DNA from: Candidatus Woesebacteria bacterium RBG_13_46_13
GTDB lineage: Bacteria; Patescibacteriota; Microgenomatia; UBA8517
Length of the DNA stretch: 34,456 nt
Reading direction: 5' to 3'
NCBI GenBank assembly: GCA_001791995.1
Contig: MGFR01000002.1
Span: 1-34,456 of the forward strand
In this document: positions 1 to 34,456 of the stretch, one piece after another
How positions within the stretch are numbered: the first letter of the stretch is position 1
How the letters are laid out: every line of letters begins with the position of its first letter
Program-made: the position numbers and the translations under genes
Notes under the pieces: generated by a model
Database searches by the model: none
Told to the model about the DNA's origin: nothing
The model's input: the letters and a program-made list of their open reading frames with translations, nothing else

Positions 1-1892
1 ACCGAATTGGCCAGTTCACCATTGGCCACACAACCCGTACAGGAAAGCTCCGATGCCGTTATCGTACCTGTTCCAGAGAAAGAAAGAGTGGCACCGCTAT
101 CCACGACCATTGCGGCTGTTGTGTTGTCGCCGGAGGTTAAATCTGCGAAAGAACCTCCACCACCTCCTCCGTCCAGCCCTTCCCAGGTGTTTCCTGCGTG
201 GCAGACTTTAACCGTATCGTCCGTGGCGTTATAGTAGATGTCTCCTTCGGCACAGGAGGCCGGGTCGGAGGTAGTGGATTTGCCCTTTAGGTTAAGAAAA
301 ACGTAGTCTCCCTGGTCTATAAAGGAAGCGAGCCTAGATGTTCCGTCCCCTATATTTACCGATGTGGCGTTTGCAGGGACCAGGCTTATAGAAGTGCCGG
401 AGAAGATATCTCCGCCGTTTATCGTTAGATCCCCGCTGGTCTTGATATTACCGCTCGAGGCTGTTTCGACATAGAAGTTTGCGGAAGAACTGTTTCCCCC
501 GATAGCCAAATTATACGAATTGATGGTCGGATGGATTACATCACCTGTTACCGTCCAGCTTCCGTTTCCGCTACTGCTACGGTTGTAGGCAGCATTGATG
601 GCGTCGACTATTCCTGTATTGCCGCCAGGTAGGGAGGTGGAAGATTCGCTTAACTTAATAGAAGAGGTAAGCTGGGCATCATTGAAAATGATATCGTCCT
701 TGGCAATAATACTTATATCTGCTCCTGATGCACTTGTTGTTATATTGAGTGATTTTGAGCTGGTTATGTCACCACCTCCAACCGAAATGTCTCCGCTGGT
801 GGCCAGGTTGTCATCCACAGTCAGAGTAGAGCCTGAAGCATTTGAGATCGCCCCTTCGATTTCAAAATTACCTTTGGAGTCCAAGTTGGCAACCTCGGTT
901 CCGTCGTTCTTGGCAGTTAAGATGTCGCTATCACCACTTCCTTCCAGCAAAATCAGAGATTTACCCCCGACCTCTCCGGAAACTTCAAGTCTGGCCTCCG
1001 GCGAGTTCGTGCCAATGCCTAGGAAGTAGTTGGTATTATCCCAGAAGAAATTCTTGTTGTTTTCAGATAGTCCCACTCCCTGGGGGCCCTTAAAAAGAAC
1101 CGAGCCCTCGGAGAGCCCGACATTAAAAATGGAAGCGAGATTTTCGATCTGGGAGATCTCGGAGGAGAGCTCGCTTCTGACACTTCTGGTGACTGTTCTA
1201 AGCTCTCTAACCTGATCGTAGGTCAACTTGGCAGCACCCAATATCAATAACAAAATGATAGCCAGTAGAACAAACGTAGTCACCTTGGATGAATCCCTGC
1301 GGGGTTTTGTGTCATAGATAATAGGGGCAACAGGCGCCGGGGGTAGGGGGGCAGGCTGGAAAACCGGCTGGGGCTGAGTTTGAACCGGAAGTTCCTGTTT
1401 AAAAGAAGGAGCTTCAATAACTACCGGAGCTTCGTAGACAACCTCGGGAGCAGGAGGCAGGGGTTGTGCTTGCGGTTGGGGGGTAGGGGCCACTACGGCT
1501 TGGGAAGCGGGTTGAGGAACAGTAGGCTTGGGAGCCTGTTCGGCTGCTTTGATGTTCTGGATATCCTTTGAGGTAAAGAGCCTGTGGCCTCCGGGAGTTC
1601 TGGCCGAGGTAATTTTTCCGTCTCTGTCCCAGCGTCTGATGGTTTGGGGGGAAACGTTTAAGAATCCGGCCGCTTCCTGGATCGTATAAGTCTTTTCGTT
1701 TAAGGCGGGTCTTTTAAGGATATCTTTTAAAAGGGTAATATCCTCAAGAGAGTAGAGTCTTTCGTTATTCGGACCCCTTTTGGGGACTACCTGCCTTTTT
1801 TTCTCCAAACGCCTTAAGGTATCGGAGGAAACCCCTAACAAACTAGAGGCCTTACTTATCGAAAACAAATTGTTATCGGCGGGCAGGGACAT
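1..1892 (-). CDS. Large membrane-anchored protein, partial (3' end runs off the window): two tandem MerR/Xis-like (HTH_17-type) DNA-binding domains, Pro-rich linker, single TM helix, Gly/Ser/Thr-rich fibre-like ectodomain
   Basis: Manually translated from ATG at 1892; open for 630 codons to the window edge, so absent from the ORF track. HTH1 FSISKASSLLGVSSDTLRRLEKKRQVVPKRGPNNERLYSLEDI; HTH2 YTIQEAAGFLNVSPQTIRRWDRDGKITSARTPGGHRLFTSKDI; TM VTTFVLLAIILLLILGAA (~1225-1285); ectodomain motifs FFWDNTNYFLGIGTNSP and CAEGDIYYNATDDTVKVC. Confidence 0.85.
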   Translation of the reverse strand, partial: MSLPADNNLFSISKASSLLGVSSDTLRRLEKKRQVVPKRGPNNERLYSLEDITLLKDILKRPALNEKTYTIQEAAGFLNVSPQTIRRWDRDGKITSARTPGGHRLFTSKDIQNIKAAEQAPKPTVPQPASQAVVAPTPQPQAQPLPPAPEVVYEAPVVIEAPSFKQELPVQTQPQPVFQPAPLPPAPVAPIIYDTKPRRDSSKVTTFVLLAIILLLILGAAKLTYDQVRELRTVTRSVRSELSSEISQIENLASIFNVGLSEGSVLFKGPQGVGLSENNKNFFWDNTNYFLGIGTNSPEARLEVSGEVGGKSLILLEGSGDSDILTAKNDGTEVANLDSKGNFEIEGAISNASGSTLTVDDNLATSGDISVGGGDITSSKSLNITTSASGADISIIAKDDIIFNDAQLTSSIKLSESSTSLPGGNTGIVDAINAAYNRSSSGNGSWTVTGDVIHPTINSYNLAIGGNSSSANFYVETASSGNIKTSGDLTINGGDIFSGTSISLVPANATSVNIGDGTSRLASFIDQGDYVFLNLKGKSTTSDPASCAEGDIYYNATDDTVKVCHAGNTWEGLDGGGGGGSFADLTSGDNTTAAMVVDSGATLSFSGTGTITASELSCTGCVANGELANS

Positions 1893-2006
1893 AGCTTATG
1901 CAAAATTTAGCTTCAAATGAACAACTTTGCGCAACATTAATTAAGGCAAATGCCGAAAGTGTTGTCAAGCCTGTTTTAGAAATCGACTAAGGGATAAAGT
2001 TTGCTG

Positions 2007-2035
2007 TTGATTATTTGCCGGGTTTCGCCTAAATT
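2007..2035 (+). promoter_or_regulatory. Putative sigma70 promoter for the M16 peptidase-ndk unit
   Basis: TTGATT-N17-TAAATT, 20 nt upstream of the ATG at 2056. Confidence 0.45.
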
Positions 2036-2055
2036 AAATGAAGATTTCTTAAAGT

Positions 2056-3333
2056 ATGGACTATAAACTGACCAAGCTGGCAAATGGGATCCGGGTGATA
2101 ACGGTTCCGGTAAAAAGCCTCGAATCCGCGACCCTGACCGTTTGGGTAGGAGTAGGCTCCAGGGCCGAGGAGGACAAAATCGCCGGCTTAAGCCACTTCC
2201 TGGAGCACATGGTCTTTAAGGGTAGCAAAAAACGCCCTTCGGCAAAACAAATCGCTGAGGCGGTGGACGCCATCGGAGGGGAATTTAACGCTTCAACCTC
2301 CAAAGAATGGACCAATTTCTATATTAAGGCCAGATCAGGGAATCTGGATTTGGCTTTCGACGTACTCTCGGACATGGTTTTAAACCCGCTTTTGAAAGCG
2401 GAGGAGATTGAAAAGGAAAAGGGCGTAATCGTTGAAGAGATTGCGATGTACGAAGATACACCCATGATGAAGATAGGGGACGTCTTCGAGCAGCTTATTT
2501 TTAAAGGAGATAATCTGGGGAGAGATACGATAGGCACGGAAAAAAGCGTAAAGTCTTTGAAAAAAGATGATTTCGAAAGATATAGAAATATACATTACTA
2601 TACTGATAATATAGTTATTACCGCTGCTGGAGGGATAGAAGAGAAAAAAGTACTTTCCCTGGCGGAGAAATACTTTTCTGGGCTTAAAAGAACGGGTAAA
2701 CAGGAAGAGGCAAACTACAACTTCAAGCCAAGCCAGAGAACCCCCCAAGTTTTACTGCGTTCCAAAAAGAACGAGCAGGCGCATTTGATAATGGGTTTTT
2801 TGGCGTCGCAAAGGGGAGGCAGGGAAAGGTTTACGGAGGCAGTTCTGGCTGCCATTTTGGGAGGAGGCATGAGTTCCCGGTTATTTACCGAGGTTAGGGA
2901 AAAAAGAGGATTGGCCTATTCGGTAAAAACATCGACTGAGCGCTACCTGGATACCGGAGAATTTGCCTCATACGCCGGAGTGGATGTTCCGAAAGCGGAG
3001 GAGGCCATAAAAGTAATACTGGATGAGCATTACGGTTTGGCCGACGGGAAGAAGAAAGTAACCGAGAAGGAATTAAAGATAGCAAAGGAATATATCAAAG
3101 GGCATCTTGCGCTATCATTGGAAGATACGCGGGATGTCAACTCCTTTTTCGGGGAAGAGGAATTAATGTTAGGCAGAGTCGAGACTCCGGAGCAGGTTTT
3201 CGCGGGTATAGACAGGGTTAGCATTGAAGATATCCAGATGCGAGCCAAAGAGCTATTTGTGCCCAAAAGGCTTAATCTGGCAATAATCGGACCATTTAAG
3301 GACCAGGCGGCTTTCGAAAGGATTGTCGGCTAA
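2056..3333 (+). CDS. M16 family (insulinase/pitrilysin-like) zinc peptidase
   Basis: Inverted zinc motif HFLEH (HXXEH), GGEFNAST, C-terminal ILGGGMSSRLFTEVREKRGLAYSV; 425 aa. Confidence 0.93.
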   Translation: MDYKLTKLANGIRVITVPVKSLESATLTVWVGVGSRAEEDKIAGLSHFLEHMVFKGSKKRPSAKQIAEAVDAIGGEFNASTSKEWTNFYIKARSGNLDLAFDVLSDMVLNPLLKAEEIEKEKGVIVEEIAMYEDTPMMKIGDVFEQLIFKGDNLGRDTIGTEKSVKSLKKDDFERYRNIHYYTDNIVITAAGGIEEKKVLSLAEKYFSGLKRTGKQEEANYNFKPSQRTPQVLLRSKKNEQAHLIMGFLASQRGGRERFTEAVLAAILGGGMSSRLFTEVREKRGLAYSVKTSTERYLDTGEFASYAGVDVPKAEEAIKVILDEHYGLADGKKKVTEKELKIAKEYIKGHLALSLEDTRDVNSFFGEEELMLGRVETPEQVFAGIDRVSIEDIQMRAKELFVPKRLNLAIIGPFKDQAAFERIVG

Positions 3334-3334
3334 C

Positions 3335-3883
3335 ATGGAGCAAACTGTAGTTCTGATTAAGCCGGACGGAGTCAAAAAGTCCATCATGGGAGACGTTTTG
3401 TCGCGTTTTGAGAGGGTTGGCTTGAAGTTGGTGGCGGCAAAGCTGATCTGGGTCAATAAGACCATGGTTGGAAAGCACTATCCCTACGACAGTAAGTATC
3501 TTAAGTCTGTAGGGGAGAAAACCCTTGAGAATTACAGCAAGTACGGAATGGACCCCGGAGAGAACCTGGGTACCAAAGACCCCTTTAAGATAGGAGAGAT
3601 GGTCAGGGAGTGGAATATGGAGTTTCTCTCCTCCGGCCCGGTTTTTGCCATGCTTCTGGAAGGCCCGAGTGCCGTGATGATTGTCAGGAAGATCGTAGGT
3701 CATACCTTTCCCTCCGAGGCTATGCCGGGTACAATCAGAGGGGATTTTTCCCTGGATTCCGCCTACGACAGCAACCTGCAAAAAAGAACAACCCGGAACA
3801 TAATCCACGCTTCGGGATCGGTAAAAGAGGCCAAATTCGAGAAGAAACTCTGGTTTAAGCGAGGCGAAATTTACTCCTACTAG
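3335..3883 (+). CDS. ndk: Nucleoside-diphosphate kinase
   Basis: EQTVVLIKPDGV, PGTIRGDF, RNIIHASGS (catalytic His). ATG 3335 chosen over the TTG at 3323. Confidence 0.95.
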   Translation: MEQTVVLIKPDGVKKSIMGDVLSRFERVGLKLVAAKLIWVNKTMVGKHYPYDSKYLKSVGEKTLENYSKYGMDPGENLGTKDPFKIGEMVREWNMEFLSSGPVFAMLLEGPSAVMIVRKIVGHTFPSEAMPGTIRGDFSLDSAYDSNLQKRTTRNIIHASGSVKEAKFEKKLWFKRGEIYSY

Positions 3884-4383
3884 GCTCCCAAAGGGATTTC
3901 AGCAAGATGTTCCCACTCTTGCGGATTTTGGGTCGCGGGTGTCACGATAATCTTATCGGCCAAAAACTCCAACCTGGGCAGATTTATGCTTTTTGCGATG
4001 TTTTTCCTTTGTCCGATATCGTCGTTTCCATAATAGAGGCTAATATGGGGCATAAAGACGGTTGTGTCGTTGAATGTTTTTTGGGCAAAAGATCTGGCCG
4101 TAAGTAGGGAAGTGCCTGTTTGAACACGCACAAAGACACACTGGAAATAGGTGGTTGAGAAGTCGATTTGGCCCAAAGATACCTGAAATGGCTTAATCTG
4201 TTTGGCCAAAAGACCAGCTTTTGCAACTATTTCGTCAATCTCGCCATAAATGGGACCGAGAAGGGTCATGTGGGGTTCAAAGGTCGGCCCGTGGAACTTA
4301 GCGCTTAAATCTTTGACCGAAGAGTCAAGCGTGGCTTTTGCTTCGCCGTTGGGGGTAATCCATAAAGAATAGGCTTTTTCCAT
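3880..4383 (-). CDS. 2H phosphoesterase / cyclic phosphodiesterase (CPDase-like)
   Basis: YSLW at the N-terminus and two Hx[TS] motifs (FEPHMTL, FMPHISLYYG) about 80 aa apart. Confidence 0.85.
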   Translation of the reverse strand: MEKAYSLWITPNGEAKATLDSSVKDLSAKFHGPTFEPHMTLLGPIYGEIDEIVAKAGLLAKQIKPFQVSLGQIDFSTTYFQCVFVRVQTGTSLLTARSFAQKTFNDTTVFMPHISLYYGNDDIGQRKNIAKSINLPRLEFLADKIIVTPATQNPQEWEHLAEIPLGA

Positions 4384-4393
4384 GCTTCGTTTG

Positions 4394-4465
4394 TCGGGGT
4401 GCTGGGAATTGAACCCAGTGCCTCTCGGACCCGAACCGAGCGGTCTACCGATGACCTACACCCCG
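4394..4465 (-). tRNA. tRNA-Pro (anticodon CGG), CCA not encoded
   Basis: Cloverleaf: acceptor CGGGGTG/CACCCCG, D arm GGTC/GACC, anticodon arm CTCGG-TTCGGGT-CCGAG, T arm CTGGG-TTCAATT-CCCAG. Confidence 0.95.
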
Positions 4466-4468
4466 GGA

Positions 4469-4543
4469 TGGTGCCCCTAGCCGGAATTGAACCGACATCT
4501 TACCCTTAGGACGGGTCTGCTCTGTCCGTTGAGCTACAGGGGC
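4469..4543 (-). tRNA. tRNA-Arg (anticodon CCT), CCA encoded
   Basis: Acceptor GCCCCTG/TAGGGGC, D arm GCTC/GAGC, anticodon arm (G)ACCC-GTCCTAA-GGGT(A), T arm GTCGG-TTCAATT-CCGGC, ends ACCA. Confidence 0.92.
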
Positions 4544-4551
4544 GCATGGAA

Positions 4552-4560
4552 ATTATACCA
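4552..4560 (-). promoter_or_regulatory. Extended -10 promoter for the tRNA pair
   Basis: TG-G-TATAAT on the minus strand, 8 nt upstream of the tRNA-Arg 5' end. Confidence 0.7.
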
Positions 4561-4570
4561 CAAGCCTTAC

Positions 4571-5740
4571 CTACTTCAGGCTAAGGGAATAAAGATTAGC
4601 GAGGCTATCGCCGGAGCCCAGATTGGTCAATATCAGAAGTTTACTGGTATTTACATATGGGAAAGCCTTCGGTGCAGTATAGCTTCCCGAATAGACGGCC
4701 TGGCGGTTGGTGCCGTCGTAATCCATGATGGTTACCTTGCCTTCTTCGGGGTAGACCAGCTGTCTTGAAGTAGGGAACCAGCGAATCATAGCTCCAGCCT
4801 CGGCAACCAAGAAATTTCGATCCTCTTTGATATCGTAAACATAGGTTTTACCTTCTTCGATATTCCTTTCTTGTTTTTGGGTAGAAGAGCCCGGTAAGGA
4901 CTTTATTAGTCCTTCTTTTAAGCTGGCCGAGCCGCTGGCCGTATAAAGAATCTTGGTTTCATCGGGCGAGAAGACAACCGAGCTGGCTTTTCTGGTAAGG
5001 ACATCCGCCAGTTCCTCCGGTAGGCTGGAAAGCTGGGCCGTGAGCTTCTTTTTCTCCTCGGTTTTCCAGCCCAAAACTATACTTTCCTTTCTGGAGCTGA
5101 CATTTACCGTCTGATTTTGGGAGGTAAAACTTCCGGTTTCCAGAAGGTAAACTCCGCCTTTGGTCGTAAGCATAATCTGCCTGGCATCAGGAGAGAATTC
5201 CCAGGAAGCTTCGGTCAAATCTCCGTCACTAATCCGTCTGGGATCTCGGGAAAACCCTAAAGGAAGGTCGGCTGTCTCCACTATCCAAAGGCCGGCCTTG
5301 GGGTCTCCGGCGGTCTTGGGAGGTACGGCGAAGGCTATTTTGGAATAATCGGCTGAATCGACCGGATTTACGGCGCCGTCGAAGGTCACGGCTGTCAAAG
5401 AAGGGGCAATCCTAAACAGGGTAACGTTGGCCAAGGTGACCACTTCTTTTTCAATAGACAGGCGCTTACCCCACTCGATATAGCCTTCTTTTCTCAGGCT
5501 GATATCGTAGGTCCCCGGGGAGAGGGAAACTGTGGCGTCGCTGGCGGTTTTTAAGTCCCCGTTGACGAAGATTTGGGCCCCGGTCGGGTCGGATTTGACC
5601 ACCAAAAGGCCGTTGGGGCTAAAGCGAAAATGCCTCAAATCAAACCTATATCCCCGTGCGTAGGCAACGGCGAATGTTCCAAAAGTGACCATCACAAAGA
5701 TGGTGAAAAGAAAAATCAAAAGTCTGACCTTCGTCATCAT
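4571..5740 (-). CDS. PEGA domain-containing membrane-anchored protein with probable beta-propeller C-terminus
   Basis: N-terminal TM, then GLLVVKSDPTGAQIFVNG...LSPGTYDISLRKEGYIEW (PEGA); repeated WEFSPD/FSPDETKILY/WFPTSRQLVY motifs. Start set at ATG 5740 (MMTKV); the ORF-track extension to 5890 overlaps mreB. Confidence 0.8.
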   Translation of the reverse strand: MMTKVRLLIFLFTIFVMVTFGTFAVAYARGYRFDLRHFRFSPNGLLVVKSDPTGAQIFVNGDLKTASDATVSLSPGTYDISLRKEGYIEWGKRLSIEKEVVTLANVTLFRIAPSLTAVTFDGAVNPVDSADYSKIAFAVPPKTAGDPKAGLWIVETADLPLGFSRDPRRISDGDLTEASWEFSPDARQIMLTTKGGVYLLETGSFTSQNQTVNVSSRKESIVLGWKTEEKKKLTAQLSSLPEELADVLTRKASSVVFSPDETKILYTASGSASLKEGLIKSLPGSSTQKQERNIEEGKTYVYDIKEDRNFLVAEAGAMIRWFPTSRQLVYPEEGKVTIMDYDGTNRQAVYSGSYTAPKAFPYVNTSKLLILTNLGSGDSLANLYSLSLK

Positions 5741-5747
5741 GAGGCCA

Positions 5748-5792
5748 ATTATACGCTTACCTCTTGTTAGGCGCAAAAAATGCCCATATAAT
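5748..5792. promoter_or_regulatory. Divergent -10 elements (PEGA gene and mreB)
   Basis: TATAAT on minus at 5748-5753, 7 nt before ATG 5740; TATAAT on plus at 5787-5792. Confidence 0.55.
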
Positions 5793-5811
5793 GCGTCCAA
5801 TCCCCTAAACC

Positions 5812-6819
5812 ATGCTACGCAAAAACATCGCGATTGATCTCGGCACCGCCAATACCCTGGTTTGGATCGCCGGAGAAGGTTTGGTCGCAAATGAGCCTAC
5901 GGTGGTGGCCATTTCTTCCGACGACAATAAGGTTGTTGCGGTCGGGGAAGACGCCAAAAGAATGCTGGGCAGGACCCCTGAAAGCCTGATTGCCTCCCGG
6001 CCCATGCGCGAGGGGGTAATTGCGGATTATCAGATAACCGAGGCCATGCTGCGCTACTTCATCGGCAAGGTTACGGGAAGATTCCAGATATTTAAACCCA
6101 ATGTCATGGTCTGCGTGCCGGCAGGCTGTACCCAGGTTGAGCGTAGGGCCGCGCTTGATGCTACTCTGGGGGCAGGAGCAGGGCATGCCTACCTTATAGA
6201 CGAACCGCTGGCCGCAGCCATCGGAGCGGGTATTCCGGTTTCGGCACCATCTGGGCATATGATCGTGGATGTTGGCGGTGGAGCAGCCGAGGCTGCCGTT
6301 ATCTCCCTGGGGGGAGTCGTGGTGCATAAGAGCGTGCGCATCGCCGGCAACAAGGTCGACGAGGCTCTGCAGAACTATTTGAAGAAGAAATATAACCTGA
6401 TTGTGGGTGATACCACGGCGGAGGATATCAAAATCAAGATCGGTTCAGCCACAATACTGGCCAAAGACGAAAAGTTGGAGATATCTGGCCGGGATTTGGT
6501 CTTTGGGCTCCCCAGAAGCGTTGTGGTGACCTCAACCGACGTTACAGAGGCGATAAGGCCCACTCTTCTTTCCATAATCGGAGCGGTGAAAGCGGTTTTG
6601 GAGGACACGCCACCGGAGCTGGCAGCTGATATTATAGATAAGGGAATTGTCATGAGTGGGGGAACGAGTCTCTTGCGGAACTTTGATAAAATGTTAACAG
6701 AAGAAACCGGCGTTCCGGCCCATGTCGCGGAGGACGCCATGTACTGTGTGGTTAGGGGAACCGGTTTGGTGTTGGAAAATATAGAACTTTGGAAGAGAAG
6801 TGTCACGACTAAAAGATAA
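5812..6819 (+). CDS. mreB: Rod shape-determining actin homolog MreB/Mbl
   Basis: IAIDLGTANT, EPTVVA, RPMREGVIAD, LIDEPLAAAIGAG, VDVGGG, GIVMSGGTSLL. Confidence 0.96.
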   Translation: MLRKNIAIDLGTANTLVWIAGEGLVANEPTVVAISSDDNKVVAVGEDAKRMLGRTPESLIASRPMREGVIADYQITEAMLRYFIGKVTGRFQIFKPNVMVCVPAGCTQVERRAALDATLGAGAGHAYLIDEPLAAAIGAGIPVSAPSGHMIVDVGGGAAEAAVISLGGVVVHKSVRIAGNKVDEALQNYLKKKYNLIVGDTTAEDIKIKIGSATILAKDEKLEISGRDLVFGLPRSVVVTSTDVTEAIRPTLLSIIGAVKAVLEDTPPELAADIIDKGIVMSGGTSLLRNFDKMLTEETGVPAHVAEDAMYCVVRGTGLVLENIELWKRSVTTKR

Positions 6820-6944
6820 CCCCTATAGGGCATATAACACGAGGTGCCAGAGACCCCGGAAACAAAAGAATCGGATTATACAAGATACCGATTTACTGCT
6901 ACTATAGGGCAGGAAAAGAAGTTATATAGTATAGGACCAATAAA

Positions 6945-6975
6945 GCGGGATAAAGTGAGGATAGATTGAGGATAA
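6945..6975 (+). repeat. Three 11-bp-phased GGATA[AG] direct repeats in an AT-rich intergenic region
   Basis: GCGGGATAA (6945), TGAGGATAG (6956), TGAGGATAA (6967). Confidence 0.4.
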
Positions 6976-7245
6976 TTCAACAATTTATGAGGCCAATAAA
7001 CGAGGTAATATTTTATACAAAGTGTGTGTTATCGTAAGTGCATAATTGTATTAATAGAACCTGTAATATAAAGTATACGAAATCACATTAAGTCCTAGAG
7101 TCATGATAGCTGGTTAATTAGTCGTAAGTAGGTTATAGGTCTATAAAAACATCTTTTTGGACGAATTCGGCGATAAAAAAATAGGCTTTTTTCTAAAAAA
7201 ACGGAGCCCGAAGCCCAAAAAACCGACAAAGATTGGTACAAATCA

Positions 7246-8010
7246 ATGCGAAAATACGGCAAAATATTGACCACTGACCTAAATAGCACTTCCAAGGAGA
7301 AAGTGCTAGCCTTTGTAAGGGATTCTTTGGCCCGAGGCTACAAATTTTGGATTTCCACCCCCAATTCGGAGATAATTTTACAGGCAGAGAAAGACTTCGG
7401 ACTGCATAAAGCTCTGCAAAATTCAGACCTGGCAATACCGGACACAATCGGGGTAGGTCTTGCCGCCAGGTTTTTGGGATTAGGGGAGATAAACATCATT
7501 AAGGGTCGCGAGTTGTTTATGGAGATAATTAAACTTGCCAGTAAAAAGGGCTGGAAAGTATTCCTTCTGGGAGGAGGACCCGATATTGCCAAGGTTGCTG
7601 GACTTAACCTGAGGAAAAGTTTTAAAAAGGTAAGAATTGCCTATAACGAGGGACCGCGTCTTAACGCGGCGGGTGAGCCGGTTTCCCAAACGGATGTCGG
7701 CTTGGAAAAGAAGGCGATCGCCGAAATCAACGAATTTGCCCCCCAGATCCTATTTGTAGCCTTTGGTGCTCCAAAGCAGGAAAAATGGGTGGTACGAAAC
7801 CTCAAGCGACTAAACATTGGTGGAGCCATGGTTGTCGGGGGAACGCTTGATTATGTTGCCGGAAAAGCACCCTTGCCCCCCAAAGGCTTGGAGAAGAGCT
7901 TTGAGTGGTTATGGCGGCTTGTTACCCAACCCGCAAGAGCCCCGAGGATTATAAGAGCCACAATCGTTTTTCCCTGGAGAGTATTTCTTTCCAAGTGGAA
8001 TAAGGCCTAA
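7246..8010 (+). CDS. WecB/TagA/CpsF family glycosyltransferase (GT26)
   Basis: ISTPNSE, IPDTIGV, KGRELF, VFLLGG, FVAFGAPKQEKW, VVGGTLDY, EWLWRL...R. Confidence 0.93.
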   Translation: MRKYGKILTTDLNSTSKEKVLAFVRDSLARGYKFWISTPNSEIILQAEKDFGLHKALQNSDLAIPDTIGVGLAARFLGLGEINIIKGRELFMEIIKLASKKGWKVFLLGGGPDIAKVAGLNLRKSFKKVRIAYNEGPRLNAAGEPVSQTDVGLEKKAIAEINEFAPQILFVAFGAPKQEKWVVRNLKRLNIGGAMVVGGTLDYVAGKAPLPPKGLEKSFEWLWRLVTQPARAPRIIRATIVFPWRVFLSKWNKA

Positions 8011-8017
8011 ATGGCCC

Positions 8018-8046
8018 TTGACACCCCTGATACCCTCTGATATTTT
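8018..8046 (+). promoter_or_regulatory. Sigma70 promoter of the small HTH gene
   Basis: TTGACA (8018-8023), 17-nt spacer ending TG-A, TATTTT (8041-8046). Confidence 0.65.
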
Positions 8047-8052
8047 CTGATT
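8027..8052 (+). repeat. Three CTGAT[AT] direct repeats at exactly 10-bp period overlapping the promoter
   Basis: CTGATA 8027, CTGATA 8037, CTGATT 8047. Confidence 0.6.
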
Positions 8053-8054
8053 AA

Positions 8055-8085
8055 GATAGTTCGAACTCAAGCTCGGAACTATATC
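8055..8085 (+). promoter_or_regulatory. Inverted repeat (5'UTR hairpin or operator)
   Basis: ATAGTTC (8056-8062) ... GAACTAT (8076-8082); stem extendable with one G-U pair. Contains the perfect palindrome AGTTCGAACT (8058-8067). Confidence 0.5.
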
Positions 8086-8112
8086 ATTTGAAGTCAAATT
8101 AGATTAAACAAT

Positions 8113-8331
8113 ATGGACGAGAAGCCTAAAAAGAAAGTCAGACTCGAAGATTTGCCGGATTTACTCACCGTGCGTGAAGTTTCCGATCTGCTACGTGTTT
8201 CTCCTTTGACTATCAAGCGCTGGGGCAAAAGAGGCAAGCTCCCCGCCATCAGGATTAACTCCCGCGGCGACCGCAGATATAAAAAAGAAGCCGTCCTCTG
8301 GCTTCTAGGCATGCAGGAAAAGACCGAATAG
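8113..8331 (+). CDS. Small stand-alone MerR/Xis-like (BldC-like, HTH_17) DNA-binding protein
   Basis: 72 aa: LLTVREVSDLLRVSPLTIKRWGKRGKLPAIRINSRGDRRY; no effector domain. Confidence 0.9.
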   Translation: MDEKPKKKVRLEDLPDLLTVREVSDLLRVSPLTIKRWGKRGKLPAIRINSRGDRRYKKEAVLWLLGMQEKTE

Positions 8332-8361
8332 CTTCAGAGTTTTCTGATACAATGTGGGCGT

Positions 8362-9642
8362 ATGAGATTCGTCAGTGGCTTGATAGGATTTATCCGTAGG
8401 TACAGCGTACTTTTTGTGCTGGTATCGATTTTCTTGATTAAAACCCCACCTTTCTACCTTTTTCCACCCATAAAGAGTTCTCTTCTAACCACCCACACCC
8501 TTTCCCGTCTTTTTATTCTTTTGGCCTTTGCTGGAATTTATTGGGAGGAGATAAGAGAGAAGGCTAAGCCTTTAGGGCAGAATGCAAAACTGCTTTTATG
8601 GTTCTTTGTCGTTTATCTTATTTTTCAATCTCTTTCTCTCGTCGGAGCCTCAAATGTCATCGGCTTCCTGCAAAGATATAAAGATGTTGTGTTTCCGGGC
8701 CTTCTTTTGTTTGTGGTTGTGGCCAGGAGGATAAAAAGAGAAAAAGTAGTTCTAATATTCCTTCTGGCGGCCAGTGTGAATTTTGTTTACCAGATGATAA
8801 TGTTTTTCTTACCCCACATCTTTAGAAGCTGGGGGAACGAATTGGTTTACTCCGGTCATTTAGAATTGGTTCTTATCAATCTCGAAAGAGGCCGGATGTT
8901 TATAGAAACGTACGATGAGATAGCAATACCGTTTATATTTTTTCTCCTTGCCAAGCATAACGGTAGGTGGGCACGGATAGGCTTGATTGCCATCTTTTTG
9001 ATGGTCGCGCTGCCCAGCTTTCTTTCCAACTTCCGCTCGCGTGCGGGAATACTTATCATTGCATTTTTAGCCTCTTTTCTCTTTTTGACGGGCCGGAAAA
9101 TTAAAGAGAAGATTGTCCTTGTGTGTCTTTTCCTGTTCTTGGCCATGACCGCGGTTATCGTTTCGAATACATTCTTCGGCTTTTCGGTGGTGGACAGATT
9201 TGCTCTTAGGGATACCCGGGAAGATGTGGAAACTCTTCTGTATCGGGCCGAAAACATCGGAACCTCTGTTGATATGGGAATTTCCCAGCCGCTAACGGGG
9301 ATAGGTTTGGGCAACTATTTTGATAACCTGGCTACGAGTAAAAAAATGAGCAAATCCCTTTTTAACTGGGTTCAGAGAGAGGCCGAGATTGCATCAACTA
9401 ATCCCCACGACATTTTTTTGCAAACCCTTTCGGAGACTGGAGTATTAAGCTTAATTTTCGTAATTATGCTTTTAGGGTACTTTGCTTATTCAGATATTAT
9501 TGCTCTAAAGTCTAAGGATTATTTGACCAAGGCTCTTATTATTGCCTTTTGGACACTTTTCTCGTATTCACTTTTTAATCCCACAACCACCCTGGGTTAT
9601 AACTCACTATTTTGGCTTTTACGGGGACTAATTATTTTATGA
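8362..9642 (+). CDS. O-antigen ligase/O-oligosaccharyltransferase-like (Wzy_C) membrane protein, type A copy 1
   Basis: Multi-TM; SNFRSRAG; loop R...I...MGISQPLTGIGLGNY; NPHDIFLQTLSETG. Paralog of 21950-23257. Confidence 0.85.
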   Translation: MRFVSGLIGFIRRYSVLFVLVSIFLIKTPPFYLFPPIKSSLLTTHTLSRLFILLAFAGIYWEEIREKAKPLGQNAKLLLWFFVVYLIFQSLSLVGASNVIGFLQRYKDVVFPGLLLFVVVARRIKREKVVLIFLLAASVNFVYQMIMFFLPHIFRSWGNELVYSGHLELVLINLERGRMFIETYDEIAIPFIFFLLAKHNGRWARIGLIAIFLMVALPSFLSNFRSRAGILIIAFLASFLFLTGRKIKEKIVLVCLFLFLAMTAVIVSNTFFGFSVVDRFALRDTREDVETLLYRAENIGTSVDMGISQPLTGIGLGNYFDNLATSKKMSKSLFNWVQREAEIASTNPHDIFLQTLSETGVLSLIFVIMLLGYFAYSDIIALKSKDYLTKALIIAFWTLFSYSLFNPTTTLGYNSLFWLLRGLIIL

Positions 9643-10628
9643 GAGTCATTATCGACGGGCACATGCTGGGCAGGAACGAGGGCGGTAACGAACGCTATGT
9701 AAAAGGGATAATTAAAGGCTTATCTCCCCTTAAAAATATTAAAACAAGAATTTACAGGAGCCACACCAGGGGTGTAGTCGCGGATCTTAAACGCGTATTT
9801 ATCGATTTACCGCGCCAGGCAGAAGGGTTTAGGGCCGACATTGTTCACGCAACCTACATCGGTCCTCTTTGGGGAAGAGGAAGACTGGTCTTGACGGTTC
9901 ATGACTTTCTTTTCAGGCGGAATCCCGAATTTTTCTCCCTCAAAGAGCAGCTGGTGTTTGGCCTGCTTCTTCCGTTATGTTTGAAACGTACCTCGGCGGT
10001 AATTGTGCCGTCGAATTTTGTCAAAAAGGAAGCCGTAAAATTCTACCCTTGGCTTAAAAATAAGGTTTTCGTGACTTACGAGGCAGCCGACGGAGTTTTT
10101 TCGTATAAACGGTCTAAAAAAGCCCGGAAGCCTTATCTTCTTGCCTTCAACAGTAAAAACCCCAAGAAGAATATCGCCAGGGTAATCGCTGCTTATGGGA
10201 TAGTTCAAAAAAGCCTTCCCCAGACGGAATTGTTGGTCGTCGGGCCCCGCGTGGCCGCAGGAGAAGGTGTGACTTTCGTAGAAAATGTCGGTGAGCGCAA
10301 GTTGGCGCAGCTATACCACGGATGCGAGTGTCTGGTTTATTTCTCGCTATACGAAGGCTTCGGCTTACCCATTCTTGAGGCTTTCATTGGAGGAGTGGCC
10401 GTCGTTGCCTCGGATATCCCCGTTCACCGGGAAATTGCCGGGAACGCAGCCCTTTTCGCAAAACCGAAAAACCCTCAAGATTTGGCGGATAAGATCATTA
10501 AATTATTAGGCAACCCTTCTCTGAAGGCAAAGCTGGTTCGAAAAGGAAGAGAAAGAGCGGCCACCTTTAGTTGGGAAAAAACCGGCAAGGAGACGGCAGC
10601 AATTTACAGGAGGGTTCTTAAGCCATGA
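9639..10628 (+). CDS. Glycosyltransferase family 4 (mannosyltransferase-like)
   Basis: MRVIIDGH, LTVHD, SLYEGFGLPILEA, VASDIPVHREIAG, FSWEKT. ATG overlaps the upstream TGA (ATGA). Confidence 0.92.
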   Translation: MRVIIDGHMLGRNEGGNERYVKGIIKGLSPLKNIKTRIYRSHTRGVVADLKRVFIDLPRQAEGFRADIVHATYIGPLWGRGRLVLTVHDFLFRRNPEFFSLKEQLVFGLLLPLCLKRTSAVIVPSNFVKKEAVKFYPWLKNKVFVTYEAADGVFSYKRSKKARKPYLLAFNSKNPKKNIARVIAAYGIVQKSLPQTELLVVGPRVAAGEGVTFVENVGERKLAQLYHGCECLVYFSLYEGFGLPILEAFIGGVAVVASDIPVHREIAGNAALFAKPKNPQDLADKIIKLLGNPSLKAKLVRKGRERAATFSWEKTGKETAAIYRRVLKP

Positions 10629-11725
10629 GAATTGCCATCATTGGGGTCCGCGGTGTCCCCGTCATCTATAGCGGCTTTGAGACGCTGGCAGAGAAGCTCT
10701 CCGTGGGTCTGGTAAGAAAGGGGCACAGTTTAACCGTCTATTCGAGAAGGGGCTATGTCAACCCCGAGAGAAGCTCTTACAAAGGGGTAAAAATAATTAC
10801 TCTTCCTGCCCCCGGAGGCAAAAACTGGGAAACTTTTGTGCACAGCCTCGCTTCGACCTTGCACGCCTGTATTAAGGGGAAATATGAGCTTATTTACTTT
10901 GTCGGGGTAGGCAGCACAATTTTTAGTATTTTACCCAGGATTTTGGGCATAAAAACCGTGGTCAATGTCGACGGACTGGATTGGCGTAGGGAAAAGTGGG
11001 GGCCAGTCGGGAAGGTTTATTTGGCTTTTTCGGAAGTTCTGGCCTGCTTTCTTCCCAACAGGGTTATTACCGACTCCTTATATATAAAGAGGTATTACCG
11101 CAGAAAATACGGGAAAGAAACCGTTTATCTGCCTTACGGCTTCGAACCTTATACGGGTAAAAACAGGCAAATACTGGCCAGGCTAGGACTTTCCGCGGGA
11201 AAATATATTGTCTGGGTGGGTCGGCTGGTGCCGGATAACCATACGGATGAGCTTATTAGGGCATTTAAGAGCCTTGAGACCCCCTTGAAATGTGTTGTCG
11301 TGGGAGATGATCGGCTAAACGGTGGATATAAGCGGAAAATTAAAAATCTTGCCGGGGGTGAGGCTCGCATCATCTTTACAGGCTTTTTGGACAGGGAGAA
11401 GTATTCGGCTTTGGTTAAAAACGCTTTGTGTTATGTGGAGACCAAGCGCTCCGGAGGGACCCATCCCTCCTTGGTCGAGGCGATGGGCTTTGGGACTTTG
11501 GTTATCTCGAATAGCCATTCGGCAAACAGAGAAGTTGCGGGGGCCGGAGCGATTTATTACCAGAAGGGATCGGTCAAAAGTTTAGTCAAGGCGGTAAAGG
11601 TGGCCGTTAAAGGGCGGGGTACGGCCAAACTTCGGAAGATTAGCCTGAACATTGCCAAAAGCAGATATTCTTGGACTCCAATAATTAGGGCATACGAAGA
11701 TCTGTTCAGCAGCCTTACTGGATAG
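10625..11725 (+). CDS. Glycosyltransferase family 4 (DUF1972/Cps2T-WchF-like N-terminus)
   Basis: MRIAIIGVRGVPVIYSGFETLAE, NVDGLDWRREKW, VGRLVPDN, GGTHPSLVEAM, YSW. Confidence 0.9.
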   Translation: MRIAIIGVRGVPVIYSGFETLAEKLSVGLVRKGHSLTVYSRRGYVNPERSSYKGVKIITLPAPGGKNWETFVHSLASTLHACIKGKYELIYFVGVGSTIFSILPRILGIKTVVNVDGLDWRREKWGPVGKVYLAFSEVLACFLPNRVITDSLYIKRYYRRKYGKETVYLPYGFEPYTGKNRQILARLGLSAGKYIVWVGRLVPDNHTDELIRAFKSLETPLKCVVVGDDRLNGGYKRKIKNLAGGEARIIFTGFLDREKYSALVKNALCYVETKRSGGTHPSLVEAMGFGTLVISNSHSANREVAGAGAIYYQKGSVKSLVKAVKVAVKGRGTAKLRKISLNIAKSRYSWTPIIRAYEDLFSSLTG

Positions 11726-12527
11726 AACCGATGACGAAGTCTTGGAAGTTGAAATTGGGTGTCCAAATTTCCAGGAAGGAGCCGCTGTTTAAGAGCTTAA
11801 GTTCCCCGAAATAGAAGGCCCCGTCCCTCTTCAGTGCTTTAATTTTGGCCTTTACGCTAATATACCTGACGGAATCTAAGGTTCCCGCATTGAAATTTCC
11901 GTAATAGTCATTTTCAATGACCGAAGTCGCTTTTTGGTTCTTGGAAACTACTTCAAAAACCACATTTTCACCGTCAAAATATTTATCGCCTATCTTTATC
12001 GCGTCATACTCCCAGGGGTAGGCATACTTTTTGGTTAGATAAACCGTTTTTTCCACATATTCATCGTTGAACGGCTCTTTGGATATTTCCATAATGGTTC
12101 CCGTAATCAGAGTTTTGTTGGTCTCAATTTCGATGGGTGTTCCGACAACCAAACTCGAACGCTTGAACGAATATTTTTGGCTCTTGTCGTTGTAGCTAGC
12201 CGAAAGCTTAACTGTTAAGAATATATCGTACTTGTTATCGGGGCGGGTTTTGTCGAATGAAGGGTAATAGCGAACCGAAGCTATTTGCGCAACCGGCTGT
12301 CCCAAGAGCGAGTATTCGGTATCATCCTTGGCGATTGCCCGTAAAAAGTAGGCATCGGGCCTTGAGGTTACTGACCACCAGAGACCTTGGGAAACCTGCA
12401 TTTTAATATAGACGACCCGGTTATTTGGCTTGGCAAGTTTTAATAAAGCGAAGAGGACAATAAGAGCAGGAATCAAGACCAGAAAAACGAGCAGCAGGGG
12501 TAGGGCTTTCTTTCTTTTCGCCGACAT
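11715..12527 (-). CDS. Membrane-anchored hypothetical protein (DUF4330-like), copy 1
   Basis: Basic N-terminus plus TM; two internally similar beta-rich halves. Clear paralog of 23208-24011 (QGLWW, VRYYP, YDIFLTVKL, VGTPIE, FNFQDF). DUF label is by resemblance only. Confidence 0.65.
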   Translation of the reverse strand: MSAKRKKALPLLLVFLVLIPALIVLFALLKLAKPNNRVVYIKMQVSQGLWWSVTSRPDAYFLRAIAKDDTEYSLLGQPVAQIASVRYYPSFDKTRPDNKYDIFLTVKLSASYNDKSQKYSFKRSSLVVGTPIEIETNKTLITGTIMEISKEPFNDEYVEKTVYLTKKYAYPWEYDAIKIGDKYFDGENVVFEVVSKNQKATSVIENDYYGNFNAGTLDSVRYISVKAKIKALKRDGAFYFGELKLLNSGSFLEIWTPNFNFQDFVIGSIQ

Positions 12528-12562
12528 ATTGCTATGATAGTCTATAGCAGAAAAGGCCGCAA

Positions 12563-13639
12563 ATGAAAATCGTCAGACACTTCGCGATTATTTTTACAAC
12601 AATTATCCTTTTCTTGGGAGGGATTGGTTACAATCTTCTGCCTGTAGAAATAATAGCGGTACTCATCTCTTGTTATCTCTGCCTTCTGGCTGCAGTTGGC
12701 AACAAAAGATTTCTTTTACCTAAGGGTTTTGGAGTATTTGTCCTTTTCTTAGCTGCCCTGGTGGCTCATTCGTATTGGGAAGAAAAAATCCTCGTTACGA
12801 ATTATTTCATCATGTATTTGGCTGGGGGATTGTTTTGGATAGCCTTTTATAACCTTAGGTCTTATTTCGAGAAATATTACGGCTTAATGATTGTTTTACT
12901 GGCAATTGCCTTCGGGTTTTTATTTTTTTTGTTCGCAAAAGGAGGCGATATCGGAACCTGGAGCCTGTTCTTAACCTCCTCAACCTACAAGAACCATAAC
13001 CACATCGGAGATATCTGGGCTTTAACGCTTGCGGTAATTTTCTATACATCTCTTAATAAGGCAAAACTTTGGCATTTCCTTTTAGGATTGGTGGGAGTGT
13101 ATCTGATGGCAATTTCCCTATCCCGTTCAGCCTATGCCGCGCTTTTTGCTGGCGTTATTTTTGTAGCCTTCAGAAAGGGATGGATTAAAAAAGCCAGATA
13201 TGTTTCTTTGGCTACCCTGACAGTCTGTGCTGCGCTTTTGGTTTATGCCGGAACCCAAAAGACAACCTTGTTTGCACGACCTTACTATATTCAAGCCGTC
13301 GTTGGCTTTTTAAGGAATCCCTTAGGGGTAGGGATGGGTAATTTCAGCATTATCTCTGCGGATCCAATAAATCACCTGCTGGGTTTTAAAGATTTCGCCG
13401 GTTTTACCCACAATATCGTTCTTGAAGTTCTGGTTGGTTTGGGAATTTTCTCTCTCCCTTTCATCATCTGGTTCTTTCTCGTCTGCAGGAGCGTCTGGCA
13501 GAAATCTAAAACCAGGCTGTTCTCTTCAATGATATTCGTAGTGCTCTCGGTAAACCTGTTGCTTGACAGTACTTATAATATTCCTACAATGTTATGGCTT
13601 TGGTTTATGTCCATCGGGCTTGCCCAGGCGGAAGAATGA
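12563..13639 (+). CDS. O-antigen ligase-like (Wzy_C) membrane protein, type B copy 1
   Basis: Multi-TM; NHNHIGD, SLSRSA, RPYY...NPLGVGMGNF, THNIVLE. Paralog of 29916-30980. Confidence 0.82.
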   Translation: MKIVRHFAIIFTTIILFLGGIGYNLLPVEIIAVLISCYLCLLAAVGNKRFLLPKGFGVFVLFLAALVAHSYWEEKILVTNYFIMYLAGGLFWIAFYNLRSYFEKYYGLMIVLLAIAFGFLFFLFAKGGDIGTWSLFLTSSTYKNHNHIGDIWALTLAVIFYTSLNKAKLWHFLLGLVGVYLMAISLSRSAYAALFAGVIFVAFRKGWIKKARYVSLATLTVCAALLVYAGTQKTTLFARPYYIQAVVGFLRNPLGVGMGNFSIISADPINHLLGFKDFAGFTHNIVLEVLVGLGIFSLPFIIWFFLVCRSVWQKSKTRLFSSMIFVVLSVNLLLDSTYNIPTMLWLWFMSIGLAQAEE

Positions 13640-14427
13640 AGGTTGATAAAGAATATTTTCTGAGCCAGGCGGGGTTTAGTGTCAGGGTGGTTTTTAAACC
13701 CACCGAGTTCGGCTACGCACAGAAAGTGCTGATTTCTTCCTTTCAAAAAGCTTGGGCTGGTTTTCTTTCCCGCCGTTCAAAAAAGGTTGATTTTACGGTT
13801 GTTGTTTCTTCGGACGCGGGAGATAAAGAAATCCTGGTCAGGGGGGGCAGGCGATATTATTACCTGACCTATACGCGTGATTTTGCGCACGGCAAAATCG
13901 ACACCTACTACACGGTTAACCTCAGGGGACTGGACCTTCTTTTTAGGGAGATATTTGCCTTTCTTATTCGCAAGGACGGCTTTTTGCTGCACGCATCAAG
14001 CGTGGTGGACAGAAAAGGAGCACTCTCCGTTTTTATGGCCCGTTCGGGAGGGGGAAAGACCACAACAGCCAGTCTTTATAAGGGTGGAGGCTATTATAAA
14101 TTTGGCGACGACATTATTCTTGTCAGGAAAATGTCTGGACGTTGGAAATTTTTCAGCCCCCCTTTTATTGAGAAAAACGAGATTCCTCGTAAAAACCAAG
14201 CTTCGAGGGCAAAGTTTTATGTAGTCAAAAAGGCGCTCAAACCCAACCTTGCTCTTATAAAGGAAAAGAAAGTTCTGCTTCCTTTTTTGCTTGGACAAAT
14301 ATGGCTAAACCGTGGTACTTTAGAAAAACCGGTATTAAAGACCGCTTTATTGTTCCTGATGGAAAACAACTTCTCTGAACTTGGGGTAGTCCTTAACGGT
14401 AGAAAGATGCGAAAGATTATCAAATGA
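13636..14427 (+). CDS. HPr kinase-related P-loop kinase (putative peptide kinase)
   Basis: GFLLHASSV, Walker A ARSGGGKTT, KFGDDIILVR. Start at ATGA overlap 13636; immediately upstream of PqqD. Confidence 0.78.
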   Translation: MKVDKEYFLSQAGFSVRVVFKPTEFGYAQKVLISSFQKAWAGFLSRRSKKVDFTVVVSSDAGDKEILVRGGRRYYYLTYTRDFAHGKIDTYYTVNLRGLDLLFREIFAFLIRKDGFLLHASSVVDRKGALSVFMARSGGGKTTTASLYKGGGYYKFGDDIILVRKMSGRWKFFSPPFIEKNEIPRKNQASRAKFYVVKKALKPNLALIKEKKVLLPFLLGQIWLNRGTLEKPVLKTALLFLMENNFSELGVVLNGRKMRKIIK

Positions 14428-14681
14428 GGCTAAAAAAAGGGGTTTTGATTCAAAAATTGGGCGACACGTTCGTTGCCTACGACAACGATGCCTCCGTAAT
14501 GCATGAGCTAAACGAGGTGGCCTACATTATTCTTTCGGAGATTGAAAAAAGAAAAGGCAAAAAGGAAATCTTACTAAAAATAATGAAAGCCTTTTCCGTT
14601 TCCGAAAAAGAGGCCAAAAAAGACTTGGACGAGTTTGTTCAGGATCTTAAAAAGGTCGACTTGATTGTGGAGAAGAAATAA
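14424..14681 (+). CDS. PqqD family protein / RiPP recognition element (RRE)
   Basis: 85 aa with three-strand then three-helix layout; HELNEVAYIILSEI...EILLKI...FSVSEKEAKKDLDEFVQDL...LI matches the PqqD pattern. Confidence 0.88.
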   Translation: MRLKKGVLIQKLGDTFVAYDNDASVMHELNEVAYIILSEIEKRKGKKEILLKIMKAFSVSEKEAKKDLDEFVQDLKKVDLIVEKK

Positions 14682-15805
14682 TCCAGTGCATCTTTTGAAA
14701 AGATAACCCTTAGCCGTTTGGATAACGGAAGGGTTGAAAAAACCAGAGAAAAAATTAACTTTTTTCCCGCCTCGATGGCTTTTGTATCGGTGTCAAAAGG
14801 GGAAGTACGAGTAGCATAAAAACCTGCCAGGCGCATAAAAAGAGGGATTCGGGCTTCTTTGGGTAAACTTAGGCCCCCAAAAAACTTGTTAAACACCAAG
14901 ACAGAGGGGTAGATAATATACTCATAACCATATCTCCTTGCCCTATTTAAGACGATATCCATATCGGGTTTGTCTTGGCCAATAACGTTTGCGATAAGCT
15001 CCATCCTATGGATTCCCTGAAAATTGTGATGGAAAAGGTGCAAAAGGAGGTAAAGGAGCAGATCTTCTTTTATCAGTATGGGGAACCGGTTATTCCCGAC
15101 TTTTACCGCTTTTGCATTAGAAAATAATTCACGCCCGTAGACGGCGATTGAAGGAATTAACTCATTAAATCTTAAGGCTTTGGTAAATCCTATCGCCGGA
15201 GCAAAATGAACGTCGATTATTACGGCATAGGGTTTTACCTTCTTGACGAAGGAAATTTGGGAATATTTATTTACCGGTTTATGCAAAAGTGTGGGTTCGA
15301 TTGCCTCATAACCCAGCTGCTTAAAAATTTTTCCGATTTGGGGAAAGTCGTGTAGTCTAACAAGGATGTCGGCGTCAAAATAAAGTCTCTTGGGAATTTT
15401 CCCCGAATAGATAAGTTGAATCGGTAACCCCTTAAGCAGCACATAGTCGATATCTGATTTCTTTAGCCTTTTGTTTAAAAGCCCGAGCTCGGTTAAATAG
15501 GTGAGGGATTGGGAAAGATAAACGTGCGAAAGCGCTATCATCCGTCCATTACGTAAAACTTTCTCGACTTTTCCCAAGATTTCATTTTTGTTTAATATTC
15601 CGTCGGACTTGAGGTTGTTGTCGCCTTTGGTAATATAATTTGCTTCATCGGGAATATATATCACCCTGTGGACGATGACCTTTTCTTCTCTCCTGAAAGC
15701 AACAACGTCGTTTACTTTGTAAGATCTGCCTTTTTTGATAAACGGTTTATCGGTGGGCAAAATTAAGGGGGCCATGCTTGTGCCGAAGGATAAAGGGTGG
15801 CGCAT
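14639..15805 (-). CDS. S26 (S24/S26) serine peptidase fused to NTP_transf_5-like nucleotidyltransferase, copy 1
   Basis: N-terminus GTSMAP...DVVAF...VHRV...ITKGDNN...ILGKV (Ser/His type, no TM); C-terminus VLLKG...KRLYFDADILV...IDVHF...LLLHLFHH. Confidence 0.85.
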   Translation of the reverse strand: MRHPLSFGTSMAPLILPTDKPFIKKGRSYKVNDVVAFRREEKVIVHRVIYIPDEANYITKGDNNLKSDGILNKNEILGKVEKVLRNGRMIALSHVYLSQSLTYLTELGLLNKRLKKSDIDYVLLKGLPIQLIYSGKIPKRLYFDADILVRLHDFPQIGKIFKQLGYEAIEPTLLHKPVNKYSQISFVKKVKPYAVIIDVHFAPAIGFTKALRFNELIPSIAVYGRELFSNAKAVKVGNNRFPILIKEDLLLYLLLHLFHHNFQGIHRMELIANVIGQDKPDMDIVLNRARRYGYEYIIYPSVLVFNKFFGGLSLPKEARIPLFMRLAGFYATRTSPFDTDTKAIEAGKKLIFSLVFSTLPLSKRLRVIFSKDALDYFFSTIKSTFLRS

Positions 15806-15943
15806 CTAACAGGTACGGGCCGCGAGCATGAATTCCGAATCGATAGCGCTTCTGACTACACTTTTCCCATAGAAAGAAATTATGCTGACCTTTGAGGATT
15901 TGATCTTGGGCCTATGGTAACGCTTTAGCTTTTCGCCAGACAT
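15806..15943 (-). CDS. Putative RiPP-like precursor peptide P2 (45 aa)
   Basis: Manual translation MSGEKLKRYHRPKIKSSKVSIISFYGKSVVRSAIDSEFMLAARTC*; its TAG directly abuts the peptidase-NTase ATG. Paralogous to P1 and P3. Confidence 0.85.
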   Translation of the reverse strand: MSGEKLKRYHRPKIKSSKVSIISFYGKSVVRSAIDSEFMLAARTC

Positions 15944-15948
15944 AATTA

Positions 15949-16089
15949 TTAACCGCCTGAAACGCCTATCGCCAAAAGATATTCCGAATTCGAAGGATTT
16001 CTATAGGAACTTTCTCCGTAAAACGAAACAGGGGAAACTTTTGAGGATTTTATCCTTGGCTTGAGATAGATCCTTTTGGGCTTTGTCAT
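15949..16089 (-). CDS. Putative RiPP-like precursor peptide P1 (46 aa)
   Basis: MTKPKRIYLKPRIKSSKVSPVSFYGESSYRNPSNSEYLLAIGVSGG*; ATG overlaps the upstream stop (ATGA); 5-nt gap to P2. Confidence 0.85.
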   Translation of the reverse strand: MTKPKRIYLKPRIKSSKVSPVSFYGESSYRNPSNSEYLLAIGVSGG

Positions 16090-16709
16090 TGAGCCTTTCT
16101 TATCAATTCTAAATATAGTCTTTCCTCGGATTGAGTGTCAATAAGACTGATTATCTGCGTCAATTCGACAGTGTCGCCGATTCCGATATCTGTAAGCTTA
16201 ATTTGTTTTATTCCATCTGCTGTATTCTGTGTAACTACCACTGCGTTCACATCAGCTGGGGTAAACCTGGTTTTGATTTTTTTGTCGTCTTTGGCTATTT
16301 GGATAAAGTATGCATACTGGGTCTGTTTGGTTTGGTCCTCGGGCCCAAAATCAACTACTTCACCGAAGAGCTTCAACGATACGGATGCGTCCTTGATAAG
16401 CTCCTTCCTTTCCGACAAGGAATTAAACTGTGTTGCGTAATCAAACAATTTCTGCTCGGCGGATCTGGTTTGCGAGGGAGAAGGGGTGTTTGTGGGTATT
16501 GCGACATCTCGGGACTCCTCCTGGGTCGGAGCGGGAGACGGCCTGAGCAATTTAAAGAAGCTGCCCAGGCTTCCATTGGACACGTAATAGACGATCTCGG
16601 CCACAATTACCAGAAAGAATATTCCCAGAACAATAAATAGGATTTTTCTCAGGGGATTTCCGCCTTGGGGCGTTACTATCGCGCTTGTTCCTTGGGCAGG
16701 TCCATCCAT
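16086..16709 (-). CDS. Single-TM membrane-anchored hypothetical protein, copy 1 (directly upstream of the precursors)
   Basis: TM ILFIVLGIFFLVIVAEIVYY, Pro/Thr linker, C-terminal domain homologous to 32305-32916. Start ATG 16709 preferred over 16745. Confidence 0.75.
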   Translation of the reverse strand: MDGPAQGTSAIVTPQGGNPLRKILFIVLGIFFLVIVAEIVYYVSNGSLGSFFKLLRPSPAPTQEESRDVAIPTNTPSPSQTRSAEQKLFDYATQFNSLSERKELIKDASVSLKLFGEVVDFGPEDQTKQTQYAYFIQIAKDDKKIKTRFTPADVNAVVVTQNTADGIKQIKLTDIGIGDTVELTQIISLIDTQSEERLYLELIRKAQ

Positions 16710-16750
16710 TTTTTCAGTATAATAGACAAAGCTATTTAAATGCAATTAAA

Positions 16751-18352
16751 ATGGAAGTAGTGGAAACAGAATCTGAACGTGAGCCTGTCGAGATACTGCC
16801 TTCGAATATTGGAGAGATGAAGCCGGGGGAAGTAGTGCCTATTCTAACCCGTGCAGCTTCCAGAATAGACATCGTCAGACCCAAAAACGATTTTTGGAAC
16901 GGAATGAAGGAAAACCTAAGAGGTGCTGCAGCCTACCTCGAGGCGCAGAAATCCAAAATCGCCTCAAAGACCTTTAGGGTTGTAGCAGGAGCATCTTTGG
17001 TTGCGACAATGGTTTCTGCCTGTGCAAGATCGGTCGAAACCGCAAATATCCCTCCGGAAACTTTACCCATTGCAACCGAGGTATTCCCAACTTCTGAATT
17101 AACTCCCGTGCCGACAGAGATTCCTTCCGCCACTCCCGAGATTGTTCCCACGATCATCGCAGCGCAGTTTGAATATGATTTCGATTCCGAACGGCCGGGG
17201 TACATTCCAGCCGAGCTTGCGGAAACAGGAATAACCGGGGAGGTGGTCTTTAATGAAGCCCGAAGCGCAGGAGGGACAATCGTAACCGAAGTTGCTAAGG
17301 ATGAGGGCTTTGTCCCTCTTGCCGTAGAGGGTGGGATTCTCAGTGCAGAAGGCGGGAGCGCCACTTTTCTTCCGCATCCGGCAGAGATGCTCTACGAGAA
17401 TAGCCAGGGAGTACTCCAAAGTCTACGCTTTTCCCAAGAAGATTCGGGACAGGGATATGCTGCCTATGTTGATGAAAGTGGCATAGTAAAGCTAAGAATG
17501 CTGACCGTTCTCCCCACGCCCCCAGAGGGTGATTACATGGCAGCTGTCAGTTACGACCAGGAAGACAGGGGGGTGGTCTATGCGCTAAGAATGGGAAGCA
17601 CGGGAAGGATAACGGAAAGGACGCCAATCGTGTTTGCGGAGGATGGGCAAATACAAACCGATTTAGTAGACGGAAGATTGAGAATTTTTATCGACGGTCA
17701 AAGAATGCTAATGACAGAGGGAAACTTTGAAACGCCGGAAAGAGGGCTTATCGGTTACCCGATCGATTTAGGCAGGATTCCTGAATTGACTTCCCCGTTA
17801 AGCCCCGAGCAGACGGATAGCATGAGATTTGTCGGTAGCGATGGCAGAGCTTTAGCTTATGGAGTTTTTAATGTCGAAACCTCCGACGGTTGGGGGATTT
17901 GGGAGTTGCACGGCATCTTTAGGGGTGAGATTCCCGCGGAATTGTTCCCCGAAGAATATCAAGCAGGGGTAGACGGCTTCCTTTTTGAGATTCCGACCGA
18001 AAGATGGGACGCGCAAAGCGGCAGGTTTGTAAGAGCCGGTGAGTCGCAGTTTATAATTATTAATTCCTTAAGAGACCCCACTTCCGAGCCTGTGGAAGTA
18101 TATTTTCTGGACGGAAACGATGTTGGCCAAAACCCGCCTGCGAGGATGATTTCCCGCCCCGAAGTTACGGAAACTCTCAGGGGGGTAACCCCCGGATCAT
18201 CCGTCATTATCGGAAAACAATTTATCTACGATCCAACAATGGCGGGCTATAACGATTACGACTCGGCAACAATTCCATTATTGGAAGATGGTGTTCCTAC
18301 GGTTAATACCTATGACGGAATTACGCCCAGCACTCTTTATCTTTCCCGATAA
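16751..18352 (+). CDS. Acidic hypothetical protein, possible lipoprotein with long N-terminal extension
   Basis: Hydrophobic stretch ending in lipobox-like VVAGASLVATMVSAC about 90 aa after ATG 16751, then a Pro/Thr/Glu-rich linker. TATAAT at 16718-16723. Confidence 0.7.
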   Translation: MEVVETESEREPVEILPSNIGEMKPGEVVPILTRAASRIDIVRPKNDFWNGMKENLRGAAAYLEAQKSKIASKTFRVVAGASLVATMVSACARSVETANIPPETLPIATEVFPTSELTPVPTEIPSATPEIVPTIIAAQFEYDFDSERPGYIPAELAETGITGEVVFNEARSAGGTIVTEVAKDEGFVPLAVEGGILSAEGGSATFLPHPAEMLYENSQGVLQSLRFSQEDSGQGYAAYVDESGIVKLRMLTVLPTPPEGDYMAAVSYDQEDRGVVYALRMGSTGRITERTPIVFAEDGQIQTDLVDGRLRIFIDGQRMLMTEGNFETPERGLIGYPIDLGRIPELTSPLSPEQTDSMRFVGSDGRALAYGVFNVETSDGWGIWELHGIFRGEIPAELFPEEYQAGVDGFLFEIPTERWDAQSGRFVRAGESQFIIINSLRDPTSEPVEVYFLDGNDVGQNPPARMISRPEVTETLRGVTPGSSVIIGKQFIYDPTMAGYNDYDSATIPLLEDGVPTVNTYDGITPSTLYLSR

Positions 18353-18384
18353 ATTTGTTATCTTTTGATAAGAAGGATTTACCC

Positions 18385-18996
18385 ATGCCCAAAAAACTTC
18401 TTTTTATACTCCTTTTAGTTAGCTGTGTATTGCTGGCGGCTACGGTAGGCTATATCGTCTACAGACTGAGGCAGGGTGAGATTTCGCGGGAGAATGCCTA
18501 CAAGGGAGGCTTGATTACACAAAAGGAAAATTTGGCCTTAAGCCCCATCGAGAAGTTTTCGAATCCCCAGGGAGCTTTTTATAGAATTAAAGGGAGTTTT
18601 GCAAACGAACTAAAATTGGCTGAAGGCAGGCAAGATAATGCTCTGGCTGGCGAGTTCATTCTTAGGGGAGATACCCTGAAGCGGAAACTTCCGGTCCTTC
18701 TCGGCCTTGGAAACGGCTCTTTTTCTCTGGCAACGTATGACGGTTCATTTGATGGTCAATCTACCTGGGTGCAGGTTAAAACCCAGGACGGGACGGGACA
18801 ACTTATTGCAGGGGAAGAGGTTTTGCTAATGGTAGAATATCTTTTCCCCGGTGTTTCTCAATTGCCGGATTATTTCTTTAAAGAGCAGGACGTTTTCGAC
18901 AGTCTATCCGATGATATCGGCCTGGGGAAATTCAGCTATAATATTCCGAGTGATTTTGTTCTTTATCCGACCGCAGTCGGAATTATTAAAAAATGA
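18385..18996 (+). CDS. Single-TM membrane-anchored hypothetical protein
   Basis: AAGGA then ATG 18385; MPKKLLFILLLVSCVLLAATVGYIVY; stop overlaps the next start. Confidence 0.75.
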   Translation: MPKKLLFILLLVSCVLLAATVGYIVYRLRQGEISRENAYKGGLITQKENLALSPIEKFSNPQGAFYRIKGSFANELKLAEGRQDNALAGEFILRGDTLKRKLPVLLGLGNGSFSLATYDGSFDGQSTWVQVKTQDGTGQLIAGEEVLLMVEYLFPGVSQLPDYFFKEQDVFDSLSDDIGLGKFSYNIPSDFVLYPTAVGIIKK

Positions 18997-20600
18997 AAGC
19001 TCTAAATAAATTTGGGCATTGGCTGTTTTTACTCTTGCCCTTGTTTCTCGTTTTTTCAACAAAAGCTGTCTATGCGCAGATAGAACCTCACCCCGCTTGC
19101 CCTTCGGGACAAGCGTGTTATTTAACCAGGGTAATAAACCAACATACCTGCACTACCTGCCCCAAAGCCTGGTTGTGTACGGGAAATCCCAGCAGGGCTT
19201 GTTACAATGCTCTGCACGGAACAGGAGACAATAGTCTATGTTTAGGTCAAGGGCCGTGTAGGTATATGTGTATACCCGGGCGCGAAAACGAAGGAGGCTG
19301 CGTCGCATTCTCGGCAACCGTTCCCTGCAATACGGCAGGAGTATGCAGAACCACTATTAAATTTACAAGCTGTACATACGACACGGGTAGCGGAGCCTGC
19401 GCCGTAAACCCAGTAGAATACATGGGCTGTTGCGGGCCGGGAAGCGGAACCCCGACAGGAACTGCACCACCTACTCCTACGCCATCCTGTACGGTTGATT
19501 TGCTACCCGCAACTGCTCCCACGTCGGTAGGCAGCGCGGTTACCTTAACGGCATCAGTCACGATAGGGAGCGGGACGGTAGATAGTGTGAATTTTGTCTC
19601 GACCGATACGGGAATAGCAACGGTAAATCCGGCTTCCGATAGTACGGCAGTTTATTCCACGCAGGCAACGGGGGTTGCAAACGGTACAACTACGGTTACC
19701 GCTAATGTGATAATGGGAGGGGCATCAAGGTGTTCCGATACTGCCTCGGTTGAAGTGTTGGCAGCCGGTCCCTGGTGGCAGGTTAGGGATGCGGACGTAA
19801 CCAGCGGGGGGGATGTTGTTTCACCGATTCCGGCAACCTGTAGCTTGCCCGTTTGTGATCCGGTATTAAACCTGCAGGGTACCGGAGGCTTTCCTGGTAT
19901 TGCCTTATATTCCGGTCTAACCGCCGATTTCCAGGCGGGGAGCGGTACGGGGACGGTGGCGGAGGCTCCTTACGGCTGGCTGGTAAATAGCAGCTATTCC
20001 AGCTCCAAGATTTACGATCTTTCCTATTTTCTGCGCCAGATTCCACCCGATGTGACCTTTACCGAAATTGACAGCCCAACCTACAACGGGGGAGATTTTA
20101 ACTCCGGAGGAAGCCCGGCCAGGGGCTATGTCTGGTATCACTATAACGGCGCAACCTTGGGAGACATGACGATTTCAGGAAATGTCAACTTAACCGGCTC
20201 GAGGAAAGTAGTGCTTCTTGTTGAAGGAGCGGATCTTTATATAACCGGCAGGATTAATATCCAATCTTACGGCAGCGGCTATTTTATGGTTGTTGTGGGC
20301 AAAGACGCAAACGGCCTGAAGGGAAATATCATCGTTGACCCGTCGGTTTCTCACCCCACACAGCCTTCGATAGAAGGAGTGTATTTGGCGGAGGGGGAGT
20401 TTAGGACCGGTGCGGGGACCAACCAGCTTCGGGTCAGGGGAGCGGTTGCCGCATATGACGGAATTGTTTTAGAGAGAGATTTGGAAGCGGAGAATGCTGA
20501 TACCCCGGCAGAATATTTCGAATACGCACCAGATATTATCGCCACTTTTCCCCAGGTCTTCACCTCAAGAAGAATGAGGTGGAAAGAAGTAGCCCCATAG
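18993..20600 (+). CDS. Secreted protein: Cys-rich N-domain, Pro/Thr linker, Ig-like (Big_2-like) domain, C-terminal beta-rich domain
   Basis: Signal peptide ending AVYA; Cys-rich first ~150 aa; PTGTAPPTPTP; SVTIGSGTVDSVNFVSTDTGIATV...ATGVANGTTTVTA; PWWQVRDADV C-terminal domain. Confidence 0.8.
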   Translation: MKALNKFGHWLFLLLPLFLVFSTKAVYAQIEPHPACPSGQACYLTRVINQHTCTTCPKAWLCTGNPSRACYNALHGTGDNSLCLGQGPCRYMCIPGRENEGGCVAFSATVPCNTAGVCRTTIKFTSCTYDTGSGACAVNPVEYMGCCGPGSGTPTGTAPPTPTPSCTVDLLPATAPTSVGSAVTLTASVTIGSGTVDSVNFVSTDTGIATVNPASDSTAVYSTQATGVANGTTTVTANVIMGGASRCSDTASVEVLAAGPWWQVRDADVTSGGDVVSPIPATCSLPVCDPVLNLQGTGGFPGIALYSGLTADFQAGSGTGTVAEAPYGWLVNSSYSSSKIYDLSYFLRQIPPDVTFTEIDSPTYNGGDFNSGGSPARGYVWYHYNGATLGDMTISGNVNLTGSRKVVLLVEGADLYITGRINIQSYGSGYFMVVVGKDANGLKGNIIVDPSVSHPTQPSIEGVYLAEGEFRTGAGTNQLRVRGAVAAYDGIVLERDLEAENADTPAEYFEYAPDIIATFPQVFTSRRMRWKEVAP

Positions 20601-20642
20601 AGTTCTGCAGGAGGTTAGAATAACAAAACGAAGAAGGCTACT

Positions 20643-21359
20643 CTATCTGCACTCCATTGTGGTGGTGGTGGTTCCGCTTCCGGTGCAGCTGACGCAGTTT
20701 CCGTATTCGTCGTTATTCCTGGTGGCTGATGCGTAGCCGGCGTTGATGCCGGTTGTTCCGCAGGCCGTACCTTCTCCGCTTGCGTCTATATAATCACAGG
20801 TGACGCTACAGGCACTGCAAACGGGCGAGGTGCAACTCAACCTTCTTTTGGTTGTTGCACTGTCGCAGTTATAGTCATAACTTTCATCGCCTCTATCGTC
20901 CGCATAGTAAGTAGTTTGACCCGGTTTTGCGTTGGCGCTTGAGTCGTAGCAATCTGCGGTGGATAAACTCGTCAGATCGCTTACGCTGCGGCGACCTGCG
21001 GCCGACTCAAAATATTTGGTAGTTGTACTGGCGGGGTACCCATCAGAATCCGCATCCAGCATATAAACCGTTGTTGTACCCGGCTTAAGCGAGGCGCCTG
21101 TGGCGACCACCATTGTTCCACCGGTCAAAAGAAACGAGGTTGCTCCGACGGAGTAGCCGTTAAGAAGGGTTAACGTTCCGCCTGTAGATATTGTGATGGA
21201 GCCGTTTATTCCATCGGTTGTATTAGAAAAAGAGAATGACGTAGACACAACGCAGGAAGAAGTACTAGTCGCGGTGCATTCCGCGGCATCTGCATTTGAG
21301 GCAAAAAGGAAAAAACCGGCAACGAAAAGAATAAATGTGGCAATTTTCTTCATAATCAT
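20643..21359 (-). CDS. Secreted Thr/Cys-rich protein with a putative metal-binding (MopE-like) motif
   Basis: Signal peptide (ADA-AEC); LDADSDGY...DCYDSSANAKPG...DYNCD; Cys-rich C-terminus. Confidence 0.75.
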   Translation of the reverse strand: MIMKKIATFILFVAGFFLFASNADAAECTATSTSSCVVSTSFSFSNTTDGINGSITISTGGTLTLLNGYSVGATSFLLTGGTMVVATGASLKPGTTTVYMLDADSDGYPASTTTKYFESAAGRRSVSDLTSLSTADCYDSSANAKPGQTTYYADDRGDESYDYNCDSATTKRRLSCTSPVCSACSVTCDYIDASGEGTACGTTGINAGYASATRNNDEYGNCVSCTGSGTTTTTMECR

Positions 21360-21895
21360 CTGATCACCATTTCAAACGACGATTTGCCTGTTCCGCTTAC
21401 CCCTTCCAAGATAAGATGGTAATACTCGTCGTAGCCTCCGGAGAACATCCATGAACCTTCCCATCTGCCCTTTAAGTTTGTTCCGTCTACCAAAGAAAAC
21501 TGCACCGACTTGGTTTTATCGTTCATCTTGACGGTTGCGGTGACCGAGGTAATTGGCTTGGTGTCGTTAACCTCTACGCTGAAGGTTTGTTTTTGCAAAA
21601 GCCTGGGGTCGATGGGGTCGATTATCAGCTTGGTCATTTTCGGCCAGGCGTCTTGGCTCATACTTACCCCAAATTCCTGTTTCCCCGTTCCAATGGGGCG
21701 GGGAGTCGGCTTGGGAGTGGGAGTTGGTGTTATACTGACCACTCCGGTCGGGAGTCCGGTTATTTTTCTGACCGGTTCAGGCAGTTGCCCTTGACCCGCA
21801 AAGTATGTATAACCCAAATAGCCTACTGCGGCAACGGCGATGATAATAAAGAAGCTCAACAATAATTTATTTAAAGGGAGTTTTTTGAATTTCAA
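21356..21895 (-). CDS. Single-TM protein with Pro/Thr linker and Ig-like beta domain
   Basis: TM LLLSFFIIIAVAAVGYLGY; ITPTPTPKPTP. Start uncertain: TTG 21895 after AGAGGA, or 21943 in the ORF track. Confidence 0.7.
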   Translation of the reverse strand: MKFKKLPLNKLLLSFFIIIAVAAVGYLGYTYFAGQGQLPEPVRKITGLPTGVVSITPTPTPKPTPRPIGTGKQEFGVSMSQDAWPKMTKLIIDPIDPRLLQKQTFSVEVNDTKPITSVTATVKMNDKTKSVQFSLVDGTNLKGRWEGSWMFSGGYDEYYHLILEGVSGTGKSSFEMVIR

Positions 21896-21949
21896 ATTAT
21901 TATCCTCTACATTATTATTGATACAAATTTTCCGGAAAGTCAATAAAAC

Positions 21950-23257
21950 GTGCTGAAATTAATCAAACAAAATTCCGTCTTGGCGCTTACGCTGTTGGCT
22001 ATTTTTTTGGTTAAAATTCCCCCTTTTTATTTTCTCGGAATCACTAGTACCTTATTAACTAGTCATACGCTGGCCCGCTATCTAATCTTTGCTATTTTCC
22101 TTTTTAGTGCTTGGCAGGTTTTCTTCGGGAAGGGAAAAGCTATCCCGCAGAGCGGGAAAAATCTTATTCTTCTCTTTTTGGCCTATTTTTTCTTCCAGTC
22201 GTTTTCGGTTGTCGGGGCCGAGAGTGTCGAGGCCTTTGCCAGGGTCTATAAAGACATCGTTTTTCCCGGGTTTTTCCTTTTCGTGGTTTTATTCCAAAGC
22301 GGAATTGCCAGGGGTTTGGCCAAGATTTTTGTTGCCGCAGGTATCATCAACTTCTTTTACCAGATGGCGATACTTCTTGTGCCTTCCGCCTTCAGGCTTT
22401 TCGGGGAGCGCTTTATCTATAGCGAACATTTCCAGCTGGTGGATATCAATATCCAAAGAGGCCGGCTTTTTGTCGAAACCTATGACGAGATTGCTATCCC
22501 GGTTTTACTTTTTCTTCTGTTCAAAGAAAAAAGAAGCAAAGTCCGGCTAGGTTACATTTTGGTCCTGACGATGATTATCGTACCCAGCTTACTTTCCAAT
22601 TTCAGAACCAGGTTCTTGATGCTTTTCTTTGCCTTGGCTGCCTCTTTCTTGATAGTTGTTGGGGGGAGGCTTAAGGCCAAGCTGACCCTTATCGGTTCTC
22701 TTTTTGTCCTGGGATTTGTCGCGCACTCCGTTTCGGTTTACTTTTTTGGGTTTTCATTCCTAAACAGACTGGCGCTTGAGGACCCCGGGGAGGATGTCCA
22801 GACCATCCAGTCCAGATTCGCCAACATTAAAGCCTCTCTCGATATGGGACTGGCCCGTCCTTTAAGCGGGGTGGGGCTGAATAATTACTATTTTCATCTG
22901 TCCGAAGGCAGAAAGGGCCTTTTTTCGATTTCCCTTAATCTGGCCAGGCAGCGTGAGGCGGAATTTGCTTCGGTGAATCCCCACAATATCTTTGCCCAGA
23001 TTGTCTCCGAGACCGGATTGGTAAGCCTTGGCCTTTACCTTTTTATCCTGGGGTTTTTTGCCAAAGGCGATATCGGTATCGTCAAAGGCAAGGACGGACT
23101 GAAAAAATCTCTGGCAATTTCTTTCTGGACTCTATTTATATACTCGATTTTTAACCCCACCACCACACTGGCCTATAATTCTCTTTTCTGGATTTTGCGG
23201 GCCGCCCTTACTCAAGACTTACCACTTCGAAGTCCCGGAAATCGAAGTTTGGGGTAG
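21950..23257 (+). CDS. O-antigen ligase/O-oligosaccharyltransferase-like membrane protein, type A copy 2
   Basis: IPPFYF...HTLAR, VETYDEIAIP, SNFRTR, PLSGVGLNNY, NPHNIFAQ..SETG, NPTTTLAYNSLFW; all shared with 8362-9642. Confidence 0.85.
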   Translation: MLKLIKQNSVLALTLLAIFLVKIPPFYFLGITSTLLTSHTLARYLIFAIFLFSAWQVFFGKGKAIPQSGKNLILLFLAYFFFQSFSVVGAESVEAFARVYKDIVFPGFFLFVVLFQSGIARGLAKIFVAAGIINFFYQMAILLVPSAFRLFGERFIYSEHFQLVDINIQRGRLFVETYDEIAIPVLLFLLFKEKRSKVRLGYILVLTMIIVPSLLSNFRTRFLMLFFALAASFLIVVGGRLKAKLTLIGSLFVLGFVAHSVSVYFFGFSFLNRLALEDPGEDVQTIQSRFANIKASLDMGLARPLSGVGLNNYYFHLSEGRKGLFSISLNLARQREAEFASVNPHNIFAQIVSETGLVSLGLYLFILGFFAKGDIGIVKGKDGLKKSLAISFWTLFIYSIFNPTTTLAYNSLFWILRAALTQDLPLRSPGNRSLG

Positions 23258-24011
23258 ACACCGAAAAGGTCGCTCCCGGCCTGACCGCCTTTTCTTCTCC
23301 GAAAAAATAAAATCCGTCTGCGTATTTAAGCTTTATACTCGCCAGAACGGAAATTTCCAGGGTTGAGCCGGTAGGCAGGACCAAATATCTATCTTCACCC
23401 AGAGTTTTTGAGATATTGGAATAACCCAAAACGTTTTTGGAGATGACCTTAAAAACAACCTCTTTTCCGTCCGAAAATTCATCGCCGATATTTATGGCGT
23501 TATACTCCCAGCGGTAAGCCGGAATTTTTCTCAAGAGCACTTTCTTGTCGACATATTTTTCTTCGAAGGGATTCTCGTTCATATCGATGACAGTTCCGGT
23601 AACCAAAGAACGGTTCAGTTCCAGCTCGATGGGTGAGCCGACGGAGAGGGGGGAGTTTTTGAAAGAATATTTTCCGCCCTTTCCGGATGAGGCCAGTTTT
23701 AGAGTCAGATAGATATTGTATTTATCTTCAATGTCGGGATAATATCTGACATCCGTAACTTGAGCAATGGTTCTGCCCAGAAGATCGTGTTCGGAATCAC
23801 CCCTGCTTATCGCTTTGGCGAACCAAAAGGCGGGTTTTTGGGTGGAGGCCCACCATAGTCCCTGGGCGACCTTGACCTTGGCATAAACGAAATTTTCTTT
23901 GGGGGTCAGAATTTTGAGAACGATAAAGGTGGCGGTGATAACCAGAATTCCGAGAAACAAAGTAATGGCAAAAAGGGAAAATCTTTGCTTTTTGTTTTTG
24001 GGTAAGTTCAC
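23208..24011 (-). CDS. Membrane-anchored hypothetical protein (DUF4330-like), copy 2
   Basis: Paralog of 11715-12527; GTG start. Confidence 0.65.
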   Translation of the reverse strand: MNLPKNKKQRFSLFAITLFLGILVITATFIVLKILTPKENFVYAKVKVAQGLWWASTQKPAFWFAKAISRGDSEHDLLGRTIAQVTDVRYYPDIEDKYNIYLTLKLASSGKGGKYSFKNSPLSVGSPIELELNRSLVTGTVIDMNENPFEEKYVDKKVLLRKIPAYRWEYNAINIGDEFSDGKEVVFKVISKNVLGYSNISKTLGEDRYLVLPTGSTLEISVLASIKLKYADGFYFFGEEKAVRPGATFSVSTPNFDFRDFEVVSLE

Positions 24012-24047
24012 TTTAATAAGGCTGATGATATTATATATTGATTAGCC

Positions 24048-26147
24048 ATGCAAACTAACATTTTCGAGAGATTCTTGGCCGTGGTTCTTTTAATTCTTTC
24101 TTTGCCGCTACTTGGCCTCTTTTGGATTTTGATGCTGTTGGAGGACAAAGGACCTTTGTTCTTTCGTCAGAAAAGACTGGGCAAGGGCAAGACCCCCTTT
24201 GTCATTTACAAAGTCAGGACCATGGTAGTCGGGGCGGATAAACTGCAGAAAAAATATCGGGGGTTAAACGAGGCCGATACTCCGGTTTTTAAGATATATA
24301 ACGACCCGAGATATACCAGACTGGGGAAGTTTCTGGCCCATACGGGCTTAGATGAGTTGCCCCAGCTAATCAATATTATTAAAGGGGAGATGAAGTTTGT
24401 CGGTCCCCGGCCGCTACCGGATTACGAAGCGGTAAAGGTGCCCCAAAAATATCAAAAGCGCTTTTCGGTCTACCCAGGAATTACTTCGCTCTGGATTGTT
24501 CAGGGGGCCCATAACCTCTCATTTAAGCGCTGGATGGAATTGGATTTACAGGAAGTGGAGAATGGTAGTTTTTGGCTGTCATTAACTATCGCCTGGGGAA
24601 CAATGCGCATAATTGTCTCTTCGCTAATTAGGAAATTACAGAAATATTTCCCGGCGGTTCTGCTTCTTTTGGTTATTTCTCTCGGTTTGGCTCTGCGGAT
24701 TGATCAGGTGGTTGGGAAAACCCTCTGGGGGGATGAGGTGCTGTATTTTTCGACCGCAGACACAACTTTATTCGCCAATCTGTTTTTGCAGCGCTACGGG
24801 ATTGTTGATAACCCGCCTTTCTTTTTGATTTTCCTGAAAGCCTGGAGTTATATTTCGAAAGATATATTTTGGTTAAGAATACCCGGCTTAATAATCTTCT
24901 TGTTCTCGGCCAAGGTTCTTCTTTCCCTGTTTAAAAAAACGGGTAACGTGACAAAACTGATAGTTGTTTCCATATTCTCCCTGTCCACCTTTTTTCTCAG
25001 AATAAACTCCTGGATATCTCCTTATAACTTTGTTTTGCTTTTCAGCGTCCTACAGCTGTATCTCTTAATGAATTTCCTGGAAGGCAGGTATTTAAAAAAT
25101 CGCGGCTTTTTTATTCTGTCGTTTTCTTTGCTGAATCTTTTTCTTTTTGCCACGCATTACTCTTCGGTTTATGTTTTCGTGGGGTATTTGCCGATTTTAA
25201 TCTGGACCCTCTGGACAGACAAAAAACTTTTTCGGACATTTGCCTTATCCCTCATACTTTCCGGGTTATTAATGTTCCCCGTATTTTGTCTCTTGCTGGC
25301 AAGGCATAAAAGTATTGTCGGTATTGTTTATAACAATTCGCTGGCTTTAGAAACAAACGTTCTCGGGGCCTATTCATATATCCTGGACAGGTCGGTTCTT
25401 AGAATTAGGAATTGGTCCGTATCGACCACCTCCTTCATTTTGGTTTCGGCCCTGGCCATAGTTCCCTGGATTGCTAACAAGAAACTGCGAAGAGAGTACA
25501 TGCTTCTTCTTTTTTCGTTTTCTTTCTACATCCTGCCGGTTACGCTCTTTTATTTTCTGACCCAACCGGTTGCGGGGGCGAGAATTGAAAGAACTTTTCT
25601 GGTATTCCACCTCGGTTTGTACTTTTTGTTGGCCCAAGCCTTGGAGGTAACTAGAAAAACAAACAAACTACTTTTTGCCCTTTCAGCTTGTTCTTTGCTG
25701 GGTTTGTTTGCCGTTTCTTATCTTGCCCCGCCAAAGGGAATTTTTTATCTGCCCGGGAACGTAACGAATTTTAGGCTGGAGACCAAAGAATACGATATTT
25801 TCTTGAAAGCTCTTGGAGAAAAACTTGAGCAGGGTAATTACGATAGCGTTGTCTTTTTAGAGAAAAACATAGGCTATATCCAGCAGAAACAGATATTTTT
25901 GAAATACTATTTTATACACGATATGCATTTTAAGTTTGCCAGAGAAAAATATATTCCCTACCAAAATTTATGGGAGGTGCATAGCGGGGATTTAATTATC
26001 CCCGAAGATGTGAGAAACTCTCTTGGGAAAAATGTTCTATTGGTAAATTTTGAAGAAAAACTGGATAGGGCGATCGTTTTAAAACAACTAGCGGGAAAGA
26101 TATTAGAAACATTTGATTACTGGAAATATTTTTCAAACAGACCATGA
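24048..26147 (+). CDS. Fusion of a monotopic phosphoglycosyl transferase (PglC/WcaJ-type sugar transferase) and a GT-C (PMT/ArnT-like) multi-TM glycosyltransferase
   Basis: aa 1-190: FFRQKRLG, YKVRTM, DPRYTRLGKFL...LDELPQLINIIKGEM..VGPRP, PGIT. From ~aa 200: TM, LWGDE, DNPPFF, ~11 further TMs. Single uninterrupted 699-aa frame. Confidence 0.85.
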   Translation: MQTNIFERFLAVVLLILSLPLLGLFWILMLLEDKGPLFFRQKRLGKGKTPFVIYKVRTMVVGADKLQKKYRGLNEADTPVFKIYNDPRYTRLGKFLAHTGLDELPQLINIIKGEMKFVGPRPLPDYEAVKVPQKYQKRFSVYPGITSLWIVQGAHNLSFKRWMELDLQEVENGSFWLSLTIAWGTMRIIVSSLIRKLQKYFPAVLLLLVISLGLALRIDQVVGKTLWGDEVLYFSTADTTLFANLFLQRYGIVDNPPFFLIFLKAWSYISKDIFWLRIPGLIIFLFSAKVLLSLFKKTGNVTKLIVVSIFSLSTFFLRINSWISPYNFVLLFSVLQLYLLMNFLEGRYLKNRGFFILSFSLLNLFLFATHYSSVYVFVGYLPILIWTLWTDKKLFRTFALSLILSGLLMFPVFCLLLARHKSIVGIVYNNSLALETNVLGAYSYILDRSVLRIRNWSVSTTSFILVSALAIVPWIANKKLRREYMLLLFSFSFYILPVTLFYFLTQPVAGARIERTFLVFHLGLYFLLAQALEVTRKTNKLLFALSACSLLGLFAVSYLAPPKGIFYLPGNVTNFRLETKEYDIFLKALGEKLEQGNYDSVVFLEKNIGYIQQKQIFLKYYFIHDMHFKFAREKYIPYQNLWEVHSGDLIIPEDVRNSLGKNVLLVNFEEKLDRAIVLKQLAGKILETFDYWKYFSNRP

Positions 26148-26872
26148 AAAAAGCCAAAAAAGTTAAAGTTTCGGTTGTAATTCCGACACTTAATGAAAAA
26201 GAAAACGCTTCCCGGCTGGTTTCAAAACTTTTGCAAATCGGCAAAGCCAACCCCATGGATTTGGAAGTGGTTGTGGTTGATGATGACAGCCAGGACAAAA
26301 CCGGAGAGTTTATCAGAAACAAGTTTAGAGGTAAGAAAGTCAGGGTTTTCATCCGCAGAAAGTCCAGGGGTTTGGGAACGGCTATCCTCCACGGCATAAA
26401 AAGAACTACGGGGGATATTATTGTCGGGATGGATGCTGATTTTAACCACGATCCAAATCTTTTGCCTCGTCTGGTGCGCAATTTGAAAAACAGCGAGCTG
26501 GCGGTCGCCTCGCGTTTGGCCAAAGGAGGGGGAATGGAAGACTGGGTGAGAATTTTCCCAACTTATGTTTTTAATTCATTTTTGTATTGGGTTTTAAGAT
26601 TCCCGACCATGGATAACATGAGTGGCTATTATGCAATCAGGAGGGAACACCTTTTTAGTCTTCCTCTTAAGCAGATGTATGTCGGCTACGGAGAGTACCA
26701 TTTAAGACTCGTCTATCTGGCCAAGAAAAAGGGAATGAGGATCGCCGAAATTCCTTACTACTCTCCCAAGAGAAAATACGGTGAGAGCAAATCCCGCCTG
26801 GTGAACATGTTTTTCAAATACCTAAGCGTATCTTTCAATCTTTTTCTGGAAAGGGAAATAAAAAATGATTGA
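26144..26872 (+). CDS. GT2 polyprenol-phosphate sugar synthase (Dpm1/Ppm1-like)
   Basis: VSVVIPTLNE, VVDDDSQDKT, RGLGTAILHG, MDADFNHDP, SGYYAIRR, GESK. Confidence 0.88.
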   Translation: MKKAKKVKVSVVIPTLNEKENASRLVSKLLQIGKANPMDLEVVVVDDDSQDKTGEFIRNKFRGKKVRVFIRRKSRGLGTAILHGIKRTTGDIIVGMDADFNHDPNLLPRLVRNLKNSELAVASRLAKGGGMEDWVRIFPTYVFNSFLYWVLRFPTMDNMSGYYAIRREHLFSLPLKQMYVGYGEYHLRLVYLAKKKGMRIAEIPYYSPKRKYGESKSRLVNMFFKYLSVSFNLFLEREIKND

Positions 26873-27017
26873 AACCATCAAGCAACTGATTACTTTGGCG
26901 ACTAAGTCCAACAAGATTTGGCTGATACCTTTATTTTTGCTTTTGATAATAATTGCTCTCTTGATCGTAGTGGCTCAAATTTCTCCGGTTCCCGTTTTTC
27001 TCTACCCTTTAATATGA
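26865..27017 (+). CDS. Small membrane protein, DUF5989-like (50 aa)
   Basis: Manual translation MIETIKQLITLATKSNKIWLIPLFLLLIIIALLIVVAQISPVPVFLYPLI*; overlaps both neighbours. This family typically sits beside SxtJ and carbamoyltransferase genes. Confidence 0.75.
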   Translation: MIETIKQLITLATKSNKIWLIPLFLLLIIIALLIVVAQISPVPVFLYPLI

Positions 27018-27202
27018 GAAAGTTGGTCGGAAAAATAAATTCAATCAGCGTAACGCTTGTTTTGTCTCTATTTTATTTTGTCGGGGTAGGCGCCGCTTAT
27101 CTGTTATGGAGATTTGGCCGGATATTTAAGAAAGAGAATAGAAGTACCTATTGGCAGAAAAGCAAAAATTACAAGAAGGCGGATTTTCTTTCAGCCTACT
27201 GA
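27014..27202 (+). CDS. Short SxtJ-like membrane protein (62 aa)
   Basis: MRKLVGKINSISVTLVLSLFYFVGVGAAYLLWRFG...STYWQK...FLSAY*; ATG at an ATGA overlap. The ORF-track 26918 start is an in-frame extension. Confidence 0.65.
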   Translation: MRKLVGKINSISVTLVLSLFYFVGVGAAYLLWRFGRIFKKENRSTYWQKSKNYKKADFLSAY

Positions 27203-27204
27203 GA

Positions 27205-28926
27205 ATGTACATCTTGGGGATTAATGCTTTTTACCACGACAGCTCCGCTGCCCTGATAAAAGACGGAGAAGTAGTTGCAGCCGCGGAGGAGGAGCGCTTT
27301 ACTCGGATAAAGCACGACAACTCGTTTCCGTTTAAGGCCATAAAGTTTTGTCTTGAGAGTAGCAACGTTGAGATAGCCGATATCGATTTCGTTGCCTATT
27401 ACGAGAAACCCCTTTTGAAATTCGAAAGGATACTTGAGACTTTTATCGAAACCTATCCCTTTTCCCTAAAACCATTTTTGCAAAGTATTCCCGAATGGTT
27501 GGGGCAAAAGATTAAAGTAGAATGGCTGATCAAGGAAAAGGTGGGTTTTAGGGGAAAAATCTTTTTTATCCCTCACCATCTTTCCCACGCCGCAGCCGCC
27601 TTTTACCCTTCGGGCCTTAGCCGCTCAGCAGTCCTTACCATCGACGGGGTGGGAGAATACGAGACCTGCTCTTTATGGAGAGGAGAAAATAATAAGCTAG
27701 TACCACTAAAATCTATTATTTTTCCCCACTCCCTGGGGCTACTTTACTCCACCTTTACGGCCTTCTTGGGGTTTCGGGTCAATAACGATGAGTATAAGCT
27801 GATGGGATTGGCTGCCTACGGAAAGCCCCGAGATGTAGATAAAATTCACAAAATAATTGACTTAAAAGAGGACGGAAGCTTCCGTTTGAATATGGATTAT
27901 TTTTCTTTTCGGCAAAGCTTTTCTATGTGGGGTCCCAAATTCGAAAGACTTTTTGGCTCTCCAAGGAAGAGAGGTGCTGCCTTTAGCCAAAGGCACAAGG
28001 ATTTGGCCGCAAGTATTCAGCGGGTCACGGAAGAGGCCTATTTTAAGATTTTGAGACACCTTTCCCTGCTGACCAAGTCCAAAAACGTTTGTATCTCCGG
28101 AGGAGTGGCCCTAAACGCTTTGGCCAACGGAAAAATATTTGACAGCACTCCTTTTACGAAAGTTCATATCTTGGGCCCGGCCGGGGACGGAGGAACCGCG
28201 CTCGGGGCTGCCCTTGCCACCTACCACCAGATTAAGAGAAGGGCGAAAAGAAAAAGCTTGGCAAGCCTTTGTTTGGGGACAAGCTATATCCAGGAGGAGA
28301 TTGAAGATGAGCTAAATAAAGAGAAAATAAAATATCGGAAGTTTGCCGGAGAAGAAGAGCTCACCCAAAAAGTTTCCGCCTGGCTTGCCAAAGGCAAGGT
28401 GGTCGGCTGGTTTCAGGGGAAAATGGAATTGGGTCCGAGAGCCTTGGGGGCAAGGTCTATTCTGGCCAGGCCGTATCCGAGGGGGATGAAGGAAAGGGTA
28501 AATGAAATAAAGAGGCGAGAGTCTTTTAGACCTTTTGCGGGCTCGGTTTTACAGGAAAAGGTAAATACTTTTTTTGCGGTTCCCCAAAAGAATTTTTCTG
28601 CACCTGATATGAATTATTGCTTTGAAGTTAGAGCAGGGTGGCAAGAAAAACTGGCGGCAATTGTTCACAGTGACGCTTCCTGCAGAATCCAAACCGTCAG
28701 TAAGAATGACGGACTTTATTACAAGCTGATACACAGTTTTTGGGCCAGAACCGGGATTCCCTGTATCTTAAACACCAGTTTTAACCTTGCGGGGGAGCCG
28801 ATTGTGGAAAGCCCAGCTCAGGCCATCGCCGACTTTGTCAAAACCAAAATGGACTTTCTGGTTTTGGGGAATTTTTGGCTAGCGAAGAATTACTTGCATG
28901 GCAAGAAGTCTTTGGCTACCAAATAA
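27205..28926 (+). CDS. Carbamoyltransferase (NodU/CmcH family)
   Basis: YILGINAFYHDSSAA, EEERFTRIKH, HHLSHAAAAF, LTIDGVGE, EYKLMGLAAYG, GGVALN, GPRALGARS, KRRESFRPFA, LNTSFN. Confidence 0.95.
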   Translation: MYILGINAFYHDSSAALIKDGEVVAAAEEERFTRIKHDNSFPFKAIKFCLESSNVEIADIDFVAYYEKPLLKFERILETFIETYPFSLKPFLQSIPEWLGQKIKVEWLIKEKVGFRGKIFFIPHHLSHAAAAFYPSGLSRSAVLTIDGVGEYETCSLWRGENNKLVPLKSIIFPHSLGLLYSTFTAFLGFRVNNDEYKLMGLAAYGKPRDVDKIHKIIDLKEDGSFRLNMDYFSFRQSFSMWGPKFERLFGSPRKRGAAFSQRHKDLAASIQRVTEEAYFKILRHLSLLTKSKNVCISGGVALNALANGKIFDSTPFTKVHILGPAGDGGTALGAALATYHQIKRRAKRKSLASLCLGTSYIQEEIEDELNKEKIKYRKFAGEEELTQKVSAWLAKGKVVGWFQGKMELGPRALGARSILARPYPRGMKERVNEIKRRESFRPFAGSVLQEKVNTFFAVPQKNFSAPDMNYCFEVRAGWQEKLAAIVHSDASCRIQTVSKNDGLYYKLIHSFWARTGIPCILNTSFNLAGEPIVESPAQAIADFVKTKMDFLVLGNFWLAKNYLHGKKSLATK

Positions 28927-29864
28927 TTAAGAAAATCTTCAGCAATTATCCTGTGTCCATTCTCGTTGGGATGGGGATCTCCGGAAAAATGCAGCTCCCG
29001 ATATTCGGTTGGGTTAGTTAGCCCCCGGAAATCGTAAGTGTTGGGCCTTCCGGCGACGAATGAACCCACAATGTCATCGTAATAGGGTTCTACCGGCAGA
29101 AAGGATGCGATAATCAGGGGATTTGTGTAGACGGAATCAAAATCGGAAAGAATCTTCTTTTGTTTTTCTACGATTGATTCCTCGGGATATTTATCAATGT
29201 ACTGGGAATAAGCCTTATGCCAGGAGGCGTAATAATCGCCTTCCTCCACCGCTTTTTGGAATTCTCCGTTTTTTCTCATCTCGGCGTCGACATTTTTTTC
29301 CAAGGGCAAAATAAGCTCGTTAATCTGCAGCATATCATCGCTTTTGACAAACCAGATGACAACGTCCGGTTGATACTTTGCCCCCCTGAGTTCAAACCTT
29401 TTGGCCGCATACTGGAGATCGTAACCCCAGACCCCAAGATTTATGACCTCATACTTTTTCACCGCACTGCAGGTTTTTTCTTTGTTAAGTAAGTCTTCAA
29501 GGGTTTCCGGCCAATTATTGTCGGTATCTACATAAAGTCCGTAAGTCCAGGAATCGCCAAGGGTTATTATTCTAAATATCCCGGGGTCTTTCTCCGTTTT
29601 GTAATCGTATCTTTCATTTAGACTGTCGGAATTGATAGTAGAAATTCCCTGGTAGGGAATCCACGTGTTTGCTTTGTCCAGGCTATTGGGACTCGGTTCG
29701 TAAAAATAATCCAAACCCTTGGTTTTGGTCGAAAGAACAGATTCCTTACTAATCAAGCTTAAGAATATCTTGGGTAATGATTTTTTATAAATCGAAAATA
29801 CCAAAAAAGCGATAATAAGAAGCTGTGATAAGACGATAAAGGCGATGAGTTTTGACTTTCCCAT
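28890..29864 (-). CDS. Membrane-anchored SGNH/GDSL hydrolase-fold protein
   Basis: N-terminal TM; LGDSWTYG, NLGVWGY, DPHPNENGH. Confidence 0.85.
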   Translation of the reverse strand: MGKSKLIAFIVLSQLLIIAFLVFSIYKKSLPKIFLSLISKESVLSTKTKGLDYFYEPSPNSLDKANTWIPYQGISTINSDSLNERYDYKTEKDPGIFRIITLGDSWTYGLYVDTDNNWPETLEDLLNKEKTCSAVKKYEVINLGVWGYDLQYAAKRFELRGAKYQPDVVIWFVKSDDMLQINELILPLEKNVDAEMRKNGEFQKAVEEGDYYASWHKAYSQYIDKYPEESIVEKQKKILSDFDSVYTNPLIIASFLPVEPYYDDIVGSFVAGRPNTYDFRGLTNPTEYRELHFSGDPHPNENGHRIIAEDFLNYLVAKDFLPCK

Positions 29865-29871
29865 TTTGGGA

Positions 29872-29909
29872 ATTATAGCACGGCAGCTTTTTCGCGATTA
29901 TTCTATACT
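29872..29909. promoter_or_regulatory. Divergent -10 elements, both positioned for leaderless or near-leaderless mRNA
   Basis: Minus: TG-C-TATAAT (TATAAT at 29872-29877), 7 nt before ATG 29864. Plus: TATACT at 29904-29909, 6 nt before ATG 29916. Confidence 0.55.
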
Positions 29910-29915
29910 GATAAT

Positions 29916-30980
29916 ATGAAAAAGTTGTTACCGGTGTTTATTTTGGGGGTATTGCTCATACTTGGCAGCTTGGGAAAAAATTCCGTCTCGTTTTTGCTTG
30001 CCCAACTTTCATTAATTTCCGTTTTGTTTTTTTGGACTCTTTTTACAAGAGAAGCGAAATCTCCTCCGGGATTTATCCTTTATCTAATTTTTCTCGGAAT
30101 TGTTGTTTGGAAATTCATTTCCGGCTCCCGAGACGGCGGTGCGGATTATCTGTATCTTTTTGCAGGTGGGGGACTATTATGGTTTTCCGCATTTAATCAG
30201 AAAGAAAAGTGGGGAGGTTATTTGGAAAAATTGATTCTTGTTTTCGGTCTGGCTATGGCCGCCCTCTATGTTCTCTGGCTAATCTTTTCTCCCGGCCTTA
30301 TCCTGCCGCAGAGCCTTTTTACTTTCTCCTCCGCCTTTAAAAACCATAACCACATAGGAGACTTGTGGGCGATTGTGCTGTTGGTTGTCGCTCGTAAGCT
30401 TGTAGCCAAAGGCGGCCTCTATTATTGGTTGCTTGCCGTTCTGGGACTTATCCTGATGTACCTTTCCTTTTCCCGCTCGGCGGTAGTTGCTTTCCTTGCG
30501 GGAGCAATTTATCTGTTCGGAAACATCGATTATCTCAAGAGGAATAAATACATTTTCACCTTTTTGTCTTTGGGGATAACGGCGGTTTTTCTTCTAACCA
30601 GTATCAACAAATCGATATTTTTCTCAAGACCTTATTTTACTCAGGCCATTTCCGGACTAAGCAAATATCCTTCCGGGGTGGGAATGGGCAACTTCAAACT
30701 CGTCTCCTCGCGTTTTGATGTGGGAACTTTTTCCAGCATTGTCCACAATCTGGTCTTGGAGGTAATGGTGGGGTTGGGCTGGATTGGCGTAGTATTTGTT
30801 GTTTGGCTGGGGAATGTTCTTTGGCAGGGAGTGGTTGGGGCAAAGAATAGAATAGCCTACGCCGTATTTTTAGGGCTTACTGTTAATTTCCTTTTCGATT
30901 CGACCTATCTTATTCCCTCGATGGTCTGGCTTTGGTTTTTGAGTCTGGGTTTAAGCCGTGGGCAGCATAATCTTCGCTGA
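29916..30980 (+). CDS. O-antigen ligase-like membrane protein, type B copy 2
   Basis: KNHNHIGDLW, SFSRSA, SRPYF, GVGMGNF, VHNLVLE, DSTYLIPSMVWLWF; all shared with 12563-13639. Confidence 0.82.
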   Translation: MKKLLPVFILGVLLILGSLGKNSVSFLLAQLSLISVLFFWTLFTREAKSPPGFILYLIFLGIVVWKFISGSRDGGADYLYLFAGGGLLWFSAFNQKEKWGGYLEKLILVFGLAMAALYVLWLIFSPGLILPQSLFTFSSAFKNHNHIGDLWAIVLLVVARKLVAKGGLYYWLLAVLGLILMYLSFSRSAVVAFLAGAIYLFGNIDYLKRNKYIFTFLSLGITAVFLLTSINKSIFFSRPYFTQAISGLSKYPSGVGMGNFKLVSSRFDVGTFSSIVHNLVLEVMVGLGWIGVVFVVWLGNVLWQGVVGAKNRIAYAVFLGLTVNFLFDSTYLIPSMVWLWFLSLGLSRGQHNLR

Positions 30981-32169
30981 TTAACCCCTTTCTTTTCTGA
31001 TTCCGGGTTTTGATAAAAGAGCCAATAGCCAGAGGTATGAAACGCAGCGTTTTGGGAGACAACAACAACCTTAGCTTCAGGGACAAACCTGCGGGAGACA
31101 AAAGAAATACCAGCAGCAATCTTTTGACTCCCTGGAAAACCCTGTTGCCTGTGGAAAACGGGGAAATAAAAAGGGAGAGAAGATAAAGGGCATAGTCCTT
31201 TTTTCGGTTGGGAAAGGCCAGATCAAGATATTTTTCGGAAAGGATTAGGCCCAGATGCACGGGGCTGGGAACTCCGTACTTTTTGGAAAGCCTGAAAAGC
31301 CTTTTCCAGTCAAGACCCGACTCGGTCATTTTTTTTACCAACTCGATTCTAGATAGACCCTCGTAGTTGTGTCTATACCAATGCAGCAGAAGGTAAATGA
31401 CGAAAGTTTCTTTGTCCAGAATCTTAAACCTAGCCGACCCTTGCTTTACCGAGATGGAATTGGTGAAGAGGCTTTGTTCAAATTCCTTCACTTTCGGAAA
31501 CAGGCTGTTAAGATAGGTAAGCTTGGTGAAAGGGATTCCCAGACCTCTGTGTAAATCTACCCTAACGGGGAAAGGAAAAATATTTTTGGTAAGGGTAACC
31601 TCGGAGGCGTTTGTAAATTCCTTTGCGAAAAGGGTAGCGGGGGATTTTGTAAAACCCAAAGGGCTTAAGACCCGAATAACCTTTTTAAAGTCATCCTCGC
31701 GGACGAAAATATCACAATCGGCCAAAAGTCTGTTGGGGGGGGATTTTGCCCAGTGGAGGTAAGGAACAATTCCCCGCAGAACGATAAATTTTATCTTTGC
31801 CCTTTTAAGCGATTTTTCTACCTTTACCAGTTGGGATAGGTAAAAAGAGGATTGGGTATAGTAAAGATGCTCGAGGGCAATACGGGTGGAGCCCCTTTTT
31901 ATGGCGATAACCTTTCCGAGAATCTCGCCAAGGGCTATTTTCTTGTCCGGAAGTAAATTGTTGTCTCCTTTGGTGATGAAGTTTTTTCTGTCCGGGAAAG
32001 TGTAAACAATCCTGTGGGCGATGAGTTTGCCGGAGGCTAAGTAGGCTACGATATTGCCAGTGGAACAATCCTTTTGGTCTTCTATCTCCACCTTGTCTCC
32101 AGGCAAAAAAAGGGGGAACATACTCAGGTTTTGGGAAGTGTTTTTTAGCTGGCGCAGGGGCACTTTCAA
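30910..32169 (-). CDS. S26 peptidase-nucleotidyltransferase fusion, copy 2
   Basis: LSMFP...IVAY...AHRI...ITKGDNN...ILGKV; IVLRG...NRLLADCDIFV...VDLHR...LLLHWYRH. TTG start overlaps the P3 stop (TTGA). Confidence 0.83.
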   Translation of the reverse strand: MKVPLRQLKNTSQNLSMFPLFLPGDKVEIEDQKDCSTGNIVAYLASGKLIAHRIVYTFPDRKNFITKGDNNLLPDKKIALGEILGKVIAIKRGSTRIALEHLYYTQSSFYLSQLVKVEKSLKRAKIKFIVLRGIVPYLHWAKSPPNRLLADCDIFVREDDFKKVIRVLSPLGFTKSPATLFAKEFTNASEVTLTKNIFPFPVRVDLHRGLGIPFTKLTYLNSLFPKVKEFEQSLFTNSISVKQGSARFKILDKETFVIYLLLHWYRHNYEGLSRIELVKKMTESGLDWKRLFRLSKKYGVPSPVHLGLILSEKYLDLAFPNRKKDYALYLLSLFISPFSTGNRVFQGVKRLLLVFLLSPAGLSLKLRLLLSPKTLRFIPLAIGSFIKTRNQKRKGLISEDYAAHGLNPDSKTKARPSRE

Positions 32170-32303
32170 CTTACGACACCGGCCAAAAGGAGAGATTCGG
32201 TATCGGCGCTGTTTCTAAGGGAGTTTCTTGAATAAAACTGAACCGTTTTAATTTTTGAACTTCTGAGCACTGGCTTGGAGTAAACTTTTTTAGCTTTGAC
32301 CAT
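32166..32303 (-). CDS. Putative RiPP-like precursor peptide P3 (45 aa)
   Basis: MVKAKKVYSKPVLRSSKIKTVQFYSRNSLRNSADTESLLLAGVVS*; exact YxxPxL motif; 1 nt after the upstream stop. Confidence 0.85.
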   Translation of the reverse strand: MVKAKKVYSKPVLRSSKIKTVQFYSRNSLRNSADTESLLLAGVVS

Positions 32304-32304
32304 T

Positions 32305-32916
32305 TCAGAAATGCTCCCTCTTAATCTCTAAATTTATAGTATCACCTGCATACGTATCAAGCAAGTTGCTTGAAGTTTTTATGACCACATAGTCCGACTC
32401 CTGAAGGTCTTTTATGGTTGCGTCCTTGGATTCACCCCCCCAGGTCACAATTTTTACTTCCATAATATCCAGCTCCTGTTGGGTAAACCTGTATCTTAAT
32501 ATGGCTCCTTTTTCGTCCTGTAATCCCAGATGGTACACATATTTAACCCTGTCGATTTCCACAATTTCGGGGATCGCTATGGCGGCCAATCCTTGGGCGA
32601 CCGTGGTATATTTAAGCTCCCTGTAAAAGGCGCCGCTCTGTTTGTCGGGAGTCATCCTGTCCAGAAATTTTCTGATTGCGGCCACCCTTTCTTCGTTAAG
32701 AGGTTTGGGAGCCAGGTCTTCAACCCCCAATGGCTGGTACTCTTGGCAGCCCAGAAGGCTGCATTTCTGGAAAGGATTTTTATAAAGGTAGACAGCCTCT
32801 GCCGCAACCGCAGTAACAAGAAGTACAAACAGGCTAAGAAGAACTAATATCAAAACCTTTGACCCCCGCGGCTTCCCTTGGGGTTGTGGTGTCTGGACGG
32901 CAGGTTCTAAATCCAT
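32305..32916 (-). CDS. Single-TM membrane-anchored hypothetical protein, copy 2 (directly upstream of P3)
   Basis: TM ending VAAEAVYLY; C-terminus YVYHLGL..RYRFTQQEL..V..IKDLQESDYV..LLDT..LEIKR aligns with 16086-16709. Confidence 0.75.
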   Translation of the reverse strand: MDLEPAVQTPQPQGKPRGSKVLILVLLSLFVLLVTAVAAEAVYLYKNPFQKCSLLGCQEYQPLGVEDLAPKPLNEERVAAIRKFLDRMTPDKQSGAFYRELKYTTVAQGLAAIAIPEIVEIDRVKYVYHLGLQDEKGAILRYRFTQQELDIMEVKIVTWGGESKDATIKDLQESDYVVIKTSSNLLDTYAGDTINLEIKREHF

Positions 32917-32970
32917 TGTTTCCCGGCAATAATTATCTTAACAACAGGCGTAAGCTAAGACAAGTTCTAT

Positions 32971-34449
32971 TCACTGGTAGTTTGGAACATCGGCCGTACC
33001 TTTTACGGCATCGACAAAGATACATTTCTTGTCTTTGCATAAGTTGAGATATTGATAAAGCCTACCCCCTTCCAGGTTTCTGGAGAGCAGGACAAAATAC
33101 AGGGTATCGACCTGCCCGATATCTTTGGCAACAGACTCTTCTTGAATACCGAATTTATTATCGATTATGACAAAGCGGTGTTCCAAACACCCGGAACCCA
33201 GCCAAAAAGGGGATTTCGGAGATAAATCGTAGGCAGACCTGTAATAATACGCCAGGGGATAGAAATTAAAGTCGGCAGAGTTAACCACAAATAGCGTGTC
33301 GGGTTTGCAGTTTGTAACCAAAAAGTTTCTGATTTCGGAATTGGTAACGACTTGGTTTGGATTGTTATTTTTGTTGCCGAAATACCCCGATTGGAATACG
33401 TTTTGTGTTACAAGCAGGATAAAGAGGAGGGCCAAGAGTACCGACTTGCGTTTTGCGTCTTGAAACCAAAAAAGGAAGATAATCAAAAGCGAAATTGCGG
33501 AAAAGTTGAACAGGTTAGATGTGAAATGATATCCGAATTTTTTCAAAAAGCCAACGACGAGGATGTTTGAGAGAACCGTGAGGCCCACGAAAAGCCGGCT
33601 CTCGGGAAGAGCCGTCTTTCGAATCAAACCCCTTAAGGTAAAAAGCAGGGCCCAGATATCCAGTAAAAAAAGGCCTTTCAGGACGGTACCCAGGCGTTGG
33701 TTATAAAAAAATTGATATCCGGTCGATATTTCCCAGAAGTTTTCCCCTCTGATTCCGAAATTCGGAGTGAGCGTGCCGAAAAGGGAAAAATTTTTAAACA
33801 AAAGAAATACGATAGGAATAGAGAATAGAACAGTAAGGGCAAGAGCCCTCATCCCCGAACGGAAGTGTTCTTTATTTATCCAAAATGCTATTACTATGAA
33901 TAAAAACAGGCTAAAAATATAAAGAGCGGAGGTGTAGCTTGCGTATAAGGATAATGAGGCAAAAAGCGAGACCAGAAAAATATTTCTCTTGCCGCCTTCC
34001 CTAAAGGATTTTAGAAGGAAATAAAAAGAGACGATTTGGAGAAACAACGCCATGGGGTAGGGTTTAGCTTCCCAACCTGTGCGGACAAAGAAGGCGGATA
34101 TGGAAAATAGTGCGGGAAGAAGAAGGTTGTTTACCTTACGCAAGATAAGCGAAGAGATTTTATAAAGGGCCGCGATTGTTCCCAACCCGAAGATAAAATT
34201 AACCAGTCTTAAGGCCAGAAGAGTCGGAGAGGCGATAAGTATAAATCTTTGGAACATGGTAAAGAATGGGGGGTTGTCCTTTATCCAATAGTCTCCGACG
34301 ATCAGTTCACGAAACCTGTATTGCAGGGCGGCAAGGAAATAATTCACTTCATCCGAGGTAATTTCCTTATGGAATAGCAAATACAGTCTCAAAAAAATTC
34401 CTGCAAAGATGAGTATCCAAAGAAGGGTGGAGAATAATACCTTTCTCAT
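32971..34449 (-). CDS. GT-C (PMT/ArnT-like) multi-TM glycosyltransferase
   Basis: TM, then ITSDEVNY, DNPPFF, WEAKPY, many TMs. Paralog of the C-terminal part of 24048-26147. Confidence 0.82.
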   Translation of the reverse strand: MRKVLFSTLLWILIFAGIFLRLYLLFHKEITSDEVNYFLAALQYRFRELIVGDYWIKDNPPFFTMFQRFILIASPTLLALRLVNFIFGLGTIAALYKISSLILRKVNNLLLPALFSISAFFVRTGWEAKPYPMALFLQIVSFYFLLKSFREGGKRNIFLVSLFASLSLYASYTSALYIFSLFLFIVIAFWINKEHFRSGMRALALTVLFSIPIVFLLFKNFSLFGTLTPNFGIRGENFWEISTGYQFFYNQRLGTVLKGLFLLDIWALLFTLRGLIRKTALPESRLFVGLTVLSNILVVGFLKKFGYHFTSNLFNFSAISLLIIFLFWFQDAKRKSVLLALLFILLVTQNVFQSGYFGNKNNNPNQVVTNSEIRNFLVTNCKPDTLFVVNSADFNFYPLAYYYRSAYDLSPKSPFWLGSGCLEHRFVIIDNKFGIQEESVAKDIGQVDTLYFVLLSRNLEGGRLYQYLNLCKDKKCIFVDAVKGTADVPNYQ

Positions 34450-34456
34450 TTCAGAA

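Follow-up and report, generated by a model that had tools for sequence, protein, structure and literature searches.

Why should a protein that appears to be built for the cell surface begin with domains of the DNA-binding type? This question is raised by the gene at the left edge of the window analysed here, a stretch of 34,456 nucleotides from an ultra-small Woesebacteria/Microgenomates bacterium of the CPR (Patescibacteria). The CPR account for a large part of bacterial diversity, and they have tiny genomes with few recognisable regulators. Their way of life is presumed to require contact with other cells, and their largest genes encode surface proteins. A first-pass annotation of the window had described the gene product as a giant protein in which two MerR/Xis-type helix-turn-helix (HTH) domains, a Pro-rich linker and a single transmembrane (TM) helix precede a fibre-like ectodomain. 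Here we ask whether this description holds, how widespread the architecture is, and what the DNA-binding-type head may be doing on such a protein.

Results

The window contains the start of a giant gene

The reading frame begins with an ATG, preceded by an in-frame TAA at a distance of 6 nt, and stays open to the window edge (Table 1). Pfam, hydropathy and composition bore out the architecture described above. All of the motifs that had been quoted from the protein are present: WDNTNYFLGIGTNSP at residues 284-298, CAEGDIYYN...VC at 547-564 and CTGCV at 618-622. The epithet 'giant' refers to a size that is not visible within the window; it is backed by a Logan contig (runs X2/X3), which matches window positions 1-896 and reaches 464 nt beyond the left edge, and by the complete syntenic orthologs, which measure 2948, 4594, 1496 and 1660 aa. 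The fibre gene is interrupted by an assembly break at the contig edge, and the window covers about the N-terminal fifth of a surface fibre several thousand residues long. Its housekeeping neighbours (M16 peptidase, NDK and ArgRS) are kept in at least six loci. No RNA runs containing this stretch were found.

Table 1. Features of the fibre gene and its leader. Positions are those of the window; residues are those of the encoded protein.
Feature	Position	Residues	Strand	Basis or remark
Giant membrane-anchored fibre gene, 5' part, 630 codons	3..1892		-	3' end lost at window/contig edge
Promoter/leader block, candidate operator region, TTGACA to ATG	1893..1968		-	Conservation in 7 loci
HTH1, MerR/BldC-type winged helix, diverged wing	1707..1871	8-62	-	Pfam, HMM, AF2, residue alignment
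HTH2, BldC-like winged helix	1533..1697	66-120	-	Pfam, PDB match, Foldseek, residue alignment
Pro/Gln/Ala/Val-rich linker, 28% Pro	1287..1532	121-202	-	Composition; 15-49% ortholog identity
Single TM/signal-anchor helix, small-x-small G-A-A end before K	1218..1286	203-225	-	Hydropathy
Fibre start, 45% S/G/T/N, 405 residues	3..1217	226-630	-	Composition and homologous modules in giant CPR proteins
GSVLF...NFFWDNTNYFLGIGTNSPEARL module	987..1106	263-302	-	Common to tail-fibre-like proteins, some Peptidase_S74-ended
Two-cysteine module DPASCAEGDIYYNATDDTVKVCHAGNTWEGL	168..275	540-575	-	59-63% identical to modules of giant Patescibacteria proteins

The head resembles two linked copies of BldC

Three Pfam models each matched the protein in two stretches: MerR (74.6 bits, cut-off 28.2), MerR_1 (69.2, cut-off 21.6) and HTH_17 (49.8, cut-off 27). 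The boundaries of HTH1 and HTH2 in Table 1 are those of a purpose-built HMM, and about five residues join the two. An AF2 model of the head predicted two beta-alpha-alpha-beta-beta-alpha winged-helix units, with pLDDT mostly between 70 and 85. The pTM of this model was 0.40, so that HTH1 and HTH2 have no defined arrangement without DNA; a fixed packing of one on the other was rejected on this value.

The closest solved structures to the head are the BldC-DNA complexes 6AMA and 6AMK (TM-score 0.79-0.83, 38-39% identity). RacA, NmlR, CarH and TnrA/GlnR come next, and most of these were determined in complex with DNA. Foldseek superposed the head units on BldC, RacA and NmlR with an rmsd of 1.3-1.6 Å. 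A PDB sequence search with HTH2 likewise returned BldC (6AMK/6AMA) as the best match, with E 2e-7. At the level of family models, the protein scored 47.5 bits against the BldC model NF033787, under the cut-off of 77, and fell far below the cut-offs of the classical MerR equivalog models. It also fell far below those of the RacA models, the winged helix being the sole part shared with RacA. The C-terminal antiparallel coiled-coil helix for dimerisation and the effector-binding domain of classical MerR regulators (MerR, CueR, BmrR, SoxR) are absent; the Pro-rich linker and the TM helix directly follow HTH2.

In BldC the key DNA contacts are R30, W31, H46 and R47, and the substitutions R30A, H46E and G44E essentially abolish DNA binding (PMC5859096). 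We compared the set T27, R30, W31, G44, H46 and R47 of BldC (PMC5859096) with the two heads. HTH2 of the window protein retains all six, as T84, R87, W88, G101, H103 and R104. HTH1 retains T25, R28 and R45, and has lost the wing His and Trp of BldC: L29 replaces W31 and E44 replaces H46. Because a Glu stands at the position equivalent to H46E, which is lethal to BldC binding, and a Leu takes the place of W31, the competence of HTH1 is doubtful. The wing of HTH1 is degenerate, and of the two heads only HTH2 looks fully competent. Across the family, HTH2 of tandem-head proteins conserves R30 in 34/36, W31 in 33/36, H46 in 20/36 and R47 in 35/36 sequences. In relatives with a single HTH, R30, W31 and R47 are kept in 16 of 16 and H46 in 13 of 16. 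Identity with four orthologs is 65-84% in HTH1 and 55-78% in HTH2, against 15-49% in the linker.

A single membrane helix separates the head from a fibre-like ectodomain

The sole hydrophobic segment of the protein is KVTTFVLLAIILLLILGAAKL, at residues ~203-225 (Kyte-Doolittle 2.48). Across the family, the N-terminal flank of this helix is richer in K/R than the C-terminal flank (3.24 vs 2.24; 35 vs 13 proteins; p = 2e-4). The window protein itself has 3 vs 4, against the positive-inside rule. Homologues of the ectodomain modules are also found behind ordinary signal peptides. From the bias of the family and these homologues, the N-terminus is probably inside and the fibre outside. The G-A-A at the end of the TM helix could be a signal-peptidase site, and the fibre may thus be cleaved from the head.

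The composition of the ectodomain, the motifs that it shares with tail-fibre-like proteins and the size of its relatives together suggest a fibre. A PDB sequence search with the ectodomain returned nothing, and an AF2 model from a 15-row alignment (pLDDT 58, pTM 0.25) yields no fold evidence; its best-predicted part was the two-cysteine module, with pLDDT about 78-81. The tail-fibre flavour that the first-pass annotation had perceived is real in one respect, for the ectodomain carries the motif NFFWDxxNxxLGIGT, which also occurs in proteins ending in Peptidase_S74. It is confined to this short motif, and a PHROG search with the ectodomain found 0 families at E <= 0.01. The suggestion of a C-terminal S74 chaperone or Hint domain failed: S74, Hint and Peptidase_G2 were all missing from the C-terminus of the complete orthologs P0010 and P0011, even at E <= 1. 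L014 and L015, two complete relatives with a single HTH, lacked S74 as well. C-terminal hints were seen for K1-lyase_C in L014 (23.1 bits, below the cut-off) and for H_lectin (E 0.28). The ectodomain of one ortholog contains a Laminin_G_3 (lectin-type) domain.

The architecture defines a large CPR family

Among the best 150 relatives and the fetched loci, 54 sequences combine one or two HTH heads with a TM helix and an ectodomain that reaches about 5,600 aa at most. In related giant fibres the head is swapped for Phage_int_SAM or another HTH, and a TM helix likewise comes next. The HTH may also be multiplied, with 8 copies before the TM helix in P0018 and 14 copies in P0016. Databases name the members of the family only 'MerR regulator' or 'excisionase', and a full-text literature search found no paper on the HTH-head/TM/giant-fibre architecture. 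Thus, the supposition that this architecture is common yet uncharacterised in the lineage agrees with what we found. The family is large, and it would add a variant to the known class of transmembrane regulators.

A conserved leader differs by head type

Seven syntenic loci share the 76-nt block from the -35 element to the ATG in collinear form, with a mean identity of 79% and 40/76 invariant columns. Third codon positions, by comparison, are 39% identical, and the sequence further upstream 42%. The block opens with a perfect TTGACA at 1963-1968 and includes an invariant CAAAGTTGTTCATT at 1916-1929 (minus strand). There is no canonical -10 at 16-18 nt from the conserved TTGACA, and a canonical sigma-70 promoter was rejected for want of this spacing despite the perfect -35. 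An RNA element was rejected as well; the predicted folds of four leaders were no better than those of shuffled sequences (z +0.4 to -1.8, not significant), and an Rfam search of the leader gave no match. In four loci, 8-bp arms GCAAAGTT/AAATTTTGC form a long inverted repeat. As the arms are lost in L020 and L021, a conserved hairpin or long palindrome was rejected for the subfamily of the window gene.

Leaders of single-HTH genes contain a TGGACA/TGTCCA pair at -57..-21 in 5/6 independent loci. The pair occurred in 0/8 tandem-head and 0/3 SAM-head leaders examined. Leader motif and head type thus go together, an association based on fewer than 20 loci. The conserved leader can be read, post hoc, as three 9-10-bp units A(A/T)NTNNNNC, a hint that the heads might bind phased direct repeats head-to-tail as BldC does. 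The leader core was not found anywhere else in the 34-kb window. This conserved promoter/leader block, with a motif that differs by head type, is new here. The block points first to the gene's own control and lends indirect support to regulation from the membrane. The leader could alternatively serve another regulator, or have a promoter or translational function.

Discussion

We propose that the product of the window gene is a giant fibre held by a signal anchor, and that its head, in the cytoplasm, binds the promoter/leader of its own gene, so that the protein acts as a membrane-tethered regulator. We give this proposal an even chance of being right. The protein would be synthesised as a type II (N-in) membrane protein with a signal anchor, and its first 200 residues would remain cytoplasmic. 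Its one hydrophobic helix would engage the Sec machinery, and the S/G/T/N-rich fibre would be threaded to the outside. The head, two BldC-like winged helices on an 80-residue Pro-rich membrane tether, would bind DNA in the manner of transmembrane transcription regulators of the ToxR/CadC type. Its most likely first target would be the 76-nt promoter/leader of its own gene, and this binding would feed fibre production back on fibre transcription. The domain architecture, the family, the retained contact residues, the conserved leader and the dependence of leader motifs on head type are observations; the topology, DNA binding by the head, its target and the sign of the regulation are inferences.

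Parts of this proposal have counterparts in known systems. BldC of Streptomyces (6AMK, 6AMA) is, like the head, reduced to a MerR-like winged helix and has neither a coiled coil for dimerisation nor an effector domain, and it binds 9-bp direct repeats as head-to-tail multimers (PMC5859096). By analogy, the two linked heads of the fibre protein would imitate this head-to-tail arrangement. Unlike BldC, which is a free cytoplasmic protein of 68 residues, the fibre protein has tandem copies, a TM helix and thousands of extracellular residues. In its predicted layout it matches ToxR, TcpP and CadC, whose single chain runs from an N-terminal cytoplasmic DNA-binding domain through one TM helix to an extracytoplasmic part at the C-terminus, and which are thought to work on DNA from the membrane (PMC10269533). 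In the window protein, too, one chain carries both a DNA-binding-type domain and a TM helix. However, ToxR, TcpP and CadC use an OmpR/PhoB-type winged helix, whereas the head here is of the MerR/BldC type, single or tandem, and Trans_reg_C, the OmpR/PhoB-type model, was not hit in the window protein. In addition, their small periplasmic sensors have 100-300 aa, whereas the outside part of the fibre family has 1,300 to 5,400 residues. The text of a survey of transmembrane regulators names neither MerR nor Patescibacteria (PMC10269533).

The proposal can be widened to a class of CPR fibres that are wired to the chromosome. The interchangeable heads (BldC-like HTH, single or tandem; Xis-like HTH; integrase SAM-like domain) would each read cognate operators in their own leaders. 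The head emerges from the ribosome before the rest of the protein, and transcription and translation of the gene last minutes; the head might therefore work in cis and co-translationally, and may shut off or pin its own gene copy. Alternatively, assembly of the fibre, tension, shedding or cleavage on cell contact might change the clustering of the heads and so switch transcription, which would make the fibre a one-protein 'touch-to-transcription' device with a Notch-like logic. We regard this wider reading as unlikely.

Other explanations were weighed. The head might mainly control genes other than its own, with assembly, pulling, shedding or proteolysis of the fibre altering its activity; the surface would then report contact to the chromosome, by a logic comparable to that of CadC, anti-sigma factors or Notch. 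This would suit a layout equal to that of ToxR/CadC-type regulators (PMC10269533) and the lectin-type domain of one ortholog. Moreover, as single heads lack a dimerisation domain, clustering of the ectodomains could gate DNA binding. We nevertheless consider such a sensor unlikely. The leader core is present once in the 34-kb window, and no conserved protease lies in the neighbourhood. The ectodomain also varies widely in length and content among orthologs (1496-4594 aa), so that a structural or adhesive payload fits better than a tuned sensor. A purely architectural role, in which the heads pin the nucleoid to the membrane, or pin their own locus there while its product is translated and exported co-transcriptionally, with little regulation, is in our view distinctly unlikely. 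Its precedent is RacA of Bacillus subtilis (5I44), a MerR-like winged-helix protein that attaches DNA to a membrane-associated site and whose DNA-binding domain is among the nearest structures to the head. Unlike the fibre protein, RacA is soluble, has a coiled coil, reaches the membrane via DivIVA and has neither a TM helix nor an extracellular part. The arrays of 8 and 14 HTH copies look architectural, and the swappable heads (MerR, Xis-like, integrase SAM-like) have only DNA-binding ability in common. A generic tether, however, needs no head-type-dependent conserved leader at its own gene. Tethering of the own locus is compatible with such a leader.

It is also conceivable, but improbable, that the head is a long pro-region before a cleavable export signal. 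Signal peptidase would cut at G-A-A and leave a membrane stub, which might count exported fibres or might have no DNA function. Small-x-small residues do close the TM helix on its outer side, as GAA before K here, SLG in L007 and L008 and TVA in P0002, but the motif is not kept in P0011 (LSA, with Leu at -3). The hydrophobic core of 18-19 residues without a polar c-region is typical of anchors and not of cleaved signals, and the strongly kept DNA-contact residues argue for a working head. We give almost no credence to a phage or prophage tail-fibre gene lying in the chromosome by chance. Tail fibres and tailspikes that end in S74 do share the S/G/T/N-rich repetitive character of the fibre and the NFFWDxxNxxLGIGT motif, which marks their segment starts, and HTHs of this type are common among phage excisionases. 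However, those proteins carry a C-terminal Peptidase_S74 chaperone (PF13884), whereas the complete orthologs have neither S74 nor Hint. The N-terminal membrane anchor is foreign to tail fibres, the ectodomain has no PHROG match, and conserved housekeeping genes surround the fibre gene.

The proposal that the head regulates its own gene is directly testable with a 125-residue soluble head and the 76-bp conserved DNA block. For annotation, fibres of 3,000 to 4,700 residues are now named 'MerR family transcriptional regulator' or 'excisionase'. Moreover, assemblies routinely break inside fibre genes and so leave behind small false 'regulator' genes. If the heads do work on these fibres, ToxR-type regulation from the membrane would extend to proteins ten times larger and with a different head, and a major part of gene regulation in the CPR would have been overlooked.

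The fibre gene and its orthologues

The first-pass annotation had described a giant protein joining two cytoplasmic helix-turn-helix (HTH) domains to an extracellular fibre. We found this architecture, and every motif quoted for it, at the left edge of the window, with the orientation corrected: the gene lies on the minus strand and runs from right to left. Its earliest possible start is the ATG at 1892, with an in-frame TAA 6 nt upstream, and the orthologues share the residues that begin at this ATG. Pfam MerR, MerR_1 and HTH_17 each matched two stretches, all above cut-off, and an HMM built from the domains placed HTH1 at residues 8-62 and HTH2 at residues 66-120. They are followed by a linker (residues 121-202, 28% proline), the sole hydrophobic segment of the protein (residues 203-225) and the start of the ectodomain (residues 226-630; 45% S/G/T/N). 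Plus-strand ORFs across the same stretch were rejected as antisense artefacts.

Coordinates of the fibre gene and of associated features in the window and in related loci
Feature	Location	Strand	Remarks
Fibre gene, 5' part	window 1892..3	-	630 codons; open at left window edge, without stop
CAAAGTTGTTCATT	window 1916-1929		leader; invariant in 5/7 loci; single occurrence in window
-35 region	window 1937-1968	-	conserved perfect TTGACA
End of TM helix	window 1218-1232	-	residues 218-222; G-A-A then Lys
Small HTH gene	window 8092-8331	+	stand-alone 70-80-aa Xis/HTH_17-like protein
Promoter of small HTH gene	window 8018-8052		TTGACA overlapped by 3x CTGAT(A/T), exact 10-bp spacing
Split fibre gene	L005 2687-2732		46-nt overlap of two ORFs (487 aa and at least 408 aa)
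DUF1003 membrane protein gene	L018 15303-15866; L021 5843-6427		directly after fibre gene
C-terminal ~70 aa of fibre	L014, about 17960-18166		weakly similar to a phage tailspike
Phage_int_SAM protein	L025 99-596		165 aa; 4 nt upstream of fibre gene
Giant fibre gene	L025 601-13806		4401 aa
Three secreted or membrane proteins	L001 118-3671		504, 337 and 326 aa; upstream of SAM-head fibre gene

Within the window itself the protein is not giant, but the ORF is broken by the assembly; the term 'giant' is borne out by full orthologues of 2948 aa (P0010) and 4594 aa (P0011), which HMMER retrieved from 1.8 billion representative proteins. P0010 is 58% identical to the window protein across residues 1-630 and P0011 47% identical. 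Both loci share the neighbours of the window gene, namely a divergent M16 peptidase and nucleoside-diphosphate kinase upstream and arginyl-tRNA synthetase downstream. Two more syntenic orthologues have 1496 and 1660 aa. Thus, the head and its genomic position are conserved, whereas ectodomain length varies threefold. P0010 and P0011 resemble each other at the C-terminus as well, with 45% identity across the final ~365 residues. A C-terminal Peptidase_S74 or Hint domain, for which the first-pass annotation had proposed a check, is absent from both; P0011 carries a Laminin_G_3 lectin-type domain. The AF2 model of the ectodomain was of unusable quality.

Contigs from public runs of a similar sample type covered the fibre gene only 3-5x; one matches window 1-896 and extends 464 nt past position 1. 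Four metagenomic orthologue contigs (L005-L008) likewise stop or break within the gene. Besides low coverage, internal repeats or strain variation may contribute to these breaks, which recur at position 1 of the window and at the contig ends of separate assemblies. The split gene in L005, which gives rise to a spurious 'excisionase family' gene, reflects either an assembly-error frameshift or a real break. A DUF1003 gene comes directly after the fibre gene in L018 and L021; L017 and L020 lack one at this place. The extreme C-terminus of L014 shows a weak, sub-threshold similarity (E 1e-4; 23.1 bits against a cut-off of 27) to PF24146, the C-terminal domain of a phage K1 capsule lyase tailspike, and by eye L015 ends in the same way.

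The BldC-like head

The closest solved proteins by sequence were BldC-DNA complexes (6AMK/6AMA, E 2e-7), then CarH, NmlR and RacA. Modelled with AF2, residues 1-125 form two winged-helix units (pLDDT 74); with a pTM of 0.40, HTH1 and HTH2 have no fixed arrangement without DNA. Foldseek with this model again ranked BldC first (TM 0.79-0.83, rmsd 1.3-1.6 Å), followed by RacA, NmlR, CarH and TnrA/GlnR.

In BldC, R30 contacts a guanine specifically, K26 touches bases and T27, T29, W31 and K33 touch phosphates, and H46, R47 and R48 lie in the minor groove; R30A, G44E and H46E each essentially abolish binding (PMC5859096). Single-HTH heads conserve R30, W31, G44 and R47 in 16/16 and H46 in 13/16. 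HTH2 of tandem heads retains R30 in 34/36, W31 in 33/36, G44 in 31/36, H46 in 20/36 (Gln in 9/36) and R47 in 35/36; the window protein has T84, R87, W88, G101, H103 and R104. HTH1 of tandem heads conserves T27 (36/36) and R30 (33/36), with Leu at the W31 position in 20/36 and Glu, Gln or Lys at the H46 position; the window HTH1 has R28, but L29 and E44. Judged by these contacts, HTH2 seems fit to bind DNA in the manner of BldC, and HTH1 looks like a diverged partner with a wing that has probably lost its place in the minor groove. Purifying selection acts on both domains (55-84% identity among orthologues versus 15-49% for the linker).

A family with interchangeable heads

The suggestion that similar architectures may be common was well founded. 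Among the best 150 representatives plus the fetched loci, 81 sequences have the BldC-like HTH, and 54 of these have one or two N-terminal HTHs, a linker (median 56 residues, range 19-103), a TM helix and an ectodomain. The longest members with a detected TM reach about 5,600 aa; P0036, at 6172 aa, starts with the head but showed no TM at the hydropathy threshold used. Complete single-HTH relatives have ~5,590 (L014) and ~4,490 residues (L015), counted from likely start codons, and many short members are probably contig-end fragments. Databases list these either as 'MerR family DNA-binding transcriptional regulator', for example HLE49108.1 from Patescibacteria (4670 aa), or as 'excisionase family DNA binding protein'.

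Giant relatives lacking the BldC-like HTH mostly have another small N-terminal domain, then a TM. In L001, P0021, P0046 and P0059 it is a core-binding domain of the Phage_int_SAM family (E values from 1e-6 to 6e-15). About ten more have a shorter SAM-like segment that scores below threshold, and further relatives have other MerR_1 or HTH_17-like heads. Others have plain signal peptides. In L025 the 4401-aa fibre has a short SAM-like head of its own, followed by a TM, so that with the separate SAM protein upstream the head is either split or duplicated. The three proteins upstream in L001 look like a surface-structure assembly set. P0016 (1015 aa) has 14 tandem BldC-like HTHs without a TM, and P0018 (623 aa) has eight, then a TM helix at residue ~501; these arrays look architectural rather than regulatory, coating or tethering DNA.

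The conserved leader

Across the syntenic loci the peptidase-side half of the intergenic region is unalignable. The 76-nt leader from a perfect TTGACA to the fibre ATG is collinear without any indel in seven distinct loci, with 40/76 invariant columns and a mean pairwise identity of 79% (minimum 70%), compared with 39% at third and 75% at first and second positions of the neighbouring HTH1 codons and 42% in the next 60 nt upstream. A canonical -10 hexamer is missing at a distance of 16-18 nt from the -35. The A/T-rich TTAATTAAT begins 18 nt downstream of it, so the best -10-like hexamers lie at 19-21 nt, a resemblance, and only that, to the long spacers of MerR-controlled promoters. Shuffled sequences fold as well as the leader RNA does, and a search of Rfam gave no match. 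An inverted repeat suggested by four loci was rejected, being lost in L020 and L021. All seven leaders contain three units of 9-10 bp that open with A/T-rich sequence and have C as the ninth base, much as BldC half-sites (AATTNNNNC) follow one another in 9-bp phase; that they are BldC-like phased half-sites is a weak, post-hoc reading.

Single-HTH giant genes have a different motif. In L009, L010, L011 and L015, a TGGACA/TGTCCA pair 18-20 bp apart lies between promoter and ATG; L023 has TGTCCAAGATTAA and immediately thereafter the near-identical TGTCTAAGATTAA, and L014 one half-site. The motif shares a GGAC core with the optimised BldC site CAATTCGGACA (PMC5859096). Both hexamers are missing from the leaders of eight tandem-head and three SAM-head genes, and two SAM-head genes (L001, L024) have another conserved promoter in common. 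A dependence of motif on head type is expected under autoregulation and not from a promoter element general to giant genes; in this small sample of loci the pattern fits autoregulation. The small HTH gene elsewhere in the window (built HTH HMM, E 3e-9) is a second small MerR-like head, and direct repeats in phase overlap its promoter.

Discussion

We favour a topology with the head inside and the fibre outside because the window protein has no N-terminal signal peptide, with 200 residues of folded domains and linker before its sole hydrophobic helix; because K/R residues are biased to the N-side of the TM family-wide (3.24 versus 2.24; 35 versus 13 proteins; Wilcoxon p = 2e-4); and because homologous ectodomain modules occur behind ordinary cleaved signal peptides. 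The window protein's own flanks (3 versus 4 K/R) are uninformative.

In the best-supported model, a giant fibre would be anchored in the membrane by its signal-anchor helix, and its cytoplasmic BldC-like head would bind DNA from there, with the promoter and leader of its own gene as first target. Transmembrane transcription regulators such as ToxR and CadC follow the same logic (PMC10269533). The protein may instead sense contact or fibre state and control other genes, or it may be an architectural DNA-membrane tether, for which the similarity to RacA and the relatives with 8-14 tandem HTHs speak. The head may also be a remnant after signal-peptidase cleavage: the TM ends in a signal-peptidase-like small-x-small sequence at which the enzyme may part fibre from head, and comparable ends occur in some orthologues (SLG, TVA), not in all. 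A prophage tail fibre was rejected because the gene sits among housekeeping genes in conserved synteny, the ectodomain matches no PHROG family, the complete orthologues lack S74 and the protein has a TM anchor.

Our full-text literature search found no description of a BldC-like head, TM and giant fibre in one protein, and the main text of a general survey of transmembrane regulators mentions neither MerR nor Patescibacteria (PMC10269533). We rate the BldC-like-head giant-fibre variant as new within the known class of transmembrane regulators; the window protein is a truncated yet typical tandem-head member. CPR cells are a few hundred nanometres across, and a Pro-rich tether of 80 residues should bring the chromosome within reach of the head.

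Follow-up and report, generated by a model that had tools for sequence, protein, structure and literature searches.

What is made by a locus in which genes for the maturation of a small ribosomal peptide are interleaved with genes for glycan assembly and ligation, and in which the arrangement occurs twice? The question is raised by a DNA stretch of 34,456 nt (here called the window) from Candidatus Woesebacteria bacterium RBG_13_46_13 (GCA_001791995.1, contig MGFR01000002.1, forward strand). No description of this cluster was found in the literature that we searched.

Two copies of the gene module

The sequence-only reading had described five gene types, each present twice with order and orientation unchanged, and comparison of the two copies bore this out. 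Four pairs are clear, with 34-48% identity between copy 1 and copy 2 in BLASTP comparisons: ligA (ligA1, 8362-9642, + strand, and ligA2, 21950-23257, +; 48%, E 4e-126), the DUF4330-like gene (11715-12527, -, and 23208-24011, -; 44%, E 2e-70), ligB (ligB1, 12563-13639, +, and ligB2, 29916-30980, +; 35%, E 7e-56) and the S26-NTase gene (14639-15805, -, and 30910-32169, -; 34%, E 1e-63). The fifth type encodes a single-pass membrane protein (TM1, 16086-16745, -, and TM2, 32305-32916, -). Because the direct similarity of TM1 and TM2 was marginal (E 0.015), this pairing was confirmed only through the TM family profile (58 external members), which matched TM1 with an E-value of 5e-28 and TM2 with 1e-18. 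The inserts differ, as had been noted: copy 1 carries GT4, kinase and RRE genes, copy 2 carries genes for a phosphoglycosyl transferase (PGT)-GT-C fusion, a GT2, a carbamoyltransferase and an SGNH protein. The earlier gene labels (Wzy_C, two GT4, PqqD, NTP_transf_5, Bac_transf, GT2, carbamoyltransferase, SGNH and PMT_2) were backed by Pfam and NCBIfam matches.

The duplication of the module is old. In four of four neighbour-joining trees, which carry no support values, copy 2 branched at the base of a subclade that includes copy 1. A close relative, locus L145 (54% identical in the NTase and 70% in the DUF4330-like protein), has ligA and the DUF4330-like gene in two copies each, laid out as in the window. 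It also has, in the same position, the gene of the small MerR/HTH_17-type regulator found directly 5' of ligA1 (8113-8331, +; Pfam MerR_1 8.6e-10, HTH_17 9e-10). The kinase and the RRE are encoded solely in copy 1 and the PGT solely in copy 2. Since each copy thus lacks what the other one has, the two may be mutually dependent and probably work jointly.

Genes for glycan assembly and ligation

LigA1 (426 aa; Wzy_C 2.2e-13) and ligA2 (Wzy_C 1.2e-11) are membrane proteins of the O-antigen ligase/O-OTase/polymerase family, with H349, R295 and G360 invariant among 60 family members and the His/Arg of catalytic type. LigB1, encoded by the first gene of the ligB-kinase-RRE operon, is a second, shorter protein of the same family (Wzy_C 1.5e-8), and ligB2 has a weak Pfam match to it (Wzy_C 7.5e-4). 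The Wzy_C domain with conserved His/Arg and, in copy 2 only, an initiating phosphoglycosyl transferase are characteristics of Wzy-dependent/O-OTase systems. The Wzy_C proteins may be ligases, polymerases or O-OTases, which look alike by sequence, and none of those in the window had a sequence match to solved WaaL structures.

The PGT is a fusion of Bac_transf with a GT-C-like membrane domain (24048-26147, +; Bac_transf 1.4e-50, EPS_sugtrans 4e-55), in which the DE and PRP motifs are present. Its C-terminal part is 31% identical to the GT-C (PMT_2/ArnT-like) membrane glycosyltransferase encoded at 32971-34449 (-; PMT_2 8.6e-7), and a small PGT was found in 77 related loci. Copy 1 has two GT4 glycosyltransferase genes (9612-10628, +, Glycos_transf_1 7.5e-24; 10625-11725, +, Glycos_transf_1 2.3e-18, with a DUF1972 N-terminus, 9e-14). 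The PGT gene of copy 2 is followed by genes for a GT2 resembling polyprenyl-phosphate sugar synthases (26144-26872, +; Glycos_transf_2 3e-29), an uncertain 94-aa ORF with one hydrophobic helix and no family match (26918-27202, +), a carbamoyltransferase (27151-28926, +; Carbam_trans_N 9e-85, Carbam_trans_C 1e-61), whose true start is probably an internal Met near 27202-27205, and an SGNH/GDSL hydrolase or acyltransferase with an N-terminal TM (28890-29864, -; Lipase_GDSL 4e-6).

The DUF4330-like protein, the most persistent partner of the peptide cassette, consists of an N-terminal TM helix and all-beta extracytoplasmic domains. Copy 1 matched DUF4330 with an E-value of 3e-5, below the Pfam cut-off. 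Its AF2 model (pLDDT 86.5) had no solved relatives in a Foldseek search of the PDB, where the best TM-score was about 0.2.

Precursor peptides and maturation enzymes

Three homologous small ORFs lie between the TM and the S26-NTase genes: P1a (46 aa; 15949-16089, -), which overlaps TM1 by 4 nt and ends in SEYLLA/IGVSGG (the slash marks the end of the leader), P1b (45 aa, SEFMLA/ARTC; 15806-15943, -), whose stop codon abuts the ATG of S26-NTase 1, and P2 (45 aa, SLLLA/GVVS; 32166-32303, -), which overlaps the start of S26-NTase 2 in TTGA. They have the motif M.K.K..Y.KP.I.SSK....FY...R....SE.LL in common. The leader is basic, contains a conserved Y-x-K-P-x-I resembling the lasso-type RRE recognition motif, and ends in a conserved hydrophobic-hydrophobic-Ala site, after which the window precursors have a tail of 4-6 residues.

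Iterated HMM searches extended the precursor family to about 50 distinct members, ranging from 4-residue tails up to 40-residue Cys-rich cores with the same core genes. The TM gene is always just 5' of the precursor gene, with a gap of at most 30 nt in 38 of 39 loci. The TM family is present in 56 loci and evolves fast; a homolog search with the TM protein returned the protein itself only. Ser is enriched as the last residue of short-tail precursors (10 of 24, P 2e-6). P2 ends in Ser, P1a (SGG) and P1b (RTC) end otherwise, and some related precursors terminate in L, V, R or Y. The combination of a short precursor, conserved leader, variable core and adjoining RRE and leader peptidase points to a RiPP.

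S26-NTase 1 is a fusion of an S26B (Sec11/SipW-type) peptidase with an NTP_transf_5 domain (NTP_transf_5, PF14907, 7e-24; sigpep_I_arch, TIGR02228, 1e-11; SEC11A 1e-7), the N-terminus being of the archaeal signal peptidase I type; S26-NTase 2 gave corresponding matches (NTP_transf_5 1.9e-16; sigpep_I_arch 1.7e-10). In 24 diverse S26-NTases, H46 and the GD..D box of the peptidase as well as D144xD146 and D198 of the NTase are invariant, and the Ser of the SM.P motif of the S26 domain is present wherever the N-terminus was called. The structural neighbours of the S26-NTase 1 model (AF2, pLDDT 90) in Foldseek include LnuA, ANT(2'')-Ia (5cfs/4xje) and SipA.

The putative P-loop kinase of HprK/PEPCK type (13636-14427, +; motif LHxS...G.SG.GKST...DD) likely starts at 13636, the listed ORF at 13594. 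It has no Pfam match of its own beyond marginal ones (HprK_rel_A 0.063, PEPCK 0.035). The kinase family profile matched HPr kinase 1ko7 (E 0.0024) and PEPCK (2.5e-4) in the PDB, 6 of 13 family members matched Hpr_kinase_C (best 7.7e-6), and the L145 ortholog gave a weak match to ScmC (PF27840). The HprK-like assignment comes from weak profile matches, which counts against the explanation that we favour below. The PqqD-type RRE (14424-14681, +; PqqD 3.7e-11), a predicted leader-peptide binding domain, has the lasso PqqD chaperone as its best NCBIfam match (1e-6).

Linkage across Microgenomates

Earlier, functional linkage of the peptide and ligase genes had been argued from their joint retention through the duplication. 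It is now well supported, by synteny more than by the duplication argument alone: rather than being unlinked in most other genomes, the cassette was linked to these genes in both directions of search. PGT, DUF4330-like or Wzy_C genes lay within 10 kb of the S26-NTase gene in 21 of 25 species-level genomes, and NTase, RRE or kinase genes accompanied the DUF4330-like gene in 25 of the 26 non-redundant metagenome loci for which it served as anchor. Backbone genes were less constant neighbours of the cassette (4-6 of 25). In the common operon layout, PGT-(Wzy_C ligB)-kinase-RRE is convergent with TM-precursor-S26-NTase, 4-nt overlaps are frequent, and the DUF4330-like gene and the second Wzy_C gene (ligA) are always close by. 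The window has ATGA overlaps between ligB1 and kinase (13636-13639) and between kinase and RRE; in other loci the gaps from the PGT to the kinase, RRE or ligB genes are mostly at most 30 nt. The genes stay adjacent where the architecture is rearranged (L004, L024, L034, L125, L131) and across toxin-antitoxin insertions. Judged from gene order, the cluster recurs widely as a unit among Microgenomates, a group of candidate-phyla bacteria, and its peptide-maturation cassette is predicted to be co-transcribed with lipid-carrier glycan genes, and functional coupling of the two is well supported.

Part of the synteny may simply have been inherited, the genomes being small and slow to rearrange, a possibility that counts against a peptide-glycan conjugate.

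Possible explanations

The explanation that we favour, at about even chances, is that the window carries an old pair of paralogous copies of a Microgenomates cluster in which the genes for leader-guided peptide maturation share operons with those for undecaprenyl-phosphate-type glycan assembly and ligation, and the peptide is joined to the glycan. The sequence-only reading had proposed functional linkage, which stood, and glycosylation of the peptide or its transfer onto a glycan or lipid carrier, which goes beyond the sequence evidence; an actual conjugate is plausible by analogy with PsmK/PsmN and TfpO/TfpM. By these analogies, the leader would be bound by the RRE and the C-terminal Ser (or Thr) phosphorylated by the kinase, as with PadeK/PsmK. 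In the manner of PsmN, the NTase domain would then attach a nucleotide or sugar to the phosphate or hydroxyl, and the S26 domain would cut after the LLA site. Finally the short modified peptide would be joined to the lipid-carrier glycan built by the PGT and the glycosyltransferases, by a Wzy_C enzyme acting as TfpO/TfpM do on C-terminal Ser/Thr. The operon context suggests such a link between a ribosomally made peptide and a glycan, which, if true, would be an undescribed pathway.

With regard to topology, Wzy_C enzymes act outside the membrane, the window precursors have no signal peptide, and neither an exporter nor a flippase is encoded in the window, all of which counts against a conjugate. 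No window ORF had a Pfam match to Wzx/MurJ-type flippases and there was no conserved candidate among the 40 commonest neighbour families, which are partly annotated; the gene of a flippase may lie outside the window.

The lack of exporter and flippase would suit two independent neighbours, a secreted RiPP with antimicrobial or signalling function and a housekeeping envelope-glycan cluster, held together by shared regulation or inherited order with no chemical contact. We consider this the less likely explanation, though one to be taken seriously. Relatives with Cys-rich precursors have additional genes for a YcaO (26 related loci) and a nitroreductase-family dehydrogenase (25 related loci) besides the same leader, S26-NTase, RRE, kinase and TM genes and, in some loci, an ABC exporter. 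This is a self-sufficient TOMM/LAP-type set, and such loci look like those of ordinary secreted thiazole/oxazole peptides, for which a glycan is unnecessary. Housekeeping genes (PBP, gpmA) recurring on the opposite side of the NTase gene in some loci indicate some backbone synteny. However, PGT and ligB belong to the kinase-RRE operon with overlapping stop and start codons, in L001, L078 and L081 the precursor genes sit between PGT and ligB, and the linkage outlasts several inversions and translocations. Moreover, the constancy of the cassette beside the DUF4330-like gene is far above that usual for accessory RiPP clusters, and backbone genes accompany the cassette much less regularly.

It is improbable that the TM protein, DUF4330-like protein, Wzy_C proteins and PGT serve self-protection or aid export, for instance by remodelling the producer's surface, and leave the peptide unmodified. 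The fast evolution of the TM protein, the position of its gene, typical of immunity genes, and the proximity of envelope genes to a probable bioactive peptide agree with such a role, but a complete PGT, glycosyltransferases and two Wzy_C enzymes are a heavy apparatus for immunity, and the same core is kept with very different precursors. That the small ORFs are untranslated and the S26-NTase has a different substrate, for example a protein or a glycan intermediate, is very improbable: they are short, and P1a and P1b lack a terminal Ser, but the homologous ORFs all lie at one place, between the TM and NTase genes. Their leader is conserved at the amino acid level and their tails vary, they are tightly coupled to the neighbouring genes, and the cluster includes an RRE.

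Comparison with known systems

The related Microgenomates loci with YcaO, nitroreductase-family dehydrogenase and Cys-rich cores resemble TOMM/LAP clusters. The window is not such a cluster: its six-frame ORFs had no match to the relatives' YcaO and dehydrogenase profiles, and none of its precursors has a Cys-rich core.

In the LicA/LicC/LicD (phosphocholine) and TagD/TarI (CDP-glycerol/ribitol) pathways, X is first phosphorylated by a kinase, an NTase converts the X-phosphate to NDP-X, and from this X-phosphate passes to a glycan. The same kinase-then-NTase logic within a glycan cluster may apply here, X being the Ser of a ribosomal peptide. To our knowledge the window enzymes are not homologous to LicA/LicC, and we know of no LicD/TagF-type transferase among them.

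It is interesting to compare the cassette with the tailoring set of the lasso peptides paeninodin and pseudomycoidin (B1 RRE, PadeK/PsmK, PsmN). Alike are the PqqD-type RRE, the YxxPxL-type leader motif (here Y-x-K-P-x-I) and the frequent C-terminal Ser of the precursor family; the putative HprK-like P-loop kinase may be a further likeness. PsmK and PsmN add phosphate and then 1-2 hexoses to a C-terminal Ser, and PsmN, in which the DxD motif is essential, has structural neighbours that include 5cfs/4xje (PMC6993621). The window NTase has the same neighbours, the PF14907 domain, a catalytic DxD and an aminoglycoside-NTase-like fold, PsmN having been compared through the structures cited for it. 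Some lasso clusters encode the NTase and the leader protease as one protein (PMC8498205); here the fused protease is an S26B serine peptidase, the only peptidase domain found in the window, which has no B2 transglutaminase-type leader protease. No Asn_synthase match indicating a lasso cyclase (C protein) was found on any window ORF or called L145 gene, and a lasso core (about 15-25 residues, Asp/Glu at 7-9) is ruled out by the window tails, which are too short. In contrast to the lasso set, the cassette is embedded in PGT/Wzy_C genes.

TfpO and TfpM are Wzy_C enzymes that transfer a glycan from its lipid carrier to the C-terminal Ser/Thr of the substrate (PMC9829042). The candidate substrates in the window, which has no flippase, are tiny leader-bearing peptides devoid of a signal peptide, not pilins. 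With TfpO/TfpM and WaaL-type ligases the window proteins have in common the Wzy_C domain with its conserved His/Arg; ligA (426-435 aa) is similar in length to TfpM (420-440 aa), and the window Wzy_C genes are adjoined by the PGT and GT4 genes.

Gene content and history of the duplicated module

The sequence-only reading held that five gene types occur twice between 8362 and 34449 with order and orientation kept, and this was confirmed. By BLASTP the paired products are 48% identical for ligA, a Wzy_C gene (8362-9642 (+) and 21950-23257 (+), E 4e-126), 44% for the DUF4330-like gene (11715-12527 (-) and 23208-24011 (-), E 2e-70), 35% for ligB, also of the Wzy_C type (12563-13639 (+) and 29916-30980 (+), E 7e-56), and 34% for the S26-NTase, a signal-peptidase domain fused to a nucleotidyltransferase (14639-15805 (-) and 30910-32169 (-), E 1e-63). 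The TM proteins TM1 and TM2 (16086-16745 (-) and 32305-32916 (-)) gave only a marginal direct match (E 0.015); since both match a profile built on 58 members of the family from elsewhere (E 5e-28 and 1e-18, respectively), all of them in other genomes, they are homologous. A large-database search with TM1 returned no match besides TM1 itself.

The gene labels proposed in the same reading were upheld by Pfam and NCBIfam, which identified in the window Wzy_C, two GT4, PqqD, NTP_transf_5, GT2, carbamoyltransferase, SGNH and PMT_2 families, a Bac_transf domain fused to a GT-C-like domain, and an archaeal/Sec11-type signal peptidase at the N-terminus of the NTP_transf_5 protein. The fusion of the phosphoglycosyl transferase (PGT) with a GT-C-like domain (24048-26147) is shared by two related loci, L145 and L123; other relatives (e.g. 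L006, L030 and L085) have GT-C as a separate gene, in a DegT-GT2-GT-C trio like the ArnB/ArnC/ArnT logic. A 94-aa ORF at 26918-27202 (+), with one hydrophobic helix, stops immediately ahead of an internal Met at which the carbamoyltransferase probably begins, and may be a small membrane protein or no gene at all. In ligA, one His and Arg residues are invariant. As neither ligA1 nor ligB1 had a sequence match among solved structures, ligase, polymerase and O-oligosaccharyltransferase are indistinguishable for these proteins. The DUF4330-like protein had no sequence match in the PDB and, though its model is confident, no meaningful fold match.

An old duplication encompassed the whole module. 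Identity between the copies is 34-48%, and L145, a close relative, holds orthologs of each copy of ligA and of the DUF4330-like gene that are closer than the paralogs in the window; a recent tandem duplication is ruled out on both grounds. L145 has two copies each of these genes in the layout of the window and shares the MreB-WecG-HTH flank, its NTase being 54% and its DUF4330-like protein 70% identical to their counterparts in the window. In neighbour-joining trees, which carry no support values, the copies of the window and of L145 pair by copy for DUF4330-like and ligA, and in four of four families copy 2 is basal in the subclade holding copy 1. After the duplication, copy 1 came to be without PGT and copy 2 without kinase and RRE (the PqqD-type leader-binding domain), which suggests that the two copies are interdependent.

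Flanks and inter-module region

The first 2 kb, which gave no Rfam match, only seem free of ORFs: an ORF of at least 631 aa at 1-1895 (-) continues beyond the left edge of the window. Its product has two N-terminal HTH_17/MerR-like motifs, a linker rich in Pro, a TM segment and a long extracellular part rich in Ser, Gly and Thr. Upstream of the module, at 2056-8010, the window encodes proteins for housekeeping and cell shape, namely an M16 peptidase, a nucleoside diphosphate kinase, a 2H phosphoesterase, a membrane protein with a PEGA domain, MreB and a glycosyltransferase of the WecG/TagA type; both ARAGORN and Rfam placed adjacent tRNA-Pro(CGG) and tRNA-Arg(CCT) genes at 4393-4543 (-). The MreB-PEGA-WecG-HTH flank is kept in L145. 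Between the modules (16685-21943) there are five genes without family match, several with signal peptides or TM anchors. Homologs of one product, a 535-aa Cys-rich protein (18993-20600), adjoin the cluster in L001, L067, L080, L081, L087 and L106. The gene at 21356-21943 matches the TM-partner profile weakly (E 2e-5) and overlaps by 4 nt the gene of a 238-aa Cys-rich secreted protein (20643-21359).

Precursors and predicted peptide-tailoring enzymes

Three ORFs of 45-46 aa, all on the (-) strand, lie between the TM and NTase genes: P1a (15949-16089) and P1b (15806-15943) in copy 1 and P2 (32166-32303) in copy 2. They align over their full length with 13 invariant positions, and an iterated HMM recovered approximately 50 different homologs of them in related loci. 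No signal peptide is present in the precursors; their conserved leader is basic (MKK.KY.KP.IK.KKIK.N.FF) and ends in a hydrophobic-hydrophobic-Ala site (LLA, YLAA, VYAQ), which fits the small -1 residue favoured by S26 peptidases. The cores are either long and Cys-rich (20-40 residues) or very short tails, and all tails in the window (IGVSGG, ARTC, GVVS) are short. The last residue is Ser in 10 of 24 short-tail sequences (binomial P 2e-6), and Ser, Thr or Cys in 14 (P 5e-7).

The S26-NTase fusion family comprises at least 120 clusters at 90% identity, and wherever the source names the organism, the host belongs to Patescibacteria or Microgenomates. In 24 diverse members the signal-peptidase motifs SM.P, an invariant His-Arg and a GD..D box are kept, the SM.P Ser being present wherever the N-terminus was called; these motifs assign the domain to the Sec11/SipW (S26B) type, and the family profile matches human SEC11A (1e-7). 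The NTase carboxylates D144xD146 and D198 are invariant in the same set. In the AlphaFold model (pLDDT 90) the structures nearest to the NTase domain are LnuA and the ANT(2'')-Ia entries 5cfs and 4xje; the pseudomycoidin paper (PMC6993621) names these two ANT(2'')-Ia entries as structural neighbours of PsmN. The 277-aa P-loop protein by itself had no convincing family match; members of its family share the HprK signature LHxS...G.SG.GKST...DD, a profile of the family matches HPr kinase 1ko7 (E 0.0024) and PEPCK (2.5e-4), and 6 of 13 members match Hpr_kinase_C (best 7.7e-6). The 85-aa protein is a PqqD-type RRE with a lasso-peptide chaperone as its best NCBIfam match.

The C-terminal Ser of pseudomycoidin is phosphorylated by PsmK, an HprK-like enzyme, and the addition of one or two hexoses to this phosphate requires PsmN (PMC6993621); fusions of an NTase with a leader protease occur in some lasso clusters (PMC8498205). 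Together with the family matches, these precedents identify the cassette as a lasso-type tailoring set without lasso cyclase and B2 protease, in which a non-homologous serine peptidase domain replaces the latter.

Linkage of the cassette to glycan genes in Microgenomates

Synteny was studied in both directions within +/-10 kb loci. The NTase profile, applied to one genome per species, found 64 loci, which belonged, where titles were informative, to Roizman-, Gottesman-, Levy-, Beckwithbacteria and other Microgenomates. In the 25 of these that extend 6 kb or more to each side, the S26-NTase had beside it RRE in 22, the kinase in 20-21, the DUF4330-like gene in 18-19, PGT in 13-15 and ligA in 13, compared with 4-6 for housekeeping neighbours (PBP, gpmA). 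The reverse search, with the DUF4330-like profile on metagenomes, gave 80 loci, of which 26 were non-duplicate with at least 6 kb upstream; these contained NTase in 20, RRE in 23, kinase in 23 and PGT in 20 cases. A cassette mostly unlinked to ligase and glycosyltransferase genes elsewhere, which would speak against the earlier claim of functional linkage, was not found: at least one of PGT, DUF4330-like, ligA and ligB adjoined the S26-NTase in 21 of the 25 forward loci, and at least one cassette gene was present in 25 of the 26 reverse loci, the remaining locus having TM and precursor. Unbiased clustering of all ORFs recovered the same core.

The usual layout is TM> pre> NTase> <RRE <kinase (<ligB) <PGT DUF4330-like> <ligA. 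Because promoter and terminator scans performed no better than shuffles, operons were judged from same-strand neighbours read 5' to 3' that overlap or are separated by no more than 30 nt. By this measure kinase and RRE were joined in 30 of 30 cases, TM and precursor in 38/39, PGT and kinase in 9/12, PGT and ligB in 8/11, ligB and kinase in 8/12, and PGT and RRE in 12/24; the window has ATGA overlaps at ligB1/kinase and kinase/RRE. Adjacency is kept in differently arranged loci, such as L004/L053 (NT> PGT> RRE> DUF>), L125/L131 (ligA< PGT> kin> RRE> NT<), L034, L024 and L001/L078/L081 (precursor between PGT and ligB), and across toxin-antitoxin insertions. In approximately 20 loci (e.g. L023, L064, L090, L094, L124) the cluster is interrupted, often between RRE and NTase, by the gene of an AbiEii-type toxin and that of a small partner, and RRE-PGT-DUF4330-like stays together. 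This synteny is best read as functional coupling.

Discussion

The related loci include YcaO in 26 cases, a nitroreductase-family dehydrogenase in 25 and an ABC exporter in 12, and this company shows the small ORFs to be true precursors of RiPPs. Among the 26 YcaO loci a Cys-rich precursor was detected in 8 and a short-tail precursor in 6. Some cassette relatives (e.g. L042 4820-6328, L057, L090, L143) combine YcaO and dehydrogenase with Cys-rich precursors of 55-80 aa that share the leader, and the YcaO-bearing relatives seem to form a RiPP family of the thiazole/oxazole type in Microgenomates that has not been described before. YcaO-type relatives often have two or three paralogs of the kinase (L005, L014, L028).

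The sequence-only reading had proposed a peptide-glycan conjugate. We give about even odds to peptide and glycan actually meeting chemically. In two independent precedents a C-terminal Ser is the target, of HprK-like peptide kinases (PMC8498205) and of the Wzy_C O-oligosaccharyltransferases TfpO/TfpM (PMC9829042), and here the putative HprK-like kinase and Wzy_C gene types share one operon. The competing explanation, two adjacent systems that are chemically separate, appears to us somewhat unlikely. Against the conjugate speak the missing terminal Ser of P1a and P1b, the lack of a signal peptide in the precursors and the lack of an exporter or flippase in the window; some members of the family also resemble ordinary thiazole/oxazole peptides.

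If peptide and glycan are joined, the RRE would bind the Y-x-K-P-x-I leader, the kinase would phosphorylate the terminal Ser/Thr, the NTase domain would derivatise the phosphorylated residue, and the S26 domain would cut off the leader after LLA. The short modified peptide would then be joined, with a Wzy_C enzyme acting in the ligation, to a lipid-carrier glycan built by the PGT, WecG, GT4 and GT2/GT-C enzymes. The full scheme, in which a C-terminal Ser activated by kinase and then NTase, as choline or glycerol is for teichoic-acid decoration, is phosphodiester- or O-linked to the lipid-borne glycan and placed on the surface by Wzy_C, is a tentative proposal and, taken in all its details, unlikely to be right.

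A joined product would be a glycoconjugate of a new type, on the cell surface or secreted, and RRE-guided chemistry would have gained a new use; such a conjugate, if real, could be categorically new. It would also give a function to the orphan S26-NTP_transf_5 fusion, DUF4330-like and TM partner families. On the full scheme, a whole candidate-phyla class would share a surface glycopolymer decorated with genetically encoded peptides, and the DUF4330-like protein, whose fold has no solved relatives, would be an obligatory partner in the decoration. Almost everywhere that Microgenomates have the DUF4330-like gene, the cluster is present too, and this points to a core cell-biological role, e.g. 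in envelope structure or host attachment. The small genes, the putative role of the S26B domain in removing leaders in the cytoplasm and the link to PsmN make the cluster a tractable model.

Among known systems, the window does not contain a lasso peptide cluster, as it has no cyclase, B2 protease or ring-forming core; it has no YcaO either, thus a TOMM/YcaO cluster was rejected, and nitroreductase-family dehydrogenase and ABC exporter are also absent. Its subclade instead has ligB, along with short tails of which many terminate in Ser. In the papers searched, neither the S26-NTP_transf_5 fusion nor the precursor family of the window was described, nor was an RRE/kinase operon with PGT and a Wzy_C gene. 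RiPP enzymes and lipid-carrier glycan pathways have each been studied in depth; to our knowledge they have not been found before in one shared operon. The cluster of the window behaves like a cassette for RiPP tailoring that has been grafted onto a glycan pathway of the Wzy_C type.

Follow-up and report, generated by a model that had tools for sequence, protein, structure and literature searches.

The cassette at positions 13636-16709 is likely a variant, in Microgenomates (Patescibacteria), of the RiPP pathway that makes linear polyphosphorylated peptides (LPPs), as judged from its gene content and from comparison with the clusters of Bacillota. It is a real gene set for small ribosomal peptides, which are probably bound by an RRE, phosphorylated, trimmed of their leader and further decorated. 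LPPs, with the components LppA/K/B/S/N, were described in Bacillota by Popov et al. (Nat Commun 2026) as experimentally shown RRE-dependent, cyclase-free linear RiPPs (PMC13381572). An earlier note on this DNA had proposed a new RiPP-like system. Because the LPP class was published in May 2026 (PMC13381572), only the Microgenomates variant is new.

In the window, that is, the whole stretch of 34,456 nucleotides analysed, all genes listed in the earlier note are present (Table 1), forming two convergent units whose junctions overlap or span 0-5 nt. The plus-strand operon runs from the Wzy_C-like gene through the kinase to PqqD/RRE, with the kinase ATG overlapping the Wzy_C-like stop by 4 nt and the PqqD start overlapping the kinase end by 4 nt. 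The minus-strand order is T protein, P1, P2 and the S26::PF14907 fusion. Here, the P1 ATG overlaps the TGA of the T protein gene, P1 and P2 are 5 nt apart, and the fusion ATG lies directly 3' of the P2 stop (0 nt). The two units overlap at their 3' ends by 43 nt. The boundaries first drawn around the cassette were too narrow, since a second module at 29916-32916, and probably also the co-operonic Wzy_C-like gene, belong to it. When every substantial ORF of the 34-kb window was scanned against Pfam, none matched an Asn-synthetase-like cyclase, transglutaminase-like B2, radical SAM, YcaO or ABC transporter; the note, too, had seen no such genes.

Table 1. Features of the two modules in the window.
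Feature	Position	Strand	Basis
Wzy_C-like (O-antigen ligase/polymerase-type) membrane protein, module A	12563-13639	+	PF04932 E 1.5e-8
P-loop kinase, HPrK/PEPCK fold (putative), 263 aa	13636-14427	+	PF27840 ScmC, motifs, fold
Discrete RRE, PqqD family, 85 aa	14424-14681	+	PF05402 E 3.7e-11
Fusion, PF14907 NTase domain (residues 92-388)	14639-15532	-	PF14907 E 7.4e-24
Fusion, S26B peptidase domain (residues 1-91)	15533-15805	-	TIGR02228 E 1.1e-11
Precursor peptide P2, 45 aa	15806-15943	-	ORF; conserved family
Precursor peptide P1, 46 aa	15949-16089	-	ORF; SD-like GAAAGG upstream
Bitopic membrane protein T, 207 aa from ATG at 16709	16086-16709	-	ORF
Second Wzy_C-like gene, module B	29916-30980	+	PF04932 E 7.5e-4, below family cutoff
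Second S26::PF14907 fusion, 419 aa	30910-32169	-	PF14907 E 1.9e-16; TIGR02228 E 1.7e-10
Precursor peptide P3, 45 aa	32166-32303	-	ORF; identical protein P0140 in representative library
Second T-type bitopic membrane protein, 203 aa	32305-32916	-	jackhmmer recovers both T proteins together

The three YxxP-type peptides of the window, P1, P2 and P3, are genuine. Their profile, searched against 1.84 billion representatives, retrieved 21 other proteins of 42-50 aa. The top match (E 1.8e-22) is P3 itself, and 20 of the 21 are distinct from it, with a best E of 1e-12. Homologous cassettes do carry the small ORFs: 75 distinct relatives were found at the same position in ~120 Microgenomates loci. The YxxP leader motif, a known RRE ligand, is kept almost without exception in the family (Y in 73/74, P in 74/74 peptides), and F or L is conserved at Y+15.

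The predicted leaders comprise residues 1-25 of P1 (...IYLKPRIKSSKVSPVSFYG), 1-26 of P2 (...YHRPKIKSSKVSIISFYG) and 1-25 of P3 (...VYSKPVLRSSKIKTVQFYS), leaving as putative cores ESSYRNPSNSEYLLAIGVSGG, KSVVRSAIDSEFMLAARTC and RNSLRNSADTESLLLAGVVS, respectively. The split of P2 was drawn from an alignment with LppA. In P1, PVSFYG/ESS parallels PVRFET/AQS of LppA (the slash marks the cut, predicted in P1), and independently, in the profile alignment, the family F falls on F-3 and the family Ser on S3 of LppA, with a two-residue gap; taken alone, the leader-LppA alignment is non-significant (hhalign E 0.026, probability 1.9%). In 41/73 peptides the first three predicted core residues include a Ser, versus ~31% of other core 3-mers, and in 19 of the 20 members of the window-like KSS subfamily they include Ser or Thr. 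Across the whole family, only 30% of peptides have Ser at Y+20. The peptides also share a further conserved motif, S/D-S-E-x-L-L-A, after which come 3-5 residues, the last being Ser, Cys or Thr; this motif is without counterpart in LPPs and could mark a different cleavage or modification site.

The kinase is only weakly assigned by family models, and motif and fold evidence are needed to place it. A link to HPr-rel-A, suggested earlier, gained no support, with TIGR04352 at 12.5 bits (E 0.057; cutoff 200) and TIGR04353 at 20.4 versus a cutoff of 35. Instead, Pfam has a precomputed PF27840 ScmC assignment for the identical protein P0121. Homologues begin at the same MK..DKEYF as the 13636 ATG, and H119, G138-G-G-K141-T143 and D158-D159 are invariant. 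Foldseek with the AF2 model (pLDDT 87.4) retrieved ATP-PEPCK (2e-9) and HPrK/P 1knx (8e-5), as well as 3tqf and 2qmh; the closest solved folds are PEPCKs, not HPrK/P. In pseudomycoidin, D158/D159 of PsmK are catalytic, and the counterpart of this DD motif is invariant in the kinase family. Motifs and model together point to an LppK/PsmK-like kinase of the HPrK/PEPCK fold. For the RRE, the best NCBIfam matches are lasso B1-type chaperones (NF033530 at 1e-6, and NF033536), all below cutoffs, and no BLAST-detectable similarity to LppB was found.

Homologues of the fusion fall into more than 120 clusters, nearly all full-length. Its N-terminal S26 domain is of the archaeal/ER, SipW type, the family profile matching SEC11A/C at 5e-7. 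It is homologous to LppS (32% identity, E 4e-11), and S10/H46/D68 align to the catalytic S29/H68/D93, whose replacement in S29A/H68A/D93A inactivates LppS (PMC13381572). H46 and D68 are invariant, and S10 is found in every homologue whose gene call extends that far. By this homology, the domain is predicted to be the leader peptidase. Because the catalytic Ser is residue 10, which leaves too little room, the fusion has no N-terminal transmembrane anchor. In the NTase domain, D144xD146 and D198 are invariant. The DxD is the counterpart of D134/D136, catalytic in PsmN of pseudomycoidin, which is required for hexose on the phosphate. The nearest structures to its AF2 model (pLDDT 88.3, pTM 0.88) are LnuA, ANT(2'')-Ia and JHP933, and ANT(2'') structures were the template used for PsmN. 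Both motif and model suggest an LppN/PsmN-like domain.

The second module consists of a fusion, P3 and a T gene directly upstream of P3, and lacks a kinase and RRE of its own. Its fusion is 33% identical to the first, with catalytic residues kept, and converges with the second Wzy_C-like gene, a paralogue of the first (jackhmmer). The T protein of module A has no Pfam or NCBIfam match. T proteins possess a TM helix with a conserved Glu-x-x-Tyr, and their genes always sit immediately upstream of the peptide gene(s). At three loci (L010, L017, L029), extra T-peptide-kinase triads share one fusion and RRE pair. The Wzy_C-like gene of module A is a probable accessory partner; in nine related loci, including the window, a same-strand Wzy_C gene immediately precedes the kinase.

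The gene arrangement recurs beyond chance. Among ~120 distinct loci, T is followed by the peptide in 58, the peptide by the fusion in 33 and the kinase by PqqD in 40, and PqqD and fusion are convergent in 56. At distances up to 6 kb from the fusion gene (n=34), the frequency is 0.82 for RRE, 0.79 for kinase and 0.68 for T, and 0 for ABC.

The idea of the earlier note, that lasso-type tailoring acts on a linear peptide with S26 as leader peptidase, gains support from the LPP analogy and the LppS homology; its chemistry we infer as follows. P1, P2 and P3 would be translated as ~45-aa precursors, and the PqqD-type RRE would bind their basic leader via the Y-x-K/R-P-x-I/L motif. The kinase may then phosphorylate Ser in the core, possibly more than once, with a Ser 2-3 residues past the predicted cleavage as the best candidate (S27/S28 in P1, S28 in P2, S28 in P3) and the C-terminal Ser/Cys/Thr as the alternative. 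The S26B domain, presumably cytoplasmic, would cut the leader after F-Y-G/S, where position -3 is F and position -1 a small residue, releasing ~20-aa cores. After this cleavage the fused NTase domain would elaborate the phosphate, by analogy with PsmN to a phosphate-linked hexose, with substrates probably supplied by the glycan locus around it. The kinase and RRE of module A would also serve module B.

[quoted passage not shown] LppK polyphosphorylates core residue Ser3; LppS cuts the leader only with the RRE LppB (PMC13381572). The window has the same core gene set and the same polysaccharide-locus context. In contrast to LPP clusters, a single protein combines peptidase and NTase, the peptides are paired with a TM protein and have short cores (~20 aa), the RRE has diverged strongly, and the MsbA-like ABC exporter is missing from the window and related CPR loci. 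Furthermore, kinase/RRE genes are co-operonic with phosphoglycosyl-transferase or Wzy_C genes in Microgenomates.

This context raises the rather unlikely alternative that the cassette serves to assemble cell-envelope glycans instead of making a free natural product. The early steps would be shared with the LPP reading, and product fate and role would differ. The NTase would nucleotidylate the phosphopeptide (NDP-like activated), or the phosphate would be glycosylated, and the peptide would be attached to a surface glycan, or to one linked to polyprenyl phosphate, via the co-operonic phosphoglycosyl transferase or Wzy_C-like enzymes, with T as peptide-specific membrane partner. Bac_transf, a polyprenyl glycosylphosphotransferase (TIGR03025, 4e-60), is the next gene 5' of the RRE in 13 loci and of the kinase in 11, always on the same strand (24 loci altogether). 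Up to 6 kb away, DUF4330-like genes occur in 71% of loci, Wzy_C in 62% and Bac_transf in 44%. The missing exporter and an NTase fold nearest to O-nucleotidylyltransferases also fit, as do the Bacillota clusters, which are embedded in capsular polysaccharide loci; LppN was inactive without these loci, and the authors suspected an outside partner (PMC13381572). However, the synteny may be a neighbourhood inherited within one superphylum, the chemical steps are all without precedent for peptides, and PsmN in E. coli led to hexose addition, not to a nucleotide adduct. Moreover, with a fusion lacking an anchor before the catalytic Ser, extracytoplasmic ligation would require an extra flippase.

We regard an incomplete or split radical-SAM RiPP (SynChlorMet-like or ranthipeptide-like), whose ScmC-like and PqqD-like proteins would serve a maturase encoded elsewhere in the genome, as very unlikely. 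Pfam does place the kinase in ScmC, 28/73 family peptides have Cys-rich cores, and related loci such as L005 hold two PapB-like rSAM/SPASM maturases and a B12-rSAM within the cassette, together with Cys-rich peptide cores and a kinase matching TIGR04249 ScmC at 2.6e-7. Yet radical SAM is near only 9% of fusion genes and is missing from the vicinity in 11 of the 12 loci that encode Cys-rich peptides, the window has neither such a gene nor more than one Cys per core, and the curated ScmD, ScmE and ScmC models are not reached. Even less probable is a lasso cluster with cyclase and B2 elsewhere, in which kinase, NTase and RRE would be paeninodin-type tailoring genes. Paeninodin-like clusters typically have the kinase/NTase pair, and the RRE is B1-like in its best curated matches, but the cyclase and B2 genes are absent from the 34 kb, an SGGxDS-type (Asn-synthetase-like) protein is near only 1/34 fusion genes (0.03), the fused S26 domain already provides a leader peptidase, and the predicted cores, on inspection, lack an N-terminal small residue with Asp/Glu at 7-9. 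In Bacillota, lasso genes accompany only ~1/3 of SpI genes, and LPPs mature in their absence (PMC13381572). That P1-P3 are regulatory or spurious, the enzymes acting on T or a secreted neighbour, deserves hardly any credence: collection gene calls leave the P1/P2 interval uncalled and T co-varies with the system, but the peptides keep their amino-acid sequence, including the RRE ligand motif, at a fixed position, reach whole-library E values to 1e-12 in relatives other than the window's own, and are encoded in a tight operon with translational coupling.

LPPs were called "restricted to the Bacillota" (PMC13381572), whereas the window comes from Microgenomates. The novelty is a candidate-phyla variant of this already described class, in which T would have a role in the pathway and a second module may use the kinase and RRE of the first in trans.

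Module A (12563-16709) probably encodes a pathway of the linear polyphosphorylated peptide (LPP) type, by analogy with published clusters of Bacillota. The RRE would guide phosphorylation of a peptide serine by the kinase, the S26 domain of the fusion would remove the leader, and its nucleotidyltransferase (NTase) domain would elaborate the phosphate. Every gene of this cassette that the earlier note had named was recovered by the ORF map and domain scans, in two convergent operons. The claimed lack of a cyclase, B2 protease, radical SAM enzyme, YcaO protein and ABC exporter was likewise borne out, as family scans of all substantial ORFs of the window returned none of them, nor any other ABC transporter.

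Features of modules A and B and related genes of the window, with leader cuts and cores predicted from the alignment with LppA
Feature	Position	Strand	Basis or remark	Predicted cut	Predicted core
Module A, two convergent operons	12563-16709	+ and –	ORF map
Wzy_C-like membrane protein	12563-13639	+	PF04932
P-loop kinase, 263 aa	13636-14427	+	ORF map
PqqD/RRE protein, 85 aa	14424-14681	+	PF05402, E 3.7e-11
Fusion (S26 peptidase::PF14907 NTase), 388 aa	14639-15805	–	start directly 3' of P2 stop
Precursor peptide P2	15806-15943	–	ORF map	FYG/KSV	KSVVRSAIDSEFMLAARTC
Precursor peptide P1	15949-16089	–	ATG overlapping TGA of T; SD-like GAAAGG upstream	FYG/ESS	ESSYRNPSNSEYLLAIGVSGG
Bitopic membrane protein T	16086-16709	–	ORF map
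Module B: Wzy_C-like gene (+); T, P3 and S26::PF14907 fusion (–)	29916-32916	+ and –	convergent
Precursor peptide P3 (module B)		–		FYS/RNS	RNSLRNSADTESLLLAGVVS
Wzy_C-like paralogues, four in 34 kb	8362-9642, 12563-13639, 21950-23257, 29916-30980		family scans
DUF4330-like TM proteins, two	11715-12527, 23208-24011		family scans

The Wzy_C-like/kinase and kinase/RRE junctions of module A are 4-nt overlaps, and its fusion and RRE genes overlap by 43 nt at their convergent 3' ends (14639-14681). The latter two are convergent neighbours in 56 of about 120 distinct Microgenomates loci; in the related locus L001, their 3' ends overlap by 58 nt (8134-8191), an arrangement that might allow coupling by antisense or transcription. 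According to family scans, the remaining window encodes mostly envelope-glycan functions, among them glycosyltransferases of families 1, 2 and 4, WecG/TagA, a carbamoyltransferase and PMT_2. In the Bac_transf (phosphoglycosyl transferase) ORF at 24048-26147, the domain covers only the first ~190 of 699 residues, and a C-terminal part of ~500 aa without family assignment follows. Three consecutive + strand ORFs (16685-20600; 555, 213 and 535 aa), placed right next to the T-P1-P2-fusion operon in divergent orientation, match no Pfam or NCBIfam model. They may be surface proteins, since the last one combines Thr/Pro-rich linkers with a Cys-rich N-terminal region. Housekeeping and unassigned genes make up the remainder: an M16 peptidase, MreB, NDK, two tRNAs, and several ORFs that matched no family. 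NDK has an N-terminal extension of ~95 residues (3323-3883) and a 2H/CPDase-like phosphoesterase beside it (3880-4383), and tRNA-Pro(CGG) and tRNA-Arg(CCU) adjoin these genes (3323-4543).

LPPs are made from lppA-K-B-S-D-N clusters in Paenibacillus alginolyticus and other Bacillota, and the describing paper calls them restricted to that phylum (Popov et al., Nat Commun 2026, PMC13381572). Their definition started from an archaeal-type signal peptidase in Bacilli. The core set consists of this signal peptidase (SpI) LppS, the discrete RRE LppB, the HprK-like kinase LppK, the NTP transferase LppN and the MsbA-like exporter LppD, and the precursor LppA has the motif YxxPxVLxHQxIxFETxxS. LppK places up to four phosphates on core Ser3, and LppS (S29/H68/D93) cleaves after T-1, only with LppB; residues F-3, E-2, T-1 and L-10 affect cleavage. 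LppN showed no activity in these experiments (PMC13381572). The window resembles this description in its archaeal-type S26 peptidase with catalytic Ser/His/Asp, in a discrete PqqD-like RRE co-localised with the peptidase, in the PF14907 NTP transferase of both fusions, and, at window scale, in the lack of a macrolactam synthetase. Further likenesses are one to three precursors per cluster, hypervariable cores, and a YxxPx[V/I/L] leader with a hydrophobic residue (F) three positions before the predicted cut and a core Ser shortly after it. Both systems are set within polysaccharide biosynthesis loci, which in Bacillota are capsular.

The first ~90 residues of the fusion match archaeal/ER-type signal peptidase I (TIGR02228, 1.1e-11), and the profile of the fusion family matches human SEC11A/C at 5e-7. 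Alignment with LppS shows 32% identity across 92 residues of the S26 domain (E 4e-11), and S10/H46/D68 fall on S29/H68/D93. The Ser of the S-M-x-P motif, H46, a G-D-N-N box and D68 are conserved among 14 fusion homologues. As the catalytic Ser is residue 10, the fusion has no membrane anchor. The remainder of the protein is PF14907 NTP_transf_5 (7.4e-24 in module A, 1.9e-16 in module B), with D144xD146 and D198 invariant in the homologue alignment. Its AF2 model (pLDDT 88, pTM 0.88) has as closest solved folds in Foldseek the small-molecule O-nucleotidylyltransferases LnuA and ANT(2'')-Ia, a likeness shared with the pseudomycoidin NTase PsmN, for which ANT(2'') structures were reported as templates. 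More than 120 homologue clusters of the fusion were found, nearly all full-length. In the gene calls for the window-matching loci L138 and L139 (GCA_001792165.1 MGGA01000023.1; GCA_035256625.1 DATEXV010000004.1), the fusion begins at a downstream Met (378 aa) and therefore lacks the catalytic Ser region. That peptidase and NTase are fused in nature argues that both steps act on one RRE-bound substrate.

SipW/SEC11 signal peptidases (S26B) share the catalytic domain and triad with the fusion, and S26B enzymes favour small residues at -1. The window domain differs from them in having no membrane anchor and in being fused to a cytoplasmic NTase, and its substrate has a basic, hydrophilic leader in place of a signal peptide.

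An HMM built on P1-P3 and iterated over the six-frame ORFs of 137 related loci recovered 75 distinct relatives, so the small ORFs that the earlier note took for precursors do accompany homologous cassettes. Nearly all of them come right after a T gene (58 loci), and in many cases the fusion gene is next (33 loci). In the motif-anchored peptides, the Tyr of YxxP is kept in 73 of 74 and the Pro in all 74, followed by I/L/V at Y+5 and Y+10 and F/L at Y+15. A profile of the three sequences alone, run against 1.84 billion representative proteins, found 21 small proteins of 42-50 aa; P3 itself is the top match (1.8e-22), and distinct relatives reach ~1e-12 at best. Judged by profile recovery and fixed placement, the P1-P3 family does not consist of chance ORFs. 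The P1/P2 interval is uncalled in the gene calls of GCA_035256625.1 and GCA_001792165.1, and some relatives are called elsewhere.

In P1, '...YLKPRIKSSKVSPVSFYG ESS' parallels LppA '...YARPMVLSQQPVRFET AQS', two residues being inserted. An hhalign comparison of the 75-peptide profile with two LppA sequences reproduced the Y-Y, P-P, F-F(-3) and S-S(+3) pairs at an E of 0.026, which is not significant alone. As first-candidate phospho-acceptor we predict the Ser at position 2-3 of the core. Ser is present among the first three predicted core residues in 41 of 73 peptides, against ~31% for other core 3-mers, and Ser or Thr in 19 of 20 members of the window-like 'KSS' subfamily; these are related sequences and the counts are not independent.

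A second conserved motif, (S/D)SE-x-LLA, lies further into the peptides. In the window-like subfamily, 3-5 residues come after LLA, the last being Ser, Cys or Thr (17/20 locus peptides, 15/21 library peptides). A second candidate acceptor is the C-terminal Ser, which recalls the phospho-site of paeninodin and pseudomycoidin. Cleavage after LLA, with products of 3-6 residues, was considered first and demoted on the alignment with LppA to a less likely second cut. In other branches, the motif precedes Cys-rich tails of 20-40 aa (28/73 peptides). Such relatives with a common leader, e.g. ...LLAACNCGGGTTSCCSGTYCFGSLCSE, occur in loci L003, L005, L010, L014, L017, L021, L024, L027, L029, L031, L052, L053 and others, most of which contain no radical SAM gene. 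A lanthipeptide-like route for them, with phosphorylation and then elimination onto Cys, was rejected, as there is no lyase or cyclase candidate; it is inapplicable to the Cys-poor window peptides.

The HPr-like kinase assignment of the earlier note stands at the level of motifs, fold and Pfam family, and fails at the curated TIGR04352 model. Against curated models, the protein gave only marginal matches, to PEPCK and TIGR04352 (E about 0.05), and an identical database protein has a precomputed match to Pfam PF27840 (ScmC). H119, G-G-G-K141-T-T and D158-D159 are kept in 18 homologues, a His / P-loop / Asp-Asp pattern which we take to be that of HPr kinase/phosphorylase. The AF2 model (pLDDT 87) matches ATP-PEPCK at 2e-9 and HPrK/P at 8e-5 to 2.5e-4 in Foldseek. 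On motifs and predicted fold, and at that level only, we regard the kinase as HprK-like. In the pseudomycoidin study, the kinase PsmK was inactive as D158A/D159A. The PqqD/RRE assignment was upheld by its Pfam match; among curated models, those of lasso B1-type chaperones come closest, all under cutoff. BLASTP gave no alignment between the window RRE and LppB WP_029196375.1, a member of the monophyletic LppB clade. In PDB sequence searches, the kinase matched PEPCK and the RRE matched TbiB1, both no more than marginally, and LppB (9x8z) was not recovered.

A word-indexed homologue search with T returned T alone, a failure attributable to its fast evolution. Within or just past the single TM helix, Glu-x-x-Tyr is kept (VAEIVYY, AAEAVYLY, ISEVGYL, IIEFGFL), and other regions diverge quickly. 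Beside the very basic peptide leader, this buried acidic residue may be meaningful. The hhalign probability with the DUF4330-like neighbour is 8.7%, and by this comparison the two are unrelated beyond the TM helix.

The earlier note had proposed a new system that modifies a linear peptide with an S26 leader peptidase. The linear-peptide mechanism is supported by analogy, in that it follows LPP logic and the S26 domain is homologous to LppS; the novelty of the class is not, as it is already published (PMC13381572). In the literature searched, LPPs are mentioned in a single paper, and on that basis the new features are the phylum, the architecture of the fusion, the partner T, the types of core and the link to glycan genes within operons. 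Compared with the LPP description, the window belongs to Patescibacteria/Microgenomates and not Bacillota, joins peptidase and NTase in one polypeptide, and lacks the N-terminal alpha1 helix by which LppS contacts LppB (catalytic Ser 10 vs 29). Its RRE is not BLAST-similar to LppB, no ABC_tran match to an MsbA-like exporter was found in the scanned window ORFs, and each peptide is paired with a T membrane protein for which we know of no counterpart in that description. The leader is strongly basic, with a Y-to-F spacing two residues longer than in LppA, and the cores are ~20 aa, with the SE-x-LLA motif and a C-terminal Ser/Cys/Thr, or Cys-rich in relatives. Finally, Bac_transf or Wzy_C genes belong to the same operons as the kinase and RRE genes, and a second module (B) lacks both kinase and RRE between 29916 and 32916.

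The LPP dataset itself holds a few CPR singletons, left unanalysed there: PIS09522.1, a stand-alone SpI+RRE, and OGV92686.1, a Microgenomates ABC-ATPase::S26 (SpI) fusion with an adjoining RRE (PMC13381572 Supplementary Data 1). The latter is another CPR architecture, with the S26 leader-peptidase domain joined to a different partner. The searched portions of that supplement contained no S26::NTase fusion.

Named carriers of the fusion belong to Gottesman-, Roizman-, Levy- and Beckwithbacteria or to other Microgenomates/Patescibacteria. The label Omnitrophota is attached to one fusion-bearing contig, and the title 'uncultured Gammaproteobacteria', which we take as a placeholder, to many TPA MAG records. 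For 34 non-redundant fusion genes away from contig ends, the fraction with a given neighbour inside 6 kb was 0.82 for the RRE, 0.79 for the kinase, 0.71 for DUF4330-like proteins, 0.68 for T, 0.62 for Wzy_C, 0.56 for the peptide (HMM-limited) and 0.44 for Bac_transf. Radical SAM proteins reached 0.09, Asn-synthetase-like (SGGxDS-type) proteins 0.03 (1/34) and ABC-like proteins 0, the last two being detected by simple sequence motifs only. A crude test for proteins with both Walker A and LSGGQ found none in 138 sequences. Loci L010 (5948-9845), L017 (7840-11351) and L029 (745-6034) contain several T-peptide-kinase triads and one fusion+RRE pair each. This suggests that T and kinase track the individual peptide and that RRE and fusion are shared, which makes use of the kinase and RRE in trans plausible for module B.

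The main alternative concerns the fate of the product: the conserved surroundings raise coupling of the phosphopeptide to envelope glycan as a distinct outcome, which we consider improbable. The Bac_transf neighbour is a polyprenyl glycosylphosphotransferase (TIGR03025, 4e-60), located immediately upstream and on the same strand of the RRE in 13 loci and of the kinase in 11; Wzy_C takes this position, as in the window, in nine loci. Such an operon-level association, the lack of a detected exporter, the polysaccharide context of the Bacillota clusters and the otherwise unexplained inactivity of LppN (PMC13381572) speak for coupling, which would however be without precedent. Slightly less probable still is the fuller proposal that the Microgenomates pathway hangs short ribosomal peptides on the cell envelope instead of following a diffusible product route. 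The kinase would yield a (poly)phospho-Ser peptide, and the fused NTase an NDP-like activated phosphopeptide or a phosphate-linked sugar. The co-operonic polyprenyl-phosphate glycosylphosphotransferase and Wzy_C-type enzymes would then form a phosphodiester to a lipid-linked or surface glycan, with T as the peptide-specific membrane partner.

Paeninodin and pseudomycoidin lasso tailoring shares with the window an HPrK-like kinase with DD, a PF14907 NTase with DxD and a PqqD-type RRE, the lasso-type RRE being known to bind a [Y/W]xxP leader. The window differs in having no macrolactam synthetase, B2 cysteine protease or ABC exporter, and its predicted leader peptidase is a serine S26 enzyme. 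Neither of the lasso hallmarks, an Asn-synthetase-like C protein and a transglutaminase-like B2, occurs in the window, and almost all related loci lack them as well. With SynChlorMet (ScmC, ScmD and the two rSAM/SPASM proteins ScmE and ScmF; TIGR04248-04251), the window shares a kinase of Pfam ScmC PF27840 paired with a PqqD-like protein; PapB-like rSAM/SPASM enzymes come in addition, together with Cys-rich precursors, in a few related Microgenomates loci. It differs in having no radical SAM genes and in falling outside the curated ScmC, ScmD and ScmE models: the kinase does not match TIGR04249, and the RRE scores 17.2 bits against TIGR04248 (cutoff 100). To our knowledge, the SCM definition includes no S26/NTase fusion or T protein. 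In the hybrid cassette of locus L005 (4943-13987), the fusion is flanked by two PapB-like rSAM/SPASM maturases and a B12-binding radical SAM protein, accompanied by T, a Cys-rich peptide, a PqqD gene and a ScmC-like kinase (TIGR04249, 2.6e-7); the neighbouring genes code for type IV pilin-like (N_methyl) proteins and a prepilin peptidase. Recruitment of PapB-like maturases of this kind loosely links the peptide family to the SynChlorMet theme. In the literature searched, nothing usable was found on PF14907 and SynChlorMet/ScmC, and the two RRE-Finder papers make no mention of kinases, NTases or signal peptidases.

HPr-rel-A systems consist of an HPrK-like kinase, a PqqD-like chaperone and a PF14907 NTase, and the window shares this three-family theme. 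The link to them drawn in the earlier note falls away, as the scores of 12.5 bits for TIGR04352 (cutoff 200) and 20.4 for TIGR04353 (cutoff 35) exclude membership. A role in anti-phage defence was rejected, as the kinase, the RRE, both fusions and both T proteins have no meaningful PADLOC matches. A split radical-SAM system, for which L005 offers a parallel, a split lasso cluster, which would share the tailoring enzymes, and a cassette acting on something other than the peptides are each very unlikely, given the rarity of radical SAM and Asn-synthetase-like neighbours and the fixed placement of the peptide ORFs.

With this LPP-type pathway, a RiPP class described in 2026 for Bacillota is carried over to the Candidate Phyla Radiation. 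The fusion alone accounts for more than 120 sequence clusters there, which indicates a greater age or mobility of the class than had been reported. The analysis contributes ~95 curated short precursors of two core types, 75 of them from loci and 20 from the protein library, and the natural fusion of peptidase and NTase provides a handle on the function of LppN/PsmN-type enzymes. The link to polysaccharide genes is now seen in two very distant phyla, at operon level in the CPR (Bac_transf or Wzy_C with kinase and RRE), making the coupling of phosphopeptides to envelope glycan a directly testable hypothesis. If true, attachment to the envelope would also account for the missing final LPP product and the missing LppN activity in Bacillota.

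What the first reader, a model, noticed from the sequence alone, without database searches (positions are those of the whole stretch)
14639..15805. Soluble S26 peptidase fused to a nucleotidyltransferase; 'LA|' as the candidate cleavage site
The S26 domain has Ser/His motifs (SMxP, HR[VI], KGDNN) like SipW/archaeal-type signal peptidases but has no membrane anchor, so it is likely cytoplasmic. Signal peptidases cut after Ala. All three precursors have a conserved L-A just before the variable tail, and each tail contains Ser or Thr. Inference: cleavage releases 4-6 residue cores that carry a phospho/NMP modification. Alternative: cleavage near FY, giving a ~21-residue core.
Basis: inference. 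Interest (0 to 1): 0.75.

Follow-up and report, generated by a model that had tools for sequence, protein, structure and literature searches.

The report
Fused leader peptidase–nucleotidyltransferase for peptide maturation
This gene encodes one protein that joins a signal-peptidase-like protease without an N-terminal membrane anchor to a nucleotidyltransferase; it is a fused variant, from the tiny-celled Patescibacteria, of the enzyme set that makes the "linear polyphosphorylated peptides" described in Bacillota in 2026, and the fusion ties the still-mysterious transferase directly to the peptide.

Summary
ORF 14639..15805(-) encodes 388 aa: an archaeal/ER-type S26B peptidase domain (Ser10/His46/Asp68, no N-terminal anchor) fused to an NTP_transf_5 nucleotidyltransferase. 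The fusion is conserved in at least 120 protein clusters, where named all Patescibacteria/Microgenomates.

It sits in a conserved module: membrane protein, precursor(s) and fusion on one strand, converging on HprK-like kinase and PqqD. This is the gene set of the LPP pathway (Popov et al. 2026, PMC13381572): LppS peptidase, LppB RRE, LppK kinase, LppN transferase. Here S and N are fused and the exporter is missing. The peptidase domain aligns to LppS (32% identity), with all three proven catalytic residues matched.

About 55 related precursors share a YxxPx[ILV] leader and a hydrophobic-hydrophobic-Ala motif (40/45 versus 4.9 in shuffles) just before a variable tail.

The rival cut after F-Y-G is the positional homologue of the mapped LPP site and is not excluded. 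Tail Ser/Thr is not conserved in orthologues (IKAC, VRAC), so the acceptor residue is open. The only relative with a phenotype (PsmN) is needed for hexose on a phosphate, not NMP.

Verdict: new variant of a known kind; interpretation partly supported.

The parts
14639..15805 (-). Gene for the 388-aa S26B peptidase / NTP_transf_5 fusion (LppS-LppN-like)
   Evidence: ORF. 120 homologous protein clusters, almost all 350-455 aa and covering most of the query. AlphaFold2 model with pLDDT 93.9 and pTM 0.92, i.e. one rigid two-domain protein. The public gene call P0001 (347 aa) starts downstream and drops the catalytic Ser.
15533..15805 (-). S26B (SipW/SEC11/LppS-type) peptidase domain, residues 1-91; catalytic Ser10, His46, Asp68
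   Evidence: TIGR02228 E 1e-11. Profile against SEC11A/C E 1e-7. BLASTP against LppS: 32% identity over 92 aa, E 4e-11, with S10/H46/D68 aligned to S29/H68/D93. Foldseek hits to SipA and LexA catalytic domains.
14876..15517 (-). NTP_transf_5 nucleotidyltransferase domain, residues 97-310; K125-G126, D144xD146, D198, H200, H256, H259-H260
   Evidence: PF14907 E 7e-24. Invariant or near-invariant residues. Structural neighbours are LnuA, ANT(2'')-Ia and MenT1, with TM-score normalised to the target of 0.47-0.68.
14639..14875 (-). C-terminal helical extension (residues 311-388) and stop codon; hydrophobic in many homologues
   Evidence: Helices 322-331, 342-356, 361-368 and 371-386 in the model. 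The 19-residue Kyte-Doolittle maximum reaches 2.4 in homologues.
15806..15943 (-). Precursor 2: MSGEKLKRYHRPKIKSSKVSIISFYGKSVVRSAIDSEFMLA|ARTC; its stop codon abuts the fusion start (TAGATG)
15949..16089 (-). Precursor 1: MTKPKRIYLKPRIKSSKVSPVSFYGESSYRNPSNSEYLLA|IGVSGG; its start overlaps the stop of the upstream membrane-protein gene (ATGA)
   Evidence: Orthologues in L081 and L086 keep the leader and linker but change the tail (IQTC, IKAC).
16086..16745 (-). Single-pass membrane protein (219-aa ORF; the public call is 207 aa), the conserved partner upstream of precursors; function unknown
   Evidence: Relatives in 44 of the 80 sequences searched (79 loci plus the window), usually directly upstream of a precursor. 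Invariant Glu in the membrane helix. No Pfam or PDB relative.
14424..14681 (+). PqqD-family RRE (85 aa), convergent with the fusion; the 3' ends overlap by 43 bp
   Evidence: PF05402 E 4e-11. The family profile's best PDB hits are the lasso/LPP RREs TbiB1 (4e-9), TfuB1, PbaB1 (9X90) and LppB (9X8Z, 2.7e-5). hhalign against LppB gives 92% probability.
13594..14427 (+). HprK-like P-loop kinase (277-aa ORF; the likely start is Met15 at 13636, overlapping the Wzy stop)
   Evidence: The window protein alone is weak (TIGR04352 E 0.06). At family level, of 20 members 18 hit ScmC TIGR04249, 14 hit HprK_rel_A and 12 hit HPr(Ser) kinase. HprK 1KO7 is the only long PDB match. Invariant H133, S135, G154-K155, T157 and D173; D172 near-invariant.
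12563..13639 (+). Wzy_C (O-antigen-ligase-like) membrane protein, frequent neighbour
   Evidence: PF04932 E 1.5e-8. Found in 41 of the 80 sequences searched.
11715..12527 (-). DUF4330-like protein, frequent neighbour
   Evidence: PF14221 E 3e-5, below cutoff. Found in 36 of the 80 sequences searched.
30910..32169 (-). Second S26B/NTP_transf_5 fusion paralogue (419 aa, 32% identical)
   Evidence: It carries SMxP and all the invariant residues.
32166..32303 (-). Precursor 3: MVKAKKVYSKPVLRSSKIKTVQFYSRNSLRNSADTESLLLA|GVVS
32305..32916 (-). Second copy of the membrane partner protein (203 aa)

Best explanation
The gene encodes a bifunctional maturation enzyme of an LPP-like ribosomal-peptide pathway in a Microgenomates (Patescibacteria) genome. 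LPP means linear polyphosphorylated peptide.

Proposed steps:
1. The three ~45-aa precursors are bound through their N-terminal YxxPx[I/L/V] block by the small PqqD-type RRE (inferred from homology to the lasso and LPP RREs).
2. The HprK-like kinase phosphorylates a hydroxyl residue near the leader/core border (inferred from LppK, PadeK and PsmK; the acceptor here is unknown).
3. The N-terminal S26B domain (Ser10-His46-Asp68), which faces the cytoplasm because it has no N-terminal anchor and is fused to an NTP-using domain, removes the leader from the RRE-presented precursor. The most likely cut is after the conserved hydrophobic-hydrophobic-Ala motif (LLA| or MLA|). This releases IGVSGG, ARTC and GVVS here, and much longer Cys-rich or domain-bearing cores in relatives.
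4. The fused NTP_transf_5 domain (an LppN/PsmN homologue) then, or beforehand, decorates the phosphorylated residue. By analogy with PsmN the net result is a sugar on the phosphate rather than a stable NMP.

The fusion implies that proteolysis and transferase chemistry act on the same bound peptide. The pathway is embedded in, and probably serves, cell-envelope glycan biosynthesis.

Sub-confidences: the system is LPP-like and the S26 domain is its leader peptidase, about 0.85; the cut is at LA|, about 0.6; the transferase acts on the peptide, about 0.65.
For: Domains and catalytic residues.

The fusion is conserved in 120 protein clusters, and all named sources are Patescibacteria/Microgenomates.

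Conserved module across the 80 sequences searched (79 loci plus the window): the fusion family in 75, PqqD in 63, the kinase in 51, the membrane partner in 44, and precursors in at least 28 by profile search plus about 15 more by motif. The synteny is identical in close relatives L080-L086.

Same family set as the LPP core. The paper's own annotation lists TIGR02228, PqqD, NTP_transf_5 and TIGR04249/TIGR04352. LppS is shown there to be the RRE-dependent leader peptidase and LppK to polyphosphorylate core Ser3.

The RRE profile's best solved relatives are the lasso/LPP RREs, including LppB.

Cut site. Anchored on the motif, P1 is Ala in 44/45 (4.17 bits), P2 is L/F/Y (3.2 bits) and P3 is L/Y/V (2.2 bits), while flanking positions carry 0.6-1.4 bits and P1' is never Pro. 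The motif is found in 40/45 precursors against 4.9 in shuffles. Orthologous precursors keep the leader and linker but change the tail.

Stand-alone versions of this peptidase occur in the same phylum with a different RRE-fused tailoring enzyme and the same leader type. This marks the peptidase as the shared leader-removal part.

PsmN precedent for the transferase.

The model shows one compact two-domain protein (pTM 0.92).
Against: - No experiment exists on this protein or any fusion homologue.
- The distance from the YxxP block to LA| varies from 22 to 42 residues. In lasso and LPP systems the RRE-presented site lies at a fixed ~16-17 residues.
- MAFFT aligns the mapped LppA site F-E-T|A-Q-S onto F-Y-G|E-S of the window precursors.
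- One relative (L059) has only 'KK' between the VLA motif and a self-cleaving S74 domain, which would make a meaningless core.
- The window kinase on its own matches HprK families only weakly.
- LppN showed no activity in the LPP study, so the transferase chemistry is unknown.
- No exporter is present in the window or in any of the 79 loci, so the fate of the product is unknown.
Confidence: 0.6

Rival explanations
1. Same pathway, different cut. The S26B domain cleaves right after the conserved leader block, after F-Y-G/S at 17 residues past the Tyr. It gives ~21-residue cores (ESSYRNPSNSEYLLAIGVSGG and so on) with Ser at core positions 2-3 as the phospho-acceptor. The hydrophobic-hydrophobic-Ala motif would then be an internal recognition element or a second processing site.
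For: - It is the positional and sequence homologue of the experimentally mapped LppA site (F at -3, small residue at -1, Ser at +3).
- Its distance from YxxP is fixed, as expected for RRE-presented cleavage.
- In the window's clade P1 is Gly/Ala/Ser in 13/14 precursors.
- In the sister module (QueC-PqqD plus stand-alone peptidase) precursors end 3-5 residues after this point, so any cut there must be here.
- The L059 'KK' case fits better.
Against: - Family-wide the site is not conserved. The residue at offset 17 is small in only 22/45 precursors and Lys/Arg in 14/45.
- By eye, about half a dozen precursors have no small residue at offsets 16-18 (e.g. F-R-K-K, F-Y-K-K, I-D-F-E).
- One orthologue has Asn-Pro across the putative bond (L082).
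- This reading leaves the near-invariant Ala unexplained.
Confidence: 0.25
2. The transferase half serves the surrounding glycan pathway, for example activating or transferring sugar phosphates. It does not touch the peptide, and the fusion only co-localises two activities.
For: - The module is embedded among glycosyltransferases, four Wzy_C paralogues, a Bac_transf and a carbamoyltransferase.
- Wzy_C and DUF4330 are neighbours in 41 and 36 of the 80 sequences searched.
- The pseudomycoidin authors left open that PsmN makes a substrate for a host glycosyltransferase.
- LppN deletion had no effect on the peptide.
Against: - A fusion to the leader peptidase that is stable over 120 protein clusters, with a rigid predicted domain arrangement, argues for a shared substrate.
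- NTP_transf_5 is a core gene of peptide pathways in three settings: paeninodin-type lasso, LPP and this one.
- Its structural neighbours nucleotidylate acceptor hydroxyls rather than sugar 1-phosphates.
Confidence: 0.1
3. The S26 domain is not a leader peptidase for these small ORFs. It would be a housekeeping or self-processing (LexA-like) peptidase, and the small ORFs would be chance ORFs or unrelated.
For: - The Pfam hit is to Peptidase_S24 (weak).
- Foldseek also finds LexA catalytic domains.
Against: - The general base is His, not Lys, and no Lys is invariant in the domain.
- There is no membrane anchor for secretory substrates.
- The small ORFs form a conserved family with translational coupling to neighbouring genes.
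- The precursors lack a hydrophobic h-region.
- LppS provides a direct precedent.
Confidence: 0.03

Closest known systems
LPP (linear polyphosphorylated peptide) gene clusters of Bacillota: LppA/K/B/S/D/N (Popov et al., Nat Commun 2026, PMC13381572)
   Same: - Archaeal-type S26B peptidase without an N-terminal anchor, with a Ser/His/Asp triad (32% identical to LppS).
- A discrete lasso-type PqqD RRE.
- An HprK/ScmC-like kinase and an NTP_transf_5 transferase.
- One to three precursors with an N-terminal YxxPx[V/L/I] block and variable C-termini.
- No lasso cyclase.
- Embedded in polysaccharide loci.
   Different: - The peptidase and the transferase are one polypeptide here.
- There is no MsbA-like exporter in the window or in any of the 79 related loci.
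- A conserved single-pass membrane protein precedes the precursors.
- After the YxxP block the leader differs: K-rich with ..F-[F/Y], a 5-25 residue linker, then hydrophobic-hydrophobic-Ala, instead of HQxIxFETxxS.
- Cores range from 3-6 residues to Cys-rich peptides and self-processing domains.
- The phylum is Patescibacteria, whereas the paper calls LPPs restricted to Bacillota.
- The window enzyme lacks the N-terminal helix that LppS uses to dock on the RRE.
Paeninodin/pseudomycoidin-type phosphorylated lasso peptide clusters (PadeK, PsmK, PsmN; PMC6993621)
   Same: An HprK-family kinase acting on the precursor, a gene for an uncharacterised NTP transferase (PsmN) needed for a further modification of the phosphate, a PqqD-type RRE and a [Y/W]xxP leader.
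   Different: There is no macrolactam synthetase (C) and no transglutaminase-type B2 protease here. A serine S26B protease does the leader removal, and the product is presumably linear.
SipW / archaeal signal peptidase I / eukaryotic SEC11 (MEROPS S26B)
   Same: The catalytic core fold and the SMxP, HR and GDNNxxxD motifs. A preference for a small P1 and a hydrophobic P3 is plausible.
   Different: There is no N-terminal membrane anchor. The substrates have no hydrophobic signal-peptide core. The domain is minimal (~90 aa) and fused to a cytoplasmic enzyme.
HprK-related kinase / PqqD cassettes defined by NCBIfam (HPr-rel-A system TIGR04352/TIGR04353; SynChlorMet ScmC/ScmD TIGR04249/TIGR04248)
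   Same: Pairing of an HprK-like P-loop protein with a small PqqD protein. The window PqqD and the kinase family hit these models weakly.
   Different: All scores are far below the curated cutoffs, and no radical SAM partner is present. Those cassettes are only bioinformatically defined.

Membership tests
LPP biosynthetic gene cluster (PMC13381572) | SpI-like (archaeal-type S26B) peptidase with a Ser/His/Asp triad | tested here: met
   TIGR02228 E 1e-11. BLASTP against LppS E 4e-11, with S10/H46/D68 aligned to S29/H68/D93. Here it is present as a domain, not as a separate protein.
LPP biosynthetic gene cluster (PMC13381572) | Discrete RRE of the lasso/LPP type | tested here: met
   PF05402 E 4e-11. 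Profile hits to TbiB1, TfuB1, PbaB1 and LppB. hhalign against LppB 92% probability. Pairwise BLASTP against LppB finds nothing.
LPP biosynthetic gene cluster (PMC13381572) | HprK-like kinase | tested here: met
   At family level, of 20 members 18 hit TIGR04249, 14 hit TIGR04352 and 12 hit TIGR00679. These include the models used in the paper's annotation. The window protein alone is only E 0.06.
LPP biosynthetic gene cluster (PMC13381572) | NTP_transf_5 transferase (LppN) | tested here: met
   PF14907 E 7e-24, above the gathering score. Fused to the peptidase.
LPP biosynthetic gene cluster (PMC13381572) | MsbA-like ABC exporter (LppD) | tested here: not met
   No ABC domain in any window ORF of at least 100 aa. 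No Walker A plus LSGGQ ORF in the window or in any of the 79 related loci.
LPP biosynthetic gene cluster (PMC13381572) | Precursors with an N-terminal YxxPx[V/L/I] motif and variable C-termini | tested here: met
   Tyr and Pro are invariant in 45 curated precursors (both were required by the search pattern), and position +5 is I/L/F/V.
LPP biosynthetic gene cluster (PMC13381572) | Full leader consensus YxxPxVLxHQxIxFETxxS with the cut after Thr-1 | tested here: not met
   Only Y, P, the hydrophobic residue at +5 and an aromatic residue at about +15 are shared. HQ and ET are absent.
LPP biosynthetic gene cluster (PMC13381572) | Polyphosphorylated linear peptide as the product | not testable with these tools
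   Needs expression and mass spectrometry.
LPP biosynthetic gene cluster (PMC13381572) | Located in polysaccharide biosynthesis loci | tested here: met
   WecG, GT1 x2, GT2, Bac_transf, Wzy_C x4 and a carbamoyltransferase lie around both modules.
Lasso peptide gene cluster | Asn-synthetase-like macrolactam synthetase (C) and transglutaminase-like protease (B2) | tested here: not met
   No such Pfam hit in any window ORF of at least 100 aa.
Type I signal peptidase, S26B (SipW/SEC11) | Catalytic Ser/His(/Asp) motifs in the canonical order and spacing | tested here: met
Type I signal peptidase, S26B (SipW/SEC11) | N-terminal membrane anchor placing the active site outside the cytoplasm | tested here: not met
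   2-44 non-hydrophobic residues precede the Ser in the homologues analysed.
Pol-beta-fold nucleotidyltransferase | G[S/G]-type loop plus a DxD metal-binding motif and a third acidic residue | tested here: met
   K125-G126, D144xD146 and D198 are invariant or near-invariant. Fold neighbours are LnuA, ANT(2'') and MenT. The donor and the acceptor are not testable here.

The most novel reading that the evidence does not exclude
The fused enzyme defines a Patescibacteria-wide peptide platform whose products are not free antibiotics. They would be very short (3-6 residue) or Cys-rich peptides whose phosphorylated residue is turned by the transferase domain into a phospho-sugar link. That would make the peptide a primer, cap or anchor for the surface glycan built by the neighbouring Wzy_C, DUF4330 and glycosyltransferase genes. 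Precursors that carry Hint or S74 self-cleaving domains would be an alternative route to the same short peptides, with an activated C-terminus. If so, the fusion would reveal the long-sought role of LppN/PsmN-type transferases and a new kind of peptide-glycan conjugate in organisms with minimal genomes.
Probability: 0.12. Interest if true: 0.85.

Novelty: new variant of a known kind. Interest (0 to 1): 0.58.

Why it matters
- It extends a RiPP (ribosomally made, modified peptide) class described only in May 2026, and said to be restricted to Bacillota, to the candidate phyla radiation. I found no paper in the searchable library that describes this module there.
- The peptidase-transferase fusion is 'Rosetta stone' evidence that the LppN/PsmN-type NTP_transf_5 enzyme works on the same bound peptide as the leader peptidase. 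Its chemistry is still unknown, and it was silent in the LPP study. The fusion also offers a single-polypeptide system in which to study it.
- The family offers about 55 natural precursor variants with two competing cut sites. This makes the rules of RRE-guided S26 cleavage directly testable.
- The repeated association with Wzy_C and glycan genes, in Bacilli and here, points to an envelope-related rather than antibiotic role.

Tried and rejected
- I tried to model the precursor docked to the enzyme by translating the contiguous in-frame stretch 14639-15943(-). No multimer prediction is available and model coordinates cannot be read, so active-site geometry and docking could not be checked.
- A homologue search with the membrane partner found only itself. 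Its family profile has no PDB or Pfam relative.
- Pairwise BLASTP of the window PqqD against LppB found nothing; only profiles connect them.
- The cluster look-up of stand-alone S26 relatives gave no organism or useful names.
- The profile of the kinase family against the PDB is dominated by P-loop-only ABC hits; only 1KO7 (HprK) gives a longer match.
- Literature searches for PF14907/NTP_transf_5 and for RiPPs in Patescibacteria/CPR found nothing on this module.
- RRE-Finder (PMC7470986) does not mention it.
- A pairwise-identity comparison of leader, linker and core was uninformative because of length normalisation.
- Ser/Thr counts near either candidate site (36/45 and 32/45) do not discriminate between them.
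- Rejected: a lasso peptide cluster (no C or B2 gene), a Sec signal peptidase (no anchor, and the substrates have no h-region) and a LexA-like S24 peptidase (His rather than Lys as the base).
Full report
OBSERVATION

ORF 14639..15805 on the minus strand encodes 388 aa.
- Residues 8-82 match NCBIfam TIGR02228, archaeal-type signal peptidase I (E 1e-11; the score is below the full-length cutoff because only the catalytic core is present). They match SipW more weakly.
- Residues 97-310 match Pfam NTP_transf_5, PF14907 (E 7e-24, above the gathering score).
- A search of 5.8 billion proteins returned 120 clusters, almost all 350-455 aa and covering most of the query. The few with names are called 'nucleotidyltransferase family protein [Patescibacteria group bacterium]', 'signal peptidase I' or hypothetical.
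- In an alignment of 116 of them, H46, R47, G61, D62, D68, D144, D146, D198, H200 and H256 are invariant. M11, P13, K125, G126 and H259-H260-N261 are nearly so.
- The catalytic Ser is present wherever the N-terminus is complete. The apparent exceptions are gene calls that start at the Met of 'SM', plus one degenerate homologue in L075.
- A profile of the family hits human SEC11A/SEC11C (7P2P/7P2Q, E 1e-7). Its Ser, His and second Asp align with S56, H96 and D122 by my count from the alignment; that these form the SEC11A triad is from my own knowledge.
- AlphaFold2 on this alignment gives a confident single compact model (pLDDT 93.9, pTM 0.92). Foldseek relates the C-terminal part to small-molecule and tRNA nucleotidyltransferases (LnuA, ANT(2'')-Ia, MenT1). 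It relates the N-terminal part to SipA and the LexA catalytic domain.

On 'no membrane anchor': in the homologues where SMxP could be located, 2-44 residues precede it, and they are never hydrophobic. However, many members, including the second paralogue in this window, have a hydrophobic last helix (19-residue Kyte-Doolittle maximum up to 2.4). The enzyme may therefore be tail-anchored or peripheral. That would still leave both catalytic domains in the cytoplasm.

SURROUNDINGS

The gene is the last of a tightly coupled minus-strand operon:
- a single-pass membrane protein (16086..16745);
- precursor 1 (15949..16089), whose start overlaps the upstream stop as ATGA;
- precursor 2 (15806..15943), whose stop abuts the fusion's ATG.

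Converging on it from the plus strand are a Wzy_C protein, an HprK-like P-loop protein (13594..14427) and an 85-aa PqqD protein (14424..14681). The 3' end of the PqqD gene overlaps the fusion gene by 43 bp.

It lies at 32166..32303(-), in a second copy of the module: membrane protein 32305..32916, precursor, then a 419-aa fusion paralogue at 30910..32169. That copy has no kinase or PqqD of its own.

The whole window is a cell-envelope glycan region. It carries WecG, two GT1, a GT2, Bac_transf, a carbamoyltransferase, four Wzy_C paralogues, PMT_2 and a GDSL protein. It has no lasso cyclase, no B2 protease and no ABC transporter.

RELATED LOCI

79 loci from GTDB species representatives were fetched with the fusion as bait. 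Where they are named sensibly they are all Microgenomates: Gottesman-, Roizman-, Levy- and Beckwithbacteria.
- Iterated profile searches over the 80 sequences searched (79 loci plus the window) find the fusion family in 75, PqqD in 63, the kinase in 51, the membrane partner in 44, Wzy_C in 41 and DUF4330 in 36.
- Seven metagenomic contigs encoding the closest homologues (44-70% identity) show the same order: membrane protein, precursor(s), fusion, then convergent PqqD, ScmC-like kinase and Wzy_C.
- Of 43 adjacent convergent fusion/PqqD pairs, 39 overlap by 14-95 bp.

The kinase is only weakly recognisable in the window protein but is clear at family level. Of 20 members, 18 hit ScmC (TIGR04249), 14 hit HprK-related kinase A and 12 hit HPr(Ser) kinase. 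The invariant residues H133, S135, G154-K155, T157 and D173 resemble, from my own knowledge, the HprK signature.

The PqqD family profile finds lasso-type RREs as its best solved relatives: TbiB1 (4e-9), TfuB1, PbaB1 and LppB (2.7e-5). These rank well ahead of PqqD itself.

WHAT IT IS

A paper in the library describes this gene set: Popov et al., Nat Commun 2026 (PMC13381572). In Bacillota they define 'linear polyphosphorylated peptides' (LPP).
- The clusters are often embedded in capsular polysaccharide loci.
- They show that LppS removes the leader only when LppB is present, and that S29A, H68A and D93A abolish cleavage.
- The cut follows Thr-1 in ...F-E-T|A-Q-S.
- LppK puts several phosphates on core Ser3, and unphosphorylated precursor is cut poorly.
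- Deleting lppN changes nothing detectable.
- Their supplementary domain table uses the same models that I hit: TIGR02228, PqqD, NTP_transf_5, TIGR04249 and TIGR04352.

Using the LppS sequence from their Supplementary Data 1, the window domain is 32% identical over 92 residues (E 4e-11). S10, H46 and D68 align to S29, H68 and D93.

For the transferase, the only relative with a phenotype is PsmN of the pseudomycoidin lasso cluster, described there as an uncharacterised NTP transferase. It is required for one or two hexoses on the phospho-Ser, and a D134A/D136A mutant is inactive (PMC6993621).

The window therefore carries an LPP-like pathway in which LppS and LppN are one polypeptide. The paper calls LPPs restricted to Bacillota. 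Its data set contains only one Microgenomates protein, an ABC-ATPase/S26 fusion next to an RRE, and not this architecture. Searches of the library found no description of the Patescibacteria module.

THE CUT SITE

45 distinct precursors from the loci, plus 9 more from close relatives, share three features:
- a block Y0-x-K-P3-x-[I/L]5-K..K-K-[I/V]10-K...F15-[F/Y]16;
- a linker of variable length and sequence;
- a hydrophobic-hydrophobic-Ala motif, followed by a tail of 3 to 149 residues.

Anchored on the motif, information content is 2.2, 3.2 and 4.2 bits at P3, P2 and P1, against 0.6-1.4 bits at all neighbouring positions. P1 is Ala in 44/45 and P1' is never Pro. Part of the junction was located with a pattern, so I also tested without curation. 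[LYVIF][LFY]A occurs downstream of the leader block in 40/45 precursors, against 4.9 (maximum 12) in 2000 shuffles. The exceptions carry Thr (L046, LLT|) or Ser (L032, LLS). These are exactly the substitutions an S26 P1 pocket allows. Orthologous pairs keep the leader and linker and change the tail. Examples are window precursor 1 ...GESSYRNPSNSEYLLA|IGVSGG against L081 ...GESSLRNPTNPEYLLA|IQTC and L086 ...|IKAC. This is the classical picture of a RiPP leader: a recognition block, a spacer and a protease motif ahead of a variable core.

I cannot exclude a cut after F-Y-G/S, 17 residues past the Tyr. MAFFT aligns the mapped LppA site F-E-T|A-Q-S onto F-Y-G|E-S. The spacing from YxxP is like that in LPP and, from my own knowledge, in lasso peptides. 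In the window's clade this P1 is Gly/Ala/Ser in 13/14. The sister module described below has precursors that end just after this point. Against it, family-wide the position is small in only 22/45 and is Lys/Arg in 14/45. By eye, about half a dozen precursors have no small residue at offsets 16-18.

I put about 0.6 on LA|, 0.25 on the FY-proximal site and the rest on both or neither.

THE ACCEPTOR AND THE MODIFICATION

It does not hold for the clade. The 14 tails are IGVSGG, ARTC, GVVS, IRVS, YRICN, IQTC, APIS, YNPG, ATIT, VRAC, IKAC, GEIS, SPTSIF and RIC.
- Five of the 14 lack Ser/Thr.
- Position +4 is Ser, Cys or Thr in 12/14.
- The C-terminal residue is Ser, Cys or Thr in 10/14.

This recalls both LPP (acceptor at +3) and paeninodin-type peptides (C-terminal Ser acceptor). 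It leaves open whether Cys can substitute and whether the acceptor sits in the linker. Ser/Thr counts near either candidate site do not discriminate between them. An NMP adduct has no support. A phospho-hexose (as with PsmN) or a transient nucleotidylated intermediate are equally possible.

MECHANISM PROPOSED

Shown directly or by close homology:
- Both domains have intact catalytic motifs.
- The fusion and the module are conserved.
- The peptidase is an LppS homologue.
- The RRE is of the lasso/LPP type.
- The leaders carry the RRE-binding motif.

Inferred:
- RRE-dependent cleavage by Ser10/His46/Asp68 after LLA/MLA.
- Kinase action near that border.
- Transferase action on the phosphate.
- Physical coupling of the last two steps on one RRE-bound peptide, which is what the fusion and the rigid model suggest.

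Unknown:
- Export, since no transporter is present in the window or any of the 79 loci.
- The role of the membrane partner.
- The biological function. The repeated link to Wzy_C and glycan genes, here and in Bacilli, points to the envelope.

OTHER THINGS SEEN

- Some Microgenomates loci hold a second module type: a QueC-like PP-loop ATPase fused to PqqD, a stand-alone 142-146 aa version of this peptidase, and 29-33 aa precursors with the same leader. This supports the peptidase as a general RRE-linked leader-removal part in this phylum.
- Some precursors carry Hint or Peptidase_S74 self-processing domains after the Ala motif.
- The S26 domain alone retrieves 1790 cluster representatives. They are a mix of ~400-aa fusions and 90-200-aa stand-alone proteins.

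VERDICT

The system is a new variant (fused, exporter-less, Patescibacterial, with different junction and core types) of a kind that became known in 2026.

Noticed in passing
window 30910-32916 (-): A second, paralogous module: membrane protein 32305..32916, precursor 32166..32303, and a 419-aa S26/NTP_transf_5 fusion at 30910..32169 that is 32% identical to the first. It has no PqqD or kinase of its own, so it presumably shares those at 13594-14681. Its 3' end overlaps a convergent Wzy_C gene (29916..30980).
   Followed up: partly
window 14639-14681; related loci L001-L079: The fusion and PqqD genes converge and their coding 3' ends overlap (43 bp here). In 39 of 43 adjacent pairs in related loci the overlap is 14-95 bp. 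This is a conserved antisense overlap of unknown significance.
   Followed up: partly
L015 3272-4552 and 6222-6311; L019 3764-5020 and 6126-6566; L075 3254-5392; L076 174-1713 and 9122-10808: A different RiPP-like module in the same phylum: a QueC-like PP-loop ATPase with a C-terminal PqqD domain (413-446 aa), a stand-alone 142-146 aa S24/S26-like peptidase in three of the four loci (L019, L075, L076), and very short precursors (29-33 aa). The precursors have the same YxxPx[ILV] leader and end ...VWTMSY, ...IWTDY or ...VWGGSSSH. I found no description of it.
   Followed up: partly
L007 1853-2419(-), L074 4716-5273(-), L032 1731-2327(+), L019 2932-3513(-), L059 13344-13817(+): Precursor-type leaders fused to self-processing domains. 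Four carry Hint/PT-HINT/intein-type domains beginning with Cys a few residues after the Ala motif. One carries a Peptidase_S74 chaperone domain with only 'KK' between the VLA motif and the S74 Ser. This suggests cores whose C-terminus is generated or activated by autoproteolysis.
   Followed up: partly
window 16086-16745 (-) and 32305-32916 (-): The membrane partner family (N-terminal helix with an invariant Glu and a near-invariant Tyr, a Ser/Thr/Pro-rich linker, and a ~110-aa C-terminal domain with a conserved DLKxGD motif) has no Pfam or PDB relative. It evolves so fast that the word-indexed protein search found only itself.
   Followed up: partly
L075 7848-9116 (+): The most divergent fusion homologue has degenerate peptidase motifs (DEMHP for xSMxP, VKR for VHR, ADN for GDN). 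It is a probable pseudo-peptidase domain retained on an otherwise conserved transferase.
   Followed up: no
window 15683-15805 (-): A public gene call for this protein (P0001, 347 aa, 100% identical) starts about 41 codons downstream, so it lacks the catalytic Ser. The precomputed Pfam annotation sees only the transferase in most homologues, which may be why the fusion has gone unnoticed.
   Followed up: no
window 8362-9642, 12563-13639, 21950-23257, 29916-30980 (+): Four Wzy_C (O-antigen-ligase-like) paralogues in 34 kb. Two are followed by DUF4330-like genes on the opposite strand (11715..12527, 23208..24011). Both families recur next to the peptide module in about half of the related loci.
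   Followed up: partly
window 16685-21943: A block of five ORFs with no Pfam match: 555, 213 and 535 aa on the plus strand, and 238 and 195 aa on the minus strand. By eye, several have an N-terminal hydrophobic segment and Thr/Pro/Gly/Cys-rich stretches, so they may be surface or secreted proteins. They lie between the two peptide modules.
   Followed up: no
PMC13381572 Supplementary Data 1 (OGV92686.1, Microgenomates): The LPP paper's data set lists a 343-aa Microgenomates protein in which an ABC-type ATPase domain is fused to a C-terminal S26B domain, next to an RRE gene. This is a different fusion partner for the same peptidase type in the same phylum.
   Followed up: no

Follow-up and report, generated by a model that had tools for sequence, protein, structure and literature searches.

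Linear polyphosphorylated peptides (LPPs) were described from the lppA-K-B-S-D-N cluster of Paenibacillus alginolyticus, and the clusters of this family, restricted to Bacillota according to the authors, are defined by TIGR02228, NTP_transf_5, PqqD, TIGR04249 and TIGR04352 (Popov et al., Nat Commun 2026 (May), PMC13381572). LppK phosphorylates the Ser three residues past the cleavage site and accepts neither Thr nor Tyr, and the NTP_transf_5 enzyme step failed in the published heterologous system (PMC13381572). LPPs are further marked by a polyphosphorylated core Ser and by a peptidase whose cleavage depends on the recognition protein. Phosphorylated lasso peptides of the paeninodin and pseudomycoidin type employ the kinase PadeK or PsmK and the nucleotidyltransferase PsmN; in paeninodin-type precursors, the C-terminal Ser receives a phosphate from an HprK homologue, in pseudomycoidin the nucleotidyltransferase adds a hexose to that phosphate, and in some cases the lasso tailoring transferase and the leader protease B2 form one fused protein (PMC8498205). 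Recognition proteins of both the lasso and the LPP type bind [Y/W]xxPx[L/V/I].

In the window, meaning here the whole analysed stretch of 34,456 nucleotides, two small ATG ORFs on the minus strand, P1 (15949..16089, 46 aa, MTKPKRIYLKPRIKSSKVSPVSFYGESSYRNPSNSEYLLAIGVSGG) and P2 (15806..15943, 45 aa, MSGEKLKRYHRPKIKSSKVSIISFYGKSVVRSAIDSEFMLAARTC), together with the paralogous gene P3 (32166..32303, minus strand, 45 aa), are likely to encode the precursor peptides of an LPP-type RiPP pathway, with a course of steps that would include a cut after Leu-Leu-Ala. The original prediction of two tandem peptides exactly filling a gap was borne out by the ORF listing, as P1 and P2 exactly occupy the space between the gene of a 219-aa single-pass membrane protein without family match (16086..16745, minus strand) and the 388-aa gene of fusion enzyme A (14639..15805, minus strand). 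The ATG of P1 overlaps the stop of the membrane-protein gene (ATGA), and the two are translationally coupled; P1 and P2 are spaced by 5 nt, and the TAG stop of P2 abuts the ATG of fusion enzyme A. A promoter-like element (16112..16141, minus strand, TTGACA-18-TATATT, 11/12) lies 22 nt upstream of the P1 start within the end of the membrane-protein gene, and similar 10-11/12 matches were found 5' of the first peptide gene in several related loci, which are designated by L numbers (L083, L005, L049/51/52 and L053/P3); with a regional count not above that of shuffled sequences, the element is suggestive only.

P3, the third copy, is located about 16 kb from the P1/P2 pair in a second cassette (B), where a paralogous single-pass membrane protein of 203 aa (32305..32916, minus strand) is encoded upstream and fusion enzyme B directly downstream; this cassette lacks both a recognition protein and a kinase. 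The consensus common to the three peptides and their tails, IGVSGG, ARTC and GVVS, proved correct as predicted, and when all six frames of the window were scanned, the motif turned up in the P1, P2 and P3 ORFs alone.

The three peptides are short and without a match in Pfam or NCBIfam, as would be expected of chance ORFs in an intergenic spacer, and a PDB profile search with the peptide family returned nothing meaningful. Nevertheless, they are far beyond chance, because a profile built from them finds ORFs at the syntenic position on unrelated metagenome and genome contigs with E values of 1e-13 to 1e-26. At about 18 of 20 related loci, this position is taken by an intact homologue of 42-50 aa, and about 40 distinct family peptides of this length were collected in all. 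In a collection of 5.8e9 sequences the profile matches 7 protein clusters, and in another of 1.84e9 it matches 26 representatives; every database match is 42-50 aa long except a 778-aa protein, of which just a short part aligns.

Selection was assessed from orthologues. Those of P1 in L001 (9864-9998), L083 and P0002 gave dN/dS of 0.07-0.13 where measurable, those of P2 (P0003, at L001 10001-10138, and the second L083 ORF) gave 0.11-0.26, and the P3 orthologue in L053 is near-identical with one residue changed (GAVS for GVVS). Over the orthologue pairs, dN/dS of 0.07-0.26 indicated purifying selection, with pS of 0.64-0.83 (saturated) against pN of 0.14-0.30, and a frameshift in a homologous locus, which would speak against the original prediction, affects the peptide gene in just one lineage (L050/L055) of about 20 loci. 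Reading frames that stay intact despite saturated synonymous divergence, dN/dS well below 1 and the lack of any Rfam match to the region leave next to no chance for an origin as random ORFs; an RNA element as the explanation of the region was likewise rejected, no Rfam family being found in 15400-16500. As predicted, and as judged from these substitution patterns, P1, P2 and P3 are translated genes under purifying selection. The companion claim of protein conservation despite nucleotide divergence holds for the orthologues but not for the three paralogues, which share 32-45% protein and 47-55% nucleotide identity among themselves.

All family members carry YxxPx[I/V/L], followed by KSSKVxx[IV]xFY[G]xxS with a two-residue offset against the LPP motif. 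A discrete PqqD-family RiPP recognition protein of 85 aa (14424..14681, plus strand, Pfam PqqD E 3.7e-11) is encoded convergently with fusion enzyme A; its nearest NCBIfam model is lasso_PqqD_Strm (E 1.1e-6), and its profile matched in the PDB TbiB1 (1.2e-10), TfuB1 (2.8e-8), PbaB1 (1.9e-7), LppB (6e-4) and PqqD (0.15). By these scores, the predicted recognition protein is of the lasso/LPP type and closer to lasso B1 proteins than to LppB. An NCBIfam match to WgkC of the tryglysin radical SAM system was dropped as generic PqqD similarity. The [Y/W]xxPx[L/V/I] motif, together with a PqqD-family protein matching lasso B1 and LppB, supports the earlier reading of the peptides as precursors.

The HprK/ScmC-like P-loop kinase (13594..14427, plus strand, 277 aa as listed) was assigned from ScmC family matches and fold, and judging from homologues its translation may start at Met ~13636. 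PF27840 (ScmC) is a precomputed match for the identical protein P0152 and for most kinase homologues, the Walker A motif S-G-G-G-K-T is invariant among the homologues, and the L009 orthologue matches Hpr_kinase_C (E 7.7e-6). The kinase matched TIGR04352 with E 0.063, below every curated cutoff. As its profile found generic P-loop matches alone among PDB sequences (ABC transporters, PEPCK), the class is a putative assignment at the fold level, where the AF2 model matches PEPCK (4.9e-9) and HPr kinase 1knx (9.5e-5).

Haft delineated two uncharacterised cassettes that also combine HprK-related kinases with PqqD relatives, the HPr-rel-A system (TIGR04352/TIGR04353) and SynChlorMet (ScmC TIGR04249, ScmD TIGR04248). 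Window proteins match TIGR04352, TIGR04353 and TIGR04248 weakly and the kinase family matches the ScmC Pfam model, but the scores are far under the curated cutoffs (12.4 vs 200, 20.4 vs 35 and 17.2 vs 100), and membership of the window in either cassette was rejected, since there are no radical SAM/SPASM genes in the window.

Fusion enzyme A is predicted to combine an N-terminal archaeal/SipW-type signal peptidase I domain (residues ~8-90) with an NTP_transf_5 domain, as supported by Pfam, TIGR02228 and fold, and its paralogue, fusion enzyme B (30910..32169, minus strand), is 34% identical to it. NTP_transf_5 (PF14907) matched above cutoff in both A (E 7.4e-24) and B (E 1.9e-16), TIGR02228 gave E 1.1e-11 and 1.7e-10 for the two proteins with 44.9 and 41 bits, below the curated cutoff of 51.85, and Pfam Peptidase_S24 matched A with E 0.0022. 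In the AF2 model of A (pLDDT 89.9), the transferase domain is nearest in fold to LnuA and ANT(2'')-Ia and the peptidase domain to SipA and LexA; fold comparison was used instead of the PDB sequence search, in which the fusion enzyme gave nothing but spurious GFP matches. Residues invariant across 33 fusion homologues comprise SM.P, H46-R47, G61-D62 (Gly-Asp-Asn), D68, D144/D146 and D198/H200. On sequence grounds, the enzyme set is conserved with its catalytic residues intact, and the predicted leader peptidase is a domain of the fusion protein rather than a separate protein. No relevant paper was found in the literature on PF14907 or on the combination of signal peptidase and nucleotidyltransferase in Patescibacteria.

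Lasso peptide precursors as a rule carry a YxxPxL leader with a penultimate Thr, and their core starts with Gly, Ala, Ser or Cys and has Asp/Glu at position 7-9. The YxxPx[I/L] leader motif, the lasso-like recognition protein and the presence of a kinase and a nucleotidyltransferase, both known lasso tailoring enzymes, might suggest that P1-P3 are lasso precursors with the cyclase and B2 protease encoded elsewhere. The chance of this is very slim, given that no Asn_synthase-type cyclase or transglutaminase-type B2 was found in the 34-kb window or among the called genes of L001, L002, L128, L129 and L130, neither candidate junction has Thr at -2, a macrolactam ring and a tail cannot both be made from a core of 3-7 residues, and the alternative core of 18-24 residues starts with Arg, Glu or Lys instead of Gly, Ala, Ser or Cys. 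The phosphorylated lasso peptides follow the same logic as the peptidase-transferase fusion and the terminal Ser/Thr seen here, and the recognition protein is closest to lasso B1 proteins; the difference is that there is neither a lasso cyclase nor a B2 cysteine protease here, the place of B2 being taken by a serine signal-peptidase-type domain. The product has to remain linear and could be just a few residues long.

In the LPP-type pathway proposed here, the Tyr-x-Lys-Pro-x-Ile segment would be bound as a beta-strand by the PqqD-family recognition protein, which would hand the peptide to the HprK/ScmC-like kinase for phosphorylation of a hydroxyl residue, most likely the Ser/Thr four residues past Leu-Leu-Ala, in most cases the last residue of the peptide. 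That site or its phosphate may then receive a nucleotide- or sugar-derived group from the nucleotidyltransferase domain of the fusion enzyme, and the signal-peptidase-I domain (Ser10/His46) would take off the leader, most likely by a cut after the near-invariant Leu-Leu-Ala, so that 3-7 residues are set free as the modified core. Analogy with LPPs and paeninodin-type lasso peptides is the basis for binding, phosphorylation, transfer, the cleavage position and export, as well as for any part that the coupled membrane protein and the Wzy_C protein would play.

From the pattern of conservation, we infer the cleavage site, with the leader most likely ending at Leu-Leu-Ala as assumed in the original prediction, and the modified residue as follows. 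A second conserved motif, Ser-Glu-Tyr-Leu-Leu-Ala, precedes the tail of 3-7 residues; 37 of the 40 family members have the Ala of Leu-Leu-Ala, directly followed by the variable part. The tails had been predicted to be divergent, and a variable part does exist, but it has a preferred length of four residues (24 of 40 peptides) and a Ser, Cys or Thr at the fixed +4 position in 29 of 38 tails, against a background of 0.20. As 9 of these 29 residues are Cys and LppK refuses even Thr or Tyr, phosphorylation at +4 cannot be the rule for every member. In the long-core relatives (L007, L009, L054, L022 and L130), found at loci with nitroreductase or radical SAM genes, the Cys-rich part starts 1-3 residues past 'LA'.

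The distance from the Tyr to the Leu-Leu-Ala cut is 33 residues, versus 16-17 in LPP and lasso leaders, while a second candidate site, Phe-Tyr-Gly, is found at the canonical distance. It is accordingly a realistic, though unlikely, alternative that the pathway is the same and the leader ends earlier, after [Ile/Val]-x-Phe-[Tyr/Phe]-[Gly/Ser/Ala/Asn] (after Gly25 in P1), giving a product of the C-terminal 18-24 residues that is phosphorylated on the Ser two or three residues past the cut and contains the Ser-Glu-Tyr-Leu-Leu-Ala motif and the terminal Ser/Cys/Thr. LppA is cleaved after Phe-Glu-Thr and phosphorylated at Ser+3, with Phe-3, Glu-2 and Thr-1 required for cleavage (PMC13381572), and the LppA leader rebuilt from the primers of that paper ends in YARPMVLSQQPVRFET before AQS, as compared with YLKPRIKSSKVSPVSFYG before ESS in P1. 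The earlier cut would also put Tyr at -18 and Pro at -15, near the -16/-13 of LPP, 20 of 40 peptides have Ser/Thr at +3 (p 2e-5) and about 70% have one somewhere from +1 to +3, and the aromatic -3 and small -1 residues are retained in most long-core relatives. However, position -1 is occupied by various residues (Gly 20, Asn 7, Ser 6, Ala 6, Tyr 1, Arg 1) where the Ala of Leu-Leu-Ala is nearly constant, the P2 orthologue group and the long-core relatives have no Ser at +3, the long-core relatives would keep an unmodified extension of 15-20 residues on their Cys-rich core, and the likeness to LppA beyond YxxP is without statistical support: the family profile scored the LppA N-terminus at 2.4 bits, a value equalled by 24 of 2000 shuffles. 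Homology to LppA over the whole leader found no support, as the YxxP part alone aligns.

With a peptide that is mostly conserved and varies in just 3-7 residues, P1-P3 could also be small accessory or regulatory proteins instead of substrates, for example ones folding or activating the recognition protein and the enzymes, with a functional 40-residue body and unconstrained tails. LppB is insoluble without its peptide, so that such peptides do stabilise their recognition protein, and in L004 the peptide gene remains with the membrane-protein gene, both apart from the enzymes. We consider this explanation highly doubtful, because the tails are constrained in length and by the Ser/Cys/Thr at +4, the same leader in relatives bears long Cys-rich C-terminal parts typical of RiPP cores beside nitroreductase or radical SAM genes, and a leader peptidase domain whose catalytic residues are intact is never missing.

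The neighbourhood of the presumed precursor genes may link them to the cell envelope. A relative of the membrane protein is encoded directly 5' of the peptide gene in most loci. An O-antigen ligase/polymerase-like Wzy_C membrane protein (12563..13639, plus strand, Pfam Wzy_C E 1.5e-8) adjoins the kinase gene, a position kept in L001, L004, L005 and L051, and a second Wzy_C-like protein (29916..30980, plus strand) is convergent with fusion enzyme B, an arrangement also seen in L053. A DUF4330-like protein of 270 aa (11715..12527, minus strand) was matched by Pfam with E 3e-5, below cutoff; its homologues adjoin the cluster in L001, L004, L005, L007, L009, L051 and L054, and those of L002 and L008 are no more than a few kb away from the fusion gene. 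The glycan genes of the window encode four Wzy_C, two GT4, GT2, WecG, Bac_transf, carbamoyltransferase and PMT_2 proteins. A bolder and improbable reading is that the mini-peptides are acceptors, not antibiotics or signals: the Wzy_C ligase-like protein and the glycan genes would build a peptide-linked, possibly phosphodiester-linked, surface glycan, with the terminal Ser/Cys/Thr as the attachment point and the coupled membrane protein as the presenter. If true, candidate-phyla-radiation bacteria would prime envelope glycoconjugates with a ribosomal peptide.

To our knowledge, very few ribosomal natural-product pathways are known from the Patescibacteria/Microgenomates, which have tiny genomes. 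Together with its relatives, the window indicates that the LPPs have a large sister group, with at least 120 clusters of fused peptidase-transferase proteins, which the source labels assign to these taxa. Consisting of a leader and about four residues with one nucleophile, the peptides may offer a minimal substrate for the uncharacterised NTP_transf_5 enzyme, the occurrence of the same leader on long Cys-rich cores beside nitroreductase or radical SAM genes suggests a modular platform of leader and peptidase serving several chemistries, and the constant association with Wzy_C and glycan genes provides a testable link of the peptides to the cell envelope.

The pathway claimed in the original prediction is supported but not anonymous, its enzyme set being that of the LPP family published in 2026. 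[quoted passage not shown] Different from the LPPs, the peptidase and the transferase form one polypeptide in this window, and no ABC transporter was found among the scanned window ORFs, whereas LPP clusters have an MsbA-like exporter; in the relative L009, an ABC transporter gene does lie beside the cluster (ABC_tran E 1.1e-32). The conserved single-pass membrane protein, Wzy_C and DUF4330-like neighbours also set the present locus apart, Wzy_C occurring in just 6 of 126 LPP neighbourhoods. The LPP precursor motif, YxxPxVLxHQxIxFETxxS, differs from the leader here after YxxP, and the LPP C termini are highly variable, with a core of 45 residues in LppA, in contrast to peptides of 42-50 aa ending in Ser-Glu-Tyr-Leu-Leu-Ala and 3-7 further residues. 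Going by relatives with 40-42% identity, the hosts are labelled Patescibacteria, Roizmanbacteria and Microgenomates instead of Bacillota, and the pathway described here is probably a fused, miniaturised form of the LPP type in candidate-phyla-radiation bacteria.

The original prediction placed two tandem precursor peptide genes within 15806-16089, and both are present as ATG-initiated ORFs on the minus strand, P1 (15949-16089, 46 aa) and P2 (15806-15943, 45 aa), which are separated by 5 bases and abut both neighbours: the start of P1 and the stop of the 219-aa gene upstream overlap in ATGA, and the 388-aa gene (14639-15805) begins with its ATG directly after the TAG of P2. The third copy, P3 (32166-32303), is arranged likewise in the order 203-aa gene, P3 and 419-aa gene, and a six-frame scan of the whole window found no peptide motif outside P1, P2 and P3. 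On alignment of the three peptides, gaps are confined to the N-terminal region, M, K, K, Y, P, SSK, FY, R, E and L are common to all, and the predicted consensus with the tails IGVSGG (P1), ARTC (P2) and GVVS (P3) proved correct. A promoter-like element (TTGACA-18-TATATT, 11 of 12 matched; 16112-16141, minus strand) lies 22 nt before P1 within the end of the membrane-protein gene, with comparable elements ahead of the first peptide gene in the related loci L083, L005, L049/51/52 and L053, at most a suggestive hint that the peptide genes have a strong promoter of their own. No Rfam family was matched in the P1/P2 region.

Searching 5.8e9 proteins with a three-peptide profile recovered seven clusters, all of 43-45 aa, and a nine-peptide profile searched against 1.84e9 representatives returned 26 matches, 25 of them 42-50 aa long and the lone exception a short partial match in a 778-aa protein. 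The contigs compared encode related peptides or homologues of the enzyme downstream, and in almost all of these loci a six-frame profile scan located an unbroken peptide ORF in the syntenic place (E 1e-13 to 1e-26 for close relatives). The tandem pair of one P1-like and one P2-like ORF also occurs in L001 and L083, and the P3 orthologue in L053 differs by one substitution. Orthologous peptide pairs gave pN of 0.14-0.30 versus pS of 0.64-0.83 (Nei-Gojobori) and, where dS was unsaturated, dN/dS of 0.07-0.26, which bears out the claimed purifying selection; a reading of the peptides as chance ORFs is given almost no credence. The expectation of unbroken frames in homologous loci held in nearly all of them and failed in the L050/L055 lineage alone, where the peptide gene (4776-4925) is split over two frames in an A run at CCAAAAAAATAAG, the first ending in ...HYQKPKK-stop and the second reading KNKSSKIKTISFYNQQ...LLAMTIH-stop. 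L050 and L055 are identical sequences from two JGI metagenomes, with the membrane-protein gene missing upstream of the split gene, and the split could be a pseudogene, an A-run assembly error or a +1 frameshift site.

The anatomy of the family was drawn from about 40 distinct members. A basic N-terminus is followed by Tyr-x-Lys-Pro-x-[Ile/Val]-[Lys/Arg]-[Ser/Thr]-[Ser/Thr]-Lys, by [Ile/Val]-x-[Phe/Leu]-[Tyr/Phe]-[Gly/Ser/Ala/Asn], by a partly conserved spacer that frequently reads Arg-x-Ser-Leu-Arg-[Asn/Ser]-x-x-Asp, and by Ser-Glu-Tyr-Leu-Leu-Ala, the Ala of which is kept in 37/40, before a 3-7-residue tail. These tails, predicted to be divergent, are variable in their residues but non-random: 24/40 have four residues, and at +4, 29/38 have one of Ser (18), Cys (9) and Thr (2), which together have a background of 0.20. 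One of these three residues also ends the peptide in 28/40.

The 388-aa and 419-aa proteins (34% identity) are fusions of an N-terminal archaeal/SipW-type signal peptidase I domain (TIGR02228; E 1e-11 and 2e-10, respectively) with a following NTP_transf_5 domain (E 7e-24 and 2e-16), an architecture found in at least 120 protein clusters. Among 33 fusion homologues, Ser-Met-x-Pro, His-Arg and Gly-Asp-Asn are invariant in the peptidase, and Asp-x-Asp and Asp-x-His in the transferase. The folds nearest to the AF2 model of the fusion enzyme (pLDDT 89.9) are the O-nucleotidylyltransferases LnuA and ANT(2'')-Ia, with SipA and LexA nearest to its N-terminal domain. Convergent with the 388-aa gene lie genes for an 85-aa PqqD-family recognition protein (14424-14681, plus strand) and a 277-aa P-loop protein (13594-14427, plus strand), the putative kinase; homologues of the latter match ScmC, its orthologue in L009 matches Hpr_kinase_C, and its AF2 model (pLDDT 86.5) resembles PEPCK and HPr kinase. 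In its listed form the kinase ORF runs 46 nt into the end of the Wzy_C gene (13594-13639), and its true start is probably near 13636, because homologues begin at its Met15 position. The recognition-protein profile from related loci matched TbiB1 (1.2e-10), TfuB1, PbaB1 (1.9e-7) and LppB (6e-4) in the PDB, with PqqD itself ranking behind these four; by these matches the protein is assigned to the clade binding [Y/W]xxPx[L/V/I], a motif present in every one of these peptides.

It is probable that the peptides are substrates of a pathway of the linear polyphosphorylated peptide (LPP) type, with much less confidence in each chemical detail. The recognition protein would bind Tyr-x-Lys-Pro-x-Ile, the kinase would phosphorylate a hydroxyl near the peptide C-terminus, the transferase domain of the fusion enzyme would elaborate the phosphorylated hydroxyl, and the fused peptidase domain would cut the leader after Leu-Leu-Ala, giving a very short modified peptide. 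That the peptides are instead accessory proteins and not substrates is unlikely. Their being lasso precursors is more improbable still, and the window genes include neither an Asn-synthetase-like cyclase nor a transglutaminase-like protease, nor a YcaO or radical SAM enzyme.

The signal-peptidase rule (small -1, hydrophobic -3) is satisfied at two sites of the peptides. Site 2, after Leu-Leu-Ala, appears somewhat the likelier leader cut, being the better conserved and the point where variability begins and the Cys-rich cores of relatives start. An LPP-like cut at site 1, after Phe-Tyr-Gly in the same pathway, is a doubtful sub-alternative: this site mirrors the precursor LppA (cuts marked by slashes; leader from the paper's primers, MEENTKREQKLYARPMVLSQQPVRFET/AQS versus ...YLKPRIKSSKVSPVSFYG/ESS in P1), retains the canonical Tyr-to-cut distance (-18 versus -16) and has Ser/Thr at +3 in half of the members, but its -1 residue is variable and the family profile aligns with LppA around YxxP alone, at 2.4 bits equalled by 24/2000 shuffles. 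Three candidates are proposed for the modified residue. The near-terminal Ser/Cys/Thr would match the paeninodin precedent and the LPP Ser near the cut; against it, this residue is Cys in nine members, and the kinase LppK rejected even Thr and Tyr (PMC13381572). The second candidate is the Ser two or three residues past Phe-Tyr-Gly, and the third is the leader [Ser/Thr][Ser/Thr] pair, present in 40/40 mini-core members and absent from long-core relatives.

These distant relatives keep the leader (YxKPxIK...LLA) and continue after 'LA' with a long Cys-rich sequence of 17-35 residues, as in the loci L007 (Roizmanbacteria; 5787-5963, ...SEELLAA/CNCGGGTTSCCSGTYCFGSLCSE), L009 (5734-5910, ...MFLAA/CYYSCGDVCGPGCGVDCHIPC), L054 (1452-1649, ...VLLA/MPCSNGLDCGVCGGGNCVL) and L130 (~10131-10304, ...TYLAQ/GCYSCWEYTGDCAWDEC), with a similar Cys-rich continuation in L022 (564-779, minus strand). 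The L130 peptide lies amid three radical SAM genes, and a nitroreductase gene adjoins that of L054. Because the same leader precedes Cys-rich cores near radical SAM or nitroreductase genes, the leader and the fused peptidase-transferase seem to form a platform common to several RiPP chemistries. In L129 (1-3400), YcaO and nitroreductase genes adjoin a 51-aa mini-tailed peptide ending in Ser (1571-1726, minus strand, ...KLFA/ENLS), and this locus also encodes a QueC-PqqD fusion, PqqD, ScmC, a separate S24 peptidase, a sulfatase and NTP_transf_5. The L054 cluster has been interrupted by mobile material, which lies between the kinase and full-length fusion genes (2509-2847 and 3056-4899) and consists of a truncated 112-aa peptidase-domain copy and, after it, an ATPase gene and a pair resembling a toxin-antitoxin system.

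At least 15 loci share the order membrane protein, peptide(s) and fusion enzyme; the recognition-protein, kinase and Wzy_C genes follow in convergent orientation, and a DUF4330-like gene comes last. The single-pass membrane protein genes (16086-16745 and 32305-32916) matched no family. Except in L050/L055, such a gene immediately precedes that of the peptide and either overlaps or abuts it; in L004, the membrane protein (9047-9860) and peptide stay paired ~1.9 kb from the enzymes. The coupled membrane protein and the Wzy_C protein may be involved in product export and role. The remainder of the window is an envelope-glycan locus with four Wzy_C, two GT4, GT2, WecG, Bac_transf, carbamoyltransferase, PMT_2 and GDSL genes. 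Each peptide cassette is flanked by one of the four Wzy_C paralogues (O-antigen ligase/polymerase-like; 8362-9642, 12563-13639, 21950-23257 and 29916-30980), and there are two DUF4330-like paralogues (11715-12527 and 23208-24011), a homologue of which adjoins the cluster in most related loci. Related loci are labelled Patescibacteria, Roizmanbacteria or Microgenomates. Three MAGs are labelled Gammaproteobacteria; the records of L008, L009, L022 and L128 are titled as 'uncultured Gammaproteobacteria' MAGs, carry the same cluster and have AT-rich, CPR-like gene content. Possible explanations are an error of binning or classification and a range of the system beyond Patescibacteria.

In paeninodin-type lasso precursors the C-terminal Ser is phosphorylated by HprK homologues, and in pseudomycoidin a nucleotidyltransferase, sometimes fused to the leader protease, adds hexose to the Ser phosphate (PMC8498205). 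LPPs were described in May 2026 by Popov et al. (PMC13381572); their clusters lie within capsular polysaccharide loci of Bacillota and encode one to three precursors each, with the motif YxxPxVLxHQxIxFETxxS. The peptidase LppS cuts the leader after Thr-1 only with LppB presenting it, core Ser3 is polyphosphorylated, and the transferase LppN was inactive in the heterologous host (PMC13381572). The supplementary table lists the models TIGR02228, NTP_transf_5, PqqD and, for the kinase, TIGR04249/TIGR04352, and Wzy_C occurs in only 6/126 LPP neighbourhoods (PMC13381572). Judged by sequence, the enzyme set of the window is LPP-type, because its proteins match models of that table, the putative kinase below every curated cutoff, and the recognition profile matches LppB, and this kind of system has been known since 2026, so it is not categorically new. 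Different from the LPP systems, the peptidase and transferase of the window are fused, no exporter is encoded in the window, the membrane protein, Wzy_C and the DUF4330-like protein are new conserved partners, the leader is in two parts, the cores are miniature, and the apparent hosts, by the labels of relatives, belong to the candidate phyla radiation, in contrast to the reported restriction of LPPs to Bacillota.

Follow-up and report, generated by a model that had tools for sequence, protein, structure and literature searches.

Linear polyphosphorylated peptides (LPP), encoded by the lpp cluster of Paenibacillus alginolyticus DSM5050, represent a RiPP family reported as restricted to Bacillota (Popov et al., Nat Commun 2026, PMC13381572). 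The leaders of LPP precursors share the motif YxxPxVLxHQxIxFETxxS, and a core Ser is polyphosphorylated; the leader peptidase LppS does not cleave alone and needs its RRE, while LppN, with a domain listed as NTP_transf_5 in the supplement, had no detectable activity in the heterologous system (PMC13381572). In pseudomycoidin, the PF14907-type enzyme PsmN adds a hexose to the phosphate, its DxD motif (D134/D136) being catalytic (PMC6993621).

Our analysis of a 34,456-nt stretch of Candidatus Woesebacteria bacterium RBG_13_46_13 (contig MGFR01000002.1; hereafter, the window) revealed candidate genes for a pathway of this type. Judging from the encoded sequences, the locus represents a previously undescribed variant of the LPP family, from Patescibacteria. 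It is probable that four of its genes, TM2, P3, fusion 2 and ligB2, constitute a second, anciently duplicated module of this pathway.

Organization of the two cassettes

The genes TM2, P3 and fusion 2 form an operon on the minus strand (30910-32916; Table 1), with the gene order of cassette 1 (14639-16745), from which this second copy is about 16 kb distant. A single nucleotide (32304) separates the TM2 stop codon from the P3 ATG, and in the TTGA sequence at 32166-32169 the P3 stop codon TGA overlaps the TTG start of fusion 2. Fusion 2 and ligB2 are convergent, their 3' ends overlapping by 71 nt, so that neither a PqqD nor a kinase gene would fit between them. The first-pass annotation of this DNA had described the repeated order TM protein-precursor-S26-NTase, including both junctions, the convergence on a ligase-like gene, and the lack of a kinase-PqqD pair between fusion 2 and that gene; all these observations were confirmed. 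The ligase-like genes could be further assigned to the Pfam family Wzy_C (cut-off 31.7 bits), ligB1 scoring above the cut-off (35 bits) and ligB2 giving a weak match below it (19.7 bits).

Table 1. Features of the peptide locus in the window
Feature	Coordinates	Strand	Remarks
ligB1	12563-13639	+	ligB2 paralogue; first gene of the ligB1-kinase-PqqD operon
HprK-like (ScmC family) kinase	13594-14427	+	P-loop SGGGKTT; single copy in the window
PqqD-type RRE	14424-14681	+	PF05402, E 3.7e-11; single copy in the window
Fusion 1	14639-15805	-	Peptidase-NTase fusion, fusion 2 paralogue; convergent with PqqD
Precursor P2	15806-15943	-	Cassette 1; ORF and family HMM
Precursor P1	15949-16089	-	Cassette 1; ORF and family HMM
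TM1	16086-16745	-	TM2 paralogue
Bac_transf-domain protein	24048-26147	+	Polyprenyl-phosphate sugar-phosphate transferase
ligB2	29916-30980	+	354 aa; polytopic, Wzy_C-like (O-antigen ligase/polymerase family)
Fusion 2	30910-32169	-	419 aa; LppS-like serine peptidase and LppN-like NTP_transf_5 nucleotidyltransferase; TTG start
Fusion 2, NTP_transf_5 (PF14907) domain	31225-31845	-	aa 109-315; Gly133, Asp151-x-Asp153
Fusion 2, peptidase domain	31876-32130	-	aa ~14-98; Ser16 (codon 32122-32124), His52, Asp69 (GDNN), Asp75
P3 precursor	32166-32303	-	ORF; 45 aa; family HMM, E 7e-16
TM2	32305-32916	-	ORF; 203 aa; single-pass membrane protein

Family HMM searches of the window yielded one PqqD, one kinase, two fusion proteins, two TM proteins and three precursors. 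The peptide genes lie in a cell-envelope locus that also holds Wzy_C, GT1/GT2/GT4, WecG, Bac_transf and carbamoyltransferase genes (Pfam). No ABC transporter domain was found when about 34 larger window ORFs were compared with Pfam, nor did the gene tables of related contigs, annotated with Pfam, show such a transporter.

The proteins of the two cassettes are paralogous: fusion 1 and fusion 2 are 34% identical (E 1e-60), ligB1 and ligB2 36% (E 5e-56), and TM1 and TM2 25% (pairwise E 0.004, each matching the family HMM with E <= 1e-50). These alignments indicate that the recurrence of the cassette is far beyond chance and that the cassette paralogues are old, cassette 2 being an ancient duplicate. 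Fusion 1 and fusion 2 belong to separate clades. In the fusion-2 clade, the TM-peptide-fusion genes converge on ligB, with no adjacent PqqD or kinase gene, in all cases; this layout is kept in at least six lineages, where the orthologues are 46-61% identical and full length. The fusion family as a whole comprised 224 representatives (50% identity clusters) at E <= 1e-30, and among the best 150 of them almost all matched as one stretch over both domains. In species genomes, the full-length relatives come mainly from Patescibacteria, Microgenomates, Gottesmanbacteria and Levybacteria MAGs (loci L005-L008 and L010), the exception being L009, labelled uncultured Gammaproteobacteria; matches in Bacillota cover the peptidase domain only.

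In the AF2 model, aa 18-46 of TM2 form an N-terminal TM helix, aa ~102-200 fold into a C-terminal beta-barrel domain, and a disordered linker connects the two; the protein had no Pfam or NCBIfam match, and the model no PDB fold match below E 0.03. Orthologues of TM2 were found in several loci (L001, L085, L165-L169 and L172), and a TM protein precedes the precursor in every case. Orthologues of ligB2 are always convergent with those of fusion 2 and, in L001 and L168, are fused to Bac_transf; the Wzy_C-like enzyme is often fused to, or encoded beside, a Bac_transf priming enzyme.

Fusion 2 and the precursor peptides

The label S26-NTase proved to be correct, as the N-terminus of fusion 2 matches archaeal-type signal peptidase I (TIGR02228, E 1.7e-10) and the remainder matches PF14907 (NTP_transf_5; E 1.9e-16, and 7.4e-24 in fusion 1). 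The TIGR02228 score is 41 bits at an equivalog cut-off of 51.85, and the SipW model gives 18 at a cut-off of 190; SEC11A structures match the peptidase domain with E 1e-5. Fusion 2 shares 27% identity (BLASTP, E 1e-9) with LppS (WP_029196374.1), whose catalytic residues S29/H68/D93 align with S16/H52/D75; in fusion 1, 32% identical to LppS (E 4e-11), they are conserved as well. Ser16, His52 and Asp75 are invariant in the fusion family alignment, as are Gly133, Asp151 and Asp153 of the nucleotidyltransferase. The AF2 model of fusion 2 is confident across both domains (pLDDT 81.9, pTM 0.83), and its halves match MenT/LnuA/ANT(2'') and LexA/SipA folds. There is no TM helix ahead of the catalytic Ser in this model, nor an additional domain able to be a hidden RRE.

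Fusion 2 has LSMFP and VLRG where copy 1 has GTSMAP and LLKG, which the first-pass annotation took as possible signs of degeneration. Moreover, public gene calls begin after the catalytic Ser: that of fusion 2 starts from the ATG at 32121, is 403 aa long and loses Ser16. Both facts could be read as marks of a decaying duplicate with an inactive fusion enzyme and a relic peptide. However, all orthologues of fusion 2 keep the Ser codon upstream of the miscalled ATG, as N-[YLF]-S-M, and the two deviating motifs turned out to be signatures of the clade (N-[YLF]-S-M and [IV]-L-R-G), all catalytic residues being intact in full-length orthologues. Given also the confident model and P3 orthologues conserved over their whole length, decay is very improbable, and fusion 2, so far as alignment and model can tell, is not degenerate. 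Since public calls in this clade are cut just after the catalytic serine, the enzymes would look dead in automated surveys.

The P3 sequence, MVKAKKVYSKPVLRSSKIKTVQFYSRNSLRNSADTESLLLAGVVS (45 aa), contains the YxxPxL leader motif in the previously noted form YSKPVL, then F23-Y24-S25 followed by Ser28, the ExxLLA motif, and a C-terminal Ser. Its Y-x-x-P-x-[I/L] motif is spaced as in P1 and P2, and the spacing is unchanged in all P3 orthologues, which were found in six other contigs. Motif statistics were derived from 26 family peptides, with positions counted from the leader Tyr (0). Tyr at 0 and Pro at +3 are invariant (26/26), and I/L occupies +5 in 24 of the 26; an aromatic pair at +15/+16 keeps a fixed spacing to YxxP in every peptide. 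At +20 Ser is the commonest residue, yet it occurs in only 11 of the 26. From F to S the distance is 5, equal to that in the LPP logo (FETxxS). These short precursors are conserved from end to end, and most have Ser or Cys as the last residue.

Proposed sharing of the RRE and the kinase

The kinase had no match in our local Pfam scan, while PF27840 (ScmC) is precomputed for the identical protein P0012 and for most homologues. Matches to TIGR04352 (12.4 bits, cut-off 200), TIGR04353 (20.4 bits, cut-off 35) and TIGR04248 (17, cut-off 100) were weak. The window PqqD gave weak matches to lasso PqqD models and had no BLAST-level similarity to LppB; PDB sequence searches with PqqD and the kinase returned no matches.

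We propose that this PqqD binds P1, P2 and P3 and that the kinase phosphorylates Ser of all three precursors. The use of the cassette-1 RRE and kinase by cassette 2 in trans, suggested in the first-pass annotation, is supported by comparative evidence, namely the motif spacing, the lack of a candidate RRE domain in the fusion 2 model, the conserved layout and the single pairs in relatives. The 33.9-kb contig L171/L172 contains both cassettes, 13.6 kb apart, but no more than one kinase-PqqD pair. Two cassettes and a single pair are likewise seen in L001, over 21 kb. In these two relatives with enough sequence, there is exactly one pair, located 8-14 kb away.

Two other arrangements should be considered. 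First, cassette 2 could depend on a separate RRE and kinase encoded outside the window, so that nothing is shared. Our view is limited to 34 kb of the genome, and three related loci (L008, L090 and L091) do contain two PqqD and two kinase genes. However, where second pairs were found they are close to the peptides, and the single pairs of L171/L172 and L001 also argue against a remote pair, which makes this arrangement quite unlikely. Second, cassette 2 could be autonomous, fusion 2 processing P3 directly in a branch that needs neither an RRE nor phosphorylation. No fusion-2 orthologue adjoins PqqD or the kinase, and the active-site context of the clade is N-[YLF]-S-M instead of G-x-S-M; only about 15 residues precede the Ser in this clade, whereas in LppS a helix of about 28 residues at this position makes the contact with the RRE; and pseudomycoidin can reportedly be obtained without leader and leader peptidase (PMC6993621). 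Yet the N-terminus of fusion 1, which does adjoin PqqD, is even shorter. The retention of the RRE-binding motif YxxPx[I/L] in P3 and its orthologues would have no explanation without an RRE, a PqqD-kinase pair lies within 8-16 kb in each contig long enough to judge, and LppS by itself does not cleave. Autonomy is therefore considered unlikely, and trans use of the single pair is retained as the preferred reading.

On the further suggestion that each fusion enzyme may be specific to its adjacent peptide, the evidence points both ways. The two fusions are ancient paralogues co-inherited with their own peptide, TM protein and ligase types, which is in its favor. In L001, however, the cassette-1 peptide adjoins PqqD, kinase and ligase genes while fusion 1 is absent, so that an enzyme of the fusion-2 type may act on both peptides. 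The conserved arrangement, in which a single RRE-kinase pair accompanies both cassettes, offers a natural test case of one RRE with several precursors and two paralogous processing enzymes.

Proposed pathway and comparison with described systems

From these homologies we infer the following pathway. The P3 leader, Y8-x-x-P11-x-L13, would be bound by the lone PqqD RRE encoded 16 kb away, and the lone HprK/ScmC-like kinase would phosphorylate a Ser of P3. The phosphosite favored, on the model of LPP, is Ser28, which lies three residues past the likely cleavage site; the alternative is the C-terminal Ser45, as in paeninodin and pseudomycoidin. The Ser16/His52/Asp75 domain of fusion 2 would remove the leader, presumably after F23-Y24-S25, a cut favored because the spacing of this site to YxxP is fixed in the whole peptide set. 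Alternatively, the leader may be cut after ExxLLA, as the pattern of this motif followed by a variable tail fits a later cleavage site equally well. The NTP_transf_5 domain (Asp151-x-Asp153) would then further decorate the phosphopeptide, by analogy with the addition of hexose to phospho-Ser by PsmN. As the peptidase and NTase are fused, leader cleavage and the NTase step are argued to share a bound substrate. Finally, TM2 and ligB2 might, more speculatively, handle the product at the membrane.

In most related loci Bac_transf adjoins, or is fused with, kinase, PqqD or ligB genes (L002, L005, L010, L090, L091, L095, L099, L102 and L103), and the Bac_transf protein of the window is a putative member of the peptide system. 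The near-obligatory linkage of the system to Wzy_C and Bac_transf genes suggests a step involving a sugar phosphate or a lipid-linked glycan, and such a step could explain the silence of LppN in a heterologous host. A tentative extension, to which we assign a low likelihood, is that the peptides are not diffusible RiPP products but serve as dedicated acceptors or carriers when Patescibacteria assemble their envelope glycans. A phospho-(sugar/nucleotide) handle may then be built on a Ser of the processed peptide by the kinase and the fused NTase, the Wzy_C-like enzyme of the cassette may couple it with a lipid-linked glycan at the membrane, and the TM/beta-barrel protein may act as an escort. 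If so, the two cassettes would make two peptide-glycan conjugates with one shared RRE-kinase pair, and a function would be assigned to the so far inactive LppN/PF14907 family.

Among described systems, the genome-context families HPr-rel-A (TIGR04352/TIGR04353) and SynChlorMet, defined in TIGRFAM/NCBIfam, likewise pair an HprK-related P-loop kinase with a small PqqD-family protein, but the window lacks radical SAM partners, and its scores with the three TIGR models given above are far under the cut-offs. With the Sec11/SipW (S26B) signal peptidases fusion 2 shares the fold and the motifs S-M-x-P, H-R-[IV], G-D-N-N and the following D. In contrast to them, its peptidase domain has no membrane anchor, is joined in one chain with a cytoplasmic nucleotide-using enzyme and scores below the equivalog cut-off, and its gene is translationally coupled to that of a 45-aa substrate.

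The YxxP leader motif and the PqqD-type RRE are common to this system and to lasso peptides, and together with an HprK-like kinase and NTP_transf_5 they are typical of paeninodin-type clusters. There the kinase acts on a precursor Ser before processing, the target being the C-terminal Ser, with which P3 likewise ends, and in some of these clusters the leader peptidase, B2, carries the NTase as a fusion. A lasso cluster with the cyclase located elsewhere is nevertheless hardly credible: neither an Asn-synthase-like cyclase nor a B2 cysteine protease was found among the genes of the window or among those tabulated with Pfam annotation for L001-L004 and L165-L172, the NTase partner here is a serine signal-peptidase-like domain, to which leader removal is assigned as in LPP, and the product is presumably linear.

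Several features set the window system apart from LPP. Its peptidase and NTP_transf_5 are one polypeptide, and its module is spread over two cassettes that come with a single RRE-kinase pair; no MsbA-like ABC exporter (LppD) is encoded, and PqqD diverges from LppB beyond BLAST detection. A single-pass TM/beta-barrel protein always stands ahead of the precursor, and Wzy_C-like and Bac_transf genes are tightly linked or fused, whereas Wzy_C is found near only 6 of 126 LPP peptidases. In the precursors the Y-to-F distance is 15 residues vs 13 in LPP, HQ and ET are not conserved, and the short peptides, usually ending in Ser or Cys, are conserved at full length. On the other hand, both systems combine an archaeal/SipW-type leader peptidase with Ser/His/Asp (27-32% identity to LppS) and a PF14907 NTP transferase with a discrete PqqD RRE and an HprK-like kinase, which are encoded here once, beside cassette 1, and neither has a macrolactam cyclase; both have one to three YxxP precursors per locus with an aromatic-x-small / x-x-Ser pattern at an equal F-to-S distance (F23...S28 in P3), and both are set among polysaccharide biosynthesis genes. 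With hosts in Patescibacteria/Microgenomates as opposed to Bacillota, the LPP enzyme set is now seen in ultra-small bacteria beyond its reported range.

Gene content of the two cassettes

Cassette 2 lies 16 kb from cassette 1 and has an identical minus-strand gene order (see table). One nucleotide lies between TM2 and P3, the TTG start of fusion 2 runs into the P3 stop (TTGA), and fusion 2 and ligB2 share 71 nt at their 3' ends (30910-30980). Pairwise BLASTP gave 34% identity between fusion 1 and fusion 2 (E 1e-60), 36% between ligB1 and ligB2 (E 5e-56), and 25% between TM1 and TM2 (E 0.004). Family HMMs made from related loci found two fusions, two TM proteins, two "type B" ligase-like proteins and three precursors in the window, with just one PqqD-type RRE and one kinase. 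The second cassette with repeated gene order, proposed in the first-pass annotation, is therefore correct in every detail (ORFs, junctions, BLASTP, HMM counts), and it indeed has no RRE or kinase of its own. Within 29700-33200, promoter-like sites were no commoner than in shuffled sequence, while terminator-like sites occurred at about twice the shuffled mean, none of them on the minus strand within TM2-P3-fusion 2.

Features of the cassettes, their surroundings and related loci
Feature	Contig or locus	Position	Strand	Details
TM2	window	32305-32916	-	203 aa, one hydrophobic N-terminal segment; ORF listing and direct reading of 30700-33100
P3	window	32166-32303	-	45-aa ORF, MVKAKKVYSKPVLRSSKIKTVQFYSRNSLRNSADTESLLLAGVVS; ORF listing and direct reading
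Fusion 2	window	30910-32169	-	419-aa ORF; ORF listing and direct reading
ligB2	window	29916-30980	+	354-aa polytopic protein, convergent with fusion 2
TM1	window	16086-16745	-	cassette 1
P1	window	15949-16089	-	cassette 1
P2	window	15806-15943	-	cassette 1
Fusion 1	window	14639-15805	-	cassette 1; convergent on PqqD
PqqD	window	14424-14681	+	PF05402
Kinase-like protein	window	13594-14427	+	277 aa, upstream of PqqD
ligB1	window	12563-13639	+	358-aa paralogue of ligB2, upstream of PqqD
Other Wzy_C-family genes	window	8362-9642; 21950-23257
MerR-type HTH protein	window	8113-8331	+	small
tRNA-Pro(cgg), tRNA-Arg(cct)	window	4393-4543	-	tandem
PMT_2 glycosyltransferase	window	32971-34449
Six sizeable ORFs between cassettes	window	16685-21943; 23208-24011		555, 213, 535, 238, 195, 267 aa
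Upstream N-[YLF]-S/start regions	window	32119-32169	-
	L001	9950-10010
	L101	5950-6000
	L165	1230-1270
	L168	1415-1460
	L169	1536-1580
Wzy_C-Bac_transf fusion	L001	11175-12884
	L168	2632-4320
7TM_transglut/ATP-grasp/methyltransferase set	L001	5443-9097
	L172	3709-8014
Radical SAM gene	L170	4522-5934
BrnT/CopG-type toxin-antitoxin pair	L170	17089-17638
Cys-rich precursors, 55-79 aa	L008	6827-7045; 10144-10338
	L010	7676-7879
	L088	8805-9035
	L091	12441-12629

Both fusions contain NTP_transf_5 (PF14907; E 1.9e-16 in fusion 2, 7.4e-24 in fusion 1), and their N-terminal domains match archaeal-type signal peptidase I (TIGR02228; E 1.7e-10 and 1.1e-11, respectively, under the equivalog cut-off). In the PDB, the fusion-family profile matched the human catalytic subunits SEC11A and SEC11C (E 1e-5). 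The kinase, with P-loop SGGGKTT, had no match in the local Pfam copy; PF27840 (ScmC, HprK-related) is precomputed on the identical database protein and on most kinase homologues. PDB sequence searches with PqqD and with the kinase gave chance-level matches only; LppB, the RRE of linear polyphosphorylated peptide (LPP) clusters (PDB 9x8z), was not recovered by the PqqD search, nor did BLASTP of PqqD against LppB yield anything. In the AF2 model of TM2, a disordered linker joins a TM helix to a confident beta-barrel (pLDDT 67.9 overall, about 90 in the barrel); for this model the PDB contained nothing better than E 0.03, with weak OB-like matches only.

The ligB proteins match weakly to Wzy_C (O-antigen ligase/polymerase family), and outside the cassettes the window forms an envelope-glycan locus encoding MreB, WecG, two more Wzy_C proteins, GT1, GT2 and GT4 glycosyltransferases, Bac_transf, a carbamoyltransferase, a GDSL hydrolase and PMT_2. 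The four Wzy_C-family genes in 34 kb fall into size classes of ~430 aa ("A") and ~355 aa ("B"), the B class alone being paired with peptide cassettes. The six ORFs between the cassettes have no Pfam match; ORFs of similar size, also without a match, occupy the corresponding positions in the related contigs L170 and L171. The MerR-type HTH gene, a candidate locus regulator, immediately precedes the glycan genes and is kept in both relatives. Rfam and tRNA scans found only the two tRNAs, far from cassette 2. No ABC transporter, Asn-synthase-like cyclase or transglutaminase-like protease is encoded in the window. The latter two were not found in the Pfam-annotated gene tables of the related contigs L001-L004 and L165-L172 either, and a lasso cluster was rejected.

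Integrity and translation start of fusion 2

Fusion 2 is not degenerate. Its LSMFP and VLRG sequences, earlier regarded as possible signs of decay, are conserved signatures of its clade, as the catalytic residues, the Ser codon, the alignment with the LPP peptidase LppS and the model are all intact. Most of about 35 family members keep the motifs G/N-x-S-M-x-P, H-R-[IV], K-G-D-N-N, [KR]-G and D-x-D-[IV], and His52, Asp69, Asp75, Gly133, Asp151 and Asp153 of fusion 2 are invariant in the alignment. BLASTP against LppS (sequence from the supplement of PMC13381572) gave E 1e-9 for fusion 2 and 4e-11 for fusion 1; S16/H52/D75 of fusion 2 align with S29/H68/D93 of LppS, mutation of which abolishes cleavage (PMC13381572). 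The AF2 model is confident (pLDDT 81.9, pTM 0.83), its halves matching nucleotidyltransferases (MenT, LnuA, ANT(2'')-Ia) and LexA/SipA-type peptidases; ANT(2'')-Ia is also a reported structural neighbour of PsmN, the DxD of which is catalytic (PMC6993621). A decaying duplicate was rejected given conservation across the clade and retention of the catalytic residues. A hidden RRE in fusion 2 was likewise rejected, since the region past the NTase core is all helical in the model and fusion 1 has the same architecture. A selection test against the 98%-identical contig L085 had too few differences to be informative (five synonymous and six non-synonymous codon changes in fusion 2; none and one in P3). 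The clade-specific tail EDxAxHxLNPxSKTK of fusion 2 is disordered in the model (pLDDT < 50) and antisense to the conserved VWLWF of ligB2; its conservation is therefore probably a by-product of the overlap.

The database call for fusion 2 (P0001, 403 aa) and its nearest relatives (P0002-P0008) begin at the Met right after the putative nucleophile Ser. The codon preceding this ATG in frame is Ser in the window, L001, L101, L165, L168 and L169, and its context N-[YLF]-S-M (Asn plus an aromatic residue or Leu before Ser) is kept although the surrounding DNA differs. Possible starts further upstream are TTG/GTG in the window and GTG in L165; L001 and L101 have CTG, which overlaps the precursor TGA (CTGA) in the way that TTG does in the window (TTGA), so the coupling geometry is the same in all three. 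In the clade, the true start is apparently a TTG, GTG or CTG that overlaps the stop of the precursor gene, which points to a non-AUG start with termination-reinitiation coupling between the P3-type peptide and fusion 2. A programmed frameshift from P3 into fusion 2 was rejected: the two reading frames are related differently in the window and in L001, yet both have the same N-TGA overlap geometry.

Relatives and precursor peptides

A fusion profile search of 1.84 billion representatives returned 224 proteins at E <= 1e-30; almost all of the best 150 match in one stretch across both domains. In species genomes, full-length fusions occur mainly in Patescibacteria, Microgenomates, Gottesmanbacteria and Levybacteria MAGs, with one locus (L009) labelled Gammaproteobacteria; matches in other phyla are restricted to the peptidase domain. 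About 30 further loci were obtained from metagenome and exact-protein look-ups. In the usual layout, the TM protein, peptide and fusion genes converge on those for PqqD and the kinase, which are often joined by Bac_transf and a ligB-type Wzy_C.

In a neighbour-joining tree, the fusion-2 clade (window, L172, L165, L001, L168, L169; 46-61% identity) is separate from the fusion-1 clade (window, L170, L171, L086), with 33-39% identity between them. All fusion-2 orthologues follow a TM2-type protein and a P3-type peptide and converge on a ligB2-type gene, and none adjoins a PqqD or kinase gene. A single 33.9-kb contig, represented twice as L171 and L172, carries both cassettes, 13.6 kb apart and in the window's relative order, together with one kinase-PqqD pair. 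The cassette-1 equivalent of L001 comprises a TM1-type protein, a peptide whose stop overlaps that of the convergent PqqD, the kinase and ligB1; fusion 1 is absent, and the 21 kb covered contain a single fusion, which belongs to type 2. By this comparison, cassette 2 is a real, conserved feature.

Several neighbourhoods vary. In L001 and L168, one protein combines the ligB2-type Wzy_C (E 4e-11) with a Bac_transf priming phosphoglycosyl transferase (PF02397, E 3e-49); many other loci have Bac_transf directly 3' of the kinase or PqqD gene. In L001 and L172, the TM2 orthologue is divergently flanked by 7TM_transglut, two ATP-grasp proteins (ATPgrasp_ST, RimK-like) and a methyltransferase, adjoining rplK-rplA-rplJ-rplL; these genes resemble a further predicted peptide-modification set, and the window has PMT_2 on that side instead. 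The nearest relative by synteny, L170 (75% identity in the kinase), carries a radical SAM gene in place of a Wzy_C "A" gene of the window; it also has an inserted toxin-antitoxin pair, located between its cassette-1 region and the Wzy_C gene that follows.

Alignment of 26 family peptides on the YxxP motif revealed Y at position 0 and P at +3 in all, followed by I or L at +5 (24/26), K or R at +9 (24/26), I, V or L at +10 (25/26), F, L or Y at +15 (23/26), Y, L or F at +16 (20/26), G or S at +17 (15/26), and S as the commonest residue at +20 (11/26). An acidic-x-x-L-L-A-like motif follows at varying distance, and past it there are 3-6 residues in short peptides and a long Cys-rich stretch in others; of the 26, 11 terminate in Ser and 6 in Cys. 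Conservation among P3 orthologues extends over the entire peptide, and their C-terminus is nearly always G-V-x-S. The Cys-rich precursors, from other Patescibacteria loci, keep the family leader, which suggests a sub-class with disulfide- or thioether-rich products.

Predicted maturation and comparison with LPP and lasso systems

The first-pass annotation had one RRE and one kinase serving all three precursors in trans. Single copies in the window and the conserved split make this the best-supported reading, by comparison only. The cassette-1 PqqD would bind P3 via Y8-x-x-P11-x-L13, and the cassette-1 kinase would phosphorylate a Ser, favoured as Ser28 by LPP analogy, with Ser45 as the alternative by analogy with paeninodin. 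The fusion-2 peptidase domain would remove the leader, preferably after F23-Y24-S25, the sole motif at a fixed distance from the RRE motif; cleavage after ExxLLA is an alternative, given the hypervariable sequence beyond it. The fused NTase domain could then modify the phosphopeptide. Specificity of each fusion for its own peptide, also proposed earlier, is possible, since the fusions are old paralogues and a distinct peptide, TM protein and ligase have been inherited along with each; the L001 arrangement argues that one fusion can be enough.

The kinase of paeninodin and pseudomycoidin lasso clusters acts on a C-terminal Ser, and hexose is added to the phosphate by PsmN, a PF14907 enzyme (PMC6993621); NTases of the PsmN type are sometimes fused to the B2 peptidase. 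Literature searches found nothing relevant on PF14907 and nothing specific joining CPR/Patescibacteria with RREs; the TMcin preprint was unrelated.

LPP clusters encode an archaeal-type SpI peptidase (LppS), a discrete RRE (LppB), an HprK-like kinase (LppK), an NTP transferase (LppN) and an MsbA-like exporter, and lie within capsule loci, with one to three precursors bearing YxxPxVLxHQxIxFETxxS (PMC13381572). LppK polyphosphorylates core Ser3; LppS cuts after T-1, requires LppB and cuts unphosphorylated precursor poorly; LppN, uncharacterised and inactive in the heterologous host, has NTP_transf_5 in the paper's domain table (PMC13381572). The family was called Bacillota-restricted (Popov et al., Nat Commun 2026, PMC13381572); the supplement names a few candidate-phylum peptidases outside the main cluster, unanalysed there, including a Microgenomates ABC-ATPase-peptidase fusion by an RRE. 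The window system, relevant to both RiPP and CPR envelope biology, would be a variant of this family in which Patescibacteria combine LPP-type RiPP machinery with a peptidase-NTase fusion and glycan-ligase partners. It shares the enzyme families, the logic and the aromatic-to-Ser distance (F+5) with LPP. However, its host phylum is Patescibacteria, its peptidase and NTase form a fusion protein, an exporter is lacking, a TM protein is obligatory, Wzy_C and Bac_transf are linked (Wzy_C is near just 6/126 LPP peptidases), the Y-to-F spacer is two residues longer, and the module is split into two cassettes.
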